Virus record (IMG/VR): IMGVR_UViG_3300011429_000011
Span: 1 to 57,359 of that record
DNA from: a virus
Direction: 5' to 3' (one strand)
Length of the DNA: 57,359 nt
The position numbers and the translations under genes are program-made. How positions within the stretch are numbered: the stretch's first letter is position 1; each line of letters opens with the position of its first letter. This document shows, piece after piece, positions 1 to 57,359 of the stretch. The notes beneath the pieces were generated by a model that was not told where the DNA came from, ran no database searches, and worked only from the letters and a program-made list of their open reading frames with translations.

Positions 1-2
1 CG

Positions 3-188
3 GTAACTCCTCGAACCAAAGCTGAGATCGCTTATAGGGCGCTAGCCGCAATTCAACCGGGTCCTCAGAGTGGTGTGCAGTATTTAACGGTAACTCCACA
101 ACAAGCACCGTTTGCGATTCAGCCACGTGATGAGAAAAATCGACATCGATTTGGATTTAATGTGTATCTCTATAAGGAGCCGTCATAA
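3..188 (+). CDS. C-terminal fragment of an upstream structural gene; the window starts mid-gene
   Basis: Frame 3 is open from base 3 to a TAA at 186-188. The stop overlaps the next ATG as TAATG. No start codon lies inside the window. Confidence 0.4.
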   Translation, partial: VTPRTKAEIAYRALAAIQPGPQSGVQYLTVTPQQAPFAIQPRDEKNRHRFGFNVYLYKEPS

Positions 189-379
189 TGGCCGAATCAC
201 TTCTTGTTGATCCGAATGGAAAGCCCATCAAGTCACTGAAGGATTCTCCTTGTCCGAAATGTGGAGCTCCTCCAAATAAACGTGTGGCATCTGGTGGATT
301 TGGTGACACGTATTTGATTTGCACAAATTGTGCATACGATTTCAACGGAGAACTCAAGTGCGAAAAAGTTATCGTGTAG
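188..379 (+). CDS. small zinc-ribbon protein (CPKCG...CTNC)
   Basis: ORF with an AAGGAG RBS at 172-177. It carries two CxxC pairs. Confidence 0.5.
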   Translation: MAESLLVDPNGKPIKSLKDSPCPKCGAPPNKRVASGGFGDTYLICTNCAYDFNGELKCEKVIV

Positions 380-621
380 CACCCGGACACGAATTCAATT
401 ATCCTGCTGATAAACGCAGTCAGCAGATTATTGAACACGTTGGTGGTCGACGCAATCTGACTGAAGACCAGAAAAAATTGGTGACCTACAAAACGGTTAC
501 CGAAGGTCAGGATTGTTCCGACATGCCGGAAAGCACACGTGACCTTTACGTGGATCGGGGTTGGATCCTCGTGGAAGAAACTGTAGGACCTGCGAAACAG
601 AAGGAAGTGACTCATGAGTAA
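358..621 (+). CDS. hypothetical protein; start uncertain (track gives 319)
   Basis: ORF 319..621. A GTG at 358 preceded by GGAGAA avoids the 60-nt overlap with the upstream gene. Its stop overlaps the start of the next gene. Confidence 0.4.
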   Translation: MRKSYRVAPGHEFNYPADKRSQQIIEHVGGRRNLTEDQKKLVTYKTVTEGQDCSDMPESTRDLYVDRGWILVEETVGPAKQKEVTHE

Positions 622-1615
622 ATACGCAGGCTCGCAATTTTCAGTGTTCCTGGTCGACGGTTACAATCTCGCTGCGTCGATCATGGACTCGGTGTCAATG
701 GGTGAAGAATCGATTACTCAGGAGACCCATCCATTCGGGACTGGAAATGAGTCCCATACTCCGATTGGTATAGTCCGCGGTGCTCTCAGCGTCGGCAAGG
801 GTTTCTTCGATACCGCAACCGATGCGCTCCACGGTGCATTGAGCACAGTCGTCGGGATCAGTCGAATCGTCTGCGCGGCTATCGAGACCAATACCATTGG
901 CAATCATTTCATGGGCTTCGAGGGAGCCTATTCGCAGAAATATACGATCCTCGATGCCAACGAAGGGATGACCGAAGCAGATGTGGAATATTTGGTTTCG
1001 GGTGCTGTTGACGAAGGTGTTATCGTTCAACACTTAGCAACCTTCACTGCCGATTGGGATACGAAGACCGGCGGTGCTAACGCGCCAGATGCTCCAGTGG
1101 ACAACACATTGGACAAGATGAATCGTGGTGGAGACATTACTGGCTCAACGAAGGCCAATCCCTGTGTCATCACGACTGCGAAGCCACATGGTCTGATCAG
1201 CACACAGCGAATAGTCATCTCTGGCAACTCGCTATCTGGTCCAGCGATCAACGGTCAACAGATCGTGACGGTGCTTTCAGCGACAACCTTCAGTGTCCCC
1301 GTCAATACGTCAGCATCAACGGGGACTGGCAACGACGGAACGTTTGTCTATGCCAGCACCTCCGGTGGTGGCGTTGGATATCAGCAAGTTCCAGCATTCT
1401 CCGGGTTCACTGGATTTGTCGGAAAAATCATGCACTCACCGGATGACAGCACGTATGCAGCATTGGTCACATTCGCAAACGTGACTGCAATCAACAATAA
1501 ACAACGGCTTACTGCGAGCGGAATCGTTGATCGCTACTTGAGCTTCAACGGTGACGTTACTGGTTCAGGGAGCATCGACGTGTTCTCGGGTTTCGCACGC
1601 AACTTCTACAACTAA
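614..1615 (+). CDS. major tail (tube) protein with C-terminal Ig-like domain
   Basis: 333 aa, RBS GAAGGAAG. It lies upstream of the chaperone/TMP genes. Its N-terminal domain is homologous to the next ORF (ESITQ-x-PFG-x-ESHTPIG...GFFD). The C-terminal ~100 aa look like a Big_2/Ig-like domain, as in many siphovirus major tail proteins. Confidence 0.55.
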   Translation: MSKYAGSQFSVFLVDGYNLAASIMDSVSMGEESITQETHPFGTGNESHTPIGIVRGALSVGKGFFDTATDALHGALSTVVGISRIVCAAIETNTIGNHFMGFEGAYSQKYTILDANEGMTEADVEYLVSGAVDEGVIVQHLATFTADWDTKTGGANAPDAPVDNTLDKMNRGGDITGSTKANPCVITTAKPHGLISTQRIVISGNSLSGPAINGQQIVTVLSATTFSVPVNTSASTGTGNDGTFVYASTSGGGVGYQQVPAFSGFTGFVGKIMHSPDDSTYAALVTFANVTAINNKQRLTASGIVDRYLSFNGDVTGSGSIDVFSGFARNFYN

Positions 1616-1625
1616 GGAGTGCACA

Positions 1626-2054
1626 GTGGCAAAGCATTCACCATCAGAAGTCACCGTCACAATCGATGATGCACCGGGCGGCACGGCTCGGATCATTACT
1701 CCATTCGTGACCACGATTGGCGGCTTGTCAATCGAATCAATCACACAGCAGTCAAATCCGTTTGGCGTCAGCACGGAATCACATACGCCAATCGGTTTGA
1801 CAAAGGTGGCCGACATTCCGATCGGTGGCTTTTTCGACGACAACGCGCTGACAGGCCCGCACGTTGTTTTCCAGATCGCTGCGGGCGACATTTCACCCGC
1901 GAGTGTGGGGCGTGTGCTCGTGATCCTTGCTGCTACTGGCAAGACCTTCACGATCACCGTGCATCTCGTCAAGTACGAAGTCGGGCTCAAGCGCGATGGC
2001 TTGACCGAATACACCGCAACCGTCCGCCAGAAGTCAACGGGCGTCTGGTCGTAA
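1626..2054 (+). CDS. second tail-tube-like protein, paralog of the N-terminal domain of the 614..1615 protein
   Basis: GTG at 1626, 7 nt after AAGGAG (1613-1618). The track start at 1551 overlaps the upstream gene. It shares ESITQQSNPFGVSTESHTPIG...GGFFDD with the upstream ORF. Confidence 0.5.
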   Translation: MAKHSPSEVTVTIDDAPGGTARIITPFVTTIGGLSIESITQQSNPFGVSTESHTPIGLTKVADIPIGGFFDDNALTGPHVVFQIAAGDISPASVGRVLVILAATGKTFTITVHLVKYEVGLKRDGLTEYTATVRQKSTGVWS

Positions 2055-2098
2055 GCGTCGTCTGAGAGTAACGGGGCTACTCTAATAGGAGGATTAGC

Positions 2099-2539
2099 AT
2101 GGCGTTGGTCACGAACATCACAACAGATCTTCTCATCCCAGGAGAAAACGAAACAGTCGTCATCCGCAAACTGAGCCACAAGAATCTTCGTGAAGCTCAG
2201 AAGGCTCGTCAGAGTGAAGGCGTCGGGTTCATGAAGGAACTCGGCGCTGAACTTCTGCGTGCCCTGCAAGATAACGATACCGACAAACTCAAGCGTATGC
2301 AGGATACGCAAGAGGCTGACATCAACAGCTATGATCGCGATACGCTGTTGCGACTCGGTGTCGTCTCGTGGACCTACAAGGTTCCACCAGTTGCGATCAG
2401 CAAAGATGGCGTGACCAACGGCCTGGACGAGCTTGACGAACCGACCGCGAAATACATCGCGGAAGCAATATTCAAGTTCAGTCGTCCTGAAACGAAGAGT
2501 GACGCAAAAAACGCCTCAAGCGCTTCCATCGGTTCCTAA
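2099..2539 (+). CDS. tail assembly chaperone (gpG-like), zero-frame product
   Basis: 146 aa, acidic, RBS AGGAGG. It sits directly between the tail tube and tape measure genes, the canonical G position. Confidence 0.6.
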   Translation: MALVTNITTDLLIPGENETVVIRKLSHKNLREAQKARQSEGVGFMKELGAELLRALQDNDTDKLKRMQDTQEADINSYDRDTLLRLGVVSWTYKVPPVAISKDGVTNGLDELDEPTAKYIAEAIFKFSRPETKSDAKNASSASIGS

Positions 2540-2835
2540 ACGGAAACGACGAAGCGCCTGAAGAGTGGCTGATTAGCATCGTTTGCGAAGAATTCAACTG
2601 TCTACCTACAGAGGCAATCGAGGCAATTGACAATGATGTCGGTGGACTGCTGTTCAGAATTTTGGATCTTCGCTTTTACGCACGAGCTAAGGAGCAATAC
2701 GAAGAAAGCCAGAAGATAGAGGACGCCAGTAAACGCCCGAATACGCCAGGAATTGAGCGTGTTCGTCAGATCCATTTCGAGCTCGCGCGCGAAGAAATGG
2801 AAAGAAAGCTAAAGGCGCAAGAGTCCAATGATTAG
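2099..2835 (+). CDS. tail assembly chaperone -1 frameshift fusion (gpGT-like), predicted
   Basis: The -1 frame is open from 2503 to a TAG at 2833-2835 (~96 codons, no start codon). It lies downstream of and overlaps the G ORF. The slippery heptamer A_AAA_AAC is at 2506-2512. The extension ends inside the TMP start. Confidence 0.55.
2506..2512 (+). other. -1 programmed ribosomal frameshift slippery site A_AAA_AAC
   Basis: In the zero frame gca-AAA-AAC, the heptamer a.aaa.aac fits X_XXY_YYZ. It is the only such site in the 35-nt overlap between the zero-frame stop and the upstream stop of the -1 frame. Confidence 0.5.
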
Positions 2836-5800
2836 CGTAGGCGATCTCTTAGCAGTCTTGCGGTTGCGAGACGAGATGTCACCTGCGCTTAATCAAGCTG
2901 CGCAGAATGTCACTCAATTCGGTGGTGGAACTTCTACCGCTGCTTACCAATTAACACTCCTCGGTCGTGGTTTCCGTGAGGCAGGGGTTCTGATGTCCTC
3001 TGCCTTCACAGTTCCAATCGTTGCGGCAACCGCTGCGACATTCAAGTTTGGCGGTGAATTTGAAGCTGCTACGACACGACTAGTGTCGTTAGCAGGAGTT
3101 TCTAAAGAGGAACTTGGCGGAGTCCGAGACCGTATCCTCGAACTTGGTCCGGCGACTGGCATTGGGCCAAATGCGCTGGCGGAGGCGATGTATAAAGTTT
3201 CGTCGACCACGCGAGATACATCAGTTGGTTTAGAGATTCTTGAAGTTGCAGCGATGGGCTCGGCTGCAGGAATGGGCGATGCAAAAGATGTCGCCGGCGC
3301 GCTGACCGCAGTAATCAATTCATACGGATCTTCAAATATAGATGCGGCTAAAGCTGGCGATATCTTGACACGTGCGGTTCGCGATGGCGGTGCAGAAGCC
3401 AAAGAGCTCGCGCCAACTCTCGCTAATGTAGTTCCCTTTGCTGCACAATTAGGAATCAGCTTTGAGGAGGTCGCCGCAAATATTGCAACTGTCACGAAGG
3501 TTGGTGTCCCAGCTTCTGAAGCAGTCACATCTCTTGCATCAGTCTTTGCGGCGCTCGCACGAGAAACAAAGCGTGGTGAGGATGCCCTTAAGACTGTGAA
3601 TATGTCCTATGCTCAGTTGCGTGCTGAGATCAAAGAAAAGGGTCTTGCTGCAACGCTTCTTGAATTGAAAGATGCGTTCAAAGGTCAAGAGCACAATCTG
3701 ATCGATGTCGTTGGTCGACTTGAAGCTCTGAAAAATATTTTGTCAGTTACCGGAGCTCAGGCTAAGACCTATACAGAAGAAGTTCAGCGGATGGCCAGCG
3801 CAACTGGCGAACTTCGAACTGCCTTTGAGCAGATTACGCCTACGCAAGAGTTCATGTGGAATCAGCTGAAGGCTGGTATTGAGGGGACGTTCATCTCGTT
3901 GAGCGTTTCGCTGATGCCAGTATTCAAAAAGACTCTTGAGCTTCTCAATGGTTTCATTCCAATCATAAATAGTGTTGTTAAATCTTTCGGTGAGCTGAGC
4001 TCAACAACACAGCTCGTAGTCATCGCATTCTTTGCACTTCTTGCGGCCACCGGCCCGCTCCTTATTGCATTCGGATCTTTATTGCAAGCCTTTGGCAATA
4101 TCGCCCGTGGTTTTCCGATTGTCATTGGCCTCTGGCAAGCGTTCACGAATTCGGTGGCCATGAACACGATTGGTGTTTGGGCGTTGAACGCTGCTAGCAC
4201 GACAGCTGGAACAGTCTTACTTGGCTTAGCGCATGTTCTTGGATTTCTCATAGCAGTCTGGGCCGGTTGGAAGATTGGCCCAATGATCGGTGATTGGATT
4301 GGCATATCAGACCATATTGAATATGCTAGTCTGAAATTACAGCGATGGCTCGGTCTGGTCGATCAAGCTGCAACTGACCAAGATCTATGGAATTCAGTCC
4401 AAGAGAATACAAAACGTCGTGCTGGTGAAGTTGGCCCCGCGCTCGATGCAAATGCTGAAGCTCTGAAACGTCTGAAAGATCAGATCAGCGGTGTTGGTCT
4501 TATCAAGGACATGCAGGACCTTCAGACTGTGATGCGTGAGCTTGGTGAGGCTGGCAAGCTACCGCCAGAAGTCCTCGAACGCATCGCTAAGCAAGCGCAG
4601 CTCCTTCAGGCACAAGGTCAGAAACTTACACCTGAATTACAGCGCGTCGTTGATGCATTTGGCAAAGTGACAGAGGCTGGTAATGAGAATATCGCTTCAA
4701 TTCGAGAGCAAGCCGAGGCTCTGAAACGCTATAACAAAGCAGTTAAAGATAATATCGATGAGGATCTTAGATTAGAAGCTGAGCGTTGGAAGACAAAGGC
4801 TTATTTCCTTGATTTCAATGGTGAGCGGGCTATTGCGGAGGTGGAACGTCAGTATAAAGTGATGGAAAAGGCGCATCTCGATTTTATCGAGAGCGAACAT
4901 AAGGCTTGGATTGACTATGCGAATTGGTTAGATCAGACTGGCCTCCGTGGAATTGAAAATGCCGTTGAAAGATACAAAGAAGTATGGTCACATTCGTCTG
5001 CTGCGCAGCAAGCGCACGCAAATGACGCTAAGCGTATCTATGATGAGATGTTAGCGTATAGTGATAAATTCAGCGCTGAGACGCTTGCGAAATTCAAGAA
5101 AATGTGGCAAGATGCACAACATCTTGCCGACGGAACTCGGAATTGGCGCGACAATTTGGATCTTGTAGTTGGCGCTCTCGAAGTCGTCGGTGATAAATGG
5201 GCAACGATGACTGCTGGTGTGCTCCGTAATCTAAAGGCAATTATCGATATCTGGGGCAGTGGCGTTAAGAATGCGCACACATTGGCATTCGGACAGATGC
5301 TTGGAATGCTCGCTGAATTCATTCCAGCCTCTGATAAGGCTGCGGTCAGTGCTGCGAAATTCGCAATGCAAGGCGCAGCAGTCGGTTCTGTTTTTGGACC
5401 GTGGGGCGCTGCAATTGGCGCTGGAGTTGGTGCGGTCTATGGTTGGATCAAAGCTGGCCAAGAAGCGAGAAAAACTAATGATCTCCGTGATGCTTTTATT
5501 GCTGCTCGCGGAGGTCTAGATGTTCTCCATGCAAGTTTAGTAAAGATTCTTGGGCCTACTGGCGAGCTCATCACCCAACATCTACTCGCTGCAAAAAACA
5601 CGAAAGAATGGGAGGCTGCTACTAAAGAACTAGATGCTACATTGAAACATCATCAAGAACAGATGAATGAAGTTGTGGAAATGATCAAGAAGCTGGGAAC
5701 GAATTTCTCAGCTATCGCGAAAGCAATCATACCCGAGACAAAAGAGCAGTTGCGAGATCTTGGAATCATCGCTGTTGCTTCAATCAATGCAGCACTCGAA

Positions 5801-6643
5801 GCTGGTTATTCATTGCGCGAAGCAATACAAATGAATCATGATGGTATACAGGAGTTGATTGAGGCTTACAAGCGCCTTAAGATCCCTGTCGATGACGCAT
5901 TCCTCAATATGCTGATGATCGTTGATCAGGTCATTGCAAAGAATCCAACGCTAGTTGCTGGAATCGATGCACTGATCTCTTCAATGGATATCTTGGCAAA
6001 ATTGGGGATGTTGAATAAAGACACATTTGATGCGATGCAGCGCAGTGCATACGATATGTATGTGCAGCTCCAAGCCCAAGTCGCGAGCTTCGGAGGGACT
6101 ACGAAAGATGCCTTGTTACTCATGCAAGATCTTCTGCATAAGGCAGAACAGCGCGCGAAAGAACTCGGCATCCCATTGGATGCAAATCTGCAAATGTTAA
6201 TCGACCAATCTAAGGAACTTGGTATCTGGGAGGACATCGGTAAGACTGCTAACGAGAAGCTCCTAGAAGGGCTCAGCGCTCTTGTTAATAAGATGAATGA
6301 ATTGGTCGATGCGATTAGACGGGCTGGTGATGGGATGCGAAATATTCCTCCGCCGCCACCGGCTCCAAACTATCCAAGTCCAGACGAGCCTCCACCTTCG
6401 GAACAGGCATTCGGTGGCGAGTATATCGTATCTCGACCGACAATGTTCTTGGCAGGTGAAACTGGTCGCCCAGAACGTGTCCATTTCGGTGAAGCTGCAA
6501 AAGGCGGAGGTGGGGTCTCGAAACAAACAGAACTGAAACTTGATAAAGTTGCTTCTGAAGTAGAGGGTCTTCGGAGAGACTTCCAGTTTACAATTCCGAA
6601 TCTACTGGCGAAAGCAACGATGAGCGCAATGGCGAAAGCATAA
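2828..6643 (+). CDS. tail tape measure protein
   Basis: 1271 aa with long coiled-coil/Ala-rich stretches and internal hydrophobic segments. It follows the G/GT pair. At ~0.15 nm per residue the length predicts a ~190 nm tail. Confidence 0.85.
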   Translation: MISVGDLLAVLRLRDEMSPALNQAAQNVTQFGGGTSTAAYQLTLLGRGFREAGVLMSSAFTVPIVAATAATFKFGGEFEAATTRLVSLAGVSKEELGGVRDRILELGPATGIGPNALAEAMYKVSSTTRDTSVGLEILEVAAMGSAAGMGDAKDVAGALTAVINSYGSSNIDAAKAGDILTRAVRDGGAEAKELAPTLANVVPFAAQLGISFEEVAANIATVTKVGVPASEAVTSLASVFAALARETKRGEDALKTVNMSYAQLRAEIKEKGLAATLLELKDAFKGQEHNLIDVVGRLEALKNILSVTGAQAKTYTEEVQRMASATGELRTAFEQITPTQEFMWNQLKAGIEGTFISLSVSLMPVFKKTLELLNGFIPIINSVVKSFGELSSTTQLVVIAFFALLAATGPLLIAFGSLLQAFGNIARGFPIVIGLWQAFTNSVAMNTIGVWALNAASTTAGTVLLGLAHVLGFLIAVWAGWKIGPMIGDWIGISDHIEYASLKLQRWLGLVDQAATDQDLWNSVQENTKRRAGEVGPALDANAEALKRLKDQISGVGLIKDMQDLQTVMRELGEAGKLPPEVLERIAKQAQLLQAQGQKLTPELQRVVDAFGKVTEAGNENIASIREQAEALKRYNKAVKDNIDEDLRLEAERWKTKAYFLDFNGERAIAEVERQYKVMEKAHLDFIESEHKAWIDYANWLDQTGLRGIENAVERYKEVWSHSSAAQQAHANDAKRIYDEMLAYSDKFSAETLAKFKKMWQDAQHLADGTRNWRDNLDLVVGALEVVGDKWATMTAGVLRNLKAIIDIWGSGVKNAHTLAFGQMLGMLAEFIPASDKAAVSAAKFAMQGAAVGSVFGPWGAAIGAGVGAVYGWIKAGQEARKTNDLRDAFIAARGGLDVLHASLVKILGPTGELITQHLLAAKNTKEWEAATKELDATLKHHQEQMNEVVEMIKKLGTNFSAIAKAIIPETKEQLRDLGIIAVASINAALEAGYSLREAIQMNHDGIQELIEAYKRLKIPVDDAFLNMLMIVDQVIAKNPTLVAGIDALISSMDILAKLGMLNKDTFDAMQRSAYDMYVQLQAQVASFGGTTKDALLLMQDLLHKAEQRAKELGIPLDANLQMLIDQSKELGIWEDIGKTANEKLLEGLSALVNKMNELVDAIRRAGDGMRNIPPPPPAPNYPSPDEPPPSEQAFGGEYIVSRPTMFLAGETGRPERVHFGEAAKGGGGVSKQTELKLDKVASEVEGLRRDFQFTIPNLLAKATMSAMAKA

Positions 6644-8871
6644 TGGGTGTTGTTAGTCCAACGATGAAAATCGAGATGGCCCTCGGTGGGTCATTTCGAC
6701 AAAAGGCATATAACGCCACTCCTATCAGTTGGTGGCGAATGTCTGAACGTTCCGGGACTTCTGCTCGAGATACAATGCTCGTTACGCATGGGACCATAAC
6801 TGGTGATATTACGAAAGGTGTTCTGAACGGAAATCCAGAAGGTGGTGGTGGCTTCACATTCGGTGGGTCCACTAGTGAGATTGCGCTTGGCGACCCCACA
6901 ACTCTCGAACCAGGAGCAACAGCATTCTCGCTGTATGTTTCTAAGTTGAAGTGTGCATCAGTCGCAGCCCAACGCGTCATCTATGCGAAATTCAATAACG
7001 CAAATCGTGGCTATGGAATTTCATTTGAGCAGACCACTGGGAAACTCCGCTTTTTTGCTTTCACATCTGGTGGCACAACGCTCTGGGATTTTGTAACTTC
7101 TGCAGGTTACGCAGACGGCAATGAATACGATTGCGCCTTCACATGGGATGGAACAACTGGCGCGAATAAAGTAAAGATCTGGGTGAACGGAACGAATGTC
7201 CAATCAGCCACTGCTGCCGCTGGCACAATTGGAGGAACCTCACCCAATGCGTATATCGGACGATTAGATGAGGCTGGGACACCGCTTCGCTTTATTGGTT
7301 CCATGGATGATCTGATCTATTATGCAAAAGAACTGTCGTCCACAGAGATTACTGCTCTGCGTAATTCTTCTCTATGGACTGATATTTCTAGCGATCTTGA
7401 TGCACATTCTGCTAAGCTCAATTTGAAATGGGGAATTAGTGCCAATGGTCCAAAAGATAGGATGGCCGATCTTGGAATCCTCACTTTCAATTTGAAAAAT
7501 CATGCGGGTAACTCAGCTTCAACACAAGGCTATTATTCTCCGAGTCATTTGAGCCATCGTTCTGGTTTTAACTACGGCGTGCTCACGCGAGTCGTCTTCA
7601 CTTACAGTGGAACTGACTATCAGCGTTTCATCGGCAAAATTGCTGCTATTGATCCGATCCCAGGTCGATACGCATCTCAGCTTGTGAGAATTCGTGTTCA
7701 TGATTTGATGGATGATCTTCTTGAAAATGATTTGCGCAATGTGAAACTCCAGACAAATCAAAATGAGGATGTCCTACAACGGACAGCTCTCGAAGCGCTC
7801 ATCCCAACGACACAACCGCTAGGCCTGAATCTCGATACTGGCTTAGATCTTTCTCCATTTGCATTTGCTGAGCTCGGTGCTGGTGATAGAGTTTACAATC
7901 CACTATTCGATCTGATCATGAGCTCCATTGGATTTGGGCATATGGGGCCAGACGGGGTCTATCGTTATGAAAATCGTAATGCTAGGCAATTAGTTGCGAC
8001 ATCTTTTACATTCAATGATGATATGGTCGGACTAGTAGTTCCGACAACGCTCGATGGTGTCTTTAATCATGTTCGTGCGACGTATCATCCAAAAACAATA
8101 GATGCGTTAGCTACCACAGTCCTCTTCGCACAAACTGGTGATCCACCAGTAATCTCTCCCGGACAGACCATCATCGTTTGGGGCGATTACTACAAGACCT
8201 CAGAGCCTAGTGTTAAGATTGGTGGCACAGCACAGGTCACGCCAGTTTCTGGAACTGATTGGACTGCGAATACGTTAGCTGACGATAGTGGTACGAATAA
8301 AACTGCACAGGTTACAGTTACCACTGGATCTGTAGCAAATCCAACTGGTGATTGTTTTGCATCTACGACGAAGTTCACAATCACAAATAACGATGCTGGC
8401 GCTGTATTCCTAACGAAGTTGCAAATTCGAGGAAAAGGACTCTACGATTTCTCTCCGATCACGGTAGAATCCATAAGCGTTCAATCATATGGTGAACGTG
8501 ATATTGATATCGATTTGAAGTATCAAAACAATTATAATGTCGCGAAGGGAATTGCAGACTATATTCGATTCCAATTTGAGCTGCTTGGTAATCAAGCATT
8601 TTCGCTCACATTCCAGGCGAACTATCAAGACGCCCATATGCTCGCTGCACTATCAGGTCAGATCGGCCAGAAGATAGTTGTCACTGAGACAGTAACAGGG
8701 CTTATCGCCGCAGCACTATTCATTCAGAGCGTCCAACTTGAAGTTGCGGAGCCTGTTTGGATTACTTGCACATTGGGTCTTGCAGCAACATCATTCTTCA
8801 GTGAAGTCTGGCAGATGGGTATTGCTAGTCATGGTGAAGTTGGGGACCACACTTATTTTGGATTTGTATGA
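6643..8871 (+). CDS. distal tail/baseplate protein with N-terminal LamG (concanavalin-like) domain
   Basis: 742 aa; start overlaps the TMP stop (TAATG). Residues ~60-250 look like a LamG/pentraxin-type lectin fold (…GYGISFEQTTGKLRFFAF…YIGRLDEAG…). Confidence 0.5.
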   Translation: MGVVSPTMKIEMALGGSFRQKAYNATPISWWRMSERSGTSARDTMLVTHGTITGDITKGVLNGNPEGGGGFTFGGSTSEIALGDPTTLEPGATAFSLYVSKLKCASVAAQRVIYAKFNNANRGYGISFEQTTGKLRFFAFTSGGTTLWDFVTSAGYADGNEYDCAFTWDGTTGANKVKIWVNGTNVQSATAAAGTIGGTSPNAYIGRLDEAGTPLRFIGSMDDLIYYAKELSSTEITALRNSSLWTDISSDLDAHSAKLNLKWGISANGPKDRMADLGILTFNLKNHAGNSASTQGYYSPSHLSHRSGFNYGVLTRVVFTYSGTDYQRFIGKIAAIDPIPGRYASQLVRIRVHDLMDDLLENDLRNVKLQTNQNEDVLQRTALEALIPTTQPLGLNLDTGLDLSPFAFAELGAGDRVYNPLFDLIMSSIGFGHMGPDGVYRYENRNARQLVATSFTFNDDMVGLVVPTTLDGVFNHVRATYHPKTIDALATTVLFAQTGDPPVISPGQTIIVWGDYYKTSEPSVKIGGTAQVTPVSGTDWTANTLADDSGTNKTAQVTVTTGSVANPTGDCFASTTKFTITNNDAGAVFLTKLQIRGKGLYDFSPITVESISVQSYGERDIDIDLKYQNNYNVAKGIADYIRFQFELLGNQAFSLTFQANYQDAHMLAALSGQIGQKIVVTETVTGLIAAALFIQSVQLEVAEPVWITCTLGLAATSFFSEVWQMGIASHGEVGDHTYFGFV

Positions 8872-9284
8872 TTCTAAGACCTGCAGACTTTCACGAATAT
8901 AACCCATTTGGGCTCACCCTTGTGACACCCGAGGCTTATCGAAATCTCATAGCGAAGACTATGGAATTTCGGGAGGCTCGGACTGGCCGGAAGCCACAAT
9001 TTCCGGATGACATCACGACACCAATTCTTGCATATATCAGCAACAATAAATGGATTATTATCTGTGAATGCGGTGCTGCAAACATGGTGCATCCAGATTG
9101 GAAAATGGCTGGTTGCATGGAGTGTGGCCGTATCCACACGAACGTAATTATTCCCTCGAACTTCGTAGCTATCGAGGCTGTCCTAGAGAAACGATTAGAG
9201 TGGAATCGTAATTTTCTCCCACAAAAGGGCGAAGACATCGAAACACTGAAACGAGAAAATCGCGACCACGGCTTACCCGACTAG
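8868..9284 (+). CDS. hypothetical Cys-rich (zinc-ribbon) protein in tail module
   Basis: ATGA overlap with the upstream gene. Motif CECG…CMECG. Confidence 0.5.
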   Translation: MILRPADFHEYNPFGLTLVTPEAYRNLIAKTMEFREARTGRKPQFPDDITTPILAYISNNKWIIICECGAANMVHPDWKMAGCMECGRIHTNVIIPSNFVAIEAVLEKRLEWNRNFLPQKGEDIETLKRENRDHGLPD

Positions 9285-9292
9285 AGGTCATA

Positions 9293-9922
9293 ATGGCTTG
9301 GACGACACCAGATCCTGTTATCGCTGGGCAATTGATGACAGCATCGTTTTGGAACAATCAAGTTCAGTTGAACATGGTTGAACTCCGTGGCGGTGGCATT
9401 GCAATTGCCTCCCAAGCTGCGAATGATATGATCACTGGTGGTGGATCAACCGCGCTTGCCCGGACTGCAATCGGCGCAGCTCGTCGATTCTGGCGTGTGA
9501 ACAACGCTGGAAATGGTCTCGAATGGGCCAGTTGGGAATTGCCAAATGCGATCGGCACTGCTGGTTACTTTTTGCGTAGTGATGGCACAATTGCGACATT
9601 CCAGCCCGGTGGCCGTCTCAGCACTGCCGCTTCCGCATCGTCTCTAACGCCAGATAATAACGCATTTGAGATCTATGAATATACTGCACTTGCAGCAGGT
9701 CTAACAGTCAATAACATGGCGAATCCAGGTCCTGATGGCTATCGTTTCTTCTTCCGTATCAAAGATAACGGAACTGCACGGTCTTTATCCTGGGGGACTT
9801 CTTATCAACCCGGAGGCGTTGCATTACCGACAACTACAGTTATCAATAAAGTGTTGCATCTGGCTTTCATGTACAAAGCTGGCGTTGCGCACTATTTGAT
9901 TGGAGCTGCACAAGAGGCATAA
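9293..9922 (+). CDS. putative minor tail/fibre protein
   Basis: 209-aa ORF with RBS. It lies in the tail fibre region. No recognisable motif. Confidence 0.4.
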   Translation: MAWTTPDPVIAGQLMTASFWNNQVQLNMVELRGGGIAIASQAANDMITGGGSTALARTAIGAARRFWRVNNAGNGLEWASWELPNAIGTAGYFLRSDGTIATFQPGGRLSTAASASSLTPDNNAFEIYEYTALAAGLTVNNMANPGPDGYRFFFRIKDNGTARSLSWGTSYQPGGVALPTTTVINKVLHLAFMYKAGVAHYLIGAAQEA

Positions 9923-10791
9923 TGGCTGGCCTCTTTCGCAGACTTATCGTTGCTGGCGGTGGCGCTGGCGGGAGTGATGCCGGTGGCGGTGGTGGCGGCG
10001 GTTTCGTCAGCGATACGACGCTAGATCTTGCACCGGGGACTTATTCGATAGTCGTCGGTGCAAGCGTTGCGGGTGGCTCTGGTGATGGAGGAACTGGAAA
10101 TAACTCGTCTGCATTCGGATTCACATGTAACGGTGGCGGCGGCGGAAAAGGAACGAGTGGCGCGGGTCTCAATGGAGGAACAGGCGGCGGTGGTGCAGGT
10201 GATTGGGTAGTCACTGGATTTGATATCGATGAAAACGGTGGAACTGGCTCTCAAGGTGGAAACGGCGGCAAAGGTCGTCGTGTTCAAAATGGTGATCCAG
10301 CCTTTGAACGAATTCTTGGTGGCGGTGGTGGCGGAGCAGGTGCTAACGGACGGAATGCTGAACAAGACGCAACTAACGTCGGCGGCTTCGGTGGTGCTGG
10401 TATTACTTCTGACATTACCGGATCATCACTTAAATATGGCGGCGGTGGCGGCGGCTCTGGTGAAGTAAACGGTGGCGGTGGGACTGGTGGAGATGGTTCT
10501 AACGTCACTGGTGGAAATGGTGGACAGGGCTCTGGTGGAGGTGGTGGCGCAGCTGACGCTTCTGACGGAACTGCGAATACTGGCGGCGGTGGAGGCGGAG
10601 CACCGATCTTTGGAACCTACGGATTTAATGGTGGGAATGGCGCATCTGGTGTAGTCTACATTCGCTTCAAGAAAGGCTATGCAATCGCAACGGGTGGCTC
10701 AATTTCTACAGTTGGCAGCGATTGGCTTCATACATTCACGAGCAGTGCTAACTTCGTTGTTACAAGTATCGGTGGTGGATTTTTCTGGTAA
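9922..10791 (+). CDS. glycine-rich tail fibre-like protein
   Basis: 289 aa, >40% Gly in GGxGG/GNGG repeats, with a C-terminal beta-rich end (GVVYIRF). TAATG overlap with the upstream gene. The DNA shows GGCGGTGG tracts. Confidence 0.5.
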   Translation: MAGLFRRLIVAGGGAGGSDAGGGGGGGFVSDTTLDLAPGTYSIVVGASVAGGSGDGGTGNNSSAFGFTCNGGGGGKGTSGAGLNGGTGGGGAGDWVVTGFDIDENGGTGSQGGNGGKGRRVQNGDPAFERILGGGGGGAGANGRNAEQDATNVGGFGGAGITSDITGSSLKYGGGGGGSGEVNGGGGTGGDGSNVTGGNGGQGSGGGGGAADASDGTANTGGGGGGAPIFGTYGFNGGNGASGVVYIRFKKGYAIATGGSISTVGSDWLHTFTSSANFVVTSIGGGFFW

Positions 10792-10800
10792 GGAGCTCAG

Positions 10801-12330
10801 ATGAGATATGTTTATTTTCTGACACCAAAAGAACTGGGAGTTATCGGACGTATGCGCCTACGTAGCGATAACGGTGAAATCATGGAAGCAGTTCACGATA
10901 CAGTTGCTGATCTTCCAGCGCTCGTCGTCACAATTCCAGACAGTGTCCCGAATGGAGTTGGTTGCACCCGTTATCTCGAAGCCGATGGTTATATTGCTCG
11001 AGAGGAACATGGAATCCTACGTCTCACGAGCATCAATCCAGTCACTAATTCAGTCGCATTCGAAAGCGATATGGGAACATTGGAAAAGGCGGGTAGCCGC
11101 CCTTTCGTACGTAGCGGCATCGTCCGTGCGGCGGGCCGCTCATTTCAAGATAACGAAGGATTTTTCTATCCGCTCGGTGAAACTCTGTTCTGGGCACCGA
11201 GGGGTTGGAAATTCGAGAATGACCGAATAAAGAAGAATATCGAATGGGCTGCAAGCTATCAGGTTGACGCCAATCGAATTCTCTGCGCGGTAGGCTGGCC
11301 GGGAAATGAAAATGATCCAACATGGCCGGACTATCAGCAAGTTCTCGCGGAGCTCATTGATTGGACGTATGACCAGTGTGGTATGCGGACTATTGCTACT
11401 ATCTGGGGTGGCGGTCATTGGGACCCTCTTCATACTACGGATCTTGTATGTAATGTTATCCGAGACCGTAAGCATAAGATACTCTATGCTGAAGCGGTTA
11501 ATGAGTCGTTTAATAACCTTCCGGATGTAGGCATAGTCCGGGAGATGTCAAGGCGACTCATGGCAACTGGCGTGCTCACAGTTTCGTCTTGCTTGAATCC
11601 TCCGACTATGGAGCAGTATAACGAACTTGCGCTTGGCTGCTCCAATATGACAACTGTCCATCTTGACCGCAGCTACGGAGATCTGGACTGGCGCTTCGTC
11701 CGTCAACCTTGGGATGTCAAGCAATTCCCCGGACCATGTTCGCAAGGCGAGCCAAAAGGTCCCGGTTCCAGTGTGTCCCCGTCCTCGAACCCACTCCAGC
11801 TGGCTCACGACCGACTTGTCGGGATCATATGTGGTGCAGGTTCCTATGTTATTCACAATGCAGCAGGCGTCTACGGTATCCCGAACAATAACGCTGGAGG
11901 TGGACACCGCACTGCGAATCTCTGGGAAATGCCTGGCATCGATGCAGTCATGCGTGTTGTCCGAAAAGCTGATTCAATTCTCCCGATTGGAGTAGAGGGC
12001 TGGCGTAAAGCGAATGATGGTTGGCGTCCGCCACTACAGCAACATCCACTACCCTCGCAAGAGTTCTGGGAAGGCGATTCCATTAATCCAAACGAACGTG
12101 GAGTCAACAAGAACTACTGTGCAATCGAAGGAGCGCATTTCGTCTGCACTCCAGCAGGCATCAAGAACATGGCGCATCTTCGTGCGACATGGCCTTGCAC
12201 GGTAAGGGTTTACGATACAGAACTCGCAGAATTAGTTATCGAAACAGATCTCGACTCCGGTGAAGACCTTTTGCTCCCCGGTGTGATGAATTCGATGCGC
12301 GCGTATACGGTCGTCGGAGACATCCACTAA
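10801..12330 (+). CDS. glycoside hydrolase-like (clan GH-A TIM-barrel) protein; tail depolymerase or endolysin candidate
   Basis: 509 aa, RBS AAGGAG. The motif …YAEAVNESFNN… resembles the NE(P) acid/base motif of GH5-type enzymes. It sits immediately upstream of the holin. Confidence 0.45.
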   Translation: MRYVYFLTPKELGVIGRMRLRSDNGEIMEAVHDTVADLPALVVTIPDSVPNGVGCTRYLEADGYIAREEHGILRLTSINPVTNSVAFESDMGTLEKAGSRPFVRSGIVRAAGRSFQDNEGFFYPLGETLFWAPRGWKFENDRIKKNIEWAASYQVDANRILCAVGWPGNENDPTWPDYQQVLAELIDWTYDQCGMRTIATIWGGGHWDPLHTTDLVCNVIRDRKHKILYAEAVNESFNNLPDVGIVREMSRRLMATGVLTVSSCLNPPTMEQYNELALGCSNMTTVHLDRSYGDLDWRFVRQPWDVKQFPGPCSQGEPKGPGSSVSPSSNPLQLAHDRLVGIICGAGSYVIHNAAGVYGIPNNNAGGGHRTANLWEMPGIDAVMRVVRKADSILPIGVEGWRKANDGWRPPLQQHPLPSQEFWEGDSINPNERGVNKNYCAIEGAHFVCTPAGIKNMAHLRATWPCTVRVYDTELAELVIETDLDSGEDLLLPGVMNSMRAYTVVGDIH

Positions 12331-12341
12331 GGAGGTGACTA

Positions 12342-12608
12342 TTGAGGACTTTCACCGGATACGTAGTATTCTTTGCCGCCCTAGGAATGATGTGTGGTCT
12401 CGCGGGTAACGAGATCACAAAGCTTCAATCCTGGAATGCGATTTATACTCCTGAATTTGTGGGGAAGATCCTCCTTGAGATTTCTACGGTTATCGCAACA
12501 TTTCTCGGCGGTAAATTGATTCCAACACAAAGCGATCGTCGTGAAGTTTGGAGTGAAGAAGAACGGAAACGTCGTCTCAAATACAGACATCAGGGAGGAT
12601 GGAAATGA
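12342..12608 (+). CDS. holin (class II-like, two TMDs)
   Basis: 88 aa starting at TTG, 5 nt after GGAGGT. Two hydrophobic helices (VVFFAALGMMCGLAG; ILLEISTVIATFLGG) are followed by a highly charged C-terminus (SDRREVWSEEERKRRLKYRHQ). Confidence 0.6.
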   Translation: MRTFTGYVVFFAALGMMCGLAGNEITKLQSWNAIYTPEFVGKILLEISTVIATFLGGKLIPTQSDRREVWSEEERKRRLKYRHQGGWK

Positions 12609-13024
12609 CGCAGTTGCTGTGCTTCAGTCGGAAACAGAATGCGATTCTGGGATTGATTTTCATCACGACCCTCGTGATGAGTTTCGGGATCGCAGCATGT
12701 TCGTCGAACGTGCCGCCGAATCTCTCGCCGCAAGCAAAGATCGCATATGTCAACACGCAGGTAATCAAGTCTCTCGACCTGCTGCGCGACATCACGATTT
12801 CGGCGAATGAGCAGACTCCACCGCTCGTATCTACGGAAGACACGAGGAAGGTTGTGCTCTATCATCAATCGGCCATCAAGACAATCATGGCGATGCCAGC
12901 CGGTTGGAAAACTACAGTTACGACGGGACTCGACGAAACCATCAAGAACCTGTCCGAGAATACGCAGAAACTCCTCTCGCCATATATCGCACTGGCGAAG
13001 ACGATTCTTGCGCAGATTCCGTAG
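12599..13024 (+). CDS. lipoprotein (lysis-associated?)
   Basis: Signal peptide with lipobox I-A-A-C (…LVMSFGIAAC|SS). It overlaps the holin stop by 10 nt. Confidence 0.55.
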   Translation: MEMTQLLCFSRKQNAILGLIFITTLVMSFGIAACSSNVPPNLSPQAKIAYVNTQVIKSLDLLRDITISANEQTPPLVSTEDTRKVVLYHQSAIKTIMAMPAGWKTTVTTGLDETIKNLSENTQKLLSPYIALAKTILAQIP

Positions 13025-13054
13025 TCAACTGGACATCAAGCTGAGGAGATTGAC

Positions 13055-13249
13055 ATGAATCCACTACTCGTGAACATCGCGATTCAGCTCCTTCCGCAAG
13101 CCATCAAGCTTGCGAAGGAATTGTTCAAGAGAAACAATCCGGATCTTCCGCAACCATCCGATGAGGAAGTGATCTCTGCATATCAAGTGGCGGGCGCTTC
13201 GTCGTTGGCAAAAGACGAGGCTTGGCTCGCGGCGCATCCGCAGAGCTAG
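13055..13249 (+). CDS. hypothetical small protein, last gene of the + late block
   Basis: RBS GAGGAG; 64 aa with an amphipathic N-terminus. Confidence 0.45.
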   Translation: MNPLLVNIAIQLLPQAIKLAKELFKRNNPDLPQPSDEEVISAYQVAGASSLAKDEAWLAAHPQS

Positions 13250-13260
13250 GCTGACAATTA

Positions 13261-13348
13261 GGTGAGGGTCGCGCAATTCGAGATCGTTGCTGGGAACAGA
13301 GGCTGCCCCGGCCTCTGGCACTCGATGCTCGGACTCGCGGCCCTCACC
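13261..13348. terminator. convergent-transcription terminator structure
   Basis: Inner 7-bp hairpin CAGAGGC-tgccccg-GCCTCTG (13297-13317). It is flanked by outer inverted repeats GGTGAGGGTCGCG (13261-13273) and CGCGGCCCTCACC (13336-13348). It lies exactly between the converging + and - gene blocks. There is no clear U-tract. Confidence 0.4.
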
Positions 13349-13590
13349 TAAAATGGCTCCTTGCTCGGATCTTCCTTCACTTCAAATACCTGCGCAATCC
13401 ACTGGCCAGTCGTACCAATCACCTCAAATACAGTATACGACTGTTTTGGAACTTCACCGAATTCCATGTAGAAATTCGCGAGTGCTGAGGCAATCGCATA
13501 ATTGACTGTAATTGCACGACCCTCGGCATAACGCAATCCGCCGGGCCGAAAGACCTTGACGTGCTGTGAACGATTCTTGAATATCGGCAT
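13348..13590 (-). CDS. hypothetical protein
   Basis: 80-aa ORF at the 3' end of the - strand block. Confidence 0.45.
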   Translation of the reverse strand: MPIFKNRSQHVKVFRPGGLRYAEGRAITVNYAIASALANFYMEFGEVPKQSYTVFEVIGTTGQWIAQVFEVKEDPSKEPF

Positions 13591-13814
13591 TACTTCACCT
13601 CTTCAACACGGTCTGCACGAAATGCGACACAGGCACGTTCGCGAGAATTGCTCCCCGGCACACCGTTCATCTGGACAAGATAGACCGGATGCATGACTCC
13701 ACCATCACCACTGAAATTCTCGCTGTGCGGCCAGCAAATCGCACCGTAACCTACGATGGTGCCGTGCTCTTTATCGTTCCATGTCGTTCTGATATGTGTG
13801 CCAATCGGAAACAT
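13590..13814 (-). CDS. hypothetical protein
   Basis: 74-aa ORF, tightly packed (ATGA-type overlaps). Confidence 0.45.
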   Translation of the reverse strand: MFPIGTHIRTTWNDKEHGTIVGYGAICWPHSENFSGDGGVMHPVYLVQMNGVPGSNSRERACVAFRADRVEEVK

Positions 13815-14668
13815 TATTCATCCTCCCATCGATCCCATCGCGGATGCCGGTAGTTACCGTCCGGCGTTCGTTCCTGATATTCGATACACAGCCGACGGCC
13901 CACTTCAGGGTGAACTTGTGTCTGGCTATGCAGCTTCGCAAGGCGAAGACACTCTGCGTCATTCTTGGTCTTCACCGCGGTTTCGTTTCCTTCGTCATCA
14001 CGCAGCAGAACAATCGCACAAGGCCCACGATCAATGATCAGACCTTTCGTGGCTACAAATCCGGTCACTGTTAGCGTCGCATGCTGAAGTTTTTTGATCT
14101 TGAGCCACGTCTTCGGCCGCTTCCCAATCTGATAGATTGAATCGCGCTGCTTGAGAATCAATCCCTCACCATCGCGCGCCCAGACTGCATCTCGAAGTGC
14201 GTAGATTTCGTCCCAGGTATTAACTTGTGTGGAGGCCGCGATACAGACTGAATTGTAAAGCCCGTATTTCTCTGCAAGATGTAATAATCCTAGACGTCGA
14301 AGATCGTAGCTTAAATCAGGCTGTGCAAAGGAAGGCGGGTGTGGTATGTCGAAGATCACGAAAATCATTTCGGATTGGTTCTTGATTTCCGTTGTGCCGT
14401 AGGAACGTTTACCGGGTACGAATATCTCACCGTCGTACCAACCATCTGGTAACTTTGCGAGCACTTCGAGGATGTGGGTCGGTAGTGGATGAATGATGCC
14501 ATAGCGGGACCACGGAGTGACCTTCTTATCCATGAAGAGGTCGTCGGATTTTCCCTCGACATGCGCAAGAATGCGGATCCCGTCAAACTTCTCTTCAGCC
14601 GCCCATTGATCCGGCTCAAGAATGAAATCGGACTTCAGAGGCCGGGCCATCATCAGTGGAAAGAACAT
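13814..14668 (-). CDS. ATP-dependent DNA ligase
   Basis: Motif I KFDGIR, motif III WYDGEIF, motif IV EGLILK, motif V WLKIKK. 284 aa, as in T7/Chlorella-virus-type minimal ligases. Confidence 0.85.
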   Translation of the reverse strand: MFFPLMMARPLKSDFILEPDQWAAEEKFDGIRILAHVEGKSDDLFMDKKVTPWSRYGIIHPLPTHILEVLAKLPDGWYDGEIFVPGKRSYGTTEIKNQSEMIFVIFDIPHPPSFAQPDLSYDLRRLGLLHLAEKYGLYNSVCIAASTQVNTWDEIYALRDAVWARDGEGLILKQRDSIYQIGKRPKTWLKIKKLQHATLTVTGFVATKGLIIDRGPCAIVLLRDDEGNETAVKTKNDAECLRLAKLHSQTQVHPEVGRRLCIEYQERTPDGNYRHPRWDRWEDE

Positions 14669-15018
14669 TACTGACCTCGTTCGTCTGTAAGCGCCTGTTG
14701 CAATGGAGTGAGTGGCTTACTAGGCCGATACTGTCTGCATTTGTCACGATTGTTCAACGGATGCTGCTGCGCAATTTCACCGCAGATGCAGACTGGCCAT
14801 CTTTTGTCTCGGTCTGTGAATAATGCGTAGATTGCATCTTGACGTTGTTCCGATAATGTGTTACGAATCTCTAGTGTCGTAACGAATTCCCAGCCTGCAT
14901 CGGGTATAACGTCGCTGTAGTGCTCCGCCTCTCTTCTTGTCTCGTAGATCTTGCTAAGATGCAAGAGCGCCTTATCACCTAGCGCCCCACGACGTGTGAA
15001 AAGGTTTGCATATTTCAT
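14668..15018 (-). CDS. hypothetical protein (leaderless start at 15018)
   Basis: An ATG at 15018 lies 6 nt downstream of the -10 of promoter P1. The longer track ORF (to 15075) would contain the promoter. Confidence 0.45.
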   Translation of the reverse strand: MKYANLFTRRGALGDKALLHLSKIYETRREAEHYSDVIPDAGWEFVTTLEIRNTLSEQRQDAIYALFTDRDKRWPVCICGEIAQQHPLNNRDKCRQYRPSKPLTPLQQALTDERGQ

Positions 15019-15024
15019 GCCAGT

Positions 15025-15053
15025 AATATACCACAGTTTAAAACTGATTACAA
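15025..15053 (-). promoter_or_regulatory. conserved phage promoter P1 (TTGTAA-17-TATATT with CAGTTTTAAACTG spacer, TGn extended -10)
   Basis: Read on the - strand: TTGTAA tcagttttaaactgtgg TATATT. This is one of 11 near-identical copies. Confidence 0.6.
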
Positions 15054-15383
15054 GTCCGCAAATATCCGAGACCATGCATCGGCTGCAAACTTTAAGTTAA
15101 GCTGTTCGAGGAAGATTGCTGAAACACGCCAGCCTAGACGCTTCAGCTTTGCATGATTCTTTTCCGCGAGTTTCTGTTTGCGCGAATTGGGTCGCTGAAT
15201 CTCAACTATTCGCTTGGTTCGGGGATTTGCATAGTAGGCAATATATCGAGAACCCGCTTGGTCAAGGATAATCGTATATTGAGCTCTATAGCCTTTTGCC
15301 TCTAATTCAAGTTCATATTGACGGGGCAGGGTAGTGCTTACCAGTACCAATGAACGCGGACCTTTTGAACCTTGCTCTGCCAT
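15048..15383 (-). CDS. hypothetical protein
   Basis: 111-aa ORF, basic. Confidence 0.45.
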   Translation of the reverse strand: MAEQGSKGPRSLVLVSTTLPRQYELELEAKGYRAQYTIILDQAGSRYIAYYANPRTKRIVEIQRPNSRKQKLAEKNHAKLKRLGWRVSAIFLEQLNLKFAADAWSRIFADL

Positions 15384-15511
15384 GCGTTAAACCCTTTGTT
15401 TACAACAAGTTACAAGCTCGGCGTTCCACGTTGCCCTGTATTGGCGAAAAACGCTCCCCATGCTAGGGTATTAGGGGCAAGGTCAAAATGCCGCCTACGG
15501 CCTCCCAGGTG

Positions 15512-15541
15512 GGTCAAAATACCGCGCATTTGGCGCGTTTT
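15512..15541. terminator. bidirectional rho-independent terminator hairpin
   Basis: CCGCGC-atttg-GCGCGTTTT is followed by a T-run on the + strand. Preceding CAAAAT gives a T-run on the - strand. It lies between the 15570 gene end and the 15383 gene start. Confidence 0.45.
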
Positions 15542-15569
15542 GGCAGCTTTGCGCATGGAGTGGGTGAAA

Positions 15570-15971
15570 CTACTTCCGAACAGCCTTTTCGCGAGCCGCG
15601 GCGTTGAGTTTATCCCATTCGCCGCTGTCCATTTGTCTCTTGATGTATTCGTAGGCTGTGCGCTGATACCAACCGCCATCGCCACCGTTGATCGAACCGG
15701 GGAATGTGTCAGAGTCCTCGTGGCCCAAGAGCCACTTCCAGGCGATATAATGCGCCGTGGCCCGACAAACCGAGAGTCCACGTTCGTTCTCGATCTTCTC
15801 GAGCCAGAATGCCATATATTCCTTGGCAGTAAGGTCAATCGCTTCCAGAGGCATGACTTGCATTGCCTTTGCGACTTCAGTTTCTTCTGCAGTTAGATCT
15901 GCTTTGAGGAAAGGCTTGAGATGCTCGTAGTCGAGGCAGTTCAGATATTCCCCAGCTTCGAAGCCAAACAT
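15570..15971 (-). CDS. hypothetical protein (start at ATG 15971, 4 nt after upstream stop)
   Basis: The track ORF 15570..16058 is trimmed to an internal ATG to avoid an 85-nt overlap. Confidence 0.4.
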   Translation of the reverse strand: MFGFEAGEYLNCLDYEHLKPFLKADLTAEETEVAKAMQVMPLEAIDLTAKEYMAFWLEKIENERGLSVCRATAHYIAWKWLLGHEDSDTFPGSINGGDGGWYQRTAYEYIKRQMDSGEWDKLNAAAREKAVRK

Positions 15972-15972
15972 A

Positions 15973-16461
15973 TCATGTTCTTTTCTTTCCTGAGCGCGTG
16001 CGACGATTTCTTCTTGTATTCTTATGACGATTGCGGTTTCTGGCATGTGGCCTCTCATGGATCGGTTGCATTGTTATTCGACAACTGATGATACCAAGAT
16101 CTATTCGTTCCTCGAGTTTGATCACTGTACCAAAATGATCACTATTCGGAATTGGAATTACTTTGCCGCTGAACAGTGCATTGTGCATCTTCCTGATAAA
16201 ATTCTGCTCCGCGGTCAGAATGATGACATCTTTTGACTTTCTACATGGGGCCATATCGGTATCGTGACATTCACATTCCGGCGGACAGGTGCAAACCGCC
16301 GGAACTTCATTGGCATGATTGCAAAGCATCAGAGAGCGTTTCGGTCGAGTCTCTCGCTTTAAGGCTTCTGCGACAGCTTGCTGTATGTCATATAAAAATT
16401 TTGGACGTAGTCGCTGTAAAGCCTCATCTAAGAGCCTAACTTCACGTAATTTGATTTTCAT
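15973..16461 (-). CDS. hypothetical Cys-rich protein (CTCPPECECH)
   Basis: 162 aa, RBS GGGAGG. Possible zinc-binding motif. Arg-rich C-terminus. Confidence 0.5.
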   Translation of the reverse strand: MKIKLREVRLLDEALQRLRPKFLYDIQQAVAEALKRETRPKRSLMLCNHANEVPAVCTCPPECECHDTDMAPCRKSKDVIILTAEQNFIRKMHNALFSGKVIPIPNSDHFGTVIKLEERIDLGIISCRITMQPIHERPHARNRNRHKNTRRNRRTRSGKKRT

Positions 16462-16891
16462 TGGGTGGACCTCCCAGGAATTGAACCCGGCATATTGATT
16501 TCGTTGCGCCTCCGGCTCCTAGGACCTCGGGCCTGACGAGAATCATGGCTACGCTTTCCAGCTTGGGCAAGGTCCATAAATTTGCACCCGGTTCGTGGGG
16601 ATAGGACGAACCGGGAAGACCCAACTCTCTTTTCTGGAATCGGTAGAAGAGAGCGGAACCGACCTCACTTGGGACGGGTAGGAAGGGCACCCTCTGCGCA
16701 GCTCAAACTCGACCCGGATCTTTTTCGTATACGAGGGAAGATCCGGGAAAACCTCACAACCTATGAGCGTCCTTAGTTCTCTGCCCGAATAGCTTAGTGC
16801 CACGATCTGAACCGCGTTTTGTTGCCGGATGGATCACGGTCACCGGACGTTCTGGCCTCGGGCTTAGCGAGCCTTACTCACAGGTCGATCT
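16462..16891 (-). other. 430-bp region with no convincing CDS, rich in stable hairpins; possible leader/ncRNA
   Basis: The only ORFs are low-complexity and overlap each other. A 9-bp perfect hairpin CCCGGTTCG-n11-CGAACCGGG sits at 16586-16614, with other GC-rich inverted repeats. Confidence 0.3.
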
Positions 16892-17320
16892 CTACGCACG
16901 CCGTGAATTCAGAACAGCGTTCAGCCCATCGCGGATCTGCTCACTTTCTTTCAGTTTTCCCATCAGCTCTCCGCGTGTATCATCGATGTGATTGATCTCA
17001 AAACGTAGCATCGATTCAATTCCATTCTGCGCGTTGAGCTGCCGTCGAATCTCGATATTGCTGCGATCGTTCCAACGCTGGATGGTTGTCTCAGTAAGAA
17101 TCGGCTTGACGTTACGTGCCGCCTCTTGCTTCGCCATTTCTTCCACTTCGTGATCGATCCCAGCGAGATGCTCTTGATAGAGTGAGTCAGCCTCTTTCGC
17201 TGCCTTTGCTTTCTTCCGTTCGCGCTCTGCTCGCACCGCAGCGATTTTCGCTGCATTGCGCTTCCGAGTTCGTGTCGCCTTGCGCTTCATTGCAGGCGTC
17301 CAATGTGTCCCCTTAGTCAT
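16892..17320 (-). CDS. hypothetical basic coiled-coil protein
   Basis: 142 aa, RBS AGGAG. The N-terminus is Lys/Arg-rich. Confidence 0.5.
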   Translation of the reverse strand: MTKGTHWTPAMKRKATRTRKRNAAKIAAVRAERERKKAKAAKEADSLYQEHLAGIDHEVEEMAKQEAARNVKPILTETTIQRWNDRSNIEIRRQLNAQNGIESMLRFEINHIDDTRGELMGKLKESEQIRDGLNAVLNSRRA

Positions 17321-17601
17321 GATCTGCTCCTATAAGGTTCGGGGCCACGCAACCCATGGATTGCGTGACCCCTGCGCCGTGACGTTCGCCGACCGTCGGA
17401 TCAACCGACGGCTACCGGCAACTTTCACGGACGGTTACGAACGCCAGTGGCTCGCCGAGGAATTTTGGTTGGCATACTAGGGCAGTTCAGGGTCCCACTG
17501 AAGGGAATATCTACCGTTATTGCGTCGCCCCTCTTCCCAGTAGTGTCTGCGGTGATTATCTCACCGACTAGGGCTACCGACAACGAGCCACTGGCGAATT
17601 G

Positions 17602-18402
17602 TTACATCCCCTGAACGTTACCCGTCTGCGCGGCGACACTTTCACGTTCGAGCACTTCCGCGTCGAACGTATCCGCATCCGCCGGGAGCTCTTCCTCGAA
17701 CTTGATCGCTTTGTCGGCGACCGCTGCGAACGTTTTCTTCGCGTAATCGAGGAGTTCGCCACTGGCGAAGCCGGCGTTCTTGACCTGCGGGATTGCGAAT
17801 CGCCCCTTTGCGTTCTTCGTCATGATCGTACTGAGCGCGTAAACGCCGGTGAACACCGCCGTTCCGCGCATGGCGATCAACGCATTGAGCTGACGTGCAA
17901 TCTTCAGGCCGGTGCCCTTGAAGGAGACGGAAACGATTTCCCGTGAGGGGAGGAGCATGATCACGAAATCGTAGAACTTCGTCGCGATCGGTGGCTTGCC
18001 GTCAGCCTGGAATGCGGTCCGCGGATCGTTGGCCGGGACGTTGGGATCTTTCACGCCACCGCCAAGTTCACGTGGAACGAACTCCACCCAACGCGGTCGA
18101 TCCGAACGAACGATGATGAACGGCACCGGGCCGTTGCCATAGATCTGCTTCGTGAGGTTGTTGAACATATTGCCTTCAATCAACCCCTCAATGAACTTCG
18201 GGTCGCTCTCATCGCGTTCCGGGCTGAGCGACTGCGCGATGCCGAGTCGCGGCATCTGCATGTCGTCGCGTGTGATGTTCTCGGTGCCGGTGCGGTCTCC
18301 CACCTTGACTTCATCAGGGCGCTCCGCCACAACACCTTCGATCTTCATCAGATCGTTTGGCCCGGTCGTTGCCAATGCGTTCTTGTTCTGCTTTTCAGCC
18401 AT
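17602..18402 (-). CDS. hypothetical protein (GC-rich gene)
   Basis: 266-aa ORF. No confident motif. Confidence 0.5.
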   Translation of the reverse strand: MAEKQNKNALATTGPNDLMKIEGVVAERPDEVKVGDRTGTENITRDDMQMPRLGIAQSLSPERDESDPKFIEGLIEGNMFNNLTKQIYGNGPVPFIIVRSDRPRWVEFVPRELGGGVKDPNVPANDPRTAFQADGKPPIATKFYDFVIMLLPSREIVSVSFKGTGLKIARQLNALIAMRGTAVFTGVYALSTIMTKNAKGRFAIPQVKNAGFASGELLDYAKKTFAAVADKAIKFEEELPADADTFDAEVLERESVAAQTGNVQGM

Positions 18403-18463
18403 TCGTTACTCCGTGTTTGAGGATCTTCCTAACGATAGACCTCTGAGACCCTAAAGCAGTGGT

Positions 18464-18670
18464 CTATTCTCCTGGATACCGTCCACGCGCTCGGCCGCAC
18501 ATTTCACACGTCATAGTAAGACGGGAGAGCGTCTCACCCGGCCACACTGTCTCAGACCTCCTTTCACGTCGATGCTCACAGATCGCAGGATTTTCCTGAA
18601 CTTCTGAGCGTTCTATGACATCAAACAAATTTTCGCCTTTCGAACCGGGGCGCTGGATACTGCGAGGCAA
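18464..18670 (-). CDS. hypothetical small Cys-containing protein
   Basis: 68-aa ORF. It overlaps the next ORF by 50 nt, so it is questionable. Confidence 0.3.
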   Translation of the reverse strand: MPRSIQRPGSKGENLFDVIERSEVQENPAICEHRRERRSETVWPGETLSRLTMTCEMCGRARGRYPGE

Positions 18671-18827
18671 TCAACGCTCCCTTATCTGAACGGAATTTCC
18701 AGCAACGACCTTTGCATTCTGGACACGGATCATCTGCAAGCCGCTTCCCGGGACTTGAGCCTGTATCCCAAAATCGGTGTAAGCCGCACTTCTCACAGAT
18801 CACCCAAAAACCTGCCGGTCGTTTCAT
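18621..18827 (-). CDS. small zinc-ribbon protein (CEKCG…CPECKGRC)
   Basis: 68 aa with two CxxC pairs. Confidence 0.45.
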   Translation of the reverse strand: MKRPAGFWVICEKCGLHRFWDTGSSPGKRLADDPCPECKGRCWKFRSDKGALIASQYPAPRFERRKFV

Positions 18828-19015
18828 AATCTAAAAGCACTAGGCTTATGCTCTACGCTCCGGCTATTAAGTCGGGCTTTTACCGACGCCTAGTCTGTCC
18901 GGATTGCACAGGCTCCTACGGGAGTCACCCCGCTTGCCACTCATCCTGGAGCTCAAGACTGGCGGTCGACTAGCCGCCGACCTTATCGACGTGTCGCATC
19001 GCCCGGTGGCAATCT

Positions 19016-19657
19016 CTATTTCGTATACACGACTTTCACTCGCGCTGTGAGTTCCACGCCTGCTGGTGGCTCCTCACCTTTCAACAGCAATTCCTTCGCG
19101 ATCGCATTCACAGTCTGCCACGGCAGCGCCAACGAATCCTCGAGCCCATTCTCGACCGCCCAGATGCGATTTGCCCGTTTGTCGTTGACTGTGGCGTGAG
19201 GCTCGTATTGCGTGCGGACCGAACCGCCATCCTCGAGCGCGATGTTGGTCGTGCCTTCAGCTTCGTACTGCTCCGCCAGAACTTGCTTGTAGGCCTCTTC
19301 GACCACATTCGTGATCTTTTCTTGCGCTTCGAGAGCGGCCTTGACCACGCGGACGTTCCGATATCGACGGGCGAAGGTTGAGGCGTAACGCTGGCCGTCA
19401 ACAGTGCAGATGAGTGCGTCGTTGATCACCTTCAGAAGCGCTGTCACTTCGAGGAGCAAATCGTCAAGCGCGTCCATGCTCAACTCTTTATCGGAGCTGG
19501 CTGTGAACTCTTCGGTGAATGGGCCAGGATCGTTCTGAGCCCTCGGTTCGAGGATTGCAGCCTTGACGCCATTGACCTTCGCCTGAAAATCTGGCTCTGT
19601 CCCGAGGGACCGTGGAAGAAGATCAATTACGTGTGCGTATTTGCCCTTTTTTCCCAT
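19016..19657 (-). CDS. hypothetical protein
   Basis: 213 aa, RBS GAGGAG. It lies ~35 nt downstream of promoter P2. Confidence 0.5.
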   Translation of the reverse strand: MGKKGKYAHVIDLLPRSLGTEPDFQAKVNGVKAAILEPRAQNDPGPFTEEFTASSDKELSMDALDDLLLEVTALLKVINDALICTVDGQRYASTFARRYRNVRVVKAALEAQEKITNVVEEAYKQVLAEQYEAEGTTNIALEDGGSVRTQYEPHATVNDKRANRIWAVENGLEDSLALPWQTVNAIAKELLLKGEEPPAGVELTARVKVVYTK

Positions 19658-19694
19658 CAGCTCCTCTGCTGCTAGTGAACGGCCAGTATACCAC

Positions 19695-19723
19695 GTTTAA
19701 AACGTTGACGCAAGTCAGTTACG
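19695..19723 (-). promoter_or_regulatory. conserved phage promoter P2 (TTGCGT-17-TATACT, CAACGTTTTAAACGTGG spacer)
   Basis: Same motif family as P1. The palindromic core here is ACGTTTTAAACGT. Confidence 0.6.
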
Positions 19724-21038
19724 CTGTCATCAGAATTGTTCTTGGTGGATAAATGATACCGTTCGGATTGTTCGGCACCGTGCGGAGCACGCCATTCATC
19801 GTCCATGTATAGCCTGGACTATATTTTGCGAGCGTCGGCATTCCAGGCGCTGCGTCTGGGCATTTCATGCCGTATGCGCCTTCGTAGAATGTGTTGCCAT
19901 CGATGATCATATTGGACCACAGATCCGCTTCACCATCGAAGTCGAAGAAAGAATGGATGCTCGTACCGGAAAACCTGTTCCGCAGGATCCGTAGGCCGGA
20001 GAATCCACGCGCAAACTGGAACGTTCGCTGATTCGCGCCCCACTCTGGACTGATATCCTCGAACAGATTGTCCTCAAATGAGACGTTGGACATCGGCACT
20101 GATGCCGCACCTACTCGATAATCTCGTGCGTCCAATTGGACTGCACCAGCCAAGTGACGGAGCATGTTACGTCGAATGATCACGTCCGAAATCGTAGTCT
20201 CGGGCTGGTCCTTGTCCTGATTCTGCACCGTGAGCACGATGCCATAACCGATCTGGCCGTCGACCCACGAATAGTCCAGATTGCAGTCTTCAAGGATAGC
20301 ACCCTTACAATTCTTGAGCTCGTAGAGGTTCTTGCATTTGTATCCTTTTCCGCGCCACTGCAACGGTTTCCGCAGCGTGGACTTCCGGACCACCACGTTC
20401 GATGGAATATCCGCTGCTACCGGGCATCCACCTCCACCGATGAGTATGTTCTCACTCGCGCTTTCCAGCACGCAACGCTCAATGAGAACATCGTGTAGAC
20501 CCGACCATCCACCGACGGCTTGCGTCTCTTGTCCGACACCAAAGATGTCTAGCACGCTGCTATCGCTCATACGGAAGCCGGTGCTCCGCAGCCACACGCC
20601 ACGTCTCTGACCACTCATACTCCCTTGCAAGACACCGCCCTGCAACACAAGACGAGGACCAGTGGCCATCAATGCTCGCTCGGGACGTTTACCGCGCACC
20701 GCGTAGCCAATCAGCTTCACGTCTGGCGCTTGGACATCCACCTGTCCATAGATCGCTGGCCCGATGATCGTCACAGGTTTGGAGATCACTAGGTCCTCTT
20801 CACCAGTGTCTGTTAGCACCTCAGGTGACACAACGATCGTTGCTGGGACCGGGGCTTGCTCGAGAGTCGACAGCAAGGAGCCACCTGCTTCGATCATAAT
20901 GACCGGCGCTGAGCCTCCAGCACCGGCAGTCGCTTGTGCCTGCTGTTGCAGTGCAATGGACTGATCTTGTAGATCTTGCGCTTGTCTGACTTTCGCGATG
21001 GATTCATCGAGTAAGGCTCGAACGTCGGTGCTGCTCAT
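19719..21038 (-). CDS. right-handed parallel beta-helix (pectate-lyase-fold) protein with N-terminal coiled coil; depolymerase/tailspike-like
   Basis: 439 aa. Repeated beta-helix rungs: …ENILIGGGGCPVAADIPSNVVVRKSTL…NLYELKNCKGAILEDCNLDYSW…VIIRRNMLRH…. Confidence 0.5.
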   Translation of the reverse strand: MSSTDVRALLDESIAKVRQAQDLQDQSIALQQQAQATAGAGGSAPVIMIEAGGSLLSTLEQAPVPATIVVSPEVLTDTGEEDLVISKPVTIIGPAIYGQVDVQAPDVKLIGYAVRGKRPERALMATGPRLVLQGGVLQGSMSGQRRGVWLRSTGFRMSDSSVLDIFGVGQETQAVGGWSGLHDVLIERCVLESASENILIGGGGCPVAADIPSNVVVRKSTLRKPLQWRGKGYKCKNLYELKNCKGAILEDCNLDYSWVDGQIGYGIVLTVQNQDKDQPETTISDVIIRRNMLRHLAGAVQLDARDYRVGAASVPMSNVSFEDNLFEDISPEWGANQRTFQFARGFSGLRILRNRFSGTSIHSFFDFDGEADLWSNMIIDGNTFYEGAYGMKCPDAAPGMPTLAKYSPGYTWTMNGVLRTVPNNPNGIIYPPRTILMTA

Positions 21039-21333
21039 GAACTACTCCTTGTTGATTTCGTCGACGTTTGTCTTCGTATCGTAGATGATCTGTTCGATCT
21101 TTTGACGAAGAACAGGAATGCCATGCTCCTGAAGATTCAAGCCGAGTGTCACTGTTCGCCATGAGTAGCCGCTTGCCATCAGTGTCGTAGTTGGTCAGAT
21201 AACAATACGCTTGCTTGCCCATCAGCGGATCGCCATCAATCTGACTGAATTTCCAGCCGGAGATCTCAGCCCATTTCTCGACATCTTCGGCCTTGTCACG
21301 CGGCATGGTGATGTGTGCTTCGAATTTAGACAT
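21004..21333 (-). CDS. hypothetical protein (start MSKFEAHIT at 21333)
   Basis: Its start overlaps the stop of the small upstream ORF (ATGTCTAA). The C-terminus overlaps the next gene. Confidence 0.35.
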   Translation of the reverse strand: MSKFEAHITMPRDKAEDVEKWAEISGWKFSQIDGDPLMGKQAYCYLTNYDTDGKRLLMANSDTRLESSGAWHSCSSSKDRTDHLRYEDKRRRNQQGVVHEQHRRSSLTR

Positions 21334-21502
21334 GGATCCTCTTTCTCTCTTTTGCTGCACGGATCAACATCCGTTTCGCATGGTCCTCGCGTTCCCACTT
21401 GTGATAGAACTCGCGGGTCTGCGTCTTCTTCGCCATCCGTGCAGCACGGCGGGCAAGTTGATTCTTGGTCCAACGACGCTTCAAGGACTTGAGCTGTGCC
21501 AC
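21323..21502 (-). CDS. small basic protein (59 aa), not in the ORF track
   Basis: GTG start 5 nt after AGGAGG. K/R-rich. Translationally coupled to the downstream gene. Confidence 0.35.
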
Positions 21503-21510
21503 GAATCCTC

Positions 21511-22002
21511 CTAGATTTCTTCTTGTTCGTTATGTCGTGTGATGATTGTCACATAAAGCAACTTCTGGACATCGACGATGATGGTATCGCCAGTCTCGCC
21601 AGGATTCGCGACCCAGAGCGTGGTGCCCAATGTGATTGATCGACCATTCCCACCCTTCCATCCCTCGAATACATGACCGAGGGTTTTCTGGAAATGTTCG
21701 AGGAGTTCGCGAACCTTCGGATAGCTGTATTGACCTGAGCCATGCATCCGACCACATTCGTCGTAGCCGAGGGCGGCGTCCTCGTAATAGCCGCGATAGG
21801 ATTCCAATGTGGTCGGACCAAAGTGGACGAAGTCAAACTTCACCTCTTCATCCTGATCCATTCGTTGCAGCCTTGCCATGAAGTCGCCGACTTTCAATCC
21901 ATTGTTAATCATATCATCTCCCCAACTTCCGGAGTGATCCTCCGCTATAGTAATGTTGAAACCATCGGTCTGCAGTTTCCTCATGCATCTTGCGCATGGC
22001 AT
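21511..22002 (-). CDS. hypothetical protein
   Basis: 163-aa ORF. Confidence 0.5.
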   Translation of the reverse strand: MPCARCMRKLQTDGFNITIAEDHSGSWGDDMINNGLKVGDFMARLQRMDQDEEVKFDFVHFGPTTLESYRGYYEDAALGYDECGRMHGSGQYSYPKVRELLEHFQKTLGHVFEGWKGGNGRSITLGTTLWVANPGETGDTIIVDVQKLLYVTIITRHNEQEEI

Positions 22003-22192
22003 CGAGCGTTAATGTGCGACTGACGAAAAACTCCGGGTCATGATCATCAAATGTCGGGCTGCTGTAACGACCACGACCAGAATTGAAAATTCGTGAAGCC
22101 ATGCACACGCCGCGGCCGATCGGATTCGAAAGTTTGGCGGATGCGGCTATTAGAACACAGAATTCAATCAATTGCTCTTGTGTCTTAGTCAT
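21914..22192 (-). CDS. hypothetical protein
   Basis: 92-aa ORF. Confidence 0.4.
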   Translation of the reverse strand: MTKTQEQLIEFCVLIAASAKLSNPIGRGVCMASRIFNSGRGRYSSPTFDDHDPEFFVSRTLTLDAMRKMHEETADRWFQHYYSGGSLRKLGR

Positions 22193-22382
22193 GGATCACA
22201 GCCGGATGTTTGAGGCGCTTCCGCGCCTCCTGAATCAAATCCCACGCCTCATCTAAGCGCCGATAGACCGTTTCGTACGGCTCACCGACATGACTGTCGA
22301 TTTCTCCTCTGAGCACCGAGAGACTATGATTGATCACGCCAAGTCGAGTGATAACGGCTCTTGTTTCTTCTGGAGTCATCAT
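22185..22382 (-). CDS. hypothetical small protein
   Basis: 65-aa ORF. Confidence 0.4.
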   Translation of the reverse strand: MMTPEETRAVITRLGVINHSLSVLRGEIDSHVGEPYETVYRRLDEAWDLIQEARKRLKHPAVIHD

Positions 22383-22385
22383 AGC

Positions 22386-22592
22386 TCATTCACTCCTATA
22401 TGAAATTGCGATATATCCATGGGCTTTGAGCCTTTCTTCTTGACGGTAGGCTTTTGACACATAGCCGCCGTTCTCATAAGCCTCAATCAAAGCGAGTTGG
22501 ACTTGATCCGTATATTCACTATGAAGATCTACCAGGACAGTATGGCCCTGCGGCATCTTCTCAAGCTTTTTGATCAATTCTCTGACAGTCAT
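22386..22592 (-). CDS. hypothetical small protein
   Basis: 68-aa ORF. Confidence 0.4.
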   Translation of the reverse strand: MTVRELIKKLEKMPQGHTVLVDLHSEYTDQVQLALIEAYENGGYVSKAYRQEERLKAHGYIAISYRSE

Positions 22593-22604
22593 CGGCCTAT
22601 CCTC

Positions 22605-24233
22605 CTATCGTCCAAGATGTTCACCATTGTCGGTAACCCACACGAGCGTCTGCTTCGCGCGGGTGATCGCGACGTATTCGATGTTCTGCTCTTCGATATT
22701 CCAGTTGCGCAGTGTGTCGGCCAAAATGAATACCCGTTTACGTTCCAGACCCTTGGCCTTGTGGACACTACTGCACGTGATCACGCCATCGTCGCCGAGA
22801 TTGTCCTTGTCGACGAACAATCCCTCGATGCGAGTGGTCATTTCATCAATGCTCTTGGCACCTTCCGCGAGCTCGGCCAGCATCTGAGCACGGTCGAGAA
22901 TTTCCTCGATCTTGGACTGGATCATTTTCTTCCGGCCATTGGTCGCCGCTTCCAGTTGGCCAGTCAGACGTTCGGTTTCACGACCGGCCCATCGCTCGAT
23001 ACGCACGAGAAGATCAGGAACGCTGCGTGCCCGGAGCTTGCGGATAAGTCCGACGATTCCCTTGCCAATGTCCTTGCCCTGAACCTTCGTGCGCTTGCCT
23101 GCGCGCAGGAGCTTCATCGCAATTCCAACAATCGGCGCATTCACGCGGGAAAGTACGAAGTCACCGGGGCCAGCGGCTGCAACGAGCGCGCTCGTATGGA
23201 TCTGTTGAATATCACCTTCCGGATTGGATTCGTGAGCGTTGAAGTCGGGTACGAAGCGCTGTGCCAACTCGACGATGACCTTACCACAACGGTAGGTTGT
23301 AGTGAGCTTGAGGACACCCGCGTGAAGTTCCTCCCGCAGACGGTCCATCGAGTTGGAATCTGCACCGCGCCATGCGTAGATGGCTTGTCGAGGATCGCCA
23401 ACTAAGCAGATGCGACCACCAGCCTTCAGGACGCCAAGACAAATCTCGAGCTGCGTAACGGTGAGGTCCTGTGTTTCGTCAACAACGATCAGATCGAACT
23501 GCTTCGTGAGCCAATGGTTGCGCACCGGCAGGAAGATCATATCACTGCCGTCGATGGTTGCACCGTTCTGGATGTTTGCGCCGAGCTCCATGGCTTCAAG
23601 AGCCTTCTGCTCGACGTATTCCAACGGGAAGCCAGAATTCGCCCACTCTTCATCTGGCTCACATTCAAATTGGATCGCGATATTGGTGAGATCCTCAAGC
23701 ACGCGAGCGTGCGGGGCCATTTCGCGACCTTTGGTGTGGAGCGTCGTGATTAGACGCTTGATCGCATCCGGTGCCGTTGCGCCACAGACCTTTTCGGTAA
23801 GCGCATCTGCACGGTCTGAGTTGAACGAAATCTTGATTCCGCTACGATAGCGACTGATGCAGCTCAATCCAACAGAATGGATTGTCTTCGCTTTGATGTG
23901 AGGAGGGGCACCGATTTCTTTCAGCTTGCCTTCCAGGACGAGCTGAATATCTTTGCCGAAGGCAGCAACCCAGATTGACCTCTCTGGTGCGCGCTTTGCG
24001 CCTTCCAAGATGGTCGTGGTTTTGCCAGTGCCAGCGCGGGCGATGACGACGAGATGGCCGTCTGCATCGATCTCGATGTAGTCGGTATCGGGATTCTCGA
24101 ATTCGAGATGCTCTCCGCCGCGTGGCTCGAAAGTAGAGCTCTTCGAGAACCATGCGAAGATTTGCTCTTGCTCGTTTGACCAACTGAATGTTTCGGGCAT
24201 GACCGACTTTCTGCCGGTGCGCCTGAGCGCCAA
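22605..24233 (-). CDS. UvrD/Rep/PcrA-family SF1 DNA helicase
   Basis: Walker A AGTGKTT, motif II VVDETQD, TYRCG, motif VI SVHKAKGLE. Confidence 0.85.
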   Translation of the reverse strand: MALRRTGRKSVMPETFSWSNEQEQIFAWFSKSSTFEPRGGEHLEFENPDTDYIEIDADGHLVVIARAGTGKTTTILEGAKRAPERSIWVAAFGKDIQLVLEGKLKEIGAPPHIKAKTIHSVGLSCISRYRSGIKISFNSDRADALTEKVCGATAPDAIKRLITTLHTKGREMAPHARVLEDLTNIAIQFECEPDEEWANSGFPLEYVEQKALEAMELGANIQNGATIDGSDMIFLPVRNHWLTKQFDLIVVDETQDLTVTQLEICLGVLKAGGRICLVGDPRQAIYAWRGADSNSMDRLREELHAGVLKLTTTYRCGKVIVELAQRFVPDFNAHESNPEGDIQQIHTSALVAAAGPGDFVLSRVNAPIVGIAMKLLRAGKRTKVQGKDIGKGIVGLIRKLRARSVPDLLVRIERWAGRETERLTGQLEAATNGRKKMIQSKIEEILDRAQMLAELAEGAKSIDEMTTRIEGLFVDKDNLGDDGVITCSSVHKAKGLERKRVFILADTLRNWNIEEQNIEYVAITRAKQTLVWVTDNGEHLGR

Positions 24234-24277
24234 GTCCGGACTTTAATATGACGGCGTAACTGCCGCCAACGAAAACA

Positions 24278-24306
24278 ATGATACTACAGTTTAAAACTGA
24301 TTGCAA
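24278..24306 (-). promoter_or_regulatory. conserved phage promoter P3 (TTGCAA-17-TATCAT)
   Basis: - strand: TTGCAA tcagttttaaactgtag TATCAT. The helicase start is ~45 nt downstream. Confidence 0.6.
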
Positions 24307-24315
24307 GCAGAAACT

Positions 24316-24618
24316 TTAGACGTGTATTACGATGCGTTTTTCCAAACCACACTGACAGATTTCATCATGGTTCTGCCAGATATGCCAGGAGCCTAGACCA
24401 TCTTTCTGGATCATGCAAACAAGGGGAACTACAGTGGAAATTGGGGGTTGTTCGGTTGTGACAGAGACTGCATCAACACGGATTGCTTTGACTTTTTCTT
24501 GATAAAGAGCTGGGAACCTCTCAAGTCGTGACTTTAGAACCGCGGTGATCTCTTGGACATCCGCATCGTCCGAAGCACGGACTGTAGCTTGCAATGTGAT
24601 CTCGTGAGTTTTCATCAC
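24316..24618 (-). CDS. hypothetical protein
   Basis: 100-aa ORF. Confidence 0.45.
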   Translation of the reverse strand: MMKTHEITLQATVRASDDADVQEITAVLKSRLERFPALYQEKVKAIRVDAVSVTTEQPPISTVVPLVCMIQKDGLGSWHIWQNHDEICQCGLEKRIVIHV

Positions 24619-26255
24619 TCCTCCGTCAGCGCTTTAATCCACGCTGAACATGTCCAAGACGCCAACTCTTCGTTTGTTCGTCGAGCTTTGGCAATGATAT
24701 GATCAATCGTCTTCTGACCGCGTGGCCCTTCTGCCACGATATCAAATGTGGAAACCGGATAAAGCTGGCCAGGTCGATCAACACGCGCCGCGGATTGTGC
24801 AGCTTTATAATAGCTGTAATCGCAACTCATATTAATGACTGTATGACAAGCCGTAAAATTGAGTCCGAGCGCCCCTGTTCCGTAGGTCCCGCCAACGGTG
24901 ACTGGTCCTGGAGGTGCTGTCTTGGGATTGAGTAAACGGAGAGCATCGGCTCGTTCGAGTTTCTTACCACGACCAAACATGGAGGGTCCAGCACAGCTAC
25001 CCCGCACAATTCCGGGATATCGTGCTGCATGGTCTGTAAAAAATCTTCTAAGTTCTGGGATAAATCGACACCAGACAAGGAGTTTGAGATTTGGATCGTT
25101 TTCAAGCCACTCTTCTTGGAGATCCAGAACAAAATCCAATTTCTCACGGCTCACTTCTTTCGTGGTATATCGAGGAGGTATAATGCCGTCGCTCGCTTCC
25201 AGCTCAGCTTCGGTGGACTCTTCCTCGACACCACCGACGAATCCGGAGGTTAGCTGCGAAAGTCGGAGTGAACGAACCGCGGCCTGTGCTGCAACTGCGA
25301 TCGTATTCTGTGAGAGGAATGCAACCATTTCCTCGCGCATCTCTTTATAGATACGCCAAGTCTCATCACTGAGCGTAACAACTCGCTGAACTGGCGGCAA
25401 CGCTTTTGGATAATCACGAAAAGCATCCTTCTCACGTCGAAGAATGTAGGGTGCCATCCGTCGTTGCATGTCTTCCAGATTTTGATATTGTGTGATCTGC
25501 TTCATCTGCCATCCGCCCATAATTGCATATCTTGCACGATAATGATAGAATGAACGACAGCCCATGATTGTTGGACTGAGGATATCGGCTTGCGTATACA
25601 TGTCCATCGGCTTACCGGGAGTTCCATTGAGCTCTACGACTTGAGAACACAACATGCGTAGAATCTTAGACACTCGGTAGGTCTCAGACTTGTGATTCTT
25701 CAACGCGCTGGATTCGTCGAATACGATCATTGTTCGAGGATTGCAGAGCGTTTTGAGCTCAGCTAATCTCTCTGAACGACGAATGAACTCATAGTTCGTG
25801 ATCACCCAATGTAAGAAGCGGGAGCCCTTCGGTGCATTACCCCAAGCTGAATTCCGCACATGGTATTCGTGAACAAGTTTGTATGGAATTGAATCGAAGG
25901 CATGGAGCGCAATCTCGCCGATATCTCGATCGAACCACACTGGTCGAACTGAGGCCGGGCAAATAATAAGAACACGGTCAATTTTATTAGCGAGAAATAG
26001 GAACTGCGCAGCAATGGCTGTCTGGGCAGATTTCATCCCACCCATCTCATCGCCGATGAAGAAATAAGGATTCGCCAATATTGCGCGAACTCCTATCTTC
26101 GCATGTTCCTTCACTGTGGACCATGTGCCATCTTGTAACAGCACTGGACGACAAAGCGAGAAGTCTGGTGGCGGAGCCAGCTTGACTAACGATTCAGGCA
26201 TCTTTGGGCTTTTCGGGTAGAGATACTTTAGACGGATAAATTCCCAGAAGCGCAT
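24615..26255 (-). CDS. SNF2/RAD54-family helicase-like DNA-dependent ATPase
   Basis: Motif I GDEMGGMKS, motif II VFDESSALKN (DExx-KN), motif VI QSAARVDRPGQ. Confidence 0.8.
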   Translation of the reverse strand: MRFWEFIRLKYLYPKSPKMPESLVKLAPPPDFSLCRPVLLQDGTWSTVKEHAKIGVRAILANPYFFIGDEMGGMKSAQTAIAAQFLFLANKIDRVLIICPASVRPVWFDRDIGEIALHAFDSIPYKLVHEYHVRNSAWGNAPKGSRFLHWVITNYEFIRRSERLAELKTLCNPRTMIVFDESSALKNHKSETYRVSKILRMLCSQVVELNGTPGKPMDMYTQADILSPTIMGCRSFYHYRARYAIMGGWQMKQITQYQNLEDMQRRMAPYILRREKDAFRDYPKALPPVQRVVTLSDETWRIYKEMREEMVAFLSQNTIAVAAQAAVRSLRLSQLTSGFVGGVEEESTEAELEASDGIIPPRYTTKEVSREKLDFVLDLQEEWLENDPNLKLLVWCRFIPELRRFFTDHAARYPGIVRGSCAGPSMFGRGKKLERADALRLLNPKTAPPGPVTVGGTYGTGALGLNFTACHTVINMSCDYSYYKAAQSAARVDRPGQLYPVSTFDIVAEGPRGQKTIDHIIAKARRTNEELASWTCSAWIKALTEE

Positions 26256-27003
26256 CGCCTACAATCTTCTTGACCTCGGGTGCAAAACCACCACCCATGA
26301 TCCATTCGAGATAACCACGCGGGATGTTCTTGAGCACGACGCCATTGTGCTTCCCGAAACTTAATCCAGCCTCACTACCAATCCAGATGATTTTACCATC
26401 TGGGTCAAGTTTGTTTTTGTCAGCAAAGGACAATTGGTGCAAGGAATCAATATCACGGGGCAGGTGCTCGAATCTTTGCAACATTGCAAAGGCGACTTCC
26501 ATTGCATCTCTGGTATCGCCGGCTGCACGATGAGCTTCCGTCGGTTCACGCTTACAGAATTCACGGACCGCATCCGATAGAGTCCGCGGAGCACCGATAT
26601 GCCAGATCCGCAAAGCATCAACCAGTTTAGCAGTTTCAAAAGACCATTTAACTCCGATGCGAAGCATTTCACTGTAGATAACTCGCATGTCGAAACGAAT
26701 GTTGTAACCTCCAAAGTCACAGTCTGTAAATCCTTTCGCGATATTCGCACCTAACTGATCCCACGTTGGCGCATTCGCGACTTCTTTATTAGTAATATGA
26801 TGCGCTTCGGTCGCCGCTGCTGTAATCGGTTTAGGGGGTTTGACCAAAGACCCCCAGACTTTTGGTTCCTTTTGGAGCTCTGCTGGATATAGAACTATGA
26901 AGCTGATATCACAGATATGTAATTGCTCAGGTGGCCCGACGTCGTGTGTTTCAACGTCAGTCCATATTAGTGGCCTTTTTAGCTTGAGCAAGTCTGTAAT
27001 CAT
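26194..27003 (-). CDS. DnaQ-like 3'-5' exonuclease (DEDDh)
   Basis: Exo I WTDVETHD, Exo II YNIRFDMRV, Exo III HRAAGDTRD. Confidence 0.7.
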   Translation of the reverse strand: MITDLLKLKRPLIWTDVETHDVGPPEQLHICDISFIVLYPAELQKEPKVWGSLVKPPKPITAAATEAHHITNKEVANAPTWDQLGANIAKGFTDCDFGGYNIRFDMRVIYSEMLRIGVKWSFETAKLVDALRIWHIGAPRTLSDAVREFCKREPTEAHRAAGDTRDAMEVAFAMLQRFEHLPRDIDSLHQLSFADKNKLDPDGKIIWIGSEAGLSFGKHNGVVLKNIPRGYLEWIMGGGFAPEVKKIVGDALLGIYPSKVSLPEKPKDA

Positions 27004-27247
27004 AGTCCTCTGTCATCGCGAAGAAATCTCGCCACGCTGCTACTTTGTCGCCCTCAGTGATGTCACCACGTTTCTCACGCCAAATACGTTCACGTTCCGC
27101 TGCATGTGGTGATAGTGGAAATAGCGAGATCTTCTTATACAACGAGCGATCAATGCCCAAAGCATCGACACGCGCTGCGCGACGCTTTACAATCTCAGCG
27201 ACGAGCGGTGCATTCAGCATTTCTGCTGTGACGAGTTCGGGCTTCAT
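26957..27247 (-). CDS. hypothetical protein
   Basis: 96-aa ORF. Confidence 0.4.
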   Translation of the reverse strand: MKPELVTAEMLNAPLVAEIVKRRAARVDALGIDRSLYKKISLFPLSPHAAERERIWREKRGDITEGDKVAAWRDFFAMTEDYDYRLAQAKKATNMD

Positions 27248-27248
27248 A

Positions 27249-27791
27249 TCAGTAATTCCTCAGCTCCCAGATGAGAGTATTCCGCCGTGGTATCTTTCCA
27301 AGATCGTATGGGTATGTTGCGAACTCAATCGTGGCGTCTGGGTAAAGATCAAAGAGACATTCAATATCTCCGAAACTGTTTTCGCAACAGAAGCTACGAA
27401 CAATGGTTCTAGTTGATAGTCCTCTGTAGGGTCGCATACAACCTGCTGCCATTGCAGGTCGCATACGAAGACCTGTTCGAATTCCGAGGTATCCTTCCCA
27501 GCCAAAGATTCCTTGACAAATTTCACCTTGTAATTGAACATCGGTATCTGGGGCGGCTTCATCCATGATGAATCGTCGACCAGCATGCGACCAATCGTTG
27601 AATTTTGCGAAGAGATCGCTTCGAGGCACAACTGAATGAAGTCCCCCTCCCGCAATCCCAATTTCCCGAAATCCATAGTATGGACTCTCTGCGTCCCAAG
27701 CGTCTTGGATTGTTCGCCAGTTCCTGAGCGTGTTGCCAAGACAACCTCGCTCCATGAGCTCGTAGAAGTGAGACTTAAACCGAAGTTCCAC
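27249..27791 (-). CDS. hypothetical protein
   Basis: 180 aa. I chose this over the overlapping alternative-frame ORF 27260..27868, which is Ser/Arg low-complexity. Confidence 0.4.
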   Translation of the reverse strand: MELRFKSHFYELMERGCLGNTLRNWRTIQDAWDAESPYYGFREIGIAGGGLHSVVPRSDLFAKFNDWSHAGRRFIMDEAAPDTDVQLQGEICQGIFGWEGYLGIRTGLRMRPAMAAGCMRPYRGLSTRTIVRSFCCENSFGDIECLFDLYPDATIEFATYPYDLGKIPRRNTLIWELRNY

Positions 27792-28863
27792 CGACGCTCT
27801 CCGGCTTCTTTGGCTCTTCTCGTTTTTCGCGACGACGCTGCAACCACTCTCGACAAGCGCGGTTCCAATCGTTATCTACGCTCCCGAGAGTTAGAACCCT
27901 GTCTGCATCCCCGTATCTTTTCATCCGATGATATTCGTGTGCTTCCAAACAGACCGAAACTTCATGAGGCCAAGATCCCTTTGGAAAAATATGATAACCG
28001 GTATGCAATAGATCGTTATCTGCTAATGTCAAAATCTGTGCGATGTGTATATCGATCTCTTCTGGATTTTCCATTGGTGTATGATGCACACGTTCTTTGA
28101 ATGCATCATAGTAGCTACCAATGTAATCGCCACGATCGATCAAATTACGGATCGGTTCACATTGCTTCAGCGTTTCGAGATAGGCGTGCCAGTTCACACT
28201 CACCTGATACATCCGTCCCATCGGACAGCCAATTTTCAGAGCCATGTATTCGAGAAGCATGGAAAAATGGACGGCATTCGCGCCGTAGGCTCCCCAGATG
28301 ATATCGTTAGACCGGCAGAAGATTATTAAATCCAGCCTACCGATTTGATCACGCTGAAATGTGGCGGTCGTATTGCACGGAACATCTTTGCCTGGATTAT
28401 CCAAGTCAGTCTCAGCATCCCACATTTGTAGAATGCAACGACGATCATTTGGATCTTTCCGTAAGCGATCAGCGATCGCTCTCAATTGATCATAAGGTGC
28501 CGTTGGATGTTGTAAATCAAACCAATTGCGCCAACGAGCTCCGTATGCACCATGGAATGTATGGCCATCGTCAGAATAGCTCGCCATGTTCTTGGCATAT
28601 TTGACGACGCCAGCAAGATCGTCACGACCAGCTAGCATCCACAGCGATTCGTAGAGATGGAAGAATGGGTTAGCGTCGCGCTGCGACCAGAATAGGACTC
28701 GCTGCCACGGTTTGTTGTAGATCGTTGTGACTGGAACTGGTGAGATGCGGACTGGGCCGTTACGACTATCGCGATTGTAGCCCTCGTAGTGCAGATAGCG
28801 GAGCGCGAATGGCAGAGCTTCGTGGACGTTCTGCACAAAGAGAGTTTTCATTTGAAAATCCAA
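27775..28863 (-). CDS. thymidylate synthase-family enzyme (ThyA or deoxypyrimidine-monophosphate hydroxymethylase) with ~100-aa C-terminal extension
   Basis: …NDRRCILQMWDAETDL… (cf. ThyA RRxIxSAWNPxDL). Catalytic Cys in …DVPCNTTATFQ…. RSNDIIWGAYGAN resembles the ThyA RSCDVFLGLPFN region. Confidence 0.65.
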   Translation of the reverse strand: MDFQMKTLFVQNVHEALPFALRYLHYEGYNRDSRNGPVRISPVPVTTIYNKPWQRVLFWSQRDANPFFHLYESLWMLAGRDDLAGVVKYAKNMASYSDDGHTFHGAYGARWRNWFDLQHPTAPYDQLRAIADRLRKDPNDRRCILQMWDAETDLDNPGKDVPCNTTATFQRDQIGRLDLIIFCRSNDIIWGAYGANAVHFSMLLEYMALKIGCPMGRMYQVSVNWHAYLETLKQCEPIRNLIDRGDYIGSYYDAFKERVHHTPMENPEEIDIHIAQILTLADNDLLHTGYHIFPKGSWPHEVSVCLEAHEYHRMKRYGDADRVLTLGSVDNDWNRACREWLQRRREKREEPKKPESVGGTSV

Positions 28864-28965
28864 TCAAGTAATCGCACCATTAGTGCTGAAATGAGCATAG
28901 CTCGAAGACAAGAGAAGCAGACACAAATGCCCGGATCTCCGCAGAGCTTACAGGTTGTAAACCAC

Positions 28966-29661
28966 TTAGTCCAAGATTTTGGCGCCACTGTTCACCAATC
29001 TCTCCGGAGTTCCCCAGTCCTGGAAATTTGTGATGACATGCGCATATTTCGGCCCAGGATAATCATTCATGGCCATCGACAGATACGGCTCTTGACTATG
29101 ACGGATTGCTCGGCTGATTGCTATGTCCAGCGCAATCTCGAGCTTCCGAACTGAATTGAAGATGCGAATTCCAACGATCCCCCATTGAGAAATCGGTTCT
29201 TTCTCGACGAAGCGCGTTGGGAATGGGATTTGGTCAACTCGAGAGGCATTGGGGTCGAATGTCTGTGTAACTGCTACGACTACTTCCGCAATTTGCGAAT
29301 GTGTGATCATCTTGAAAATATCGATTGGATCTAGGACCATGTCACAATCAGCGATTAGGACAGCATCGTTAGCTGGGAGACCAATAATCGCTTGTCGAAT
29401 CGTATCAGCTTGTCCGATGGTCTCTATGACTATAGTTTTCGTACCCTTGTAGTCTTCAGGTCTTTCGACACCGGCTGGCAGTGCCGTCAGGACATATGGG
29501 TCCTCTACGGGCAGAGTTCCTCGAACATGGGCCAGCATTGATAGCGTTAGTCCATTTCTGTCTTGGACTTTTAGTAATGGCTTAATAGTCGAATAGCCGA
29601 CATCGGCAAATCGCTGAGATTGTCCGGCTGCTGGAATTATAGCCCACATTCGTTTAGACAC
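28966..29661 (-). CDS. sugar-phosphate nucleotidyltransferase-like (MurU/GlmU/RmlA fold)
   Basis: N-terminal signature AIIPAAGQSQRF, the G-x-G-x-R nucleotidyltransferase motif. Confidence 0.55.
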   Translation of the reverse strand: MSKRMWAIIPAAGQSQRFADVGYSTIKPLLKVQDRNGLTLSMLAHVRGTLPVEDPYVLTALPAGVERPEDYKGTKTIVIETIGQADTIRQAIIGLPANDAVLIADCDMVLDPIDIFKMITHSQIAEVVVAVTQTFDPNASRVDQIPFPTRFVEKEPISQWGIVGIRIFNSVRKLEIALDIAISRAIRHSQEPYLSMAMNDYPGPKYAHVITNFQDWGTPERLVNSGAKILD

Positions 29662-30380
29662 TTAATCCTTACCTCCCGACACCATGAAACGACGGATTCA
29701 CGTCGTTTCGGTTTGGAGAACTCAAATTTCTCGATTCGAAGTGTTGTTGCTGCCAACCAGAAAGAGACCTTATGTCGGATACTAGGATTCAGCCAAAAAT
29801 CTGGAAATTTATAACGAATAATCGGCTCTCCGTATGCAGCAACTTCCCATCCAAAATAAGATTGCATGATTCGTGCCATATCGCTTTCCCGGCATTGTGG
29901 CACGTAGGCTCTAGGCGGACGTGGATCACAGAGGATAAGTTGGCCGTTACGGAGTAGTGTGTTTGAAGCGGTTGGATCACCATGTGTCATGCAGAAAGAA
30001 GTCGGCACTGCCCAGTCCGGAACTTCAAGACCGAGCTCCTTGTGATGATCCTTATAGCTTTTACCAGCAACATCGTAATCTTGCGATGGCCGAGACCAAA
30101 CACGCTTCTTTAGTAACTCTGTAATTTGGCACAGAAGATCGGGATGACGCGCCGCCTTCTCGAGCTTCTCCATCACGTAGCCATCCGTCGTTAGACAGAG
30201 GATACGTGGCGTGACATCTTTACCGAGTACCTCGCAGTAAGCGCCTTCCTGAAGGCACTCCGGCCCGGTTTTGAAAACTGCTGGCAGCAGAAGCGAACCG
30301 CTATTGCCTGTTACGAAGTCCATCTTCCATTGCCCGTTTCCACTGTACGACAACTTCCATTCGAGGGACTGAACCTGCAT
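29637..30380 (-). CDS. APH/choline-kinase-fold phosphotransferase (anomeric sugar kinase-like)
   Basis: Catalytic loop …MTHGDPTASNTLL…ILCDPRP (HGD-x4-N…D), typical of APH/AmgK/NahK-type kinases. The 3' end overlaps the nucleotidyltransferase-like gene. Confidence 0.5.
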   Translation of the reverse strand: MQVQSLEWKLSYSGNGQWKMDFVTGNSGSLLLPAVFKTGPECLQEGAYCEVLGKDVTPRILCLTTDGYVMEKLEKAARHPDLLCQITELLKKRVWSRPSQDYDVAGKSYKDHHKELGLEVPDWAVPTSFCMTHGDPTASNTLLRNGQLILCDPRPPRAYVPQCRESDMARIMQSYFGWEVAAYGEPIIRYKFPDFWLNPSIRHKVSFWLAATTLRIEKFEFSKPKRRESVVSWCREVRIKCLNECGL

Positions 30381-31077
30381 AGTCTTTCTGGGTCACTCGG
30401 ACATAGGCTGGGAAGAACGACGCGAGCTTCATGACATCAGTATTGTTCTTTTCGACAGTGCGTTCGTTCGTGCAGCCACCAGGATTCCCGAAGGCTTGGT
30501 CGACAACGAACGAAAAATTCACGCTGTTTGGAAATCCTTTTGTTAGGAGCTGAAGACAAACATCCATGTCTTCATGCGTGCCAATTCGCCCGAACTCTGC
30601 GTGTTTCCGTAGTGTAGGAACATGGTAGCCGAGGACATACATCATCCTCTTACCGAGTTGCCATCCACCTGCTTGCGCCTTCTCGCTGATTCCACCGCCG
30701 CGAGCTGAGAATCCAGCATGAGGAACTTCTTCAGAGAGGACGGCGTCTAGCTCGACGAATGCTCGGATAATATCTTCTCCCTCAGCTTTTCGGAAACGTG
30801 CGGGATCATCTTGGCGTCGAACCGCGAACCGAAGATCATCATCGAGCATCACCAATTTTTCTGACTGTGCGGTTTCGATTATCCAGTGACGTTTCGCCGC
30901 AATCCCCATTTCTGGGTCGGGCTGCTCGCTCACTTCACAGGCTGGGAAGTTATTCCGATGGAAGACCGCTTCTTTTGGAGGACAGACAATCGTAACCTGC
31001 TCGTGCAGAGCCTTCGGCAAGTTCTCCAGAGTAGTCTGTCGAGAGATGCGGCCTTTAGTCGGGATGATGATCCTCAT
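30301..31077 (-). CDS. putative GT-A-like glycosyltransferase (DxD), paralog 1
   Basis: MRIIIPTKGR…VMLDDDLRF. It shares the N-terminal MKIIVPSIGR…FVDDDIR architecture with 31232..31990. Confidence 0.4.
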   Translation of the reverse strand: MRIIIPTKGRISRQTTLENLPKALHEQVTIVCPPKEAVFHRNNFPACEVSEQPDPEMGIAAKRHWIIETAQSEKLVMLDDDLRFAVRRQDDPARFRKAEGEDIIRAFVELDAVLSEEVPHAGFSARGGGISEKAQAGGWQLGKRMMYVLGYHVPTLRKHAEFGRIGTHEDMDVCLQLLTKGFPNSVNFSFVVDQAFGNPGGCTNERTVEKNNTDVMKLASFFPAYVRVTQKDYAGSVPRMEVVVQWKRAMEDGLRNRQ

Positions 31078-31334
31078 TGTCCGTGTTTCAATAACCTGAG
31101 TTGTGCCTCAGCTTCCGCAATTCGCATATAGGTATTGGAATTCGCATTTGCAAATCCAATATAGAACGGGCGTTCTAGCGCGTAGTCGATATCTCGTCGC
31201 AATGCTTCGAGATGATTGCGTCGACCACGCTCTAGCTCGGCAATTCGAGCTTCTTTATCTTCGACCACGCAACCCTCAATCCGATACCGATGTTCTGGCT
31301 GTGAGTCGTATTCTTTGTTTCCCGAATCGAACAA
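31074..31334 (-). CDS. hypothetical protein
   Basis: 86-aa ORF; overlaps the paralog 2 gene. Confidence 0.3.
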   Translation of the reverse strand: MFDSGNKEYDSQPEHRYRIEGCVVEDKEARIAELERGRRNHLEALRRDIDYALERPFYIGFANANSNTYMRIAEAEAQLRLLKHGQ

Positions 31335-31990
31335 ACGTGCGGATACAGATTCACTAATTTCATCAGGCAGTCGATCGTGATCTGTTCATTGCGCCACGAG
31401 TTGCAGCCGCCAACCGATGGGCTGACATTGCTGTGCGTTGCGCAGTAAGTGACAATCGTCCCATTACCTCGTTCTATTGCATGGATAACGAGAGCAATGT
31501 CTTCATAGACTGGCAATACTTCAAGTGGACAGTCGTCGAAGTGGGTGGGATTGATCCCATAGACGGTTGCCACGAACTTGTTACGAATCGCGAAGAAATC
31601 GTGACCGATTGTTTCAACTTTGTCTACAGCGTAATTCGAGAAGAGCTGCGGTGCGAGCCCTGCCATCGAGAAGCCGCCGAGACCGACATGCTCCTCGATT
31701 TGCTCGATCATCTTCTCGACACTGTTAACAGCCTTGAGGCTTACACGAATGTCATCATCGACAAAGATGAAAGGCTCCCGAACGCTCTCCATGATTTCTT
31801 TGCGGACGAGGCCAGTGTGCTTACAGCAGCTATCTGAGAGATGCATGATAGAGCAACCAGGATATGCAGCCCGGTATGCTTCGACTTCATCACTATGCAC
31901 AGCAAATACAATCGGACGATTGGCTTCCGGGAGCCATTTCATCGAATTGCACTTACCGGCTCTACCAATTGATGGGACGATGATCTTCAT
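31232..31990 (-). CDS. putative GT-A-like glycosyltransferase (DxD), paralog 2
   Basis: MKIIVPSIGRAGK…IFVDDDIRV. Paralogous to 30301..31077. Confidence 0.4.
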   Translation of the reverse strand: MKIIVPSIGRAGKCNSMKWLPEANRPIVFAVHSDEVEAYRAAYPGCSIMHLSDSCCKHTGLVRKEIMESVREPFIFVDDDIRVSLKAVNSVEKMIEQIEEHVGLGGFSMAGLAPQLFSNYAVDKVETIGHDFFAIRNKFVATVYGINPTHFDDCPLEVLPVYEDIALVIHAIERGNGTIVTYCATHSNVSPSVGGCNSWRNEQITIDCLMKLVNLYPHVCSIRETKNTTHSQNIGIGLRVAWSKIKKLELPS

Positions 31991-32193
31991 AATTCAGTTT
32001 GTAATACTGCTTGTCTTATGTTATCCATATTCGGAATATACAAGCCTTTGACGCGACCAGTATAGCCAATATCATTAATTTGTTTGATGGCGTCTTTCTT
32101 TACAACTTCAGAGATTTCTAAAACCGATTTATCTCTGAATTCGTGAAGATCTACGTCTACTTCTATGAATAATCTAATCCGTAGCATATTTCT

Positions 32194-33084
32194 TTACACT
32201 TGAAATCGCCGTTTGAGCCGCGAGCCACCGTAGGCGCGCATGTATTTGTCGAATTCACAATTCCAGTGCTCAACTTCCCGCATCTCCCATTGTTTCCATT
32301 CAGCAGGCCAATAATTCGGATTCTTGCTATGTTCGAGGAGCTCCTGCATGTATTCCAGCATCTTGCGCTGGTGTCCTACTGAACAGGAGAAAACATCGGA
32401 ATCGTTGTAGACGACCCAACCCAGTCCTCGAGCGCATCCGGGGCCAGCGTTTGCCCACGTCATTATGTCTTGTGCTTGATCAAGGATCGGTGTCCAACGA
32501 AGATCACTGACAGCTTCGTACGCCATGAAGCCGCCCATGAAATGGAGCTCGCGAATACTTTCCCATGCAACTCGAAGAGATCGATGTTCGGGTGGCTCAA
32601 CCATCCAGTCTGCAAGCATCCGTGGTAGCTGTGGCCGTGCCTCGTCGATGCAGGCCAGAATCCCTTCTAGCTTGCTGACACCATCACCAGCTTTGATAAT
32701 GTAGGCGCCTGTTACCACAGGACTGACACCAGTCAGCCGCGAACGGGCTTCCTGTGTATCCCAATCGTAGATGAGCAGATCTTTGATTGCTTCGCCAGTT
32801 TCGATACGATTGAACCAGCGGAAAATGAGCGTAGACTCTAATAGCTTCAAAAGTTTATAATTGCCAGACGATGGAAATCGTTCGAGGATGCCTTTGCGGA
32901 TCGTTTCCCGGAACCACACTGTTGTCTTGTCATCTTCACGATGAACTTGACAAAAGCGCCAGTTTTGAAAATGTGTGTCCGTTGTCCAGGGCCACGGTTT
33001 GCCAGCTTCCCGATTCAACTTTATCTGATAGCGTTCGCGAGCGGTCGCAAAGAAATGGTCAAGTAAGACGAATTTAGCTGGCAT
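32194..33084 (-). CDS. hypothetical protein in modification cluster (near-leaderless, first gene after P4)
   Basis: 296 aa. The ATG lies 11 nt after the -10 of P4. Confidence 0.5.
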   Translation of the reverse strand: MPAKFVLLDHFFATARERYQIKLNREAGKPWPWTTDTHFQNWRFCQVHREDDKTTVWFRETIRKGILERFPSSGNYKLLKLLESTLIFRWFNRIETGEAIKDLLIYDWDTQEARSRLTGVSPVVTGAYIIKAGDGVSKLEGILACIDEARPQLPRMLADWMVEPPEHRSLRVAWESIRELHFMGGFMAYEAVSDLRWTPILDQAQDIMTWANAGPGCARGLGWVVYNDSDVFSCSVGHQRKMLEYMQELLEHSKNPNYWPAEWKQWEMREVEHWNCEFDKYMRAYGGSRLKRRFQV

Positions 33085-33095
33085 TTGAGAAACCC

Positions 33096-33124
33096 ATCAT
33101 ACCACAGTTTTAAACCGATTGCAA
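33096..33124 (-). promoter_or_regulatory. conserved phage promoter P4 (TTGCAA-17-TATGAT)
   Basis: - strand: TTGCAA tcggtttaaaactgtgg TATGAT. Confidence 0.6.
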
Positions 33125-33286
33125 GCCACATTTTCATCGCGCTGCAATTTATGGTGATGTCAGGTGGAGTTCCAGGACTTCCCGTGGCGCGTCCCAGTAA
33201 TAAGGTATGGCTTACCCTTACCCGGTAGGTCAGGTTGCGCCACAGGGCACGCTAGGCGGGTCAAAACGGCATCGTGCGCGCAGGCT

Positions 33287-33838
33287 TTACCGGCCATTGT
33301 AGATATGTTTCAGGTTAACTATGGAGCTTTCTACTGACCTATGGCGAACAAATAGGCCACCCATATGGATCCAATGACCGGCATACTTCGTACGGTCATC
33401 AAGTAATACGTCACCGAGTTTGCCGTGACAATGTTTATCCTCGGAGAGACAACAGATGACCTGTTGATCAACTCCGAAGTTCCGAGCTACCCAGATTGCT
33501 TTTTGCTCGGCAGCATTCGTGATGCCAGTATTCGGTTTTGGTATACCGGTCAGGAATATAGGATCTGGATGGATCTGTGTTTTGATTGTGATCCAAAGTT
33601 GGAATGCGTTGGGCATCAACGGCATGTCACGAAAGAAGAATCCGTGATTGCGGATATTAGTCCAGAGGTCTGGTGGTTCGTATGTGTCTTGGTTTGGGCG
33701 AACTCCGAAGAGCTGCTCATAGAAACCATCCAGATCACCGAACACGCCATCGATATCAAGGTAGAGCTGCCTTTTCAGACGATCTGATGCGATCTTCGCG
33801 CGATTCAATGAATGCTGCATGGAATCTAAGAGGGTCAT
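33287..33838 (-). CDS. HAD-superfamily 5'(3')-deoxyribonucleotidase (NT5C-like)
   Basis: HAD motif I LYLDIDGVFGD. Start trimmed to MTLLDS (33838) to avoid overlap. Confidence 0.55.
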   Translation of the reverse strand: MTLLDSMQHSLNRAKIASDRLKRQLYLDIDGVFGDLDGFYEQLFGVRPNQDTYEPPDLWTNIRNHGFFFRDMPLMPNAFQLWITIKTQIHPDPIFLTGIPKPNTGITNAAEQKAIWVARNFGVDQQVICCLSEDKHCHGKLGDVLLDDRTKYAGHWIHMGGLFVRHRSVESSIVNLKHIYNGR

Positions 33839-34398
33839 ACCGTATAGCCTAAGAGACGGGCATGGTCGAGGAATCCTCGCTCCGCTGCGCGCCATGACCA
33901 AGGAGCCCACTTCCCAACTTTCTTGATCTCGTCTTCTGACGGCTTGGGGTAATTTGGTCTCTCGAACATATCGGAGTTATTGGCCTCGCGGAATGCTTCG
34001 TAGCGCACCATCAAGCGATCTGCCCATTCAACTTCAGGACAACGTTCCGGACAGCCGTCGGGATTCAAGTTTAGCGCGTCACATGCAACGAGCCAACCAC
34101 GCTCCTCGGCATCACGATATGCTTTCATTTCTGGCTCACATTTCAGCCATTTCAACATATCGCCGAGATACGCTTCAATCGCATCGTGAAACAAACCTTC
34201 ACGTTCCCAGCCTGTTCCATCTAACAAACGTGAAACGTAGACTTGATGTTGTGCAATGCTCACTGGTCGTTTCAGCGCACCAAGAAATCTGTTTAGCGTG
34301 GCCGTATGATGAGCAATATCGAGGATGACAATATCGTTGGGTTTCAGATCCAAAGGATTAACTACACGACCAGTGAAAGTGGTCATCCGTGGGGCCAT
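33835..34398 (-). CDS. HD-domain phosphohydrolase (YfbR-like 5'-deoxynucleotidase)
   Basis: …LFHDAIEAYLGD… resembles YfbR LLHDAxExxTGD. Earlier His residues IAHHT. Confidence 0.5.
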   Translation of the reverse strand: MAPRMTTFTGRVVNPLDLKPNDIVILDIAHHTATLNRFLGALKRPVSIAQHQVYVSRLLDGTGWEREGLFHDAIEAYLGDMLKWLKCEPEMKAYRDAEERGWLVACDALNLNPDGCPERCPEVEWADRLMVRYEAFREANNSDMFERPNYPKPSEDEIKKVGKWAPWSWRAAERGFLDHARLLGYTV

Positions 34399-34564
34399 GA
34401 AACCCTCCTAGAACGGTAAGTTAAGTTGAAATGGACAGTGCCTACAACGAGCTACTTGATCTCGACCGATCCAGGCGCATCCGCAAATATATTGTATAAT
34501 CGCTATACTGTAATCCCGAAATAGTAGTTGCCCATATTGATCAACTACTAGATCGGAATAGAGA

Positions 34565-34891
34565 CTAAGTTGTGGCCGCATTTCCAGTCAGAGGAAGAGG
34601 AACATCCTCCTCATAGTGACAACCGCAAGTTGGACGGCCTTGCGCATCGATGGAATGCTGGTGCCCAGGAATCGAACGGAGCAGAACGCGGATATGTGAT
34701 TGCTCGTTTCGCTTGTTTGATCTTCCGACCTCCTCAATTTCATCGGAGGCTTTCTCGAGCCAGTCCTCGGCGATTTTTGCCAAGAACGCGCTCAGAGACA
34801 TTCTTCGGCGAGTTGCAGCCGTCTTCATGCCTTCCTTCACCTCTTTCGTGAAGTGAACGCCAACGAATTGATCGCGGTCAGAGAGAATCAT
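34565..34891 (-). CDS. ribbon-helix-helix (Arc/CopG-like) DNA-binding protein
   Basis: …VGVHFTKEVKEGMKTAATRRRMSLSAFLAKIAEDWLEK… is a beta-strand followed by two helices, typical of RHH. Confidence 0.5.
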   Translation of the reverse strand: MILSDRDQFVGVHFTKEVKEGMKTAATRRRMSLSAFLAKIAEDWLEKASDEIEEVGRSNKRNEQSHIRVLLRSIPGHQHSIDAQGRPTCGCHYEEDVPLPLTGNAATT

Positions 34892-35301
34892 GTTAGCACC
34901 ACCAGAAGTTCTTCAAAGACCCAAGAATGGTCAAATCCTGGAACGAAGTCGGACCATTCGCTGAAATCCTTGCCAATGTCATTTGGATGAACAATATAAA
35001 CACGTCGTTCATTTAACTGTTGGTAGTATACCACATAAAAGGCTAGACCTGCAAGTGCTAGCCTCTTCATCGTGAGCTCCTGTATCCCACGAGATTCAAA
35101 CTTCGGATCACCAAATTTTACTTCTATCCAAACAGTCTTCTTATTGCCCGTCACTGAGATATCTGGAATTCCATGGGTCAAATGGTCTTCGTGACGTATC
35201 ACGACGAAACGAGAATTATCTCGGATATATTTACACAGCTCTCCTTTTAGATTCGCTTCGTTTATCTTAGCCAAAGTCTTCCATTGTGCAATCGCCTGCA
35301 C
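34888..35301 (-). CDS. VRR-NUC / PD-(D/E)xK nuclease
   Basis: …GIPDISV…VWIEVKF… (D…ExK). Confidence 0.5.
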   Translation of the reverse strand: MQAIAQWKTLAKINEANLKGELCKYIRDNSRFVVIRHEDHLTHGIPDISVTGNKKTVWIEVKFGDPKFESRGIQELTMKRLALAGLAFYVVYYQQLNERRVYIVHPNDIGKDFSEWSDFVPGFDHSWVFEELLVVLT

Positions 35302-35524
35302 GGTGCCAGTGATGGCACTTAAAACACTCTAATCGAGGATTCTCTAGTTCATCAACGAGCTTCTGCAATATCTCTCTATCTGGCCGACGCACAAGCCAGC
35401 TTACTGATAAATCACGAAGACGCTCTATTTCTACTTCAGTTCGGAACTTGAGCAGAATCATTTGCTGCCGCTGCCTCTGCGGCTTCTCGTCGAAGTTTTG
35501 CGAGTTCTTCGGCGGCACACGCAC
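35267..35524 (-). CDS. hypothetical small protein
   Basis: 85-aa ORF; overlaps the polymerase 3' end. Confidence 0.3.
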   Translation of the reverse strand: MRVPPKNSQNFDEKPQRQRQQMILLKFRTEVEIERLRDLSVSWLVRRPDREILQKLVDELENPRLECFKCHHWHRAGDCTMEDFG

Positions 35525-45059: not shown

Positions 45060-45626
45060 TTAATAACGACCTTTAAGGGTTGAGACTGGAATACCTGTTT
45101 TGACTGCCCAACCCGCAAATGTCAAAGATTCTCCTCTGAATGTTAAAGTCACAAGATTTTTGGATTCTTTTAGACGAATATGTGCTACGTTTTTTAAATG
45201 AGTTATCGTATGCGACAAATAATTCCGATGCGAAAACTTTCTACCCTTAGTATGAAATCTATCCGAAAGACCGCGAGTCTCACTGTTTGTACGAAATACA
45301 GATTTTAGTTCTTCCGACACAAAAGAAGTCTTTTGAGGAACCTGGAGTATCTCACAAATTACAGATTTTTTAATTCCGTGCGCCTTAATCCAATGTTGAG
45401 AAAGAGATTGGAATTTATCTTGTCCGCACCACCAACATCTACCAATTCTAATCGATTCTTGCAATTCTTGTCTCGTTGGATCGTTAGAGGAATCAATTCT
45501 CTTTAGTAGAGTGATTCTTCTATTCCTTTCGCGCGGAGTTGTAGAAAGGCCCGTCCGATTATAGATCGATCGTCCAGTTCTGTTTCCAGCACCTGAAGAT
45601 CCAAATCCGCCTATTAATTTTGGCAT
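45060..45626 (-). CDS. HNH homing endonuclease (free-standing) in an AT-rich island
   Basis: …RIGRCWWCGQDKFQSLSQHWIKAHG…. Start at ATG 45626, overlapping the upstream stop (TAATG). The local sequence is visibly AT-rich relative to its flanks. Confidence 0.5.
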   Translation of the reverse strand: MPKLIGGFGSSGAGNRTGRSIYNRTGLSTTPRERNRRITLLKRIDSSNDPTRQELQESIRIGRCWWCGQDKFQSLSQHWIKAHGIKKSVICEILQVPQKTSFVSEELKSVFRTNSETRGLSDRFHTKGRKFSHRNYLSHTITHLKNVAHIRLKESKNLVTLTFRGESLTFAGWAVKTGIPVSTLKGRY

Positions 45627-46672
45627 TAGCGATTCACTCGATAGACCTTGTTCTTCGGGACGCGGAACGGCATATTCTTCGGTCCTTTGAGGAACGGGCT
45701 CACCCAGATGAGTTTCCGCTGGATCATGTTCGGACCACACGGTTGCTGTCGCCAAAATCCATCAACTTCCCAGCGGCAAGACCAGTTGACTTTCTTCATC
45801 TCCTTCTGGATCAGGAGCTGCTCAGCGGTTGTAGTTTCGGGCTTCTCGACACGTCGCAGATTGATAACTTTGACGTGGTCGAGAGACTGTTCGGTCTTGC
45901 GGTTAAATTCCTTACGACGATGGCGTTCGATGTGCCCGGCTTCCTCGACTACGATTCGCTGATCTAGCCATGCGAGGCCAGCTAGAATGAATTTACAAAC
46001 TCCACTAACTGCAATTCTGAGATTATCCACCGCATCTGGAGGGATTAACAGTTCCTCATCCCTCTTATTCACGAGCTTCATATCGCATTTTGCTAACATC
46101 TCTGCGATAGTGTCGCCTTCTTTCCAACTACCAGTGAGGGATGGCCATGTCATAAAGGCGGGGATGTTATGATCACTCCAACCTACCATGTATAATTCAT
46201 TAACGGGAGGGATCCCAGCGTGTAACACCTGCTCGAACTGATTGATCGGCGAGCCCGCTGGGATGGTGATTCTATCAGGTTGAAAAGTGAACCAGCCCAT
46301 CGATAGGGCGCGTATTCCAATCTCTTGAAAGCCGGTCCGTTCGAATTGTTTGAGCGGAAGAGGTTGCTCAAAATGCCACCATGCAGCATCAGTGTTCAAA
46401 TTCCAAGTGCTGATTTTGGAATCGTCTGGGATGCTATGGCTAGCTGATAAAACAGCGCTCATCGTCTCAGCATTCCAAGCGAACGGAACGGCAGCTTTGA
46501 GAAGAACACGCGAAACAGAAAGAACCGCTTTCTGATCTAATCTCATTTCTAAAGTATCATAGCTAGGCCCGCCACGAGAGCAATAGTCGAGAGCAGCTAT
46601 CTGCCGCTCAATCGCATCGCGCCACGGTGCGTTCTTACCCGGACCGTGAACTAATTGTGGATGTTGTTCCAT
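45626..46672 (-). CDS. hypothetical protein (leaderless from P7)
   Basis: 348 aa. The ATG lies 6 nt after the -10 of P7. Confidence 0.5.
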   Translation of the reverse strand: MEQHPQLVHGPGKNAPWRDAIERQIAALDYCSRGGPSYDTLEMRLDQKAVLSVSRVLLKAAVPFAWNAETMSAVLSASHSIPDDSKISTWNLNTDAAWWHFEQPLPLKQFERTGFQEIGIRALSMGWFTFQPDRITIPAGSPINQFEQVLHAGIPPVNELYMVGWSDHNIPAFMTWPSLTGSWKEGDTIAEMLAKCDMKLVNKRDEELLIPPDAVDNLRIAVSGVCKFILAGLAWLDQRIVVEEAGHIERHRRKEFNRKTEQSLDHVKVINLRRVEKPETTTAEQLLIQKEMKKVNWSCRWEVDGFWRQQPCGPNMIQRKLIWVSPFLKGPKNMPFRVPKNKVYRVNR

Positions 46673-46678
46673 GCTGCC

Positions 46679-46708
46679 AGTATACTATGGTTTTAAACTG
46701 GATTGCAA
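46679..46708 (-). promoter_or_regulatory. conserved phage promoter P7 (TTGCAA-18-TATACT)
   Basis: - strand: TTGCAA tccagtttaaaaccatag TATACT. It is embedded in the 3' end of the upstream gene. Confidence 0.55.
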
Positions 46709-47068
46709 CATATTATTTCTGAATCCTGCACTATGCCATTCCAGTTCTTCAATCTCTTGTCGGATCTGGAAATACTTTGCAGTCCACGCTGGATCTCCGA
46801 CCTTACCGCCAACCGAGTTCACCGCGCACGTATGTAAGGTGCAAATGGGTCGGAAATGTGGCGGCAGAACACAGCCGAGTGGCGACATGAATTTCAGTGT
46901 AGGATGGTCGGTCGTGGGATGAACCCAACCGTGCTCTCTTATCCAATCCTCGGCCATGTCGCAATACATCGAATCACAACAGCTATGAGGAACGCGGCAC
47001 GTATTTGCGCATTCCGGAGCTGTCAGCTCCGACATGTCTTTATACAACTTTATGAGTTTTTTCTCCAT
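46685..47068 (-). CDS. hypothetical Cys-rich protein
   Basis: 127 aa with many Cys/His residues (CANTCRVPHSCCDSMYCD…). Confidence 0.45.
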   Translation of the reverse strand: MEKKLIKLYKDMSELTAPECANTCRVPHSCCDSMYCDMAEDWIREHGWVHPTTDHPTLKFMSPLGCVLPPHFRPICTLHTCAVNSVGGKVGDPAWTAKYFQIRQEIEELEWHSAGFRNNMLQSSLKP

Positions 47069-47346
47069 CCATTGGCCTCTTCCTCGAATCGTGCTGCTTC
47101 TTGACGCAACATGTCGGAGAGCTTTAAAAGACGATCACGATTACCGATTGCCTCGGCCTTCTTGACCATGTCTGGCAAATCTTCCGGCCAGAGACTATTC
47201 GACGGCGTTACGTCTTCAGTTGATTTCTCGAGTAGCACCAGCATCACTTCGTGAACAGTGATACGCTGTTGACGCGCCAACGTCAATAATTTCGCGTGAA
47301 GTTTGGCTGGGAGGACGATATGCCAGCGTCTATCTTGTTTATTCAT
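47050..47346 (-). CDS. ribbon-helix-helix (CopG/Arc-like) regulator
   Basis: …WHIVLPAKLHAKLLTLARQQRITVHEVMLVLLEK…. Confidence 0.5.
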   Translation of the reverse strand: MNKQDRRWHIVLPAKLHAKLLTLARQQRITVHEVMLVLLEKSTEDVTPSNSLWPEDLPDMVKKAEAIGNRDRLLKLSDMLRQEAARFEEEANGWRKNS

Positions 47347-47391
47347 AGGGACTTATATACTTGAGTGCGCATTCCATCTTTCAGGACACTT

Positions 47392-47649
47392 CTACTCGGC
47401 GATCTGCCCGATTGACTTCACATCGACCTGACAATTTCCGTACGTCTTCACGCCGTCGGTGAACGTCGCGTGACCGTTCGCACTCAGGTGGACCGCGCCG
47501 TTGCCGACCTGCTGATCGAGAATCGTTTCGAGTGCCGGACACACCGCGTCGAATTCTGTTTTGCTCTGCCCGGTCAGTCTCGCGCTTTCCTCGGCGAGTT
47601 TCCGCTTGATTGCTTCAGGTTTTCCGACGAACGTGACTGAAAAGCTCAT
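47392..47649 (-). CDS. hypothetical protein (start MSFSVTF, RBS AAGGAG)
   Basis: Trimmed from the track ORF 47392..47808. Confidence 0.45.
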   Translation of the reverse strand: MSFSVTFVGKPEAIKRKLAEESARLTGQSKTEFDAVCPALETILDQQVGNGAVHLSANGHATFTDGVKTYGNCQVDVKSIGQIAE

Positions 47650-47874
47650 GGTGGTCTCCTTTGCGAGTGGTGGAAGGCCGAGCGTGCGACGAATCGCACG
47701 AGTGCGCCGAAGCTGAACGAGCGGATCGGTATCGCGTTCACCGATGAAGAAGTCTCCCGGTAATGGGCGCGGATCGCGCGACGGCGGAAATCCGATACGG
47801 CCCCTCATTTCTCGCCTTTCTCAGTCGTCGTTGGCACGGATTCGCTCTGCGCACTCATGTATATAGTTCCCTAT

Positions 47875-48390
47875 TCATAGAGCTATCTGTCCTATCCGGA
47901 CCCCTGTTTCTTCCTTGAACGTGCCATCCGGCCATACATACCAGATATATCGTTTTGCTTGCTGCGCATAGCCAATCGTAGTCCACGTTCCTTGTCCGCG
48001 TAGACTAGCAGGCTTCACGAAATCCTTTGGTGTCGCGATGAGCCCATCAATTCCAGCAGCCACGATTTCACGATCACACACAAGGAATGGCTTTGGTTCG
48101 AGGAGTTGGTCGGCATCCAGACAGAATGCACGAGCTTTGGGATTATCTGGCGGATGGATCACGATACGGGCGTGGAGCTCCCGTGCCAAGCGATGAGCTT
48201 GTGCATCGGAGCCGATACAATCACCGTGATGTAGAACGTGTAGCTGGAGCTCCAGGAAGAGGTAACGGACAGTGGCGTGTTGCCGCTGTGTCATCCCTTT
48301 ACCGGGTTCCTTGGAGCTGCCGGTTCCGGTAAATCCGAGGATCATGGGAAGCTCCTCTCGAGCTCCTCGATTTCCCGCAAATTCATCCAC
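47875..48390 (-). CDS. hypothetical protein
   Basis: 171-aa ORF containing …HHGDCIGSDAQAH…. Confidence 0.45.
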   Translation of the reverse strand: MDEFAGNRGAREELPMILGFTGTGSSKEPGKGMTQRQHATVRYLFLELQLHVLHHGDCIGSDAQAHRLARELHARIVIHPPDNPKARAFCLDADQLLEPKPFLVCDREIVAAGIDGLIATPKDFVKPASLRGQGTWTTIGYAQQAKRYIWYVWPDGTFKEETGVRIGQIAL

Positions 48391-48491
48391 TGAATTGGTG
48401 GGTGATTAAAGATCGATATCGGCCTATTCCAATCGTAACCGTCGGGCTCGGGTTCTCTCCGACCGCTGCCCGGCCGGTGCCCCGATTGCAG

Positions 48492-48923
48492 TCAAACACG
48501 GAAGCCGCGACGACGGCACTCACGAATCATCATCGTCAACGCAACGAGACGCTCCTCGGTAGCATCGAGATACGGGACGGAGCCGAAGGCATGGACCAGC
48601 GTGCGCTCGATGAAGGATACGGTGTTACGGAGATGCTCTTCCGTCATATCACGTGGTGCAATGAGCTCACCGTTGCGCATCTTCCAGCGATAGTTGTCGC
48701 CATTCAGGAGCGCGTTGTGAGAGTTGTAGAGATTCTCATAGTTCTCTCGCGCATTTTGCAGATGTGACTGCGTAGCTTCGAGTTTGGCTCGGAGACTCTT
48801 GACGGTATCGCGGATCACGATACGTCTGTGGATGTGGACTTTCGGCTTTGCCTTGCGATTCTTTGATTTTGCCATAATCGTAATAACGCCGGGATCCCCA
48901 ACCCGGATAGGCAGCATACTCAC
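48492..48923 (-). CDS. hypothetical protein, first gene downstream of P8
   Basis: 143-aa ORF. Confidence 0.5.
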   Translation of the reverse strand: MSMLPIRVGDPGVITIMAKSKNRKAKPKVHIHRRIVIRDTVKSLRAKLEATQSHLQNARENYENLYNSHNALLNGDNYRWKMRNGELIAPRDMTEEHLRNTVSFIERTLVHAFGSVPYLDATEERLVALTMMIRECRRRGFRV

Positions 48924-48971
48924 AGGCGACGACGTCTGCGGGCTGAAGCGATGTGCTTTGGGGATCCCAGC

Positions 48972-49000
48972 GCGAACTACAGTATACCACAGTTTAAAAC
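48972..49000 (-). promoter_or_regulatory. conserved phage promoter P8 (TTGCTA-17-TATACT)
   Basis: - strand: TTGCTA tcagttttaaactgtgg TATACT. It is divergent from P11. Confidence 0.6.
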
Positions 49001-49109
49001 TGATAGCAATAGTGGGTTTAGACTAAAAGGAGCTCCTAGTCCATGTGATATCTAGCTGAGGGTGCCTGCGAATCCAACATTATTATATGCGCGCGTGTAG
49101 GGTCGCGAA

Positions 49110-49138
49110 AAAATAATACTTGCATTCCAGTTTAAAAT
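49110..49138 (+). promoter_or_regulatory. conserved phage promoter P11 (TTGCAT-17-TATCAT)
   Basis: + strand: TTGCAT tccagtttaaaatgtgc TATCAT. It faces P8 across a divergent control region. Confidence 0.55.
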
Positions 49139-49252
49139 GTGCTATCATGTTTATCCTGCTTGGTGAGGCATAGTGCCCCAACCAAGTTCGCAATTCTGAT
49201 TACCCGGGATTGCGGAGCCAAGCACCATCACTTACAATTCACGGGGTAATTC

Positions 49253-49498
49253 GTGGAGCTGATGAGCTCTGATGCAAAAGTTGCGTCTTTCTACGACTGG
49301 CTGCTTGACCAGAAACCCCGCCACGATCTTGTAGGCCGATTAGCTACAGAAGCACAGCGCGATAAAACCTTTCCACGTAGAGCGAATCGTCTTCACCTTT
49401 TCCTGCACTATTACGATCTAGAACACAATAATCGTAGAGCAGTTAAACTCGCACATGCGGAATGGCGACAGCTTCGTCGTAGACAAGGGAGCACGTGA
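49253..49498 (+). CDS. hypothetical protein (possibly YozE-like)
   Basis: 81 aa. …ASFYDWLLDQKPRHDLVGRLATEAQRDKTFPR… resembles the YozE family pattern. Confidence 0.4.
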   Translation: MELMSSDAKVASFYDWLLDQKPRHDLVGRLATEAQRDKTFPRRANRLHLFLHYYDLEHNNRRAVKLAHAEWRQLRRRQGST

Positions 49499-51540
49499 GT
49501 GTAGTGGACTTTCCTTCACCACCGGATTGGCTGAAGAAATACTACGAACGTGGATTTCGGCTAATCTTCTACTCAGAGAAGCAGAAGGGGCCAACTGGTC
49601 AGGAGGCGCTTAATTGGACTGAACGGAGTGACAAGTTAAACGATTGGCGACCAAATCGCAATGTCGGTGTCTTTACAGGGCACGAAATACAGCCCGGTAA
49701 ATTCTTAGTTGACGTTGACTTCGATTGGTCAGATGGCTTGCCGCTAGCAAAGCGCATTTTGCCTGCGACTGGATTCGGCTATGGCCGTGCTAGTCGCACG
49801 ATGAGCCATGCGTTCTACACATCACCAGAGCCATTAATCAGTATTGCGTTTGATAACATCGATGGTAAGCCCCTAGTCGAACTTCGAGGAACAAAAGCGG
49901 ACGGCACGGTCGGGATACAGACCATGTTGCCGCCATCTATTCATCCCAGTGGCGAAACCGTTGAACTGCGGATGGATGAGGAAATTGCCCATGTCGAAGA
50001 TTTGCATCGACGCATGTGTCTCTATGCTACAGCCTGTCTTATCTTTTCTGTTCTCGGGCATCGTGGTTTGCTCCACGACACTCGGCTTGCTGTGGCTGGT
50101 TTTCTTCTTTCAAATGGCGTCACGGAAGAGGAAGCGATTGCAATTGGCGAAGCGATTGCAGCAGCAAGCGGAAACAATGTCGCAGACGTAAGCGTCACTG
50201 TTAAATCTACCGCACAACGAATCAAGGCAGGCGAGCATGTCTTCGGGAAGACTGCGCTCATTAAAGCTATTGGTGACGATGGGAAGAAGGTTATTGCTCG
50301 CATCAAGGAATGGCTCGGTGGTAGCGACTTCCTTGAGAACGAGAAGGGCCAGATCATCCCCACCTCTCAAGAAAATATTCGTCGAGCGTTAGAGAAGATG
50401 GACATAACGCTGTGTTTTGATAACTTCTCACAGAAAGCGATGATTGACTATCCAGGCAACGGGAATGGCAGCGCATATCGCGGGCCGCTCGTTGACGCAG
50501 TTGTTCGACACGTTTGGCTTGCCACCGATACTCGATTCCATTTCCGCCCTGCCAAAGACTTCTTCTTTGATGTAACCGAGAACACAGCACATGAGAACAA
50601 GGTGCATCCTGTTCTGGATTACCTAAAGAGTTTGAAATGGGACGAAGTTCCTCGTGTCGATGATTGGCTGATCAAGGCGGGCGGAGCCGCAGATACTGCA
50701 TATGTCAAGGCTGTATCCTCGATCATGCTCTTAGCGGCGGTCAAACGGGTCATGAGCCCCGGCTGCAAATACGACGAAATGGTCGTACTTGAGAGCGCGA
50801 CCCAGGGATTATTGAAGTCCACAGCCCTGCGAATGCTTTGTCCAAATGAAGCATGGTTTAGTGATGATCTTCCGCTAAACGTAGATGCTAAGCAGATCGT
50901 TGAACGAACACTTGGTAAGTGGATAATTGAAGCGTCAGATTTGTCCGGTATGCACGCTTCGCAGGTAGAGCATCTAAAAGGTATGCTCTCCCGACAGACT
51001 GACGGACCTGTGAGGCTCGCATATGGCAGGCTCCCGATCGAACAACCGCGGCAATTCATCATTGTCGGGACAACAAATTCTTACACATATCTCACAGACT
51101 CTACAGGCAATCGTAGATTTTGGCCAGTCAGAATCAAACAATTTGATATTAACTGGATTCGCGCGAATCGAGATCAAATTTGGGCCGAAGCAGCGCACAG
51201 GGAGTCAGCAGGTGAATCTATCCGTTTACATCCCTCCCTCTATGCACATGCCGCGCTCCAACAGGAAAGGCGTCGCGCGGAAGATCCGTGGGAGCAAAGG
51301 CTAGAACGTGCGTTCCCGCGCAACAAGAAACATCGTCTGGCTCCGGATGAAGTGTGGGGTGCTCTAGGTATATCAATTGATAAACGTGATCAAAGATCAA
51401 ATGATCGTGTATTGAAGATCATGCACTTACTCGGTTTCATACGGAAAGCAGTACGAACCGAGGATGGAATCGTAAAGGGCTTTGCCCGAGATATCGAAGA
51501 GGGGCAGTATGATCTGCCCGAGGATAAAGATCATGGATAA
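49495..51540 (+). CDS. bifunctional primase-polymerase (PrimPol N-domain) with C-terminal VirE/P4-primase-C-like domain
   Basis: N-terminus …NVGVFTGHEIQPGKFLVDVDFDW… is PrimPol-like. The C-terminal ~350 aa resemble the VirE/primase C-terminal domain (…FIIVGTTNSYTYLTDSTGNRRFWPV…). Confidence 0.75.
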   Translation: MSVVDFPSPPDWLKKYYERGFRLIFYSEKQKGPTGQEALNWTERSDKLNDWRPNRNVGVFTGHEIQPGKFLVDVDFDWSDGLPLAKRILPATGFGYGRASRTMSHAFYTSPEPLISIAFDNIDGKPLVELRGTKADGTVGIQTMLPPSIHPSGETVELRMDEEIAHVEDLHRRMCLYATACLIFSVLGHRGLLHDTRLAVAGFLLSNGVTEEEAIAIGEAIAAASGNNVADVSVTVKSTAQRIKAGEHVFGKTALIKAIGDDGKKVIARIKEWLGGSDFLENEKGQIIPTSQENIRRALEKMDITLCFDNFSQKAMIDYPGNGNGSAYRGPLVDAVVRHVWLATDTRFHFRPAKDFFFDVTENTAHENKVHPVLDYLKSLKWDEVPRVDDWLIKAGGAADTAYVKAVSSIMLLAAVKRVMSPGCKYDEMVVLESATQGLLKSTALRMLCPNEAWFSDDLPLNVDAKQIVERTLGKWIIEASDLSGMHASQVEHLKGMLSRQTDGPVRLAYGRLPIEQPRQFIIVGTTNSYTYLTDSTGNRRFWPVRIKQFDINWIRANRDQIWAEAAHRESAGESIRLHPSLYAHAALQQERRRAEDPWEQRLERAFPRNKKHRLAPDEVWGALGISIDKRDQRSNDRVLKIMHLLGFIRKAVRTEDGIVKGFARDIEEGQYDLPEDKDHG

Positions 51541-51871
51541 TGCAGTTGTCGCGCGGGTTGACATCAACAACCCCAAAGATCACCGAACGCTCATCGATTG
51601 CCTAGGAATAGATTTGATGACACGGCTCGAGGAGCAATTCAAATCACGGCTACCGTTCAATGTCATTGATATTGGCACGGTCATCCCACGAAATTGGCGC
51701 TGTGTCAAGATTGATCTGACCATGCTCCACAAATGGGATGAACTCTGTCGAGCGATGGCAGATGACTTAGACAAATTAGGTTGGTCGACCTATATCCGAA
51801 TTCCACAGAATGCCTCCGTTCCATTGACTACGGAGCAGCGATTCGAAAATCTGGCCTTACGTTCTGCTTGA
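51533..51871 (+). CDS. hypothetical protein
   Basis: Start MDNAVVA overlaps the primase stop (ATGGATAA). Confidence 0.45.
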   Translation: MDNAVVARVDINNPKDHRTLIDCLGIDLMTRLEEQFKSRLPFNVIDIGTVIPRNWRCVKIDLTMLHKWDELCRAMADDLDKLGWSTYIRIPQNASVPLTTEQRFENLALRSA

Positions 51872-51965
51872 GGGTTTGCTGGGAGATGACATCCCAAGGT
51901 CCATTCTTGCCGCAGCTTGGACATTGGGCGTTAATCATTGACTACTGCGGCTACTGAGAGGCTGT

Positions 51966-52193
51966 ATGTTCTGCTCATGTCTCGGGATTCTGGATTATAT
52001 CTACCACAATCTGCTGAGATGTCGGAATTGCGGACGATGGGTAGAGTTTAATCCGACGGGCATGGGTGCTCCCTCGACTACAGGATGCGTTCCACCGATG
52101 TTGTTTCGGGAGTTTGGCTCTCGTCCACACTCGCGGGCCGGCTACAATAAAGCAAATGATGGAATCAGCGTCGATCTGATAGGGACGGATTAG
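51966..52193 (+). CDS. hypothetical small Cys-containing protein
   Basis: 75-aa ORF with CRNCGRW. Confidence 0.4.
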   Translation: MFCSCLGILDYIYHNLLRCRNCGRWVEFNPTGMGAPSTTGCVPPMLFREFGSRPHSRAGYNKANDGISVDLIGTD

Positions 52194-52511
52194 GTGGCAG
52201 AACAACGATCATTTCCAAGCATTCAGCGCGTTAACAAACGACATCCTAGTTCGCAGCATACGTGTCATGCGACGGGCTGTGATGTCCGTGTTCCACCTGA
52301 GATGTTCATGTGCCGAAAGCACTGGATGTCTTTACCGAGACGTATGCGCGATCGCATATGGGCAACCTATCGTCCTGGCCAATGTGACGACTGGAATCCG
52401 TCACAAGAATATCTGCTGACAGCGAAGGAATGCGTGATTTGGCTCGCGCAGCACGAAGGCTTGGAGCCCGATACGCGGATCTACGATAGTTTCTTGGCGA
52501 ACTATGAATAA
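52194..52511 (+). CDS. hypothetical Cys/His-rich protein
   Basis: CHATGCDVRVPPEMFMCRKHW. Confidence 0.45.
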   Translation: MAEQRSFPSIQRVNKRHPSSQHTCHATGCDVRVPPEMFMCRKHWMSLPRRMRDRIWATYRPGQCDDWNPSQEYLLTAKECVIWLAQHEGLEPDTRIYDSFLANYE

Positions 52512-52746
52512 ACACCACGCCTACTTCCAGCAACGGAAGAATCATCCCAGCTTCGAGAGGAAACGAGCGTTCGTCCTCGAACATCGCGAGCTCTGGCTCT
52601 GTGCGAACGGTAGTGTTAACGAAGAAGGCGTGACAGAGGTCGCAAAGAAAGCTGTGGCGCTGAAGATCTGGACTGTAACATTATCCGATACACGATTCTC
52701 GATACGCAATCATATTCAAGAGATCCTTGGGAGACCAAAGGCGTGA
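52504..52746 (+). CDS. hypothetical protein
   Basis: 80-aa ORF. Confidence 0.4.
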   Translation: MNKHHAYFQQRKNHPSFERKRAFVLEHRELWLCANGSVNEEGVTEVAKKAVALKIWTVTLSDTRFSIRNHIQEILGRPKA

Positions 52747-52967
52747 CTATTAAAGAACGTATCAAAGTTGAGCTCTCGACAAAACCATATCAGACAGCGA
52801 CAGCACTCGCTCGTCGCCTTGATCTGACTCCTGGTAGTGTAGCCTCTGCTATCCATCAGCTCTGGAAGGATAATCAGATCATCCGTGAGAAGACGGAAAC
52901 GTTCCACGGTCCTCGTGGTGGATTCCTGTATAGTTTGCCATTCCATGGAAAGTTGGTTGGTCAATGA
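52743..52967 (+). CDS. winged-helix (MarR-like HTH) DNA-binding protein
   Basis: …LSTKPYQTATALARRLDLTPGSVASAIHQLWKDNQIIRE…. Confidence 0.45.
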   Translation: MTIKERIKVELSTKPYQTATALARRLDLTPGSVASAIHQLWKDNQIIREKTETFHGPRGGFLYSLPFHGKLVGQ

Positions 52968-53100
52968 AAGAGCTATTCTGGTTTTCTGTCTATCTGGTTG
53001 GATTCCTGTTTCTGCTGTCACTGCTCCGCTTCCTGAACACGGACGGTATCTGTGTCAACAGCACGCGCATGTTCGAGGGAAAGACTGAATACACGACGTC

Positions 53101-53514
53101 TTGCTACCATTTCGGGGCAACGCGATAGGAGAAGTCATGCATGCAGTGATCACGATAAAGAACGACAATGGTGACGTCATTGATCATCGGGTTGCAGTCA
53201 TCAACAACTACAGCCTCAATGTGAAATACGGACTCGACGGTCATCCAGTCTTTGATCAGAGTGGTGTCCTTCGTGGCTATACGTTCATTGCGGAATTTGC
53301 GCCACGATCGATGGATGATCAGTATCCAACACAGCGATTCATGGAAGTCACTATGGGAGAACTTAGTCGTCGGAAAGATACTACAGATGCTGCACGTTTC
53401 CTGCTCTACTGTTTCGAACAACTTGCTCGAACACATCACGCCCAGAAGAATGACAATCTGATAATGATGTGGTCCTCGGATCTTGCAGCACTTGAAAAGC
53501 CCAAAGAGGATTGA
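53101..53514 (+). CDS. hypothetical protein
   Basis: 137-aa ORF. Confidence 0.45.
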   Translation: MLPFRGNAIGEVMHAVITIKNDNGDVIDHRVAVINNYSLNVKYGLDGHPVFDQSGVLRGYTFIAEFAPRSMDDQYPTQRFMEVTMGELSRRKDTTDAARFLLYCFEQLARTHHAQKNDNLIMMWSSDLAALEKPKED

Positions 53515-53515
53515 T

Positions 53516-54061
53516 ATGGATAAACCTGAGTCGCGATTTCCGATCATCATTGAGCGCGGCGCGAAGCCTCACCCGATGACGATTAGCTGGCAGACCGCCG
53601 AGATGGCCTACTCAGTCTATGCGGCCCGCTACGGGAAAAATCAGAGCCTCGAGCGCATGATGCAGCGAGGTGGCTTCTACCCGAGCGAAATGGACGATTA
53701 CGTGCCTGATTGGCGGGAGCGAGAATCAGAACTCACCGCCTTACGGGAGGCGCAGGCCCGGCTAACGGAGGAGAACCAGAAGCGCACCGAACAACTGAAA
53801 GCGGCCTTGCTCGACGCCTGGGAAGCGAATACGTCATATGCCTCGCTGCTGAATCGATTCGCGCAGGCCGAAGCCGACGTCGCCCGCCTGACGCAGGAAC
53901 GGGACGGAGCGGAAGACGCCGCGAGAGTCTATCAAGAGCAAGTGTCAACCTCAGAACGTGTTCTGTACGCCGCCGAGGCCCGGCTCCAAGCCGTGGAGCA
54001 GGAGAACCGAGAACTGAAAGAGGCCTGCACCATCGCGCGACTGGCTCTGATCTCTAAGTGA
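53516..54061 (+). CDS. hypothetical coiled-coil protein (GC-rich gene)
   Basis: Start MDKPESRF, RBS AAGAGGA. The C-terminus is a heptad-rich coiled coil. Confidence 0.45.
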   Translation: MDKPESRFPIIIERGAKPHPMTISWQTAEMAYSVYAARYGKNQSLERMMQRGGFYPSEMDDYVPDWRERESELTALREAQARLTEENQKRTEQLKAALLDAWEANTSYASLLNRFAQAEADVARLTQERDGAEDAARVYQEQVSTSERVLYAAEARLQAVEQENRELKEACTIARLALISK

Positions 54062-54222
54062 CGGTCTATCTCGTCGTTGAGCGTGGCGACTGGCAACGAA
54101 AGATCGAACATCTGTATGAGGTGTATGCCGCATTCAGCAGTCGCGAAAAGGCACGAACGTTCATTGCTCTCAGCGATGGTAACGCAGATCTGGAAATTAT
54201 AGAGATAGTTCTGGATTGATAT
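54058..54222 (+). CDS. small protein (54 aa), not in the ORF track
   Basis: GTG start overlapping the upstream TGA. VTVYLVVERGDWQRKIEHLYEVYAAFSS…. Confidence 0.3.
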
Positions 54223-54433
54223 GGCACAGGCAGTGTTCATCTATGCGGACGGATTGCGCAAGGCGCGTGAAGTCAAAGATCCGCCTCCTTGGATCTTATC
54301 ACTATCCGTCCCATTACATGTGATTCCAACGATCAGCTTCGAGGGAGACATGGGCTCAGCTCAGTATGCTGAAACGCGATTCAAGTTGACTGGTAAGAAT
54401 AACGGATCGTATATCTACAGGGAGATCGTATGA
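54221..54433 (+). CDS. hypothetical small protein
   Basis: 70-aa ORF. Confidence 0.4.
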   Translation: MAQAVFIYADGLRKAREVKDPPPWILSLSVPLHVIPTISFEGDMGSAQYAETRFKLTGKNNGSYIYREIV

Positions 54434-54780
54434 GTGAACATCCGTTCTATCCAAATCCCTCTGCGCTCAATTCCTGCAACGTCTGTGGGTTAGAGAAGCG
54501 ATTTCATTACATCTCTGCAACTGGGATGACTCTTCGGCAAGGCGTCGTCCTAGCTTGGGATGTGTGCCGCCAAGAGAAGCCGAGTTGGAATCGACCGGTC
54601 ATGCTGTTCTGTAAAGATCCGGGCTACTACACGCGAATTGCCAAGAGAGGCGATGATTTGAATGGATCCGCGCTGATCGTGGTGCTCCCCATGCGACGCT
54701 ACGAGTTCGGCAACTTGGAATATCCCGAGGCGCGGGCCTTGATTCAAAAGCTCACATGTCGCGCGTTGCTTATTGACTAG
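54430..54780 (+). CDS. hypothetical protein
   Basis: 116-aa ORF; ATGA overlap. Confidence 0.45.
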   Translation: MSEHPFYPNPSALNSCNVCGLEKRFHYISATGMTLRQGVVLAWDVCRQEKPSWNRPVMLFCKDPGYYTRIAKRGDDLNGSALIVVLPMRRYEFGNLEYPEARALIQKLTCRALLID

Positions 54781-54811
54781 CTGATGCACATATTGCGAAT
54801 CGAGGTCGGCG

Positions 54812-55042
54812 ATGATGATCCACGATGTTACCGGCGAATTAGTCCAGGTCCGCGATTTGGTCGAGAGGCTTACCTATCGCCAAGATAAACGACGACGGAC
54901 TGGCCTGAAGCCTGACGAAACGTTGAACATTTCAATCTGCTACGGATTTCATGCACGTCAGGGTCGCAGTTTGAAGGCGTGCGATATCTGCGGTGCGAGC
55001 GTCGGATGGCTGGTTGTGCGTGGCGAGCTGCGGAAGCCGTGA
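54812..55042 (+). CDS. hypothetical protein
   Basis: 76-aa ORF. Confidence 0.4.
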   Translation: MMIHDVTGELVQVRDLVERLTYRQDKRRRTGLKPDETLNISICYGFHARQGRSLKACDICGASVGWLVVRGELRKP

Positions 55043-55102
55043 AGTTTTGAACATGTTGAAGTTCTTGAAATTCTGGAAATCTCGAAATTCTGGTAATTCG
55101 AG
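55041..55102. repeat. GAAATTCT/TTGAAGTTCT direct-repeat array A
   Basis: gaagttttgaacatgttgaagttcttgaaattctggaaatctcgaaattctggtaattcgag. Related to array B at 56981-57055. Confidence 0.5.
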
Positions 55103-55139
55103 GGATTTGGCCGCGGGAGGCGGGTTGGACCTGCAAATT

Positions 55140-55550
55140 TACGTCTTTTGTAAATTTGTAACTCCCAAAAGTTTGTAACCGGGTCCAAAGTTACAAACGG
55201 GTTACAGGCTAACTCGTTGCAAACAAAGAACTTAGGGCAAACACCAGTGCTCCTAACTCGTTGTAACTTTGTAACCTGCCCCCTATAACCTGCCGAGAAG
55301 CATGGTAGGGGGCTTACCCTAACTGTTACTGCTGTTGCTAAAGGTTTTCAATAGAGTTATAAAGGTTACAGGAGTTACATTGTTGCAAACAAAGCACTTG
55401 ACCCGGGTTACAGGCTGAGTTACACGAGTTACCTCTCGAAGTTACGCCGACGTTTGTCGTTCCAAAATCCCGTGCCGCAGTCGGCACTTTTCGCAGGTTA
55501 CAGAGGTTACACGAGTTACAGACGCATTTTCACTCGGAGTTACATCCATT
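55140..55550. repeat. GTTAC(A)-iteron region; putative origin of replication or other protein-binding array
   Basis: At least 17 copies of GTTAC(A) in both orientations, with higher-order repeats. GGTTACAG x4, CGAGTTAC x3, GGGTTACAGGCT x2, GTTGCAAACAAAG x2, CTAACTCGTTG x2. No ORF. Confidence 0.45.
55472..55491 (+). terminator. rho-independent terminator hairpin inside the repeat region
   Basis: GTGCCG-cagt-CGGCAC followed by TTTT. Confidence 0.4.
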
Positions 55551-55586
55551 CTTCTGATGTTAGCTAAACGTCAAACAAGGAGCGTT

Positions 55587-55793
55587 ATGGAGCCACTCAC
55601 ACGTGACCAAGTCCTCGAACTACTCGCGCAGGCCGCAGAAATCGCTGGACAACTGGAGTCCGCCGAGAAGAAACTGACTGGGACATCAACTGGAATCCTC
55701 GAGACCAGCGTGGTGCCGCCTGTGATCCGTGAGCGGATCCCCAATCAGCGGTGGCCGACGTGGGGCGACCTGCATCGCGCGCTGAACGGATGA
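55587..55793 (+). CDS. hypothetical protein (start MEPLTRD, RBS AAGGAG)
   Basis: Trimmed from the track ORF 55557..55793. Confidence 0.45.
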   Translation: MEPLTRDQVLELLAQAAEIAGQLESAEKKLTGTSTGILETSVVPPVIRERIPNQRWPTWGDLHRALNG

Positions 55794-56053
55794 TGATCAA
55801 CTTCACAGGCTATTTCTGACGCTGTAGTTATCGCTCCGACGCAAGACGCGTGCCAAAAATTCCTCTTCTGCAAAGTCCGTGCCATCTGACAGTCAAGTCC
55901 GACTGGTCAGCTAGATGTCGAGTTGACGTCCATCTGATGTCGGGCTCCGGCACTCATGGCACGGATCTTGCTACGCGCGTGCTCGTGCGCGGTAGTAAGG
56001 TGGAAGCATCCAGTAGACGTCAACATCCTCTGCCAGACGGACTAAAATAATGC

Positions 56054-56082
56054 TTGCGTCGAGTTTAAAACTGTGGTATCGT
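56054..56082 (+). promoter_or_regulatory. conserved phage promoter P9 (TTGCGT-17-TATCGT)
   Basis: TTGCGT cgagtttaaaactgtgg TATCGT. Confidence 0.55.
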
Positions 56083-56103
56083 GTGCTGGTAGGGAGGTAG
56101 GAA

Positions 56104-56364
56104 ATGGCTGAGCAACTCACACCCGAGCAGAAGCAGAAAGCTCTCGATGTCATCAGCGCCATCGCGGATTATATCCAGGCGATGTGCGAGCAGAGTCAGA
56201 AACGCGGGCTCCCCGGCTTGCCGTCCGGTGAGCTCTACGCGGTTCTGATGGCGACTGGGATGGGTTACATGGAGTATCAATCCTTCATTGGCACCCTGCA
56301 GAACATCGGCGCGATCCGCGTCAAGAACAACTGCATCATCTGGCAAGGACTGCCGAGGAGCTGA
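56104..56364 (+). CDS. hypothetical protein
   Basis: 86 aa, RBS GGGAGG. Confidence 0.5.
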   Translation: MAEQLTPEQKQKALDVISAIADYIQAMCEQSQKRGLPGLPSGELYAVLMATGMGYMEYQSFIGTLQNIGAIRVKNNCIIWQGLPRS

Positions 56365-56365
56365 C

Positions 56366-56542
56366 ATGGTGGACTCAAAAGGTCAACAGAAGCGCAAGTA
56401 TCTCGTGGTCTGGGAAGGATGGGTGGAGGGGACGAGCGCTGCGGATGCGTGCGCCACCGTCGAGGAGGCGATTGCCAAGACGCCTGAGTTTGTCGAGATG
56501 GATGACTGCGAAGTTGACGACCCGGAGGGAGAGGAGCTGTAG
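56366..56542 (+). CDS. hypothetical small acidic protein
   Basis: Start MVDSKGQQKR with RBS GAGGAG. Trimmed from the track ORF 56288..56542. Confidence 0.4.
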   Translation: MVDSKGQQKRKYLVVWEGWVEGTSAADACATVEEAIAKTPEFVEMDDCEVDDPEGEEL

Positions 56543-56640
56543 TCCGGCCATCTGGCCGGATCGCCCTATTCAGCTTGATGTCAGAATCTTTCTGCGCATT
56601 CGCCTCGCCGTGTGGTATGCTTGTAGTTGGAGGTAGGCAC

Positions 56641-56931
56641 ATGATCAGTGAAGTACGAACGCTCGTTGCGGACACGCGGCTCATCGACATCGAGGATACC
56701 GATGGCACGGCATTTTGCGACGCCAGCGATCTGATGCTTTCGCCGGGCGTATGGCCGGAGAAAATCGTGATCGTCAACAACGCCATGCCGAAGTCTCACT
56801 TCGCAATTGGCGCAGGCACGATTCTGACTCGCGGCGACCGCACCGAGCGCGCCGGGGAACTGGTCGGCGTGACCTACGTGAGCGAGGACCCTCGAACTGC
56901 ACTGCGGCGGTTGTTCGTCGCGAACGATTGA
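56641..56931 (+). CDS. hypothetical protein
   Basis: Start MISEVRTL with RBS GGAGGT. Trimmed from the track ORF 56575..56931. Confidence 0.45.
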   Translation: MISEVRTLVADTRLIDIEDTDGTAFCDASDLMLSPGVWPEKIVIVNNAMPKSHFAIGAGTILTRGDRTERAGELVGVTYVSEDPRTALRRLFVAND

Positions 56932-56937
56932 AGCTGA

Positions 56938-56968
56938 GGCCGGGGAGTCAATTCCCGGCCTTTCTTTT
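56938..56968 (+). terminator. rho-independent terminator
   Basis: GGCCGGG-gagtcaatt-CCCGGCC followed by TTTCTTTT. Confidence 0.55.
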
Positions 56969-56980
56969 GCCCTGACGAAT

Positions 56981-57055
56981 CAACTTGACATCTAGTTGAA
57001 GTATTGAACTTGCTGAAGTTCTGAAATTCTTGAAATTCCTGAGTCAACAAGATTC
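56981..57055. repeat. GAAATTCT/TTGAAGT direct-repeat array B (between terminator and promoter P10)
   Basis: caacttgacatctagttgaagtattgaacttgctgaagttctgaaattcttgaaattcctgagtcaacaag. Confidence 0.5.
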
Positions 57056-57067
57056 CCAAAATAACGC

Positions 57068-57096
57068 TTGCGTCGGTTTAAAACCTGTGGTATGAT
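57068..57096 (+). promoter_or_regulatory. conserved phage promoter P10 (TTGCGT-17-TATGAT)
   Basis: TTGCGT cggtttaaaacctgtgg TATGAT. Confidence 0.55.
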
Positions 57097-57168
57097 GGTT
57101 TTGTTGGTTGGCGCTGCAATCCCGCGGAGCCAGCCTAGTAACCGGATAGGCGGATGGTGAGGTGTGTG

Positions 57169-57359
57169 ATGGCAAAGGACAAGAATCGGGGCAGCAACAT
57201 GTCAGTGGTCGAGAAGCCTGCGGCCGAGCAGGCGCAGGTCGAGACCCCGGCCGCGGGGTCAGCGGCTGAGGCAACTCTGGCCGTCGGGCCGAACTACACG
57301 CTCGTGTATCGCCGGGATCACCCCCAGGATCGGTGCTCCTACGGCATCGCCGGCGTCAG
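57169..57359 (+). CDS. 5' fragment of a gene continuing beyond the window (MAKDKNRGSNMSVVEKPAAEQAQ…)
   Basis: ATG 6 nt after GGTGAGG. The frame is open to the window end. Confidence 0.45.
   Translation, partial: MAKDKNRGSNMSVVEKPAAEQAQVETPAAGSAAEATLAVGPNYTLVYRRDHPQDRCSYGIAGV

Follow-up and report, generated by a model that had tools for sequence, protein, structure and literature searches.

Promoters of a soil phage that share a short palindrome within the spacer

Promoters and gene context of the window

The window, the whole stretch of 57,359 nucleotides that was analysed, comes from an uncultured soil tailed phage with a genome of roughly 73 kb, about 16 kb of which fall outside it; the phage DNA probably carries hypermodified thymidine. 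Its non-structural genes are served by eleven sites of common layout, with an A-rich upstream tract, a -35 box (TTGCAA, in the form TTGC(A/G)(A/T)), a 17-bp spacer, a TRTGn extended -10 and a TATAAT-like -10. By this anatomy they look like genuine strong promoters of the sigma70/sigmaA type. The spacer holds a palindrome, hereafter the dyad. The sites and two accompanying features are as follows.

15025-15053, minus strand: P1, TTGTAA-TCA-GTTTTAAAC-TGTGG-TATATT, dyad 15036-15044; the preceding gene's stop codon overlaps the -35, and the ATG at 15018, 6 nt past the -10, opens a leaderless 116-codon ORF
19685-19713, minus strand: P2, TTGCGT-CAAC-GTTTTAAAC-GTGG-TATACT, dyad 19695-19703, 1 bp nearer the -10; precedes a Pam3 gp33-like gene (19016-19657) with a GAGGAG Shine-Dalgarno
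24278-24306, minus strand: P3, TTGCAA-TCA-GTTTTAAAC-TGTAG-TATCAT, dyad 24289-24297; precedes a UvrD-type helicase gene (22605-24233), orthologous to the lineage D helicase promoter (L068 513)
33096-33124, minus strand: P4, TTGCAA-TCG-GTTTAAAAC-TGTGG-TATGAT, dyad 33107-33115; precedes the 5-hmdU DNA kinase and thymidine-modification operon, ATG 11 nt past the -10
35025-35054, minus strand: dyad-free promoter-like site, TTGCAG-N18-TATACT, in the same frame, inside coding sequence 134 nt upstream of a ribbon-helix-helix (RHH) gene
37722-37750, minus strand: P5, TTGCAG-TCA-GTTTAAAAC-TGTAG-TATACT, dyad 37733-37741; precedes a CxxCxxCC protein, PolA and later genes, ATG 8 nt past the -10 (near-leaderless)
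40019-40047, minus strand: P6, TTGCAA-TCT-GTTTAAAAC-TGTGG-TATCAT, dyad 40030-40038; precedes a DUF7168/metallopeptidase-like gene (38814-39971), orthologous to lineage B promoter 1603
46679-46708, minus strand: P7, TTGCAA-TCCA-GTTTAAAAC-CATAG-TATACT, with an 18-bp spacer, dyad 46690-46698; ATG 6 nt past the -10, leaderless 348-codon ORF (45626-46672)
48981-49009, minus strand: P8, TTGCTA-TCA-GTTTTAAAC-TGTGG-TATACT, dyad 48992-49000; leftward half of a divergent pair, toward 48492-48923 and later genes
49120-49148, plus strand: P11, TTGCAT-TCCA-GTTTAAAAT-GTGC-TATCAT, imperfect dyad 49130-49138; rightward half of the pair, toward a YozE-like gene and the primase/VapE gene
56054-56082, plus strand: P9, TTGCGT-CGA-GTTTAAAAC-TGTGG-TATCGT, dyad 56063-56071; GGGAGG Shine-Dalgarno, ATG 56104
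56936-56962, plus strand: intrinsic terminator, an 11-bp stem followed by a T-run, ending the transcription unit immediately 5' of P10
57068-57096, plus strand: P10, TTGCGT-CG-GTTTAAAAC-CTGTGG-TATGAT, dyad 57076-57084, 1 bp nearer the -35; about 100 nt past a strong terminator, toward a gene (57169-57657) extending beyond the window end

Every site lies at a gene junction and points toward its downstream gene, as an earlier sequence-only reading had it, and at five of the eleven the upstream stop codon is within 10 nt. Three sites are leaderless, their ATG following the -10 by 6-8 nt and opening ORFs of 348, 108 and 116 codons, against about 0.13 chance cases by our own estimate. P8 and P11 do stand back to back as the divergent pair proposed in that reading, with -35 boxes 110 bp apart. 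Its description of strong sigma70 promoters with a TGn extended -10 is borne out for the promoter anatomy; TGn itself occurs at -15/-14 in 8 of 11 copies, with TAG instead in P3, P5 and P7. Its coordinates were accurate for eight sites and 9-10 nt off for P2 (given as 19695-19723), P8 (48972-49000) and P11 (49110-49138).

A relaxed pattern (TTGNNN-N2-6-TTTAAA-N5-9-TANNNT) recovers exactly these eleven sites from the window, eight on the minus and three on the plus strand as previously counted, with none expected by chance; none falls in the structural genes, which span at least 22.6 kb. The strict 29-mer with up to three mismatches finds four sites only, and the 13-mer CAGTTTTAAACTG with up to two gives 15 strand-matches in the window against 0.73 expected. 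Eleven of the 14 TTTAAA hexamers of the window belong to the promoter sites, and the three outside them, where 5.5 are expected, show no depletion beyond Markov expectation. When the promoter is searched by a regular expression independent of the dyad, for which we estimate about 0.4 chance matches per 57 kb, the window yields 12 matches: ten are dyad sites, and the remaining two are P11, with its GTTTAAAAT, and the site at 35025-35054, which could promote transcription from within the gene or could have arisen by chance. P7, in which CATAG precedes the -10, lies outside this expression. Overall promoter-like enrichment is absent from the window in a generic TTGACA/TATAAT scan (14 found, 15.8 expected): the signal is the specific extended motif, not generic promoter-like sites. 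Nor is the composite motif a host promoter type, multiple copies of it being found in none of 185,579 reference genomes.

A nine-base-pair dyad separable from the promoter frame

Conservation had been ascribed to the whole 17-bp spacer. We observe that the conserved spacer falls into two parts, TGTGG, which belongs to the TRTGn extended -10, and GTTT-W-AAAC, a 9-bp odd palindrome centred near -22, which is the only independent and invariant element, with the exception of P11. The central base is A in seven sites and T in four. The 13-bp dyad originally proposed, CAGTTTTAAACTG, is too long, as no more than about half of the window copies have the outer CAG/CTG arms, which relatives do not conserve; the PmeI site attributed to it disappears as well, GTTTAAAAC not being one and the PmeI 8-mer GTTTAAAC being absent from the window.

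The 9-mer has stayed the same among the window copies, in contrast to the flanks, the 2-4 nt adjoining the dyad, the final two bases of the -35 and the middle bases of the -10, all of which have diverged. The dyad is invariant across five lineages, the window and at least four others (A, B, D and L086) with 42-66% identity to the window in primase and PolA, and across these five both flanks and the 2-4 nt beside the dyad vary. It is also retained at orthologous promoters, those of the helicase (P3 and lineage D) and of the g38814 homologue (P6 and lineage B), where protein identity is about 45-50%. Judging by these comparisons, we take the dyad to be under selection.

The promoter frame also occurs without it. 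Lineage B has four dyad promoters and eight with the same -35/TGTGG/-10 frame and unrelated 12-nt spacers, lineage A has five promoters with the dyad and three without, and the spacers of such dyad-free promoters in the relatives are unconserved. RNA polymerase therefore needs no dyad; the dyad is an add-on separable from the frame, which implies another reader, in agreement with the sequence-only reading. Of 30 sites, 24 have the dyad centred 10 nt ahead of the -10, and in the other six it shifts by 1 bp in either direction against both hexamers at a constant 17-bp spacer; the central base is found in both orientations. The near-fixed position is, however, also compatible with an element read by the polymerase itself. 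Taken together, the comparisons support the view that the dyad marks a regulon, favouring a second reader.

Outside spacers only three dyads occur in about 300 kb, close to the 2.3 or so that we estimate for chance; exact copies lie upstream of the -35 in divergent control regions of lineages A (L052 4683) and D (L068 436). Degenerate promoters precede the primase operon in the window and in lineages A and B, and the RHH operon in lineages B, D, E, F and G. The weakened dyads at these two positions may reflect position-specific tuning.

Candidate readers and competing explanations

What could read the dyad? Three proteins encoded in the window had been put forward.

34565-34891, minus strand: Arc-like RHH protein, 108 aa, the best candidate reader by Pfam (through a homologue), PDB profile and synteny
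47050-47346, minus strand: second RHH-like protein, 98 aa, proposed from sequence pattern only
52743-52967, plus strand: small protein, proposed as a winged-helix regulator

The first assignment is confirmed: the homologue P0002 is above the Pfam cut-offs for Antitox_RHH and RHH_1, and the top PDB matches of the family profile are Arc, Mnt and CopG-type proteins, in the Arc register. Its gene neighbourhood (PolA, g34888-like, RHH, g33835-like, HMUDK) is common to six lineages. The residues F/Y9-G11-H13 of its DNA-facing strand are invariant across the dyad lineages, and in two lineages with A for G at position 11 the dyad is replaced in the spacers by TTAAAAAC, a covariation confined to these two and not fitted by a third (L089). 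The other two proposals fared worse, the second RHH-like protein having no Pfam or PHROG match, no homologue detected in relatives and a low-confidence model, and the small protein having sub-threshold MarR/winged-helix matches only and no homologue in the relatives with the dyad, including lineage A. None of the three is tied exclusively to the dyad. Indeed, no phage protein co-occurs exclusively with it, because both the RHH family (in L074-77, L083, L087-89, L091-92 and L099) and the g48492 family are present in lineages without the dyad in the sampled 10-22 kb. For high-affinity binding by an RHH protein a lone 9-bp site is also short, given that Arc, MetJ and omega use at least two dimers.

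The explanation toward which we lean is that the eleven sites are host-polymerase promoters with a dyad operator for a small dimeric regulator, the RHH protein at 34565-34891 being its most plausible reader. As sigma70/sigmaA-type promoters of the non-structural transcription units, they are modular, with a separate 9-bp dyad inserted in the 17-bp spacer of a frame made of an A-rich UP-like tract, the -35, the TRTGn extended -10 and the -10. A small dimeric DNA-binding protein, for which the phage's own Arc-like protein is the leading candidate, would read both GTTT half-sites symmetrically and ignore the central base. The site is one helical turn away from the centre of the -35, on the face that polymerase occupies, so that a bound protein would either shut RNA polymerase out or trap it. 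The whole set of early and middle units could thereby be switched together, by timed shut-off or feedback, and the promoters with weakened dyads (those of the primase operon and the RHH-containing operon) would respond last or never.

Alternatively, the dyad could be an intrinsic element of promoter strength, the flexible TTTAAA step and its flanks being sensed by the host holoenzyme with no second protein, whether by contact of sigma or the beta-prime zipper with the spacer or by DNA bendability; dyad promoters would then be the strongest class. The near-fixed position, the near absence of dyads away from promoters and the want of an exclusively co-occurring regulator are all consistent with this, as are the similar spacers of T5 early promoters. 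So is the sensing of spacer sequence and conformation at about -18 by R451 of E. coli sigma70 (PMC3130263). Such an origin nevertheless seems unlikely, given that the same genomes contain same-frame promoters with unconstrained spacers. A purely shape-based element would have no need of the invariant terminal G and C, central-base flips and sliding by 1 bp would be odd for an asymmetric polymerase contact, two divergent control regions have exact dyads 5' of the -35, and the composite promoter is not multi-copy in any host-like genome.

It is improbable, in our estimate, that the phage exploits the dyad as a binding site of a host protein, such as a nucleoid-associated protein or global regulator. 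On this view host range, not the gene content of the phages, would set the patchy distribution of the dyad. In its favour, the dyad has a polyphyletic distribution in the phage family, lineages at similar distances use promoters of wholly different types, suggestive of host adaptation, and no phage protein tracks the dyad exclusively. Against this, the motif is multi-copy in no reference genome, the dyad is not known to match any site of IHF, Fis, CRP, DnaA, CodY or LexA, and its consistent weakening at the RHH-operon promoter would fit phage autoregulation better. Purely historical similarity, with a promoter cassette copied around the genome or made uniform by gene conversion, taking along a spacer that itself has no function, is very improbable: such copying does occur in the family, because the L078 cassettes of about 70 bp are nearly identical at every base, but the window sites have diverged around an unchanged 9-mer, and the dyad persists at orthologous promoters of distant lineages. 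A phage sigma factor or appropriator of the T4 AsiA/MotA or SPO1 gp28 type, also raised earlier and recommended solely by conservation extending past the hexamers, is scarcely credible, given a near-consensus -35 and -10 with no replacement of the -35, identical hexamers in dyad-free promoters, and no sigma, RNAP, MotA or MerR-like domain among the 57 window ORFs scanned in Pfam, a scan outside which lie about 16 kb of genome and some small ORFs.

Comparison with known systems

An operator within a promoter, serving a whole regulon, would be an already familiar kind of phage control circuit. Arc and Mnt of P22, acting at Pant and Pmnt, are small phage RHH repressors, as the proposed reader would be, and their operator occupies the -35 to -10 interval of a strong sigma70 promoter; the window RHH family aligns in the same register. 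The Arc operator, however, is 21 bp long, bound by a tetramer and serves one divergent promoter pair, whereas the window phage repeats one 9-bp dyad at no fewer than eleven promoters genome-wide; the RHH sequence match is weak (E 0.01-0.3) and binding is predicted only. Dispersed operator regulons, in which one regulator acts on many scattered promoters through a short conserved site in or near each, include the C1 operators of P1, the stoperators of mycobacteriophage L5, the conserved inverted repeats of phiC31 and the KorA operators of RK2 (GTTTAGCTAAAC), whose half-site GTTTA presumably resembles that of the dyad. They differ in belonging mostly to temperate phages or plasmids and in having sites of 12-17 bp, or asymmetric ones, that are placed across the -10 or in transcribed DNA; the present phage showed no homology to C1, gp71 or KorA.

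Spacer sequence alone can tune strong promoters, as the similar, conserved spacers of T5 early promoters illustrate. Through R451 at -18, sigma70 does so without a second protein (PMC3130263). What counts in these cases is AT-richness and the base at one or a few positions around -18, in contrast to an invariant 9-bp palindrome, bounded by G and C, that sister promoters can do without. Reg576 of the Bacillus plasmid p576 is an RHH repressor of several strong promoters whose genes are expressed on DNA entry, and its short motifs recur both 5' of the -35 and, as in the window, inside the spacer, differences in operator layout giving differences in sensitivity (PMC6294495). Two Reg576 dimers bind cooperatively to operators made of paired 7-bp heptamers (PMC6294495), and these belong to a plasmid, whereas the phage described here has one palindromic 9-mer per promoter.

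Distribution and anatomy of the promoters

A relaxed pattern, TTGNNN-N2-6-TTTAAA-N5-9-TANNNT, run over both strands of the 57,359 bp, returns exactly 11 sites and no others. This agrees in number and in strand split (eight minus, three plus) with the sequence-only reading that had proposed the promoters P1–P11. The strict 29-mer with up to three mismatches recovers only four sites in the window, and the 13-mer with up to two mismatches is found 15 times there against 0.73 expected, strands counted. The pattern scan left most of the earlier coordinates standing and moved three sets by 9–10 nt:

19685-19713, P2
48981-49009, P8
49120-49148, P11

Promoter sites account for 11 of the 14 TTTAAA hexamers in the window. 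Elsewhere three are observed against 5.5 expected from a Markov model, with a comparable outcome in the pooled relatives, and avoidance of the hexamer through restriction or titration of a binding protein was rejected as an explanation.

The window makes up most of a genome of ~73.3 kb, identical proteins being found on contigs of 73,272–73,475 nt, and is organised in three blocks:

1-13249, plus strand, tail genes
13348-48923, minus strand, replication and DNA-metabolism genes
49253 to the window end, plus strand, primase block

Head genes occupy a further 9.4 kb before the window start and contain no copy of the motif; with at least 22.6 kb of structural DNA free of it, the motif is restricted to the non-structural part of the genome. 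Each window site is directed at the next gene, as had been claimed; in five cases the stop codon of the preceding gene is no more than 10 nt away, and a strong terminator precedes P10, all of which supports a function as promoters. Scanning the window with Rfam and for tRNAs gave no match, and 56575-56931 has no called gene on record. Two further elements of this genome deserve mention. An 852-aa ORF (41642-44200, minus strand) has domains of the eukaryotic Major Vault Protein type (MVP_shoulder, E 2e-26; Vault_3; Band_7); the only relatives of this ORF that tblastn finds among deposited phage records are three uncultured megaphage records at ~42% identity. On locus L061, a non-coding stretch at ~2560-2760, 340–540 nt past the window end, contains two copies of CCGACGTCAACCTGA; it follows the terminator of the gene at 57169-57657, where the early rightward block gives way to the beginning of the late genes.

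Alignment of 30 non-redundant sites, some in the window and others in relatives obtained by protein homology, gives the order, 5' to 3', of an A-rich tract, the -35 element, two to four variable bases, GTTT-W-AAAC, TGTGG and the -10 element. The A-rich tract lies at about -45 to -41 and resembles an UP element. TTG is invariant in the -35 element, which begins with TTGC in ten of the eleven window copies, and TTGCAA matches the consensus TTGACA at four of six positions; the -10 element is TATnnT in all eleven. The spacer measures 17 bp in ten window copies and 18 bp in P7, and 17 bp in 28 of the 30 aligned sites. TGTGG fits the TRTGn/TGn extended -10, with TGn present in eight of the eleven window copies and TAG in P3, P5 and P7. 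The promoters therefore display the features of the sigma70/sigmaA class: a -35 like TTGACA, a -10 like TATAAT, a spacing of 16–18 bp and an extended -10.

Downstream of P1, P7 and P5 an ATG follows the -10 element by 6, 6 and 8 nt and opens reading frames of 116, 348 and 108 codons, respectively (start codons at 15016-15018, 46670-46672 and 37711-37713). Three such cases compare with an estimated ~0.13 by chance, and the same placement recurs at many promoters in the relatives. Start codons so close to the -10 imply mRNAs that are leaderless or nearly so; transcripts without a leader, initiated at the expected +1, would look like this, and the pattern points to a host in which leaderless mRNA is translated efficiently. 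At several promoters a hairpin with a GC stem and a loop of 5–6 nt (AAUACC, AUACC, AAUCC or AGUUAC) appears 10–15 nt past the predicted start:

24250-24267, minus strand, post-promoter hairpin
39994-40009, minus strand, post-promoter hairpin
57110-57131, plus strand, post-promoter hairpin
~10775, 11690 and 13780 on the related locus L052, and on L024 and L046, post-promoter hairpins in relatives

The hairpin has no match in Rfam and may be a shared 5'-UTR RNA element acting in stability or protein binding.

The spacer dyad in related phages

A 20-kb megablast query found nothing among cultured phages, leaving no close cultured relative, and the best PolA identity to any cultured-phage PolA is 27%. 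None of 185,579 reference genomes of bacteria and archaea (GTDB) carries the composite motif in multiple copies, and copies in prophages or hosts are thus not known; the only matches, three single copies in gut Clostridia, were considered as a prophage or host clue and taken as chance or as unrelated strong promoters. A literature search for GTTTAAAAC returned primers only, and promoters are not treated in a paper on Pseudomonas phage Lydia and the Mesyanzhinovviridae. Relatives were found by a motif scan of IMG/VR and metagenomes followed by protein-anchored, alignment-based retrieval, and the same promoter type was recognised in four further lineages of uncultured phages:

Lineage A (L052), primase 66% identical to that of the window
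Lineage B (L054/55, L058-60), primase 52% and PolA 47% identical
Lineage D (L068-70, L106/107), PolA ~46% identical
Lineage L086 (L086), PolA 42% identical

Across these lineages only the polymerase elements and the 9-mer GTTT-W-AAAC are invariant. The central base of this dyad is A or T in either orientation, and the bases separating it from the -35 vary (TCA, TTG, ACG, CCA, CTG and others). The outer CAG and CTG arms are unconserved in lineages A, B and D, which reduces the 13-mer palindrome originally described to a 9-mer and speaks against the arms as part of the site and against a cruciform. Nor is GTTTAAAAC a PmeI site, as had been thought: all copies are 9-mers with an extra central base, and the PmeI 8-mer GTTTAAAC is absent from the window. 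An N4-type promoter hairpin, which has a stem of 5–7 bp and a 3-nt loop, was also rejected, the nine conserved bp yielding a 3-bp stem with a 3-nt loop between unconserved arms. The dyad is retained at orthologous positions, in the helicase promoter of the window (P3) and lineage D (L068 513) and in the promoter of g38814 homologues in the window (P6) and lineage B (1603).

Could the polymerase itself demand the dyad as an intrinsic spacer element? Two points favour this, the almost constant position of the dyad and the near absence of dyads standing on their own, and there is a precedent in residue R451 of sigma70, which senses the spacer at position -18 (PMC3130263). The dyad nevertheless lies 9, 10 or 11 nt before the -10 in 3, 24 and 3 sites while the 17-bp spacing is kept, as expected of a separate module abutting the extended -10. 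The main counter-argument comes from dyad-free promoters with unconstrained spacers. A dyad-independent pattern (TTG, spacing, GT[AG][GC], TAnnnT), estimated to give ~0.4 chance matches per 57 kb, has 12 matches in the window: ten dyad sites, P11 with its imperfect dyad, and 35025-35054; P7, with CATAG before the -10, falls outside it. Lineage B (31 kb) interleaves four dyad promoters with eight dyad-free ones that share the upstream tract, the -35, TGTGG and the -10 (mostly TAGAAT) and whose 12-nt spacer cores are mutually unrelated (e.g. CCGGCAGAATTC, CTGGCGATGTTC, TTCCCGGGAACC). Five promoters of lineage A have the dyad and three lack it, lineage D has four with the dyad and one variant, and the TGTGG block is kept in relatives' promoters without the dyad. 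Since the spacer varies freely where the dyad is absent, the polymerase has no need of the dyad, which marks only some of the promoters. We thus find the intrinsic explanation somewhat unlikely, and these same-frame dyad-free promoters lend the strongest support to the original suggestion of a second reader, a protein that would bind the dyad. The original observation is genuine, and this main inference from it stands.

The two promoter classes, dyad with a TATCAT/TATAAT -10 and no dyad with a TAGAAT -10, alternate every 270–800 bp at 22500-26100 of the lineage B contig (L055 13400-17000). Each of these promoters precedes a small gene, making the block a string of near-monocistronic units.

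The dyad is consistently weakened at two orthologous promoters. One drives the primase operon; its spacer has GTTTAAAAT at P11 of the window and GGTTAAAAAAC at 19032 of lineage B. Its counterpart in lineage A (L052 4702) has a spacer without the dyad, and an exact dyad lies midway between the divergent -35 boxes. The other precedes the RHH (ribbon-helix-helix) gene and its neighbour resembling g34888, and is degenerate in lineages B (TTTTAACCG), D (GTTTGTAAC), E (TTTTAAAAC, shifted), F (GTTTGCAAC) and G (GTTTAAAAG). In the window, 35025-35054 is the single candidate promoter ahead of the RHH gene; it lies in coding sequence, has no dyad and may have matched by chance. Another exact dyad is present in lineage D, 25 bp from that of the leftward divergent promoter. 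Dyads outside spacers number three in ~300 kb, which is near chance, two of them in divergent control regions. In the window each promoter has one 9-bp dyad and no second copy nearby, extra copies being confined to the control regions of lineages A and D.

Other lineages of this phage family each possess a multi-copy promoter of their own (L078 4099-11831; L102 18100-21209; L088 4700-14800; L091 2995-20798), and promoter type appears to track lineage or host. That of L078 is a 70-bp cassette with an upstream terminator, that of L102 is GGGTACTTGACA-N18-TATAAT, those of L088 have ACTTTACTTT-type -35 boxes and that of L091 carries GCTATACTGTA. Directly upstream of the primase gene of lineage C (L056 9065-9580, equivalent to L083) lie ~16 iterons, TGTCGG-N4-ACGACTGA, which are probably a replication origin; this relative has no TTTAAA at all.

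Candidate readers of the dyad

Among the three regulators initially put forward, the protein at 34565-34891 (minus strand) is our main candidate reader. It has no direct Pfam or PHROG match, and a profile search yields six homologues. One of them, P0002, passes the cut-offs of Pfam Antitox_RHH (32.5 bits against 27.2) and RHH_1, and the best PDB matches of the family profile are Arc, Mnt, 56B and CopG-type proteins in the Arc register, which upholds its assignment as an RHH protein. The gene is syntenic in six lineages (PolA, g34888-like, RHH, g33835-like, 5-hmdU kinase), and the predicted DNA-facing strand residues F/Y9, G11 and H13 are invariant in dyad lineages. The family (34565-34891 and P0002–P0007) also shares a conserved acidic-hydrophobic C-terminal tail (EEDVPLPL/F, ...LPF), which we take to resemble the C-terminal tip of bacterial SSB and which may, by that analogy, be a docking peptide for a partner protein.

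RHH homologues are present in the dyad lineages (the window lineage, B, D and L086) and also in ~10 lineages that have other promoter types and no dyad in the 10–22 kb sampled, so the co-occurrence of protein and dyad is not exclusive. Where the RHH protein has A at strand position 11 (L075, L077), (G/C)TTAAAAAC replaces GTTTWAAAC in the spacers, in either orientation:

L075 ~4633 and 9396, spacer sites with TTAAAAAC
L077 2356 and 8516, spacer sites with TTAAAAAC

This 8-mer is absent from the window and from lineages B and D. The correspondence may reflect covariation of protein and site, seen in two lineages only; a third A11 lineage, L089, does not fit the pattern. As in RHH operator regulons, the phage encodes an RHH protein and the site is two-fold symmetric and overlaps the core promoter. 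The two or more adjacent sub-sites for cooperative dimers that define such operators are lacking, and a single 9-bp dyad is a real weakness of the proposal.

The other two candidate regulators needed correction. The protein at 47050-47346 (g47050) has an RHH-like sequence pattern with no family match and no detected homologue, and its single-sequence AF2 model (pLDDT 60) is too poor for a fold search. The winged-helix matches of 52743-52967 are all sub-threshold, and the protein has no homologue in lineage A. The family of g48492, the first gene after P8, initially appeared lineage-restricted, and was rejected as a dyad-specific factor given homologues in L103 and L104, both devoid of any TTTAAA; a confident AF2 model (pLDDT 80) resembles no PDB fold significantly, and profile searches of Pfam and the PDB gave no informative result. 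Paralogous proteins at 40206-40568 (minus) and from 57169 to the window end (plus; to 57657 in L061) combine a small beta-rich N-terminal domain with a long Ala/Lys-rich tail like that of histone H1. Their homologues occur in lineages A, B and C, often duplicated, and they may be DNA-binding proteins.

A reader supplied by the host would account for the patchy phylogenetic distribution of the dyad, an explanation we consider quite improbable. A phage sigma factor or appropriator, as the sequence-only reading had also entertained, is very unlikely, given the consensus-like -35 and the absence of sigma, RNAP, MerR or MotA-like domains from 57 scanned ORFs. T4-type appropriation, in which a MotA box at -30 replaces the -35, was rejected on the retained -35 and the lack of AsiA/MotA-like domains in the scanned ORFs, and a MerR-type spacer activator on the absence of a MerR domain from the same 57 ORFs and a spacer at the optimal 17 bp instead of 19–20. 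Pure hitch-hiking of the dyad is likewise very unlikely; promoter flanks are unrelated among lineages.

Upon the established features of the system—the anatomy and placement of the promoters, the conservation and separability of the dyad, and its position-specific weakening—we propose, with moderate confidence, the following scheme for a second reader. The dyad is centred at about -22, one helical turn from the centre of the -35, which would place it on the polymerase face. A dimeric protein would read both GTTT half-sites; if it bound in the major groove, as an RHH beta-ribbon does, it would there compete with or trap the polymerase. Non-structural units would in this way be shut off together or kept under feedback, to a degree set by the quality of each dyad.

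DNA modification and known regulatory designs

The minus strand of the window encodes a thymidine-hypermodification gene set at 27775-33084, belonging to a pathway described previously (PMC8989533, PMC5889632):

27775-28863, minus strand, thymidylate-synthase-like gene, probably a dUMP hydroxymethylase
28966-29661, minus strand, MobA-like nucleotidyltransferase
30301-31077 and 31232-31990, minus strand, two paralogous TET-associated (TAGT) glycosyltransferases
32194-33084, minus strand, 5-hmdU DNA kinase

Judging from these genes the virion DNA is probably hypermodified; relatives replace them with methyltransferase and radical-SAM genes. Because seven of the nine dyad base pairs are T:A, thymines line the major groove on both strands. 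One might imagine the dyad as a sensor of DNA-modification state, a highly improbable reading in our estimation. Parental DNA would be fully modified and newly replicated DNA 5-hmU or unmodified, and a major-groove reader, e.g. an Arc-like RHH protein, would bind the two differently. Activity across the promoters as a set would then follow the state of replication and modification, giving a cis-encoded early-to-late switch. Such a sensor would be comparable in spirit to SPO1 TF1, which prefers hmU-DNA.

If the reader does sense thymidine modification, DNA hypermodification would be tied to gene timing; otherwise the phage offers one more case of a known regulatory design. The module is compact, a 29-bp promoter with a 9-bp putative operator organising the whole non-structural programme, in a phage family, uncultured and widespread in soil and the rhizosphere, whose DNA is predicted to be modified. 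In sister genomes one promoter frame occurs both with the dyad and without it, which provides natural controls for the effect of a very short spacer palindrome on transcription, and the parts could serve as orthogonal switchable promoters.

The system belongs to the well-known class of dispersed promoter-embedded operator regulons, and is distinguished by its unusually short single-dyad site and by its occurrence in a phage family with predicted thymidine hypermodification. Among the closest documented designs is P22 Arc, which acts at Pant. The Arc operator spans 21 bp and MetJ uses tandem boxes; Arc occupies two or more sub-sites, whereas each window promoter has a single 9-bp dyad. Reg576, the RHH repressor of plasmid p576, controls several strong promoters by way of short motifs, placed both before the -35 and within the spacer (PMC6294495), but its sites are double heptamers, again two or more sub-sites in place of the single dyad.

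Follow-up and report, generated by a model that had tools for sequence, protein, structure and literature searches.

A compact beta-helix protein encoded among the replication genes of an uncultivated phage belongs to a large, uncharacterized family of candidate carbohydrate enzymes

The window analyzed here, a stretch of 57,359 nucleotides of viral DNA (IMG/VR record IMGVR_UViG_3300011429_000011), encodes a 439-amino-acid protein that is predicted to fold as a right-handed parallel beta-helix and whose gene lies among replication genes rather than in the tail module. The protein probably is an active glycan-cleaving enzyme, and we favor, at somewhat below an even chance, its being an accessory enzyme of the depolymerase type that stays free of the virion and is released at lysis. 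Phage beta-helix depolymerases, including some without large anchor domains, are already established. The novelty here lies in the sequence family, in the minimal architecture and in the location of a whole clade outside recognizable tail modules.

The gene is an ATG-started ORF, and both the ORF list and a retranslation returned it as the first-pass annotation had described it (Table 1). Five further metagenomic assemblies of this phage, up to 73 kb in length, encode an identical protein. AlphaFold2, supplied with a seven-sequence alignment, gave a confident model (pLDDT 83.1, pTM 0.84) with about 41 short strands between residues 46 and 438, forming a three-sheet right-handed beta-solenoid of stacked rungs, as in the pectin-lyase-like fold. 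The beta-helix proposed in the first-pass annotation was thereby borne out by structure prediction, and the IGGGG sequence named there is present at residues 199 to 203. The N-terminal coiled coil proposed in the same place fared less well; a helix was predicted at residues 3 to 37, but its pLDDT was only 52 to 58 and the coiled coil itself was not supported.

The 439-amino-acid protein has no signal peptide. No particle- or baseplate-binding domain was recognized by Pfam or PHROG, and only the helix and its linker precede the beta-helix. C-terminal trimerization, chaperone and CBM domains are also missing, since the modeled strands reach residue 438. The small size relative to typical tailspikes and the lack of a recognizable particle-binding domain therefore agree with what had been read from the sequence earlier. 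In Pfam, the match to Beta_helix (PF13229) was below threshold (14.5 bits against a gathering cutoff of 25.9, E of 0.028), and two homologs (P0002 and P0003) carry a precomputed match to the same model. The PHROG search returned no match, phmmer against the PDB returned none at an E of ≤10, and the family profile had no significant relative in the PDB (top E values, 0.37 and 0.46). The GC content of the gene (0.548) and its GC3 (0.595) resemble those of its neighbors and thus give no hint of recent transfer in base composition.

Table 1. Coordinates of the beta-helix gene, its parts and other features of the window
Feature	Position	Strand	Remarks
Tail module	614-13024	+	siphovirus-type
Tape measure gene	2828-6643	+	PF10145
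509-aa gene	10801-12330	+	last large gene of the tail module
Minus-strand genes	13064 to ~48900	-	
Pam3 gp34-like gene	17602-18402	-	PF23977, E 2e-34; phrog_2402
gp33-like gene	19016-19657	-	ATG at 19657; DUF7307, E 8e-6; weak 'minor head protein' PHROG match
Promoter-like element	19685-19713	-	TTGCGT, 17 nt, TGgTATACT
Beta-helix gene	19719-21038	-	stop codon 19719-19721; ORF list, AlphaFold2 model
Right-handed parallel beta-helix domain	19722-20906	-	residues 45-439; ~12-13 rungs, no extra C-terminal domain
Family signature KNLYELKN	20310-20333	-	K236, N237, E240, K242; candidate active-site rung
Motif VLESASENILIGGGG	20427-20471	-	E192, E196, N197, G201, G202
Motif GQETQAVGGWSG	20499-20534	-	E171, Q173; rung preceding the E192/E196 motif
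N-terminal module	20907-21038	-	residues 1-44; amphipathic Q-rich helix (predicted, 3-37) and Gly/Ala linker up to Pro45
Stop codon (TAG) of upstream small ORF	21042-21044	-	
Upstream gene	~21042-21360	-	1-nt indel among assemblies
Shine-Dalgarno AAGGAG	21045-21050	-	6 nt upstream of the beta-helix ATG, inside the 3' end of the upstream ORF
Thymidylate-synthase homolog	27775-28863	-	hypermodification set (27775-33084)
NTP_transf_3 gene	28966-29661	-	hypermodification set
TAGT genes	30301-31077; 31232-31990	-	hypermodification set
HMUDK_hel protein gene	32194-33084	-	hypermodification set
852-aa protein gene	41642-44200	-	Major Vault Protein shoulder (PF11978), weak Vault_3

The tail module holds a tail terminator, a major tail protein (phrog_9522), the tape measure, a 742-amino-acid Laminin_G_3 protein and further distal genes. 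The minus-strand block includes DNA ligase, the Pam3 gp34-like and gp33-like proteins, the beta-helix gene, a UvrD-type helicase, an SNF2 helicase, an RNase T-like exonuclease, a thymidylate-synthase (ThyA-like) homolog, a nucleotidyltransferase, two TAGT glycosyltransferases, an HMUDK-like protein and a family A DNA polymerase (PolA). The beta-helix gene lies between the UvrD helicase and ligase blocks and is codirectional with both. It is on the strand opposite the tail genes and 6.7 kb from the end of their module, which upholds the separation noted in the first-pass annotation with a shorter distance than the approximately 9 kb given there.

The ATG of the beta-helix gene is 3 nt past the stop codon of the small ORF upstream. 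This spacing and the AAGGAG within the upstream ORF argue for cotranscription and coupling with the replication-block genes, and they indicate a gene that, as far as sequence can tell, is translationally coupled to its upstream neighbor in the array. A scan of the region from 13 to 25 kb for consensus promoters and terminators gave counts no higher than those of shuffled sequences (7 versus 8.1 and 10 versus 11.4, respectively). Taken with the spacing and the AAGGAG, this makes the gene most simply a part of the replication-block transcription unit. It is probably expressed with the replication genes, a timing that we infer from gene order only.

In four other assemblies (L002 to L005; 99.95% identical), the upstream gene is a 96-amino-acid ORF that ends 3 nt before the beta-helix ATG. 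The window differs by a 1-nt indel, and its upstream frame breaks near 21180 to give an ORF (21004 to 21360) that overlaps the start of the beta-helix gene, a difference that is probably a variant of the assembly or of the sequence. On the downstream side, the 61-nt gap between the beta-helix and gp33-like genes holds an extended -10-like element that was recognized by eye. Its -35 hexamer matches the consensus at only three of six positions, and it was therefore not listed by the scan; the element may serve the downstream genes as an internal promoter. GAGGAG is found upstream of the gp33-like ATG. The adjacent gp34-like and gp33-like pair is also present in cyanophage Pam3. The 852-amino-acid protein with the vault shoulder domain is unusual for the replication-side block of a phage.

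The family to which the beta-helix protein belongs is large and uncharacterized. An exhaustive profile search returned 6,830 representatives at an E of ≤1e-3 and 3,162 at an E of ≤1e-30. The apparent rarity of the family in a word-indexed search, which gave four to five relatives, was an artifact of the index. The genome matches were overwhelmingly metagenome-assembled genomes, from soil Acidobacteriota (Vicinamibacterales, Blastocatellia, and Pyrinomonadaceae), Rokubacteria and Nitrospira. Signal peptides are present in many members, and fusions among 53 long members were to CBM6 (5), CBM35-type (5+2), malectin (2), BACON (2), Ig-like and fn3 domains. Judged by these domains, the bacterial relatives are secreted, CBM-fused carbohydrate enzymes. 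The core of the family was matched only by the generic Beta_helix model (in 19 of the 53 long members at an E of ≤1e-3) or, weakly, by NosD. No family-specific relative was found in Pfam, PHROG or the PDB, for the last even with the family profile, and the 50,697 GenBank phage records held no family member by DNA search or by tblastn with three family queries.

Viral relatives were collected by three scans, which yielded roughly 120 viral contigs as well as other metagenomic loci. ORFs were called, their cores were aligned to the family HMM and clustered, and the neighboring genes were annotated with PHROGs, Pfam, local iterative HMMs and tblastn against GenBank. The relatives fell into three groups, namely long forms, a compact subclade with an N-terminal helix (5b) and the compact subclade that resembles the window protein (5a). 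The long forms have 500 to 800 amino acids, lack the N-terminal helix of the family and carry C-terminal extensions of 130 to 240 amino acids. In 12 loci they directly follow a characteristic size pattern (a tape measure of about 1,100 amino acids, then 137, about 270, 900 to 1,200, and about 720 amino acids). In one of the long-form contigs (L022), the 1,162-amino-acid neighbor had matches in 639 GenBank phages, annotated there as 'tail protein' or 'tip attachment protein'. By gene order, the position of the long forms is the canonical tailspike position at the ends of tail modules.

In the sister subclade 5b, L130 to L135 come after a tape-measure-like ORF and two large tail-type ORFs that could not be annotated, and L134 and L164 adjoin TerL. 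The commonest neighbors in this subclade (U461 and U1049) had no match in PHROGs, Pfam or GenBank phages. Subclade 5a comprises 13 distinct loci at 31 to 46% identity, and the context could be annotated for nine of them (L006, L012, L125, and L127 were left out). In five loci the gene lies among replication genes. Besides the window, these are L010/L011 and L046, in which it comes after genes for a PolA fused to UDG and for a primase; L045, with a primase gene nearby; and L007, in which it follows the gene for a PolB exonuclease subunit and a neighboring 1,430-amino-acid protein had no PDB relative. In four loci the gene lies near the large terminase (L008/L009, L001, L128, and L126/L271). The gene order in L008/L009 is TerL, beta-helix, a 119-amino-acid ORF and portal, and in the 122-kb contig of L126/L271 the gene is located between NAD-salvage genes and TerL. 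No recognizable tail module surrounded the 5a gene in any of the nine annotatable loci. Location after very large ORFs had suggested tail-module ends for viral homologs, and this was rejected when PHROGs and Pfam identified the neighbors as DNA polymerase, primase, exonuclease, TerL and portal. In the window and in the annotatable 5a loci, the gene is thus outside any structural module and its product is without attachment domains, as would be the case for a soluble depolymerase. No synteny of other window genes with the 5a loci was found, indicating that the beta-helix gene behaves as a mobile accessory gene at module junctions.

Two observations concern the neighborhoods of these relatives. 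In L127 (9947 to 11026) and four further members (P0021, P0097, P0122, and P0140), the protein is truncated to about 350 to 360 amino acids and has neither the N-terminal helix nor the first rungs. The L127 gene starts 2 nt after a 718-amino-acid ORF in a tightly packed, structural-looking block, and in forms of this type the catalytic portion and its carrier may have become two separate proteins. The second concerns the 509-amino-acid protein at the end of the window's tail module, which had no match in Pfam, PHROG, the PDB or GenBank phages. Its homologs are present in two contigs of the beta-helix family, directly upstream of the beta-helix gene in L169 (8108 to 9685) and just upstream of a P22-like portal in L125 (6305 to 7420). 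The position upstream of the portal had raised the suspicion of a TerL, which was rejected for lack of a Walker A motif. The protein has invariant N234-E235 and E317-P318 motifs, which might point to a glycosidase of clan GH-A; a single-sequence AlphaFold2 model had a pLDDT of 35.5. This tail-module protein may be another glycanase, acting as a partner of the beta-helix protein.

The same strand block that carries the beta-helix gene also carries the ThyA-like, NTP_transf_3, TAGT (TET/JBP-associated glycosyltransferase [PMC7968844]) and HMUDK genes, a putative thymidine/pyrimidine hypermodification set which suggests that the DNA of this phage is glycosylated or otherwise hypermodified. An intracellular role in the replication phase would fit this setting. 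The protein could trim or remodel sugars on the hypermodified DNA, or it could destroy host glycan intermediates, either nucleotide-sugar or lipid-linked, and so shut down capsule, exopolysaccharide or receptor synthesis for superinfection exclusion or resource capture. The missing signal peptide and the coupling to early- or middle-type genes are consistent with such a role. However, the nearer TAGT gene is about 6.7 kb and at least 12 genes away, and a link to the hypermodification genes was rejected for want of co-occurrence across genomes. A ThyA-like gene accompanies a family member in the window and in L191 only, and no hypermodification gene lies within 10 kb of the family member in the other 12 loci of the closest clade. 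The secretion and CBM fusions of the bacterial relatives point to a polymeric extracellular substrate, as does the predicted export of some phage relatives. An intracellular role is accordingly very unlikely.

Conservation was computed over 318 distinct family members and is given in the numbering of the window protein. K236, E240 and K242 were conserved in 100% of the members, G201 and G202 in 99%, W228 and Q262 in 98%, and N237 in 97%. Conservation was 94% for Q173, 93% for D306, 92% for E196 and K224, 89% for E192 and 87% for N197. Position 171 was acidic in 99% of the members (D in 89% and E in 9%). The window protein, in which this residue is E171, retains the acid and all residues that are at least 89% conserved (K236, E240, K242, W228, Q262, N237, Q173, D306, E196, K224, E192, R146, and N273), and it differs at five moderately conserved positions. 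The KNxxExK signature is a candidate active site. The retention of the near-invariant residues suggests that the window protein is probably an active glycan-cleaving enzyme. A beta-helix that has lost its enzymatic function and serves as a glycan-binding, scaffold or inhibitor protein would not be expected to show this pattern, which is one of active-site selection, and such a role is highly doubtful.

The invariant Lys/Glu/Lys set would be in keeping with a hydrolase and also with a PL6- or PL9-type lyase. For GH87 alpha-1,3-glucanase (7c7d and 5zru) and GH110 alpha-1,3-galactosidase (9beh, 8pvs, and 7jw4), the structural identity to the window protein was 14 to 16%, and the family profile gave no significant match to either, its best being an E of 0.46 to a C-terminal stretch of 8pvs. 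For PL6 lyases (chondroitinase B and alginate lyases; 6qps, 7o78, and 1dbg), the structural identity was 9 to 13% with no match at the sequence level. Lyase chemistry is a possibility for the window protein.

Classical tailspikes (those of P22, HK620, Det7, CBA120, and Acinetobacter and Klebsiella phages) differ from the window protein in having N-terminal particle-binding and C-terminal domains and in being 100 to 300 amino acids longer. A virion-associated tailspike would be expected to be encoded inside a tail module or as its last gene, whereas the window gene is 6.7 kb from the tail module and on the other strand. A closer precedent is KP34gp57 (PDB 8bke), the capsular depolymerase of Klebsiella phage KP34, a beta-helix protein of 630 amino acids that is reported to be virion associated and is anchored to the particle by about 26 flexible N-terminal residues (PMC10653864). 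Because so short an anchor suffices there, virion association is plausible for the window protein even without an 'obvious particle-binding domain'. The two proteins share no detectable sequence similarity. KP34gp57 has a C-terminal CBM-like domain, which it requires for trimerization (PMC10653864), whereas the window protein ends with its beta-helix and is encoded among replication genes.

This precedent bears on the main alternative, in which the protein belongs to the virion as an auxiliary tail spike or receptor-destroying enzyme and its gene just happens to lie elsewhere than the tail genes. Helix 3-37 would dock to a tail or baseplate protein or trimerize as a coiled coil, and the beta-helix would degrade a host surface glycan at adsorption. 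All compact forms, including those encoded after tape-measure-like ORFs at tail-module ends in subclade 5b, have an amphipathic helix of 20 to 35 residues and then a Pro residue or a Pro-rich linker, which fits a docking peptide. More distant members with the helix (26% identity) were found at the ends of tail modules in two contigs related to this phage (L169 and L190/L191). The tail module of L169 is syntenic with the 742-, 138-, 209- and 509-amino-acid genes of the window. L190/L191 has SNF2, ThyA-like and DUF7168 genes in common with the window at 42 to 53% identity, and there a phage lysozyme gene follows the beta-helix gene. On the other hand, the helix has only 20 to 25 residues in most members, with no sequence conservation among phages whose tails are unrelated. 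The role of the helix would be oligomerization or docking. The absence of a tail module around the window-like gene in the nine annotatable loci, the coupling to genes of the replication block, which is not on the strand of the tail genes, and the lack of the C-terminal domain that KP34gp57 needs to trimerize also argue against a spike. We consider a spike less likely than the free enzyme but a serious contender, well ahead of the intracellular and noncatalytic roles.

Signal peptides on phage-encoded relatives stand further against a spike. By a hydropathy heuristic, 11 of 89 viral homologs, including L164 and L144, have signal-peptide-like N termini. The L164 gene (9677 to 11041, on a 71-kb viral contig) codes for all three of signal peptide, helix and beta-helix, and a single 64-amino-acid ORF lies between it and a TerL-like gene. 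Ten compact representatives have the same 'signal peptide plus helix' arrangement (P0046, P0081, P0083, P0095, P0096, P0101, P0121, P0146, P0149, and P0151). In sequence, the compact forms with signal peptides, such as L164 and L144, resemble glycanases that phages encode for export. Proteins that leave the cytoplasm would not be expected to become part of virions assembled there, and the signal peptides therefore indicate that at least part of the phage family is a free extracytoplasmic enzyme.

The soluble, nonvirion glycanase that the first-pass annotation had put forward is thus favored by the nontail context of the window-like clade (replication genes in 5 of 13 loci and the large terminase in 4 of 13), by the secreted CBM-fused relatives, by the signal peptides in phages and by the retained near-invariant residues, but the helix and the KP34gp57 precedent keep attachment plausible. 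Cell-wall remodeling, which had been offered as one of its functions, gained no specific support. We favor the free enzyme over the helix-docked spike, and what remains is divided among the intracellular role, the noncatalytic role and anything else. As a free enzyme, the beta-helix protein would be made with the minus-strand replication and DNA-modification array and not with the tail genes. Without a signal peptide it would accumulate in the cytoplasm and then escape when the cell lyses. Once outside, it would degrade host capsule, exopolysaccharide or another envelope glycan around the burst site, and this degradation would ease the spread and adsorption of progeny. The N-terminal helix is assumed to give self-association or a flexible tether.

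A bolder reading extends to the whole window-like compact clade, as a distinct class that was captured from secreted bacterial carbohydrate-active enzymes, is never part of a virion and is expressed with replication or packaging genes. Its members would act inside or from within the infected cell on host glycan intermediates or glycosylated DNA, or they would be monomeric free depolymerases that found a new CAZy family with the KNxxExK signature. We regard this reading as improbable.

Phage depolymerases are usually sought as beta-helix domains in tail-module genes. Here, a whole compact beta-helix clade in uncultivated soil phages lies beside replication or packaging genes and lacks the usual anchor and trimerization domains. 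Should its members prove to be active as free enzymes, they would extend the known repertoire of nonvirion phage glycanases. They would also be natural minimal depolymerase scaffolds, possibly monomeric, of the kind into which KP34gp57 had to be engineered, and would open a route to the chemistry and substrate of an unstudied carbohydrate-enzyme family with more than 6,800 representatives. If instead they dock to the virion through a helix of about 25 to 35 residues, this would be a minimal mode of attachment, and receptor-binding proteins can then be missed by scans of tail modules only. The result is unsurprising in principle; what it provides is a concrete, testable class of overlooked phage glycanases.

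Follow-up and report, generated by a model that had tools for sequence, protein, structure and literature searches.

A co-directional block of minus-strand genes at positions 27249-34398 of the window (the whole 57,359-nucleotide stretch analyzed, from IMG/VR virus record IMGVR_UViG_3300011429_000011) probably encodes a DNA hypermodification pathway. We put the chance at roughly two in three that this uncultured phage replaces thymine with 5-hmdU before replication, and then glycosylates the modified base after replication with an NDP-sugar of its own making. An earlier note on this DNA had proposed a dUMP hydroxymethylase, nucleotidases and base-decorating transferases, and this core reading is supported by the protein families, the diagnostic residues and the conserved gene order. 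From the same evidence, together with predicted folds, we infer each catalytic step, which base accepts the sugar, what sugar it is, which glycosyltransferase acts first and what the nucleotidases act on.

The proposed pathway has two stages. Before replication, the ThyA-family enzyme would turn dUMP into 5-hmdUMP, host or other kinases would raise this to 5-hmdUTP, and the phage PolA would place it opposite A, while the HD and HAD phosphatases presumably drain competing dTMP or other dNMPs. After replication, the TAGT GT-A enzymes would join a sugar to hmU in DNA through the oxygen of its 5-hydroxymethyl group. The APH-fold kinase would yield a sugar-1-phosphate, the nucleotidyltransferase would turn it into an NDP-sugar, and GT1 would spend the product of this two-step route. 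GT2 may add a second sugar or modify other sites. The expected product is mono- and/or di-glycosylated 5-hydroxymethyluracil. The PF18723 protein, conserved and enzyme-like, has no part in this simple scheme; it may be a partner that acts on hmU-DNA or binds it, independently of a P-loop 5-hmdU DNA kinase.

Layout and conservation of the gene block

The eight genes and all the gene classes described in the earlier note are present on the minus strand (Table 1). The locations held, while the likely starts of the hydroxymethylase, kinase and HAD genes lie later than those of the longest ORFs, and two further conserved genes, of 66 and 180 codons, belong to the block. The hydroxymethylase ORF would encode 362 aa if read from a TTG at 28863, and the HAD start was picked from called genes.

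Table 1. Genes of the block and the neighboring polymerase gene, in window coordinates
Feature	Position	Strand	Length and remarks
HD-domain phosphohydrolase, YfbR-like 5′-deoxynucleotidase type	33835..34398	-	187 aa; first gene of block
HAD-superfamily phosphatase, NT5C-like	33287..33838	-	183 aa from Met25; longest ORF to 33910
PF18723 protein (aGPT-Pplase clade 1 / HMUDK_hel)	32194..33084	-	296 aa
Small gene	31987..32187	-	66 aa; between PF18723 gene and GT2
GT2, TAGT-family GT-A glycosyltransferase	31232..31990	-	252 aa; DxD = FVDDDIRV
GT1, TAGT-family GT-A glycosyltransferase	30301..31077	-	258 aa; DxD = MLDDDLRF
Small kinase, choline-kinase/APH fold	29637..30323	-	228 aa
Sugar-1-phosphate nucleotidyltransferase (NDP-sugar pyrophosphorylase) fold	28966..29661	-	231 aa
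Putative dUMP hydroxymethylase, SPO1 gp29 / M6 clade	27775..28851	-	358 aa from ATG
Conserved protein	27249..27791	-	180 aa; directly downstream, overlaps hydroxymethylase stop by 17 nt
Family-A DNA polymerase (context)	35436..37403	-	about 1 kb upstream of block

The string PF18723–TAGT(×1-2)–kinase–NTase–hydroxymethylase–HD recurs in about 24 of 52 IMG/VR kinase loci, and in relatives at 45-60% amino-acid identity, so the arrangement is not due to chance. All related loci have a PolA gene close to the cassette. Called genes in identical contigs carry PF00476 (DNA_pol_A) at the polymerase position, and this enzyme presumably takes up 5-hmdUTP. The 66-aa gene is called in three independent contigs and has no family match; three other loci (L003, L004, L010) have a small ORF at its position that lacks detectable sequence similarity. 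For the 180-aa protein, Pfam, PHROGs and NCBIfam gave no match. In L003 and L004 the hydroxymethylase gene is followed by syntenic homologues of it (32-38% identity), and its position suggests that it belongs to the pathway.

The HD and HAD classes of the two proposed nucleotidases stood, on PHROGs matches; the role of the HAD protein as a dNMP nucleotidase is a family annotation. The HD protein matches phrog_318, “deoxyribonucleoside 5′ monophosphate phosphatase” (E 8e-30), and its substrate is probably a dNMP. Searched alone it has no Pfam match; an HMM made from the HD genes at syntenic positions, PhiJL001 gp25 (YfbR-like, 1.9e-5) included, recovers it. The HAD protein carries a DxDG motif (LYLDIDGVF) and matches phrog_2643, “5′-3′ deoxyribonucleotidase” (E 2.5e-25), with a weak match to Pfam NT5C (0.009). 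Its relatives in alphaproteobacterial and Xanthomonas phages are annotated as deoxyribonucleotidases. The window yielded no dNMP kinase, dUTPase/dTTPase or dCMP deaminase that would account for thymine exclusion, and the replacement may be only partial.

A probable uracil-derived base

The ThyA-family assignment is firm (PF00303, Thymidylat_synt, E 6e-21; phrog_5131, E 6e-104). The enzyme is 44% identical to the M6-like and PaMx11 enzymes and 28% identical to SPO1 gp29 (annotated in the SPO1 record as a dUMP hydroxymethylase). Judged by the residue criteria for ThyA-family hydroxymethylases in PMC13326640, all four diagnostic positions agree in the alignment: C146 is Cys, N177 is Asn, L143 is replaced by Asp, and D169 is kept. 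The C-terminal extension of about 100 aa is present as described, but it is not unusual, because the SPO1 gp29, M6-like, PaMx11 and PhiJL001 enzymes all share it.

It is most improbable that the block is ordinary nucleotide metabolism, with a true thymidylate synthase and unrelated auxiliary metabolic genes adjacent by chance. The Pfam match itself and the label “thymidylate synthase” on many deposited relatives fit such a reading. However, the matched NCBIfam thymidylate-synthase models all score well under their cut-offs (eight of eight; cut-offs 108-576), the best being TIGR03283 at 68 bits against 174.55. The Asp at L143 is the residue of the hydroxymethylase type, the clade takes in SPO1 gp29, and gene order is fixed across several lineages. 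The ~73-kb genome was covered but for about 6.5 kb, and none of the ORFs scanned, a set short of some small ones, encodes a DHFR, as the earlier note had also observed. Its preference for a hydroxymethylase over an ordinary thymidylate synthase is thus well supported.

The earlier note had named hm-dUMP/hm-dCMP for phages of this kind and favored a uracil substrate here; the uracil substrate stands and the cytosine one does not. The Asn that it had read at the N177 position is borne out by the alignment and is found in 31 of 31 cassette-linked hydroxymethylases, which argues for a uracil-derived rather than a cytosine-derived base. A T-even-like system, with 5-hm-dCMP or 5-hydroxy-dCMP as the product of the ThyA homologue and the modified cytosine as the target of the glycosyltransferases, would agree with the cytosine-derived substrates of the TAGT enzymes characterized so far, and with the top PDB sequence match, the CMP hydroxymethylase MilA (E 6e-17). 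We give this very little credence. T4 gp42 and MilA both have Asp at N177, the retained D169 means that the D169N signature of 5-hydroxy-dCMP synthase is absent, and the closest relatives of the enzyme come from 5-hmdU phages. In addition, PF18723 is tied to thymidine hypermodification, and no dCTPase was found.

Glycosyltransferases and the proposed sugar donor

Both GT-A-like proteins, proposed earlier as DxD paralogues, contain DDD and exceed the Pfam TAGT (PF20691) cut-off. GT1 is the clearer match (TAGT E 1e-19; phrog_842 E 1.4e-43); GT2 scores 31.3 bits against a cut-off of 27.5 (phrog_842 E 6e-14) and is 20% identical to GT1. TAGT enzymes, such as that of T6, add sugars to modified DNA bases. 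GT1 is the conserved partner of the kinase/nucleotidyltransferase pair: in the diverged lineages L010 and L012 the pair comes immediately after the GT1 orthologue (42% identity), with the kinase first. Single-GT variants (L012, L032, L040) lack GT2.

Could these genes serve another purpose, in a plain SPO1-like hmU genome? In that case 5-hmdU would stay unglycosylated, and the glycosyltransferases, kinase and nucleotidyltransferase would act on a host envelope glycan, teichoic acid, protein or rare DNA sites. Surface-polysaccharide biosynthesis commonly uses GT-A enzymes and NDP-sugar pathways, most GT-containing viral contigs of Pyle et al. have no adjacent base-modification enzyme, and whether the TAGT acceptor is hmU or something else cannot be read from the sequence. 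We nevertheless consider this unlikely. Both enzymes are specifically TAGT, with the T6 DNA glucosyltransferase family as best PHROG. Their genes sit within the replication module, with the PF18723 gene on one side and the hydroxymethylase gene on the other, in an order that is fixed across many lineages, and no membrane, flippase or glycan polymerase genes were found nearby.

The kinase has no Pfam or PDB sequence match, but its fold is clear. K18, HGDPTxSN and CDPRPPR are invariant, distant members of the family (568 clusters at 50% identity) weakly match Pfam APH, and the AF2 model (pLDDT 93) finds choline/ethanolamine kinases, LicA, APH and maltokinase as its best PDB matches in Foldseek (TMq about 0.65), in line with the APH fold claimed earlier. 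These matches are at low identity (10-15%, E about 1e-4), and the nearest are choline/ethanolamine kinases, not sugar kinases, so that a LicA/LicC-like phospho-alcohol donor in place of an NDP-sugar is possible. The predicted reaction is anomeric phosphorylation of a sugar or sugar-phosphate. The nucleotidyltransferase was also correctly recognized: the AAGxSxRF...K motif is present (AAGQSQRF...KPLL), and NTP_transf_3 scores 25.3 bits, slightly under the Pfam cut-off of 27. Its AF2 model (pLDDT 97) matches sugar-1-phosphate nucleotidyltransferases, with 4evw, RmlA, GalU, the GlmU N-domain, HddC, and GDP-mannose and ADP-glucose pyrophosphorylases among the top 50 in Foldseek (E 1e-12 to 1e-10, TMq 0.6-0.79).

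The two genes overlap, and the pair is always kept together in cassette loci. In one lineage (L012/L043) a HAD gene is inserted between them; it is unrelated to the HAD of the block and homologous to that of a kinase-HAD-nucleotidyltransferase triad beside a C5-cytosine methylase. In the L010/L011 lineage this kinase occurs alongside a true homologue of the P-loop 5-HMUDK (29% identical to PaMx11 gp49, E 5e-15), and the one therefore does not substitute for the other. Heptosyl-5hmC needs a HAD/APH enzyme, a cytidylyltransferase and a glycosyltransferase, all three (Pyle et al.), and in HY126, RB69 and DLP3 a kinase, a nucleotidyltransferase and a HAD make UDP-arabinofuranose. Kinase/phosphatase/nucleotidyltransferase sets related to those here have thus been described for heptosyl-5hmC and arabinosyl-5hoC. 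Given these related sets, the adjacency of the two genes and the coexistence with a P-loop kinase, the pair most likely makes an NDP-sugar donor rather than acting on DNA.

The PF18723 protein and known systems

The 296-aa protein is present, but it is no longer unknown as the earlier note had it: it is a member of PF18723, aGPT-Pplase1/HMUDK_hel (E 3.4e-33; 115.7 bits against a cut-off of 25). This family is a marker of 5-hmdU hypermodification clusters. The protein is the orthologue of M6 gp55/MP1412_14 (31% identity to MP1412_14) and PaMx11 gp50 (46%). Neither a P-loop 5-hmdU DNA kinase nor an amino-acid:DNA transferase accompanies it here.

These features leave one further route to consider, in which hmU in DNA is phosphorylated by the APH-fold kinase in place of the P-loop one, the phosphate is then swapped for a nucleophile by the PF18723 protein, and the glycosyltransferases decorate the adduct. 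PF18723 proteins usually accompany a 5-hmdU DNA kinase, SP10 gp186 is a kinase fused to an aG/PT-PPlase-type domain (PMC5889632) that, going by the Pfam family name, would be PF18723, and the protein here has aGPT-Pplase2/AADT cousins. The window has no P-loop kinase, yet the protein is kept with 33 enzyme-like positions that are invariant in all contexts, GPGxxRG and several acidic residues among them. Even so, we rate this route as quite unlikely. The kinase is in every case paired with a sugar-1-phosphate nucleotidyltransferase, whose gene overlaps its own, stands beside a P-loop 5-HMUDK homologue in four loci (L010, L011, L020, L021), and has family members with a HAD and nucleotidyltransferase in the cytosine-methylase context. 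In PhiJL001, which has PF18723 and TAGT, nt 4268-63649 contain neither type of kinase. Finally, M6 gp55 is dispensable in vitro, where phosphorylation and transfer went ahead without it (PMC8989533).

Glycosylation of hmU with a phage-made NDP-sugar, the reading we prefer, places the block among known hmU phages, with a hydroxymethylase of the M6/PaMx11/SPO1 clade and PF18723 orthologues in M6 and PaMx11. M6-type hypermodified thymidines derive from 5-hmdU, and the PaMx11 gene cluster yields 5-AcNmdU (Lee et al. 2021; PMC8989533; restated in PMC13458397). Both M6 (gp54/gp55) and PaMx11 (gp49/gp50) have a 5-hmdU DNA kinase beside PF18723, whereas this block does not. The cultured phage PhiJL001 has the order PF18723–TAGT–Nmad5–hydroxymethylase–HD. 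Sugar-decorated hydroxymethyluracil in phage DNA has been predicted before; we found no report of its measurement in the literature, and no chemical data on the modification for this phage or its relatives. The glycosylated 5-hydroxymethyluracil predicted here would be base-J-like, and the base-J glucosyltransferase itself bears a structural likeness to phage GT-A DNA glycosyltransferases (Pyle et al.).

The gene block and its predicted hydroxymethylase

The reading we favor, at a probability of about two-thirds, is that the phage makes 5-hydroxymethyl-dUMP (5-hmdUMP) before replication and incorporates 5-hmdU into its DNA. The resulting 5-hydroxymethyluracil (hmU) would be glycosylated after incorporation, with GT1 using an NDP-sugar donor made by the kinase/nucleotidyltransferase pair, and GT2 adding a second sugar or serving other sites.

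The ORF listing of the window bears out the consecutive minus-strand cluster described in the earlier note, as an uninterrupted block running from 34398 to 27249, and adds to it a 66-aa gene and a conserved 180-aa gene. At several junctions neighboring genes overlap, by anything from a few bases to 25. For the kinase, the HAD phosphatase and the ThyA homologue, gene calls on identical public contigs favor starts later than those of the longest ORFs. An 86-aa ORF (31074-31334, minus strand) fills the 154-nt gap before GT1 (31078-31231). It is doubtful and probably not a gene, as it is called inconsistently (a 64-aa version in L006 and L007, not in L005, three contigs with an identical kinase), has no family match and overlaps the 3′ end of GT2. 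Promoter and terminator scans returned sites no more numerous than in shuffled sequence.

Genes of the cassette, in order of transcription, and inserts of a related lineage
Feature	Coordinates	Strand	Remark
HD phosphohydrolase	33835-34398	-	first
HAD phosphatase	33287-33838	-	second
296-aa protein, PF18723	32194-33084	-	third
66-aa gene	31987-32187	-	fourth
GT2, GT-A glycosyltransferase	31232-31990	-	fifth
GT1, GT-A glycosyltransferase	30301-31077	-	sixth
Small kinase	29637-30323	-	seventh
Nucleotidyltransferase	28966-29661	-	eighth
ThyA-family enzyme	27775-28851	-	ninth
Conserved 180-aa protein	27249-27791	-	last
Inserts of L010/L011 lineage	7992-8546 and 10705-11178		P-loop 5-hmdU-DNA-kinase homologue; UDG-superfamily gene

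The window corresponds to a whole JGI contig (57,359 bp), and the same phage is found on ENA contigs of 73.3-73.5 kb, where the window start is preceded by 9.4 kb of structural genes that include connector and tail proteins, most of the ORFs there being without a Pfam match. A megablast of 24 kb found no nucleotide-level relatives among 50,697 deposited phage records. Several other minus-strand genes of the window deserve mention. An 852-aa protein (41642-44200) unites the shoulder domain of the Major Vault Protein (E 1.9e-26) with a Vault_3 repeat and an SPFH/Band-7 region, a domain set that is unexpected within a phage replication module. A 385-aa protein (38814-39971) combines a YgjP/WLM-like metallopeptidase motif with DUF7168 and is conserved in the same place in every related contig. 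A 108-aa CxxCxxCC zinc/iron-chelating domain protein (37387-37713) lies directly upstream of the gene for the DNA polymerase and overlaps it. Amid early and replication genes are homologues of cyanophage Pam3 gp34 (17602-18402, E 2e-34) and gp33-like DUF7307 (19016-19657).

The ThyA homologue matches the Pfam family Thymidylat_synt (PF00303; 75 bits, cut-off 24.3, E 6e-21) and, over residues 5-352, phrog_5131 (E 6e-104). Among annotated proteins, the closest to it belong to M6-like Pseudomonas phages and PaMx11 (44% identity across 94% of its length). We aligned it with E. coli ThyA, T4 gp42, SPO1 gp29 and five homologues from phages. The E. coli sequence used is what we take that of ThyA to be, and its placement agrees with PDB alignments. 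The catalytic Cys is kept (C163 in VPCN aligns with E. coli C146 in APCH), as is the phosphate/base-binding segment R166/S167/D169 (RSND versus RSCD in E. coli), with Asp retained at position 169. The residue at L143 is Asp (GKDVPCN). The Asn that the earlier note placed at N177 is indeed there in the alignment, where T4 gp42 (RNDYAW) and MilA (SD) carry Asp. The C-terminal extension of about 100 residues had been thought unusual. It is not, as it aligns with those of SPO1 gp29, MP1412_16, PaMx11 gp51 and PhiJL001 gp24, and by this alignment it is a character of the clade.

These positions are diagnostic: Asn versus Asp at 177 separates dUMP from dCMP substrates, Leu versus Asp or Glu at 143 separates methyl from hydroxymethyl products, with a bulky hydrophobic residue there excluding water in canonical ThyA, and D169N marks 5-hydroxy-dCMP synthases (PMC13326640, a 2026 study). 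The profile search and active-site alignment that had been called for place the protein among dUMP hydroxymethylases and outside the thymidylate synthases and dCMP-type enzymes. All eight matched NCBIfam thymidylate synthase models score below their cut-offs (108-576), the best being TIGR03283 (68 bits, cut-off 174.55), which along with the Asp at 143 speaks against a canonical synthase. Asn instead of Asp at 177 speaks against a dCMP (T4 gp42) or CMP (MilA) hydroxymethylase, and Asp at 169 with Asn at 177 against a 5-hydroxy-dCMP synthase of the RB69 gp48 type (D169N and N177D). All four residues and the extension are those of the phage enzymes of the SPO1 gp29/M6 type. On these sequence characters the ThyA homologue is a dUMP hydroxymethylase, predicted to convert dUMP, CH2-THF and water to 5-hmdUMP and THF. 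Asn also occupies position 177 in all 31 ThyA homologues linked to related cassettes; two homologues lying 7.5 kb from a distant kinase relative have Asp instead. Lee et al. 2021 derived the M6-type hypermodified thymidines from 5-hmdU (PMC5889632, PMC8989533; restated in PMC13458397) and identified the product of the PaMx11 gene cluster as 5-AcNmdU (PMC8989533; restated in PMC13458397).

Glycosyltransferases and the proposed sugar donor

GT1 and GT2 both belong to the Pfam family TAGT (PF20691; 71.7 and 31.3 bits, cut-off 27.5). Each has the GT-A DxD motif as DDD after a hydrophobic strand, and the best PHROG of each is the family of the T6 beta-glucosyl-HMC-alpha-glucosyltransferase. The two are only about 20% identical to one another. 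TAGT enzymes put sugar on DNA bases that are already modified (PMC13390438), and the GT-A DNA glycosyltransferases of phages are similar in structure to the base-J glucosyltransferase of trypanosomes (Pyle et al. preprint). The TET/JBP dioxygenases with which TAGT is associated were not found among the scanned ORFs of the window and related loci. Instead, the ThyA-family enzyme would supply the hydroxymethyl group, as in T6 and PhiJL001.

The kinase belongs to a family of small proteins (about 210-270 aa; 568 clusters at 50% identity). It has no match in Pfam, its APH profile included, and none by sequence in the PDB, and only 7 of 41 relatives match the APH profile, weakly. PDB sequence searches with the kinase, the nucleotidyltransferase, the PF18723 protein and GT1 turned up no meaningful match, just chance ones to CD69 and TNFR, and an NCBIfam search of the cassette gave only sub-threshold matches to thymidylate synthases and sugar nucleotidyltransferases. 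The AF2 model of the kinase (pLDDT 93) matches choline/ethanolamine kinases, LicA, APH and maltokinase (probability 1.0, TMq up to 0.67), and the residues of the APH/choline-kinase fold are invariant: K18, the Brenner motif HxDxxxxN (H114-G-D116-x4-N121) and the downstream Mg-binding D133.

The nucleotidyltransferase has a sugar-1-phosphate nucleotidyltransferase fold, with A12, G13, S15, R17 and K27 invariant (the G-x-G-x-R loop and Lys). The best 50 matches of its AF2 model (pLDDT 97) are sugar-1-phosphate nucleotidyltransferases throughout, including 4evw, RmlA, GalU, the GlmU N-domain, HddC and the GDP-mannose and ADP-glucose pyrophosphorylases, and over 40 of these structures give Foldseek E values between 8e-13 and 1e-10. 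Its score against Pfam NTP_transf_3 (25.3 bits) is slightly under the cut-off of 27.

We read this pair as donor synthesis because published precedents fit. In heptosyl-5hmC formation, a bifunctional HAD/APH enzyme, a cytidylyltransferase and a DNA glycosyltransferase are all needed (Pyle et al. 2023 preprint), and the UDP-arabinofuranose with which DNA is arabinosylated comes from kinase, HAD phosphatase and nucleotidyltransferase activities in HY126 (AfhE/AfhF) and from the counterparts of these proteins in RB69/DLP3. The nearest folds to the kinase are choline/ethanolamine kinases, at only 10-15% identity, so the donor may instead be a non-sugar phospho-alcohol. A third idea, that the APH-fold kinase substitutes for the 5-hmdU DNA kinase, we reject as the main reading, as it coexists with a P-loop homologue of that enzyme in four related loci (L010, L011, L020 and L021) and is always coupled to a nucleotidyltransferase.

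No kinase homologue was detectable by tblastn in the 50,697 deposited phage records, and the cassette is therefore currently known only from metagenomes. An IMG/VR scan with a kinase profile returned 52 loci, and in about 24 of them the genes form the ordered string PF18723, one or two TAGT genes, kinase, nucleotidyltransferase, ThyA homologue and HD. Two related contigs, L003 and L004, have the same cassette architecture as the window, with proteins 45-60% identical. The JGI 3300063176 contig L004 (71.9 kb) also carries, at 1-198 and just upstream of the YgjP/DUF7168 gene, a 363-aa adenylosuccinate-synthetase-family gene that is possibly PurZ-like and for which the window showed no counterpart. 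Should it prove to be PurZ, 2-aminoadenine and modified thymine might occur together in that relative.

A GT1 orthologue lies directly upstream of the kinase in L010 and L012, the diverged lineages that were checked. In the L010/L011 and L020/L021 loci the two TAGT genes are separated by a P-loop kinase, homologous in the L010 lineage to PaMx11 gp49 (29% identity, E 5e-15), and the nucleotidyltransferase is followed by a UDG-superfamily gene, while the APH-fold kinase still adjoins the nucleotidyltransferase. This arrangement suggests a hybrid of phospho-activation and glycosylation chemistry. In L012/L013/L035 the order is one TAGT gene (the GT1 orthologue), kinase, HAD, nucleotidyltransferase, Nmad5, hydroxymethylase and HD. 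More distant kinase relatives occur in kinase–HAD–nucleotidyltransferase triads in L043 (IMG/VR, 116.8 kb; 6760-13514) and, similarly, L062. The L043 HAD is homologous to that of L012, and the triads neighbor 415-aa and 340-aa proteins without a Pfam match, a dUTPase_2 gene and a C5-cytosine DNA methylase. The L043/L062 cluster is probably a sugar hypermodification cluster of the cytosine type.

The PF18723 protein and the nucleotide pool

The 296-aa protein, earlier listed as unknown, belongs over its full length to PF18723 (HMUDK_hel; 115.7 bits, cut-off 25; residues 8-284 against profile positions 4-274 of 281). It is orthologous to PaMx11 gp50 (46% identity) and to MP1412_14 of the M6 gp55 type (31%), and it is the only gene of this type found in the window. 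The literature calls this paralogue aGPT-Pplase1 (PMC9476957). It is distinct from aGPT-Pplase2, the amino-acid:DNA transferases (AADT; M6 gp51, PaMx11 gp46) whose activity is established. Omitting M6 gp55 from the in vitro reaction had no effect (PMC8989533), and we found no paper in the literature searched that gives aGPT-Pplase1 a function. Eight members from glycosyltransferase and amino-acid contexts share 33 invariant columns, among them a GPGxxRG hairpin and several acidic residues, a pattern more suggestive of a conserved active site than of a module that simply binds DNA.

The enzymes that accompany this protein elsewhere were not found here. Searches by tblastn with MP1412_13, PaMx11 gp49 and the L010 homologue found no P-loop 5-hmdU DNA kinase (5-HMUDK) in the window or the 9.4 kb upstream, and MP1412_10, the M6 gp51 orthologue, found no significant AADT match in the window (best E 0.34). 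Among plausible genes, Walker A motifs occur only in a UvrD-type helicase and an unannotated 681-aa ORF of the structural module (49495-51540). Cassettes without any 5-hmdU DNA kinase (those of PhiJL001, the window group and the L012 group) keep the PF18723 protein, with its invariant enzyme-like residues, so in these phages it must work independently of phosphorylated hmU. With low confidence, we suggest that it recognizes hmU-DNA or presents the base, in the service of whatever enzyme acts downstream.

The HD and HAD proteins are putative dNMP phosphatases by family annotation. A role for the window HAD as a sugar-bisphosphate phosphatase of the donor pathway, in the style of RB69 gp51 or AfhF, was rejected, as it is dissimilar to the HADs flanked by kinase and nucleotidyltransferase in L012, L043 and L063. 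Its relatives are NT5C-like genes of phages without known sugar modification, mostly phages of Alphaproteobacteria. The scanned ORFs of the window include no DHFR, as the earlier note had stated, and no dUTPase/dTTPase, dCMP deaminase, dNMP kinase or RNR. In PhiJL001, gp16 (6662-7240), a few genes upstream of the hmU/TAGT block, has a dATP/dGTP diphosphohydrolase N-terminal domain (E 1e-22), which hints at further manipulation of the nucleotide pool.

Comparison with known hypermodification systems

To our knowledge, the thymine hypermodifications of phages are amino acids or polyamines attached via a phosphorylated hmU intermediate, and phage DNA glycosylations are on cytosine derivatives. 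In the cassette, an enzyme from the hmU branch of the ThyA superfamily is joined to TAGT glycosyltransferases and to a putative, self-contained supply of NDP-sugar. It is tempting to go further, with a proposal that we consider somewhat likelier to fail than to hold: that a widespread, uncultured lineage of ~73-kb phages substitutes O-glycosylated hmU for thymine, with a phage-activated sugar (e.g. a heptose, a pentofuranose or another salvage-derived sugar) rather than a standard host UDP-hexose. Base J would then have its first counterpart in phages, reached by a pre-replicative ThyA route. Under the same proposal the PF18723 protein would act enzymatically on hmU-DNA, independently of the kinase, in a way shared by all 5-hmdU phages; one candidate is the selection of hmU residues for modification, for reversion or for being left as they are.

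Each component family is already known. Pyle et al. (2023 preprint) counted GT-A genes beside 'ThyS' genes and noted APH phosphotransferases on contigs of this sort, and the GenBank entry of PhiJL001 has a glucosyl transferase annotated next to the hydroxymethylase. In the literature searched, the specific, conserved set that joins a uracil-type hydroxymethylase to TAGT, to PF18723 lacking its kinase and to a dedicated kinase/nucleotidyltransferase donor route is apparently undescribed, and glycosylated hmU has apparently not been measured in phage DNA. If the product is confirmed, glycosylated hmU would be a new class of natural DNA base in phage biology, which bears on how restriction, CRISPR and type IV systems are evaded, and the enzymes could serve for site-selective 5hmU labelling. 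The cassette, free of 5-hmdU DNA kinase and amino-acid transferase, would then also be a clean genetic setting for the function of aGPT-Pplase1.

The comparison with known hmU-phage clusters, also proposed earlier, found hydroxymethylase and PF18723 homologues in M6-like phages, PaMx11 and PhiJL001. Like the window, the M6/YuA/MP1412 and PaMx11 clusters (Lee et al. 2018, 2021) have an orthologous hydroxymethylase (44%) with the same C-terminal extension, an orthologous PF18723 protein (31-46% identity) and an HD phosphohydrolase, and adjoin a family-A DNA polymerase. Unlike them, the window lacks the 5-HMUDK and AADT genes that define the pathway of M6, ViI, PhiW-14, SP10 and PaMx11, which speaks against that pathway here. 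It also lacks PLP, radical-SAM, FAD and acetyltransferase tailoring genes, and has two TAGT glycosyltransferases and a kinase/nucleotidyltransferase pair in their place.

The Alphaproteobacteria phage PhiJL001 (AY576273) is the only cultured phage found to have, as the window does, PF18723, TAGT, an SPO1-type hydroxymethylase and HD in one block (gp19-gp25). Identities to the window are 43% for the hydroxymethylase, 42% for the PF18723 protein and 29% for TAGT versus GT1. In contrast to the window, PhiJL001 has a single glycosyltransferase and an Nmad5 gene. Its nt 4268-63649 hold no kinase of either kind and no nucleotidyltransferase, and it would therefore have to draw on a host sugar donor. 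We found no paper on the chemistry of its DNA.

The T-even phages (T4/T6) share with the window a ThyA-family hydroxymethylase acting before replication and glycosyltransferases acting after it, and the T6 second-glucose transferase is, like GT1 and GT2, a TAGT family member. Their base, however, is cytosine (Asp at N177), and the T4 dCTPase (gp56) and GT-B alpha/beta-glucosyltransferases have no equivalents in the window. The sugar donor of T4 is host UDP-glucose. The heptosyl-5hmC phages ('contig 53'; Pyle et al. 2023 preprint) and the arabinosyl-5-hydroxycytosine phages (RB69, DLP3, HY126 AfhE/AfhF) have the same donor logic as is proposed for the window, in which an APH-type kinase of the phage and a nucleotidyltransferase, optionally with a HAD phosphatase, provide an NDP-sugar to a DNA glycosyltransferase. 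Those systems modify cytosine derivatives, the base coming from a methylase and a TET-like dioxygenase or from a D169N ThyA-family hydroxylase, whereas the window has a dUMP-type hydroxymethylase, PF18723, and separate kinase and nucleotidyltransferase genes with no HAD between them.

Finally, base J is of the same chemical type as the predicted product, an O-glycosylated 5-hydroxymethyluracil. The hmU of base J is made post-replicatively by JBP dioxygenases and accounts for about 1% of T (PMC4344527). In the window phage it would instead be made as a nucleotide by the ThyA-family enzyme, with no dioxygenase, and the sugar may differ from glucose. By the ThyA route, hmU could replace much or all of the thymine.

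Follow-up and report, generated by a model that had tools for sequence, protein, structure and literature searches.

A GTTACA iteron array in an uncultivated siphovirus as a probable replication origin read by the phage primase-helicase

Introduction

What is the function of a densely repeated, non-coding gap near the right end of an uncultivated phage contig, and which protein reads it? The question is raised by the 57,359-bp stretch of DNA analysed here (hereafter the window), in which a gap between two small genes is filled with GTTAC(A) words. The original prediction took the gap for an iteron-type origin, or a multi-site binding platform, tied to the primase gene of the same strand block, and comparison across related phages supports this reading. 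We suggest, with a probability of roughly three in four and on the evidence of sequence comparison, that the array is the replication origin of the phage, of the kind known from SaPI and P4, and that it would be read by the phage primase-helicase.

Several well-studied initiators provide a background for this reading. P4 has type I iterons (TGTTCACC) and needs two separated clusters, ori and crr, in cis. In the SaPI-type module, specific binding and melting of the cognate ori by Rep require no ATP. In the origins of polyomavirus large T (GAGGC pentanucleotides) and papillomavirus E1, head-to-head words lie beside an AT-rich tract and the SF3 helicase forms a double hexamer. SaPI Reps are self-loading SF3 helicases whose C-terminal winged helix reads penta- or hexanucleotide iterons, and the SaPI ori comprises 6-12 iterons immediately downstream of rep, in opposite orientations on either side of an AT-rich centre (PMC9371898). 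P4 alpha is a single polypeptide that carries a primase, an SF3 helicase and, at its C-terminus, a winged-helix domain that binds the origin (PMC4234260). The replicases of pRN1 (ORF904) and of the Bordetella phages BPP-1/BIP-1 combine PrimPol, SF3 helicase and winged helix, and their origin, which lies 3' of the gene, is described as a stem-loop of about 100 nt without iterons (PMC4234260). The concept of a helicase paired with an iteron origin is already known from staphylococcal islands and P4 and is not new.

Results

The window, a 57-kb contig, comes from a siphovirus of about 73 kb. Its relatives lie on longer contigs, of 72-78 kb, so that the window must be an incomplete genome; its head module is missing, and neither terminase nor head genes were found in it. 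Tail genes, including the tape measure gene (2828-6643), occupy the plus strand at 614-13024. A long minus-strand block from 13 to 49 kb encodes a ligase, a UvrD-like helicase, an SNF2 helicase, a thymidylate-synthase-like enzyme, two TET-associated glycosyltransferases, a 5-hmdU DNA kinase and a family-A DNA polymerase (35436-37403), and the plus-strand block from 49.2 kb opens with the primase-helicase gene. With its own PolA, ligase, helicases and DNA-hypermodification cluster, this gene set resembles that of a virulent phage. When the small ORFs of 49.2-56.9 kb were compared with Pfam and PHROG, no DNA-binding family was detected except in a YozE_SAM-like protein upstream of the primase. 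A similarity search of 54000-57359 against GenBank phages gave no match, so that there was no annotated relative to compare. The cumulative GC skew has its minimum at about 48-49 kb, at the switch of gene orientation, and not at 55.3 kb; because the skew follows gene orientation (transcription), it is useless for placing the origin.

The array at 55148-55548 contains 17 GTTAC/GTAAC pentamers (13 GTTAC and 4 GTAAC, with units from about 55158 to 55543), and 14 of the 17 belong to the hexamer GTTACA/TGTAAC. In the window as a whole there are 82 such pentamers, which makes 0.57 per 400 bp, and the next-richest 400-bp segments outside the array have three each and never more, which bears out the enrichment claimed originally. 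As had also been predicted, the gap between the flanking genes is non-coding, with no credible ORF in 55043-55586. Scans of the array region for tRNAs and Rfam families gave no match, which makes a structured RNA gene unlikely.

When the 17 units were turned into a weight matrix, the consensus was (no T)(no T)R-G-T-T-A-C-A, in which the four positions ahead of the core lack T, position -1 is a purine, and an A usually follows the GTTAC core. The matrix matches 18 sites in 55040-55600, including degenerate units at 55150 and 55285. A second iteron cluster is absent from the window, the other 56.8 kb of which hold 44 isolated matches. Inside the blocks of the array the units are spaced by 8-9 bp, and the pattern GTTAC-N4-GTTAC-N4-GTTAC occurs exactly at 55497-55519 and with one mismatch at 55356-55378, while none of 100 shuffles matched it. 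Among the longer repeats listed earlier, GGTTACAG (four copies) and GGGTTACAGGCT, GTTGCAAACAAAG and CTAACTCGTTG (two copies each) are present as described, whereas CGAGTTAC occurs twice and not three times. Related words had been pointed out in other parts of the window as well. Only the site at 15393-15418 (CTTTGTTTACAAcaaGTTACA) resembles an element inside the array; the words at 17420-17600 are two stray units at chance level, and CGGTAACTCC at the window start does occur twice, at positions 1 and 88, yet at chance level and with no link to the array.

The arrangement of the units is summarized in Table 1. The minus units at 55254-55285 face plus units from 55325/55356 onward, and the right-hand units are all plus (55325, 55356, which is degenerate, 55365, 55374, 55407, 55419, 55428, 55441, 55497, 55506, 55515 and 55539). 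Two units of the left inner set are degenerate, with CTAAC at 55254 and ATAAC at 55285. The outer-left block includes the inverted pairs I8, I11 and I12, and the inverted pair 55190/55201 sits amid left units that are otherwise mostly minus-oriented. Because the iteron sets are inverted, a single strand of the array pairs strongly with itself (-70.2 kcal/mol, z=-4.6), and inverted repeat I1 pairs 55254-55279 with 55493-55518 (26 nt, 81% complementary). With 53% AT overall and no 40-bp stretch above 65%, compared with 49% in the genome, the spacer is modestly AT-rich; the AT content rises in its right half, to as much as 65-73%. The predicted terminator-like hairpin exists as a structure (-9.7 kcal/mol, z=-0.89 against shuffles), but as a terminator it is weak and was not called by the terminator scan; since its sequence is not kept in relatives either, we rejected it as a conserved terminator. 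When 54700-56200 was scanned for sigma-70 promoters and terminators, nothing was found within the array.

Table 1. Positions of the array, its parts and the neighbouring or associated genes in the window.
Feature	Position	Strand	Description
Proposed initiator	49495..51540	+	681 aa; N-terminal PrimPol, central VapE/D5-like SF3 helicase, C-terminal winged helix
Winged helix, predicted	51331..51489	+	aa 613-665; recognition helix QRSNDRVLKIMHL; wing strands IRKAVRT and GIVKGFAR
Small gene upstream	54812..55042	+	76 aa with CxxC motif; directly upstream of array; no family match
AT-rich border	55056..55097	+	three TTGAAATTCTGGAAAT-like (TTGAAATTCTGG-like) repeats, 70% AT, left of array
Outer-left iteron block	55147..55207		units 55150(-), 55158(-), 55175(-), 55190(+), 55201(+); matrix matches
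Second motif, copy 1	55217..55228	+	TTGCAAACAAAG; preceded by degenerate iteron CTAAC at 55210
Left inner iteron set	55253..55295	-	units 55254, 55263, 55271, 55285; 8-9 bp spacing; arm 1 of I1
Spacer	55296..55355		between opposed iteron sets; proposed melting region
Central triplet	55356..55379	+	GTTAT 55356, GTTAC 55365 and 55374; 9-bp spacing
Second motif, copy 2	55383..55403	+	TTGCAAACAAAG at 55383-55394, then -35-like TTGACC at 55398-55403
Plus iteron block	55405..55446	+	units 55407, 55419, 55428, 55441
Hairpin	55472..55491	+	GTGCCG-cagt-CGGCAC (55472-55487), then TTTT; at best a weak terminator
Right triplet and lone unit	55493..55545	+	triplet 55497, 55506, 55515 at 9 bp; lone unit 55539
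Small gene downstream	55587..55793	+	68 aa; AAGGAG ribosome-binding site at 55575-55580; no family match

The protein proposed as the initiator matches the Pfam families VapE-like_dom (E=7.8e-65) and Prim-Pol (PF09250, E=4.2e-8), with no TOPRIM match listed in Pfam, and it also matches PHROG DNA helicase/primase families. Its residues 333-546 match PDB entry 7pds_A, the SaPI PriRep1 with dsDNA (phmmer, E=1.3e-35). A database comparison gave 557 homologues of the protein. A structure model of residues 547-681, built with 44 database homologues, has a mean pLDDT of 87 and shows in order a helical linker, a strand, a helix, a short helix, the recognition helix QRSNDRVLKIMHL and a two-stranded wing, as in a winged helix. 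A profile search with the C-terminal domain alone against PDB sequences gave no meaningful match.

To see which gene accompanies the array, we compared loci that all encode homologues of the primase-helicase, 30 of them on viral contigs, 66 from metagenomes and 4 obtained by protein look-up (named here by L numbers). Clustering at 90% identity gave 58 non-redundant groups, about 45 of which had enough downstream sequence to be evaluable, and the array of each locus was searched for as the most enriched cluster of a 5-mer. In about 33 of the about 45 evaluable groups, the start of this cluster lies between -100 and +800 bp relative to the end of the helicase gene (its stop codon); a cluster dropped at random into a locus of about 12 kb would, as we estimate, hit the same interval about 7% of the time. 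The linkage includes homologues from gut metagenomes that are just 35-39% identical (GCAAC, eight copies). Arrays are found farther downstream of the helicase gene in L001 (2.7 kb), L099 (2.1 kb), L011 (7.7 kb) and the window (3.6 kb), where the array lies in the same strand block as the gene at a distance of 3,618 bp and is not adjacent to it. In L005 and L022 the array is located just upstream of the primase operon, and the long relative contigs L032 and L100 end before any array is seen.

The repeat word itself varies from phage to phage (GTTACA, ATTACA, CTTACA, ACTACA, GTTACC, GGTTAGA, ATTAG, GTTTACA, GTTTCGGAT, CTTATCG and GCAAC), and most of these words have a TTAC-like core in common. 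The geometry of the arrays is constant across the loci, with blocks in alternating orientation around an AT-richer spacer. The most frequent spacing is 9 bp (81 of 217), followed by 8 bp (39 of 217), and at least one triplet is present in 28 of the 37 arrays. Pyrimidine-rich TACCCTA repeats were considered as a separate element and rejected, as k-mer enrichment reduced them to iteron-like TTACCCT variants.

The original prediction had left the occurrence of the array in close relatives to be checked; the array is present and repeated in them. Among relatives whose primase is 64-68% identical to that of the window, the word is GTTACA in L033, L034 and L099, ATTACA in L001, GGTTAGA in L031 and ATTAG in L036. 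Despite the differing words, L031, L033, L034, L001 and L099 keep the window's order of parts, namely minus units, an AT-richer spacer that often ends in TATAA, a plus triplet, more plus units and a terminal triplet. The equivalent spacers of L001, L033, L034 and L099 reach 70-78% AT over 40 bp, and the terminal triplet of L031, L033 and L034 lies just 5' of the ribosome-binding site of the next gene. The L031 array is bordered by the same AT-rich repeats as the array of the window, and a GGCGGGAGGCG-like box is found upstream of the array in L001, L020 and L034.

A second motif, TTGCAAACAAAG, is shared by L001, L034, L036 and L099 irrespective of their iteron words, and L001, L034 and L099 have the juxtaposition CTTTGTTT[GC]CAAC-aa-CTTGAC. 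Since this motif is kept independently of the iteron, it is probably read by a different, conserved factor. The conserved -35-like TTGAC and the second motif inside the array suggest that the array also has some transcriptional role.

The genes on both sides of the array were followed through the same loci. Homologues of the upstream small gene (54812-55042) were found by tblastn in L033, L034 and L054, and in relatives this gene stands between the primase gene and the array. It follows the primase gene directly in L034 and L054; in L034 the array comes next, and L054 ends before an array could appear. A homologue of the downstream small gene (55587-55793) lies directly downstream of the L031 array (E=8e-8). 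The window ORFs of 51.5-55.1 kb had no homologues beside the arrays of the 30 viral loci. Judging from the gene order of L034 and L054, the 3.6-kb gap between helicase gene and array looks like an insertion of ORFan genes in the lineage of the window. The flanking small genes are not conserved and are missing from most array-bearing loci. The primase-helicase gene is the only consistent partner of the array across the whole family.

When the winged helices of about 40 initiators were aligned together with the iteron consensus of each, the fourth residue of the first wing strand was found to go with the bases flanking the core. Initiators with T, S or A at this position (IRKAVR in the window; KRTTVR and RRVTVR in others) have R-G-TTAC-A units, and A is the commonest base after TTAC in 13 of 14. 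Those with R or K (KRTRVR, TRTRIR, RRTKVR) have T-G-TTAC-[C/T/G], with a commonest base other than A in 9 of 11. In a tree of the helicase domain, one clade alternates between the two states (L070/L007, L048/L017 and L051/L018), and the sisters L016 and L009 also differ in state; thus the association is not a single inherited event. Exceptions are L056, L014 and L019, together with L001 and L047 at position -2. We regard this covariation of the wing residue with the TTAC flanks, which includes four sister-pair contrasts, as supportive only, as the sequences are related and the statistics ignore phylogeny. The winged helix is well conserved among phages with different iterons, indicating that the specificity determinants are only partly identified.

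Discussion

Based on these observations, we suggest that the array is probably a replication origin that is read by the primase-helicase. First, equivalent arrays accompany the homologous helicase gene in most related phages. Second, the word changes between phages while the architecture is kept. Third, the protein is a homologue of the SaPI Rep and has a predicted C-terminal winged helix. Finally, its wing residue co-varies with the flanks of the iteron.

From homology and comparison we infer that binding, melting, priming and the start of replication would all take place at the array. The PrimPol-SF3 helicase would recognise the approximately 20 R-GTTAC-A units by its C-terminal winged helix. 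Since the units form blocks with 9-bp spacing in opposed sets, minus on the left and plus on the right of the spacer, two helicase rings could assemble on them face to face, and these rings would then melt the spacer without a separate loader. The fused PrimPol domain would lay the first primers, which the family-A DNA polymerase of the minus-strand block would extend.

We also considered that the array might be an operator or promoter platform for some other regulator of the rightward operon from 55587, with a merely positional link to the primase, and we think this unlikely. The candidate binder would be the 76-aa CxxC protein, whose homologues adjoin the array in L033 and L034; however, no DNA-binding family was detected in either flanking protein, and both flanking genes are missing from most loci that still bear the array. 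The arrays of the window, L001, L034 and L099 do contain a -35-like TTGAC(C) behind TTGCAAACAAAG, but no convincing -10 element stands after it, and the promoter scan of the window array was negative. In favour of an operator, a similar element occurs in another intergenic region (15393-15418), and the array stops shortly before a gene whose ribosome-binding site is strong. About 20 sites over 400 bp that are opposed around an AT-richer spacer are more like an origin than an operator. Moreover, the wing-residue covariation concerns the helicase protein, and apart from the helicase no conserved binder goes with the array.

That the small terminase binds the array as a packaging site (pac or cos-adjacent) between the replication genes and the missing head module appears very unlikely. 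The pac site of P1 contains clusters of hexamers, to which the array may be likened, and the array falls in the final 2.2 kb of the contig. Four relatives, with contigs of 72-78 kb, run on for 0.75-9.9 kb downstream of the primase gene; in two of them, L031 and L099, the contig stops directly after a homologue of the last, truncated gene of the window (57169 to end), and that of L099 finishes in poly-G, suggesting that a physical end is nearby. Judging from these ends, the physical end of the genome is probably about 0.5 kb beyond the window. A terminase site at the genome ends was the alternative named in the original prediction; however, the arrays of L031 and L099 are 2.3 kb and 7.4 kb away from these apparent termini, with several genes between, and in less closely related phages the array adjoins the helicase stop codon at whatever place in the contig the gene occupies. 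In addition, a terminase gene was neither found in the window nor called beside the examined arrays. Type Ib/II centromeres are likewise arrays of 7-11-bp repeats in both orientations, but a partition site of a plasmid-prophage, bound by a ParB/ParR-type protein, is hardly credible for the window, where a scan of about 50 proteins yielded no family of the ParA/ParB/ParR, integrase or repressor type and where the gene set, with PolA, ligase, helicases and a DNA-hypermodification cluster, is of the virulent type.

The replication origin proposed here resembles that of SaPI in several respects, namely the homologous helicase core (7pds_A), the predicted C-terminal winged helix, the iterons of 5-6 nt, and the opposed iteron sets around an AT-richer centre, although this AT-richness is modest in the window. 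The fusion of primase and helicase is also seen in SaPI5. On the contrary, the window belongs to a full tailed phage, with tail genes, tape measure, PolA, ligase and helicases, and not to a satellite island. Its array has about 20 units in 5-6 blocks over 400 bp, often as 9-bp triplets, compared with the 6-12 iterons of SaPI, and contains a second conserved motif and a -35-like element. In most relatives examined the ori comes directly downstream of the rep-type gene, as in SaPI, but the proposed ori of the window is 3.6 kb downstream of it, with ORFan genes between. Its spacer is modestly AT-rich.

As in P4 alpha, one polypeptide comprises a primase, an SF3 helicase and a (predicted) winged helix for short repeated words, but the primase is a PrimPol of the archaeo-eukaryotic type here and TOPRIM/DnaG-like in P4. 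There is one cluster in the 57-kb window against the two of P4, with about 15 kb of the genome lying outside the window. The pRN1 and BIP-1 replicases share the order of domains, the origin downstream of the replicase gene and the self-complementarity of the single strand (z=-4.6 for the array), while a short iteron in many copies dominates here and their stem-loop has no iterons. The origins of large T and E1 are comparable by analogy only, in that an SF3 helicase initiator meets short words near an AT-rich tract. They have far fewer sites, a eukaryotic host and an origin-binding domain of different fold and position, and we claim no homology of DNA-binding domains.

The approximately 40 matched pairs of initiator and iteron may hold more than the association described above. 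Taken jointly, they might represent a readable recognition code of the winged helix together with triplets that dock three winged helices, a reading which we put forward tentatively and consider doubtful as a whole. The terms of the code may be the fourth residue of the wing strand against bases -2 and +1 of the TTAC core, and the N-terminus of the recognition helix. Each 9-bp triplet block, in turn, may dock three adjacent winged helices of one hexamer, that is, half a ring; to our knowledge, such a docking geometry has not been described for SaPI origins. If the code is true, origin specificity would be predictable from sequence, and so would cross-replication and incompatibility of co-infecting phages and satellites.

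These results pin down a probable origin and its initiator for an uncultivated soil/groundwater phage of about 73 kb with a DNA-hypermodification cluster. The module of a self-loading SF3 helicase and a short-iteron origin appears to be widespread in environmental and gut tailed phages, with a highly conserved geometry and a fast-evolving repeat word. The matched pairs are a resource for testing how winged-helix specificity changes, and they could aid the annotation of origins in metagenomic phage genomes. The AT-rich border repeats on the left of the array are also found as a second set in the window, at 57013-57036.

Conserved elements within and around the array

Besides its iterons, the array holds two copies of a second motif, TTGCAAACAAAG, and a third, imperfect copy lies elsewhere in the window (Table). 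This motif is kept in four related loci that encode primase-helicase homologues (L001, L034, L036 and L099), independently of the iteron word that each of them carries, and it is usually separated from CTTGAC by 2 bp. Its orientation in the window is the reverse of that in the relatives. TTGCAAACAAAG probably serves either as a promoter element or as the target of some other conserved factor.

The surroundings of the array also contain recurring elements. Two sets of tandem TTGAAATTCTG(G/A)AAT-like repeats, rich in AT, are present in the window and two more in the related locus L031. In the window, the second set precedes a well-formed extended -10 promoter that would serve the last gene (57169 to the window end). 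In addition, a G-rich box, GGCGGGAGGCGGGTTGGA, lies just 5' of the array and is conserved in several relatives, and it belongs to no conserved ORF.

Table. Positions of genes and sequence elements in the window and in related loci
Feature	Location	Strand	Remarks
DNA-hypermodification gene cluster	window 27775-33084	-	
Thymidylate-synthase-like enzyme	window 27775-28863	-	in hypermodification cluster
MobA-like nucleotidyltransferase	window 28966-29661	-	in hypermodification cluster
TET-associated glycosyltransferases (n=2)	window 30301-31077, 31232-31990	-	in hypermodification cluster
5-hmdU DNA kinase	window 32194-33084	-	in hypermodification cluster
852-aa protein	window 41642-44200	-	Major Vault Protein shoulder match, E=1.9e-26
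Small YozE_SAM-like protein	window 49253-49498		E=5.6e-10; directly 5' of primase-helicase, overlapping its start
AT-rich repeats	window 55056-55097 and 57013-57036		
AT-rich repeats	L031 12575-12625 and 14610-14690		
G-rich box GGCGGGAGGCGGGTTGGA	window 55113-55130; L001 ~9848; L020 ~12497; L034 ~3756		
Motif TTGCAAACAAAG	window 55217-55228, 55383-55394		two copies in array
Motif TTGCAAACAAAG, third copy	window 15394-15405	-	1 mismatch
Extended -10 promoter of last gene	window 57069-57074 (TTGCGT)		17-nt spacer, TGgTATGAT ending at 57097
MUG113/T5orf172-type gene (GIY-YIG-like homing endonuclease family)	L031 12100-12576		inserted between primase and array

The primase-helicase and its downstream interval in relatives

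Insertions appear to favour the interval that separates the primase gene from the proposed origin: in L031 it has received a homing endonuclease-type gene, and in the window it is filled by 3.2 kb of ORFans. The related locus L002 has two different arrays 3' of its primase gene, GTCAC x14 directly behind it (9176-9471) and GTTTCGGAT x17 at 1.6 kb (10771-11137). Since its sister L038 contains only the GTTTCGGAT array, the GTCAC array may serve another protein.

Many primase-helicase homologues (L009, L021, L018, L016, L015, L005 and others) end in an acidic tail, such as ...DDDIPF, DDIPF, DDDIKF, NAPF or DTPF, resembling the C-terminal tip of bacterial SSB, a likeness suggesting that these tails imitate the SSB tail in its interactions with proteins. 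In the window, the primase-helicase lacks such a tail and terminates with ...EDKDHG. The YozE_SAM-like gene keeps its position upstream of the primase-helicase in L001, L003, L005, L021 and L032.

Contig ends

The L031 and L099 contigs stop just past the homologue of the window's last gene, which is truncated (at 15369 and 21907, respectively), the latter in a poly-G run, and the physical right end of the genome in this phage group is probably located ~0.5 kb past the window end. The original prediction had related a repeat at the window start to the array. The exact 10-mer CGGTAACTCC, which contains the reverse complement of GGAGTTAC, is indeed present twice there (1-10 and 88-97, 87 bp apart), but a link to the array was not found.

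Other genes of the window

The window encodes a DNA-hypermodification cluster, and in virion DNA the T-rich iterons of the array would probably carry the modification. The 852-aa protein, which also matches vault repeat and SPFH/Band-7 domains, is unusual company for phage replication genes.
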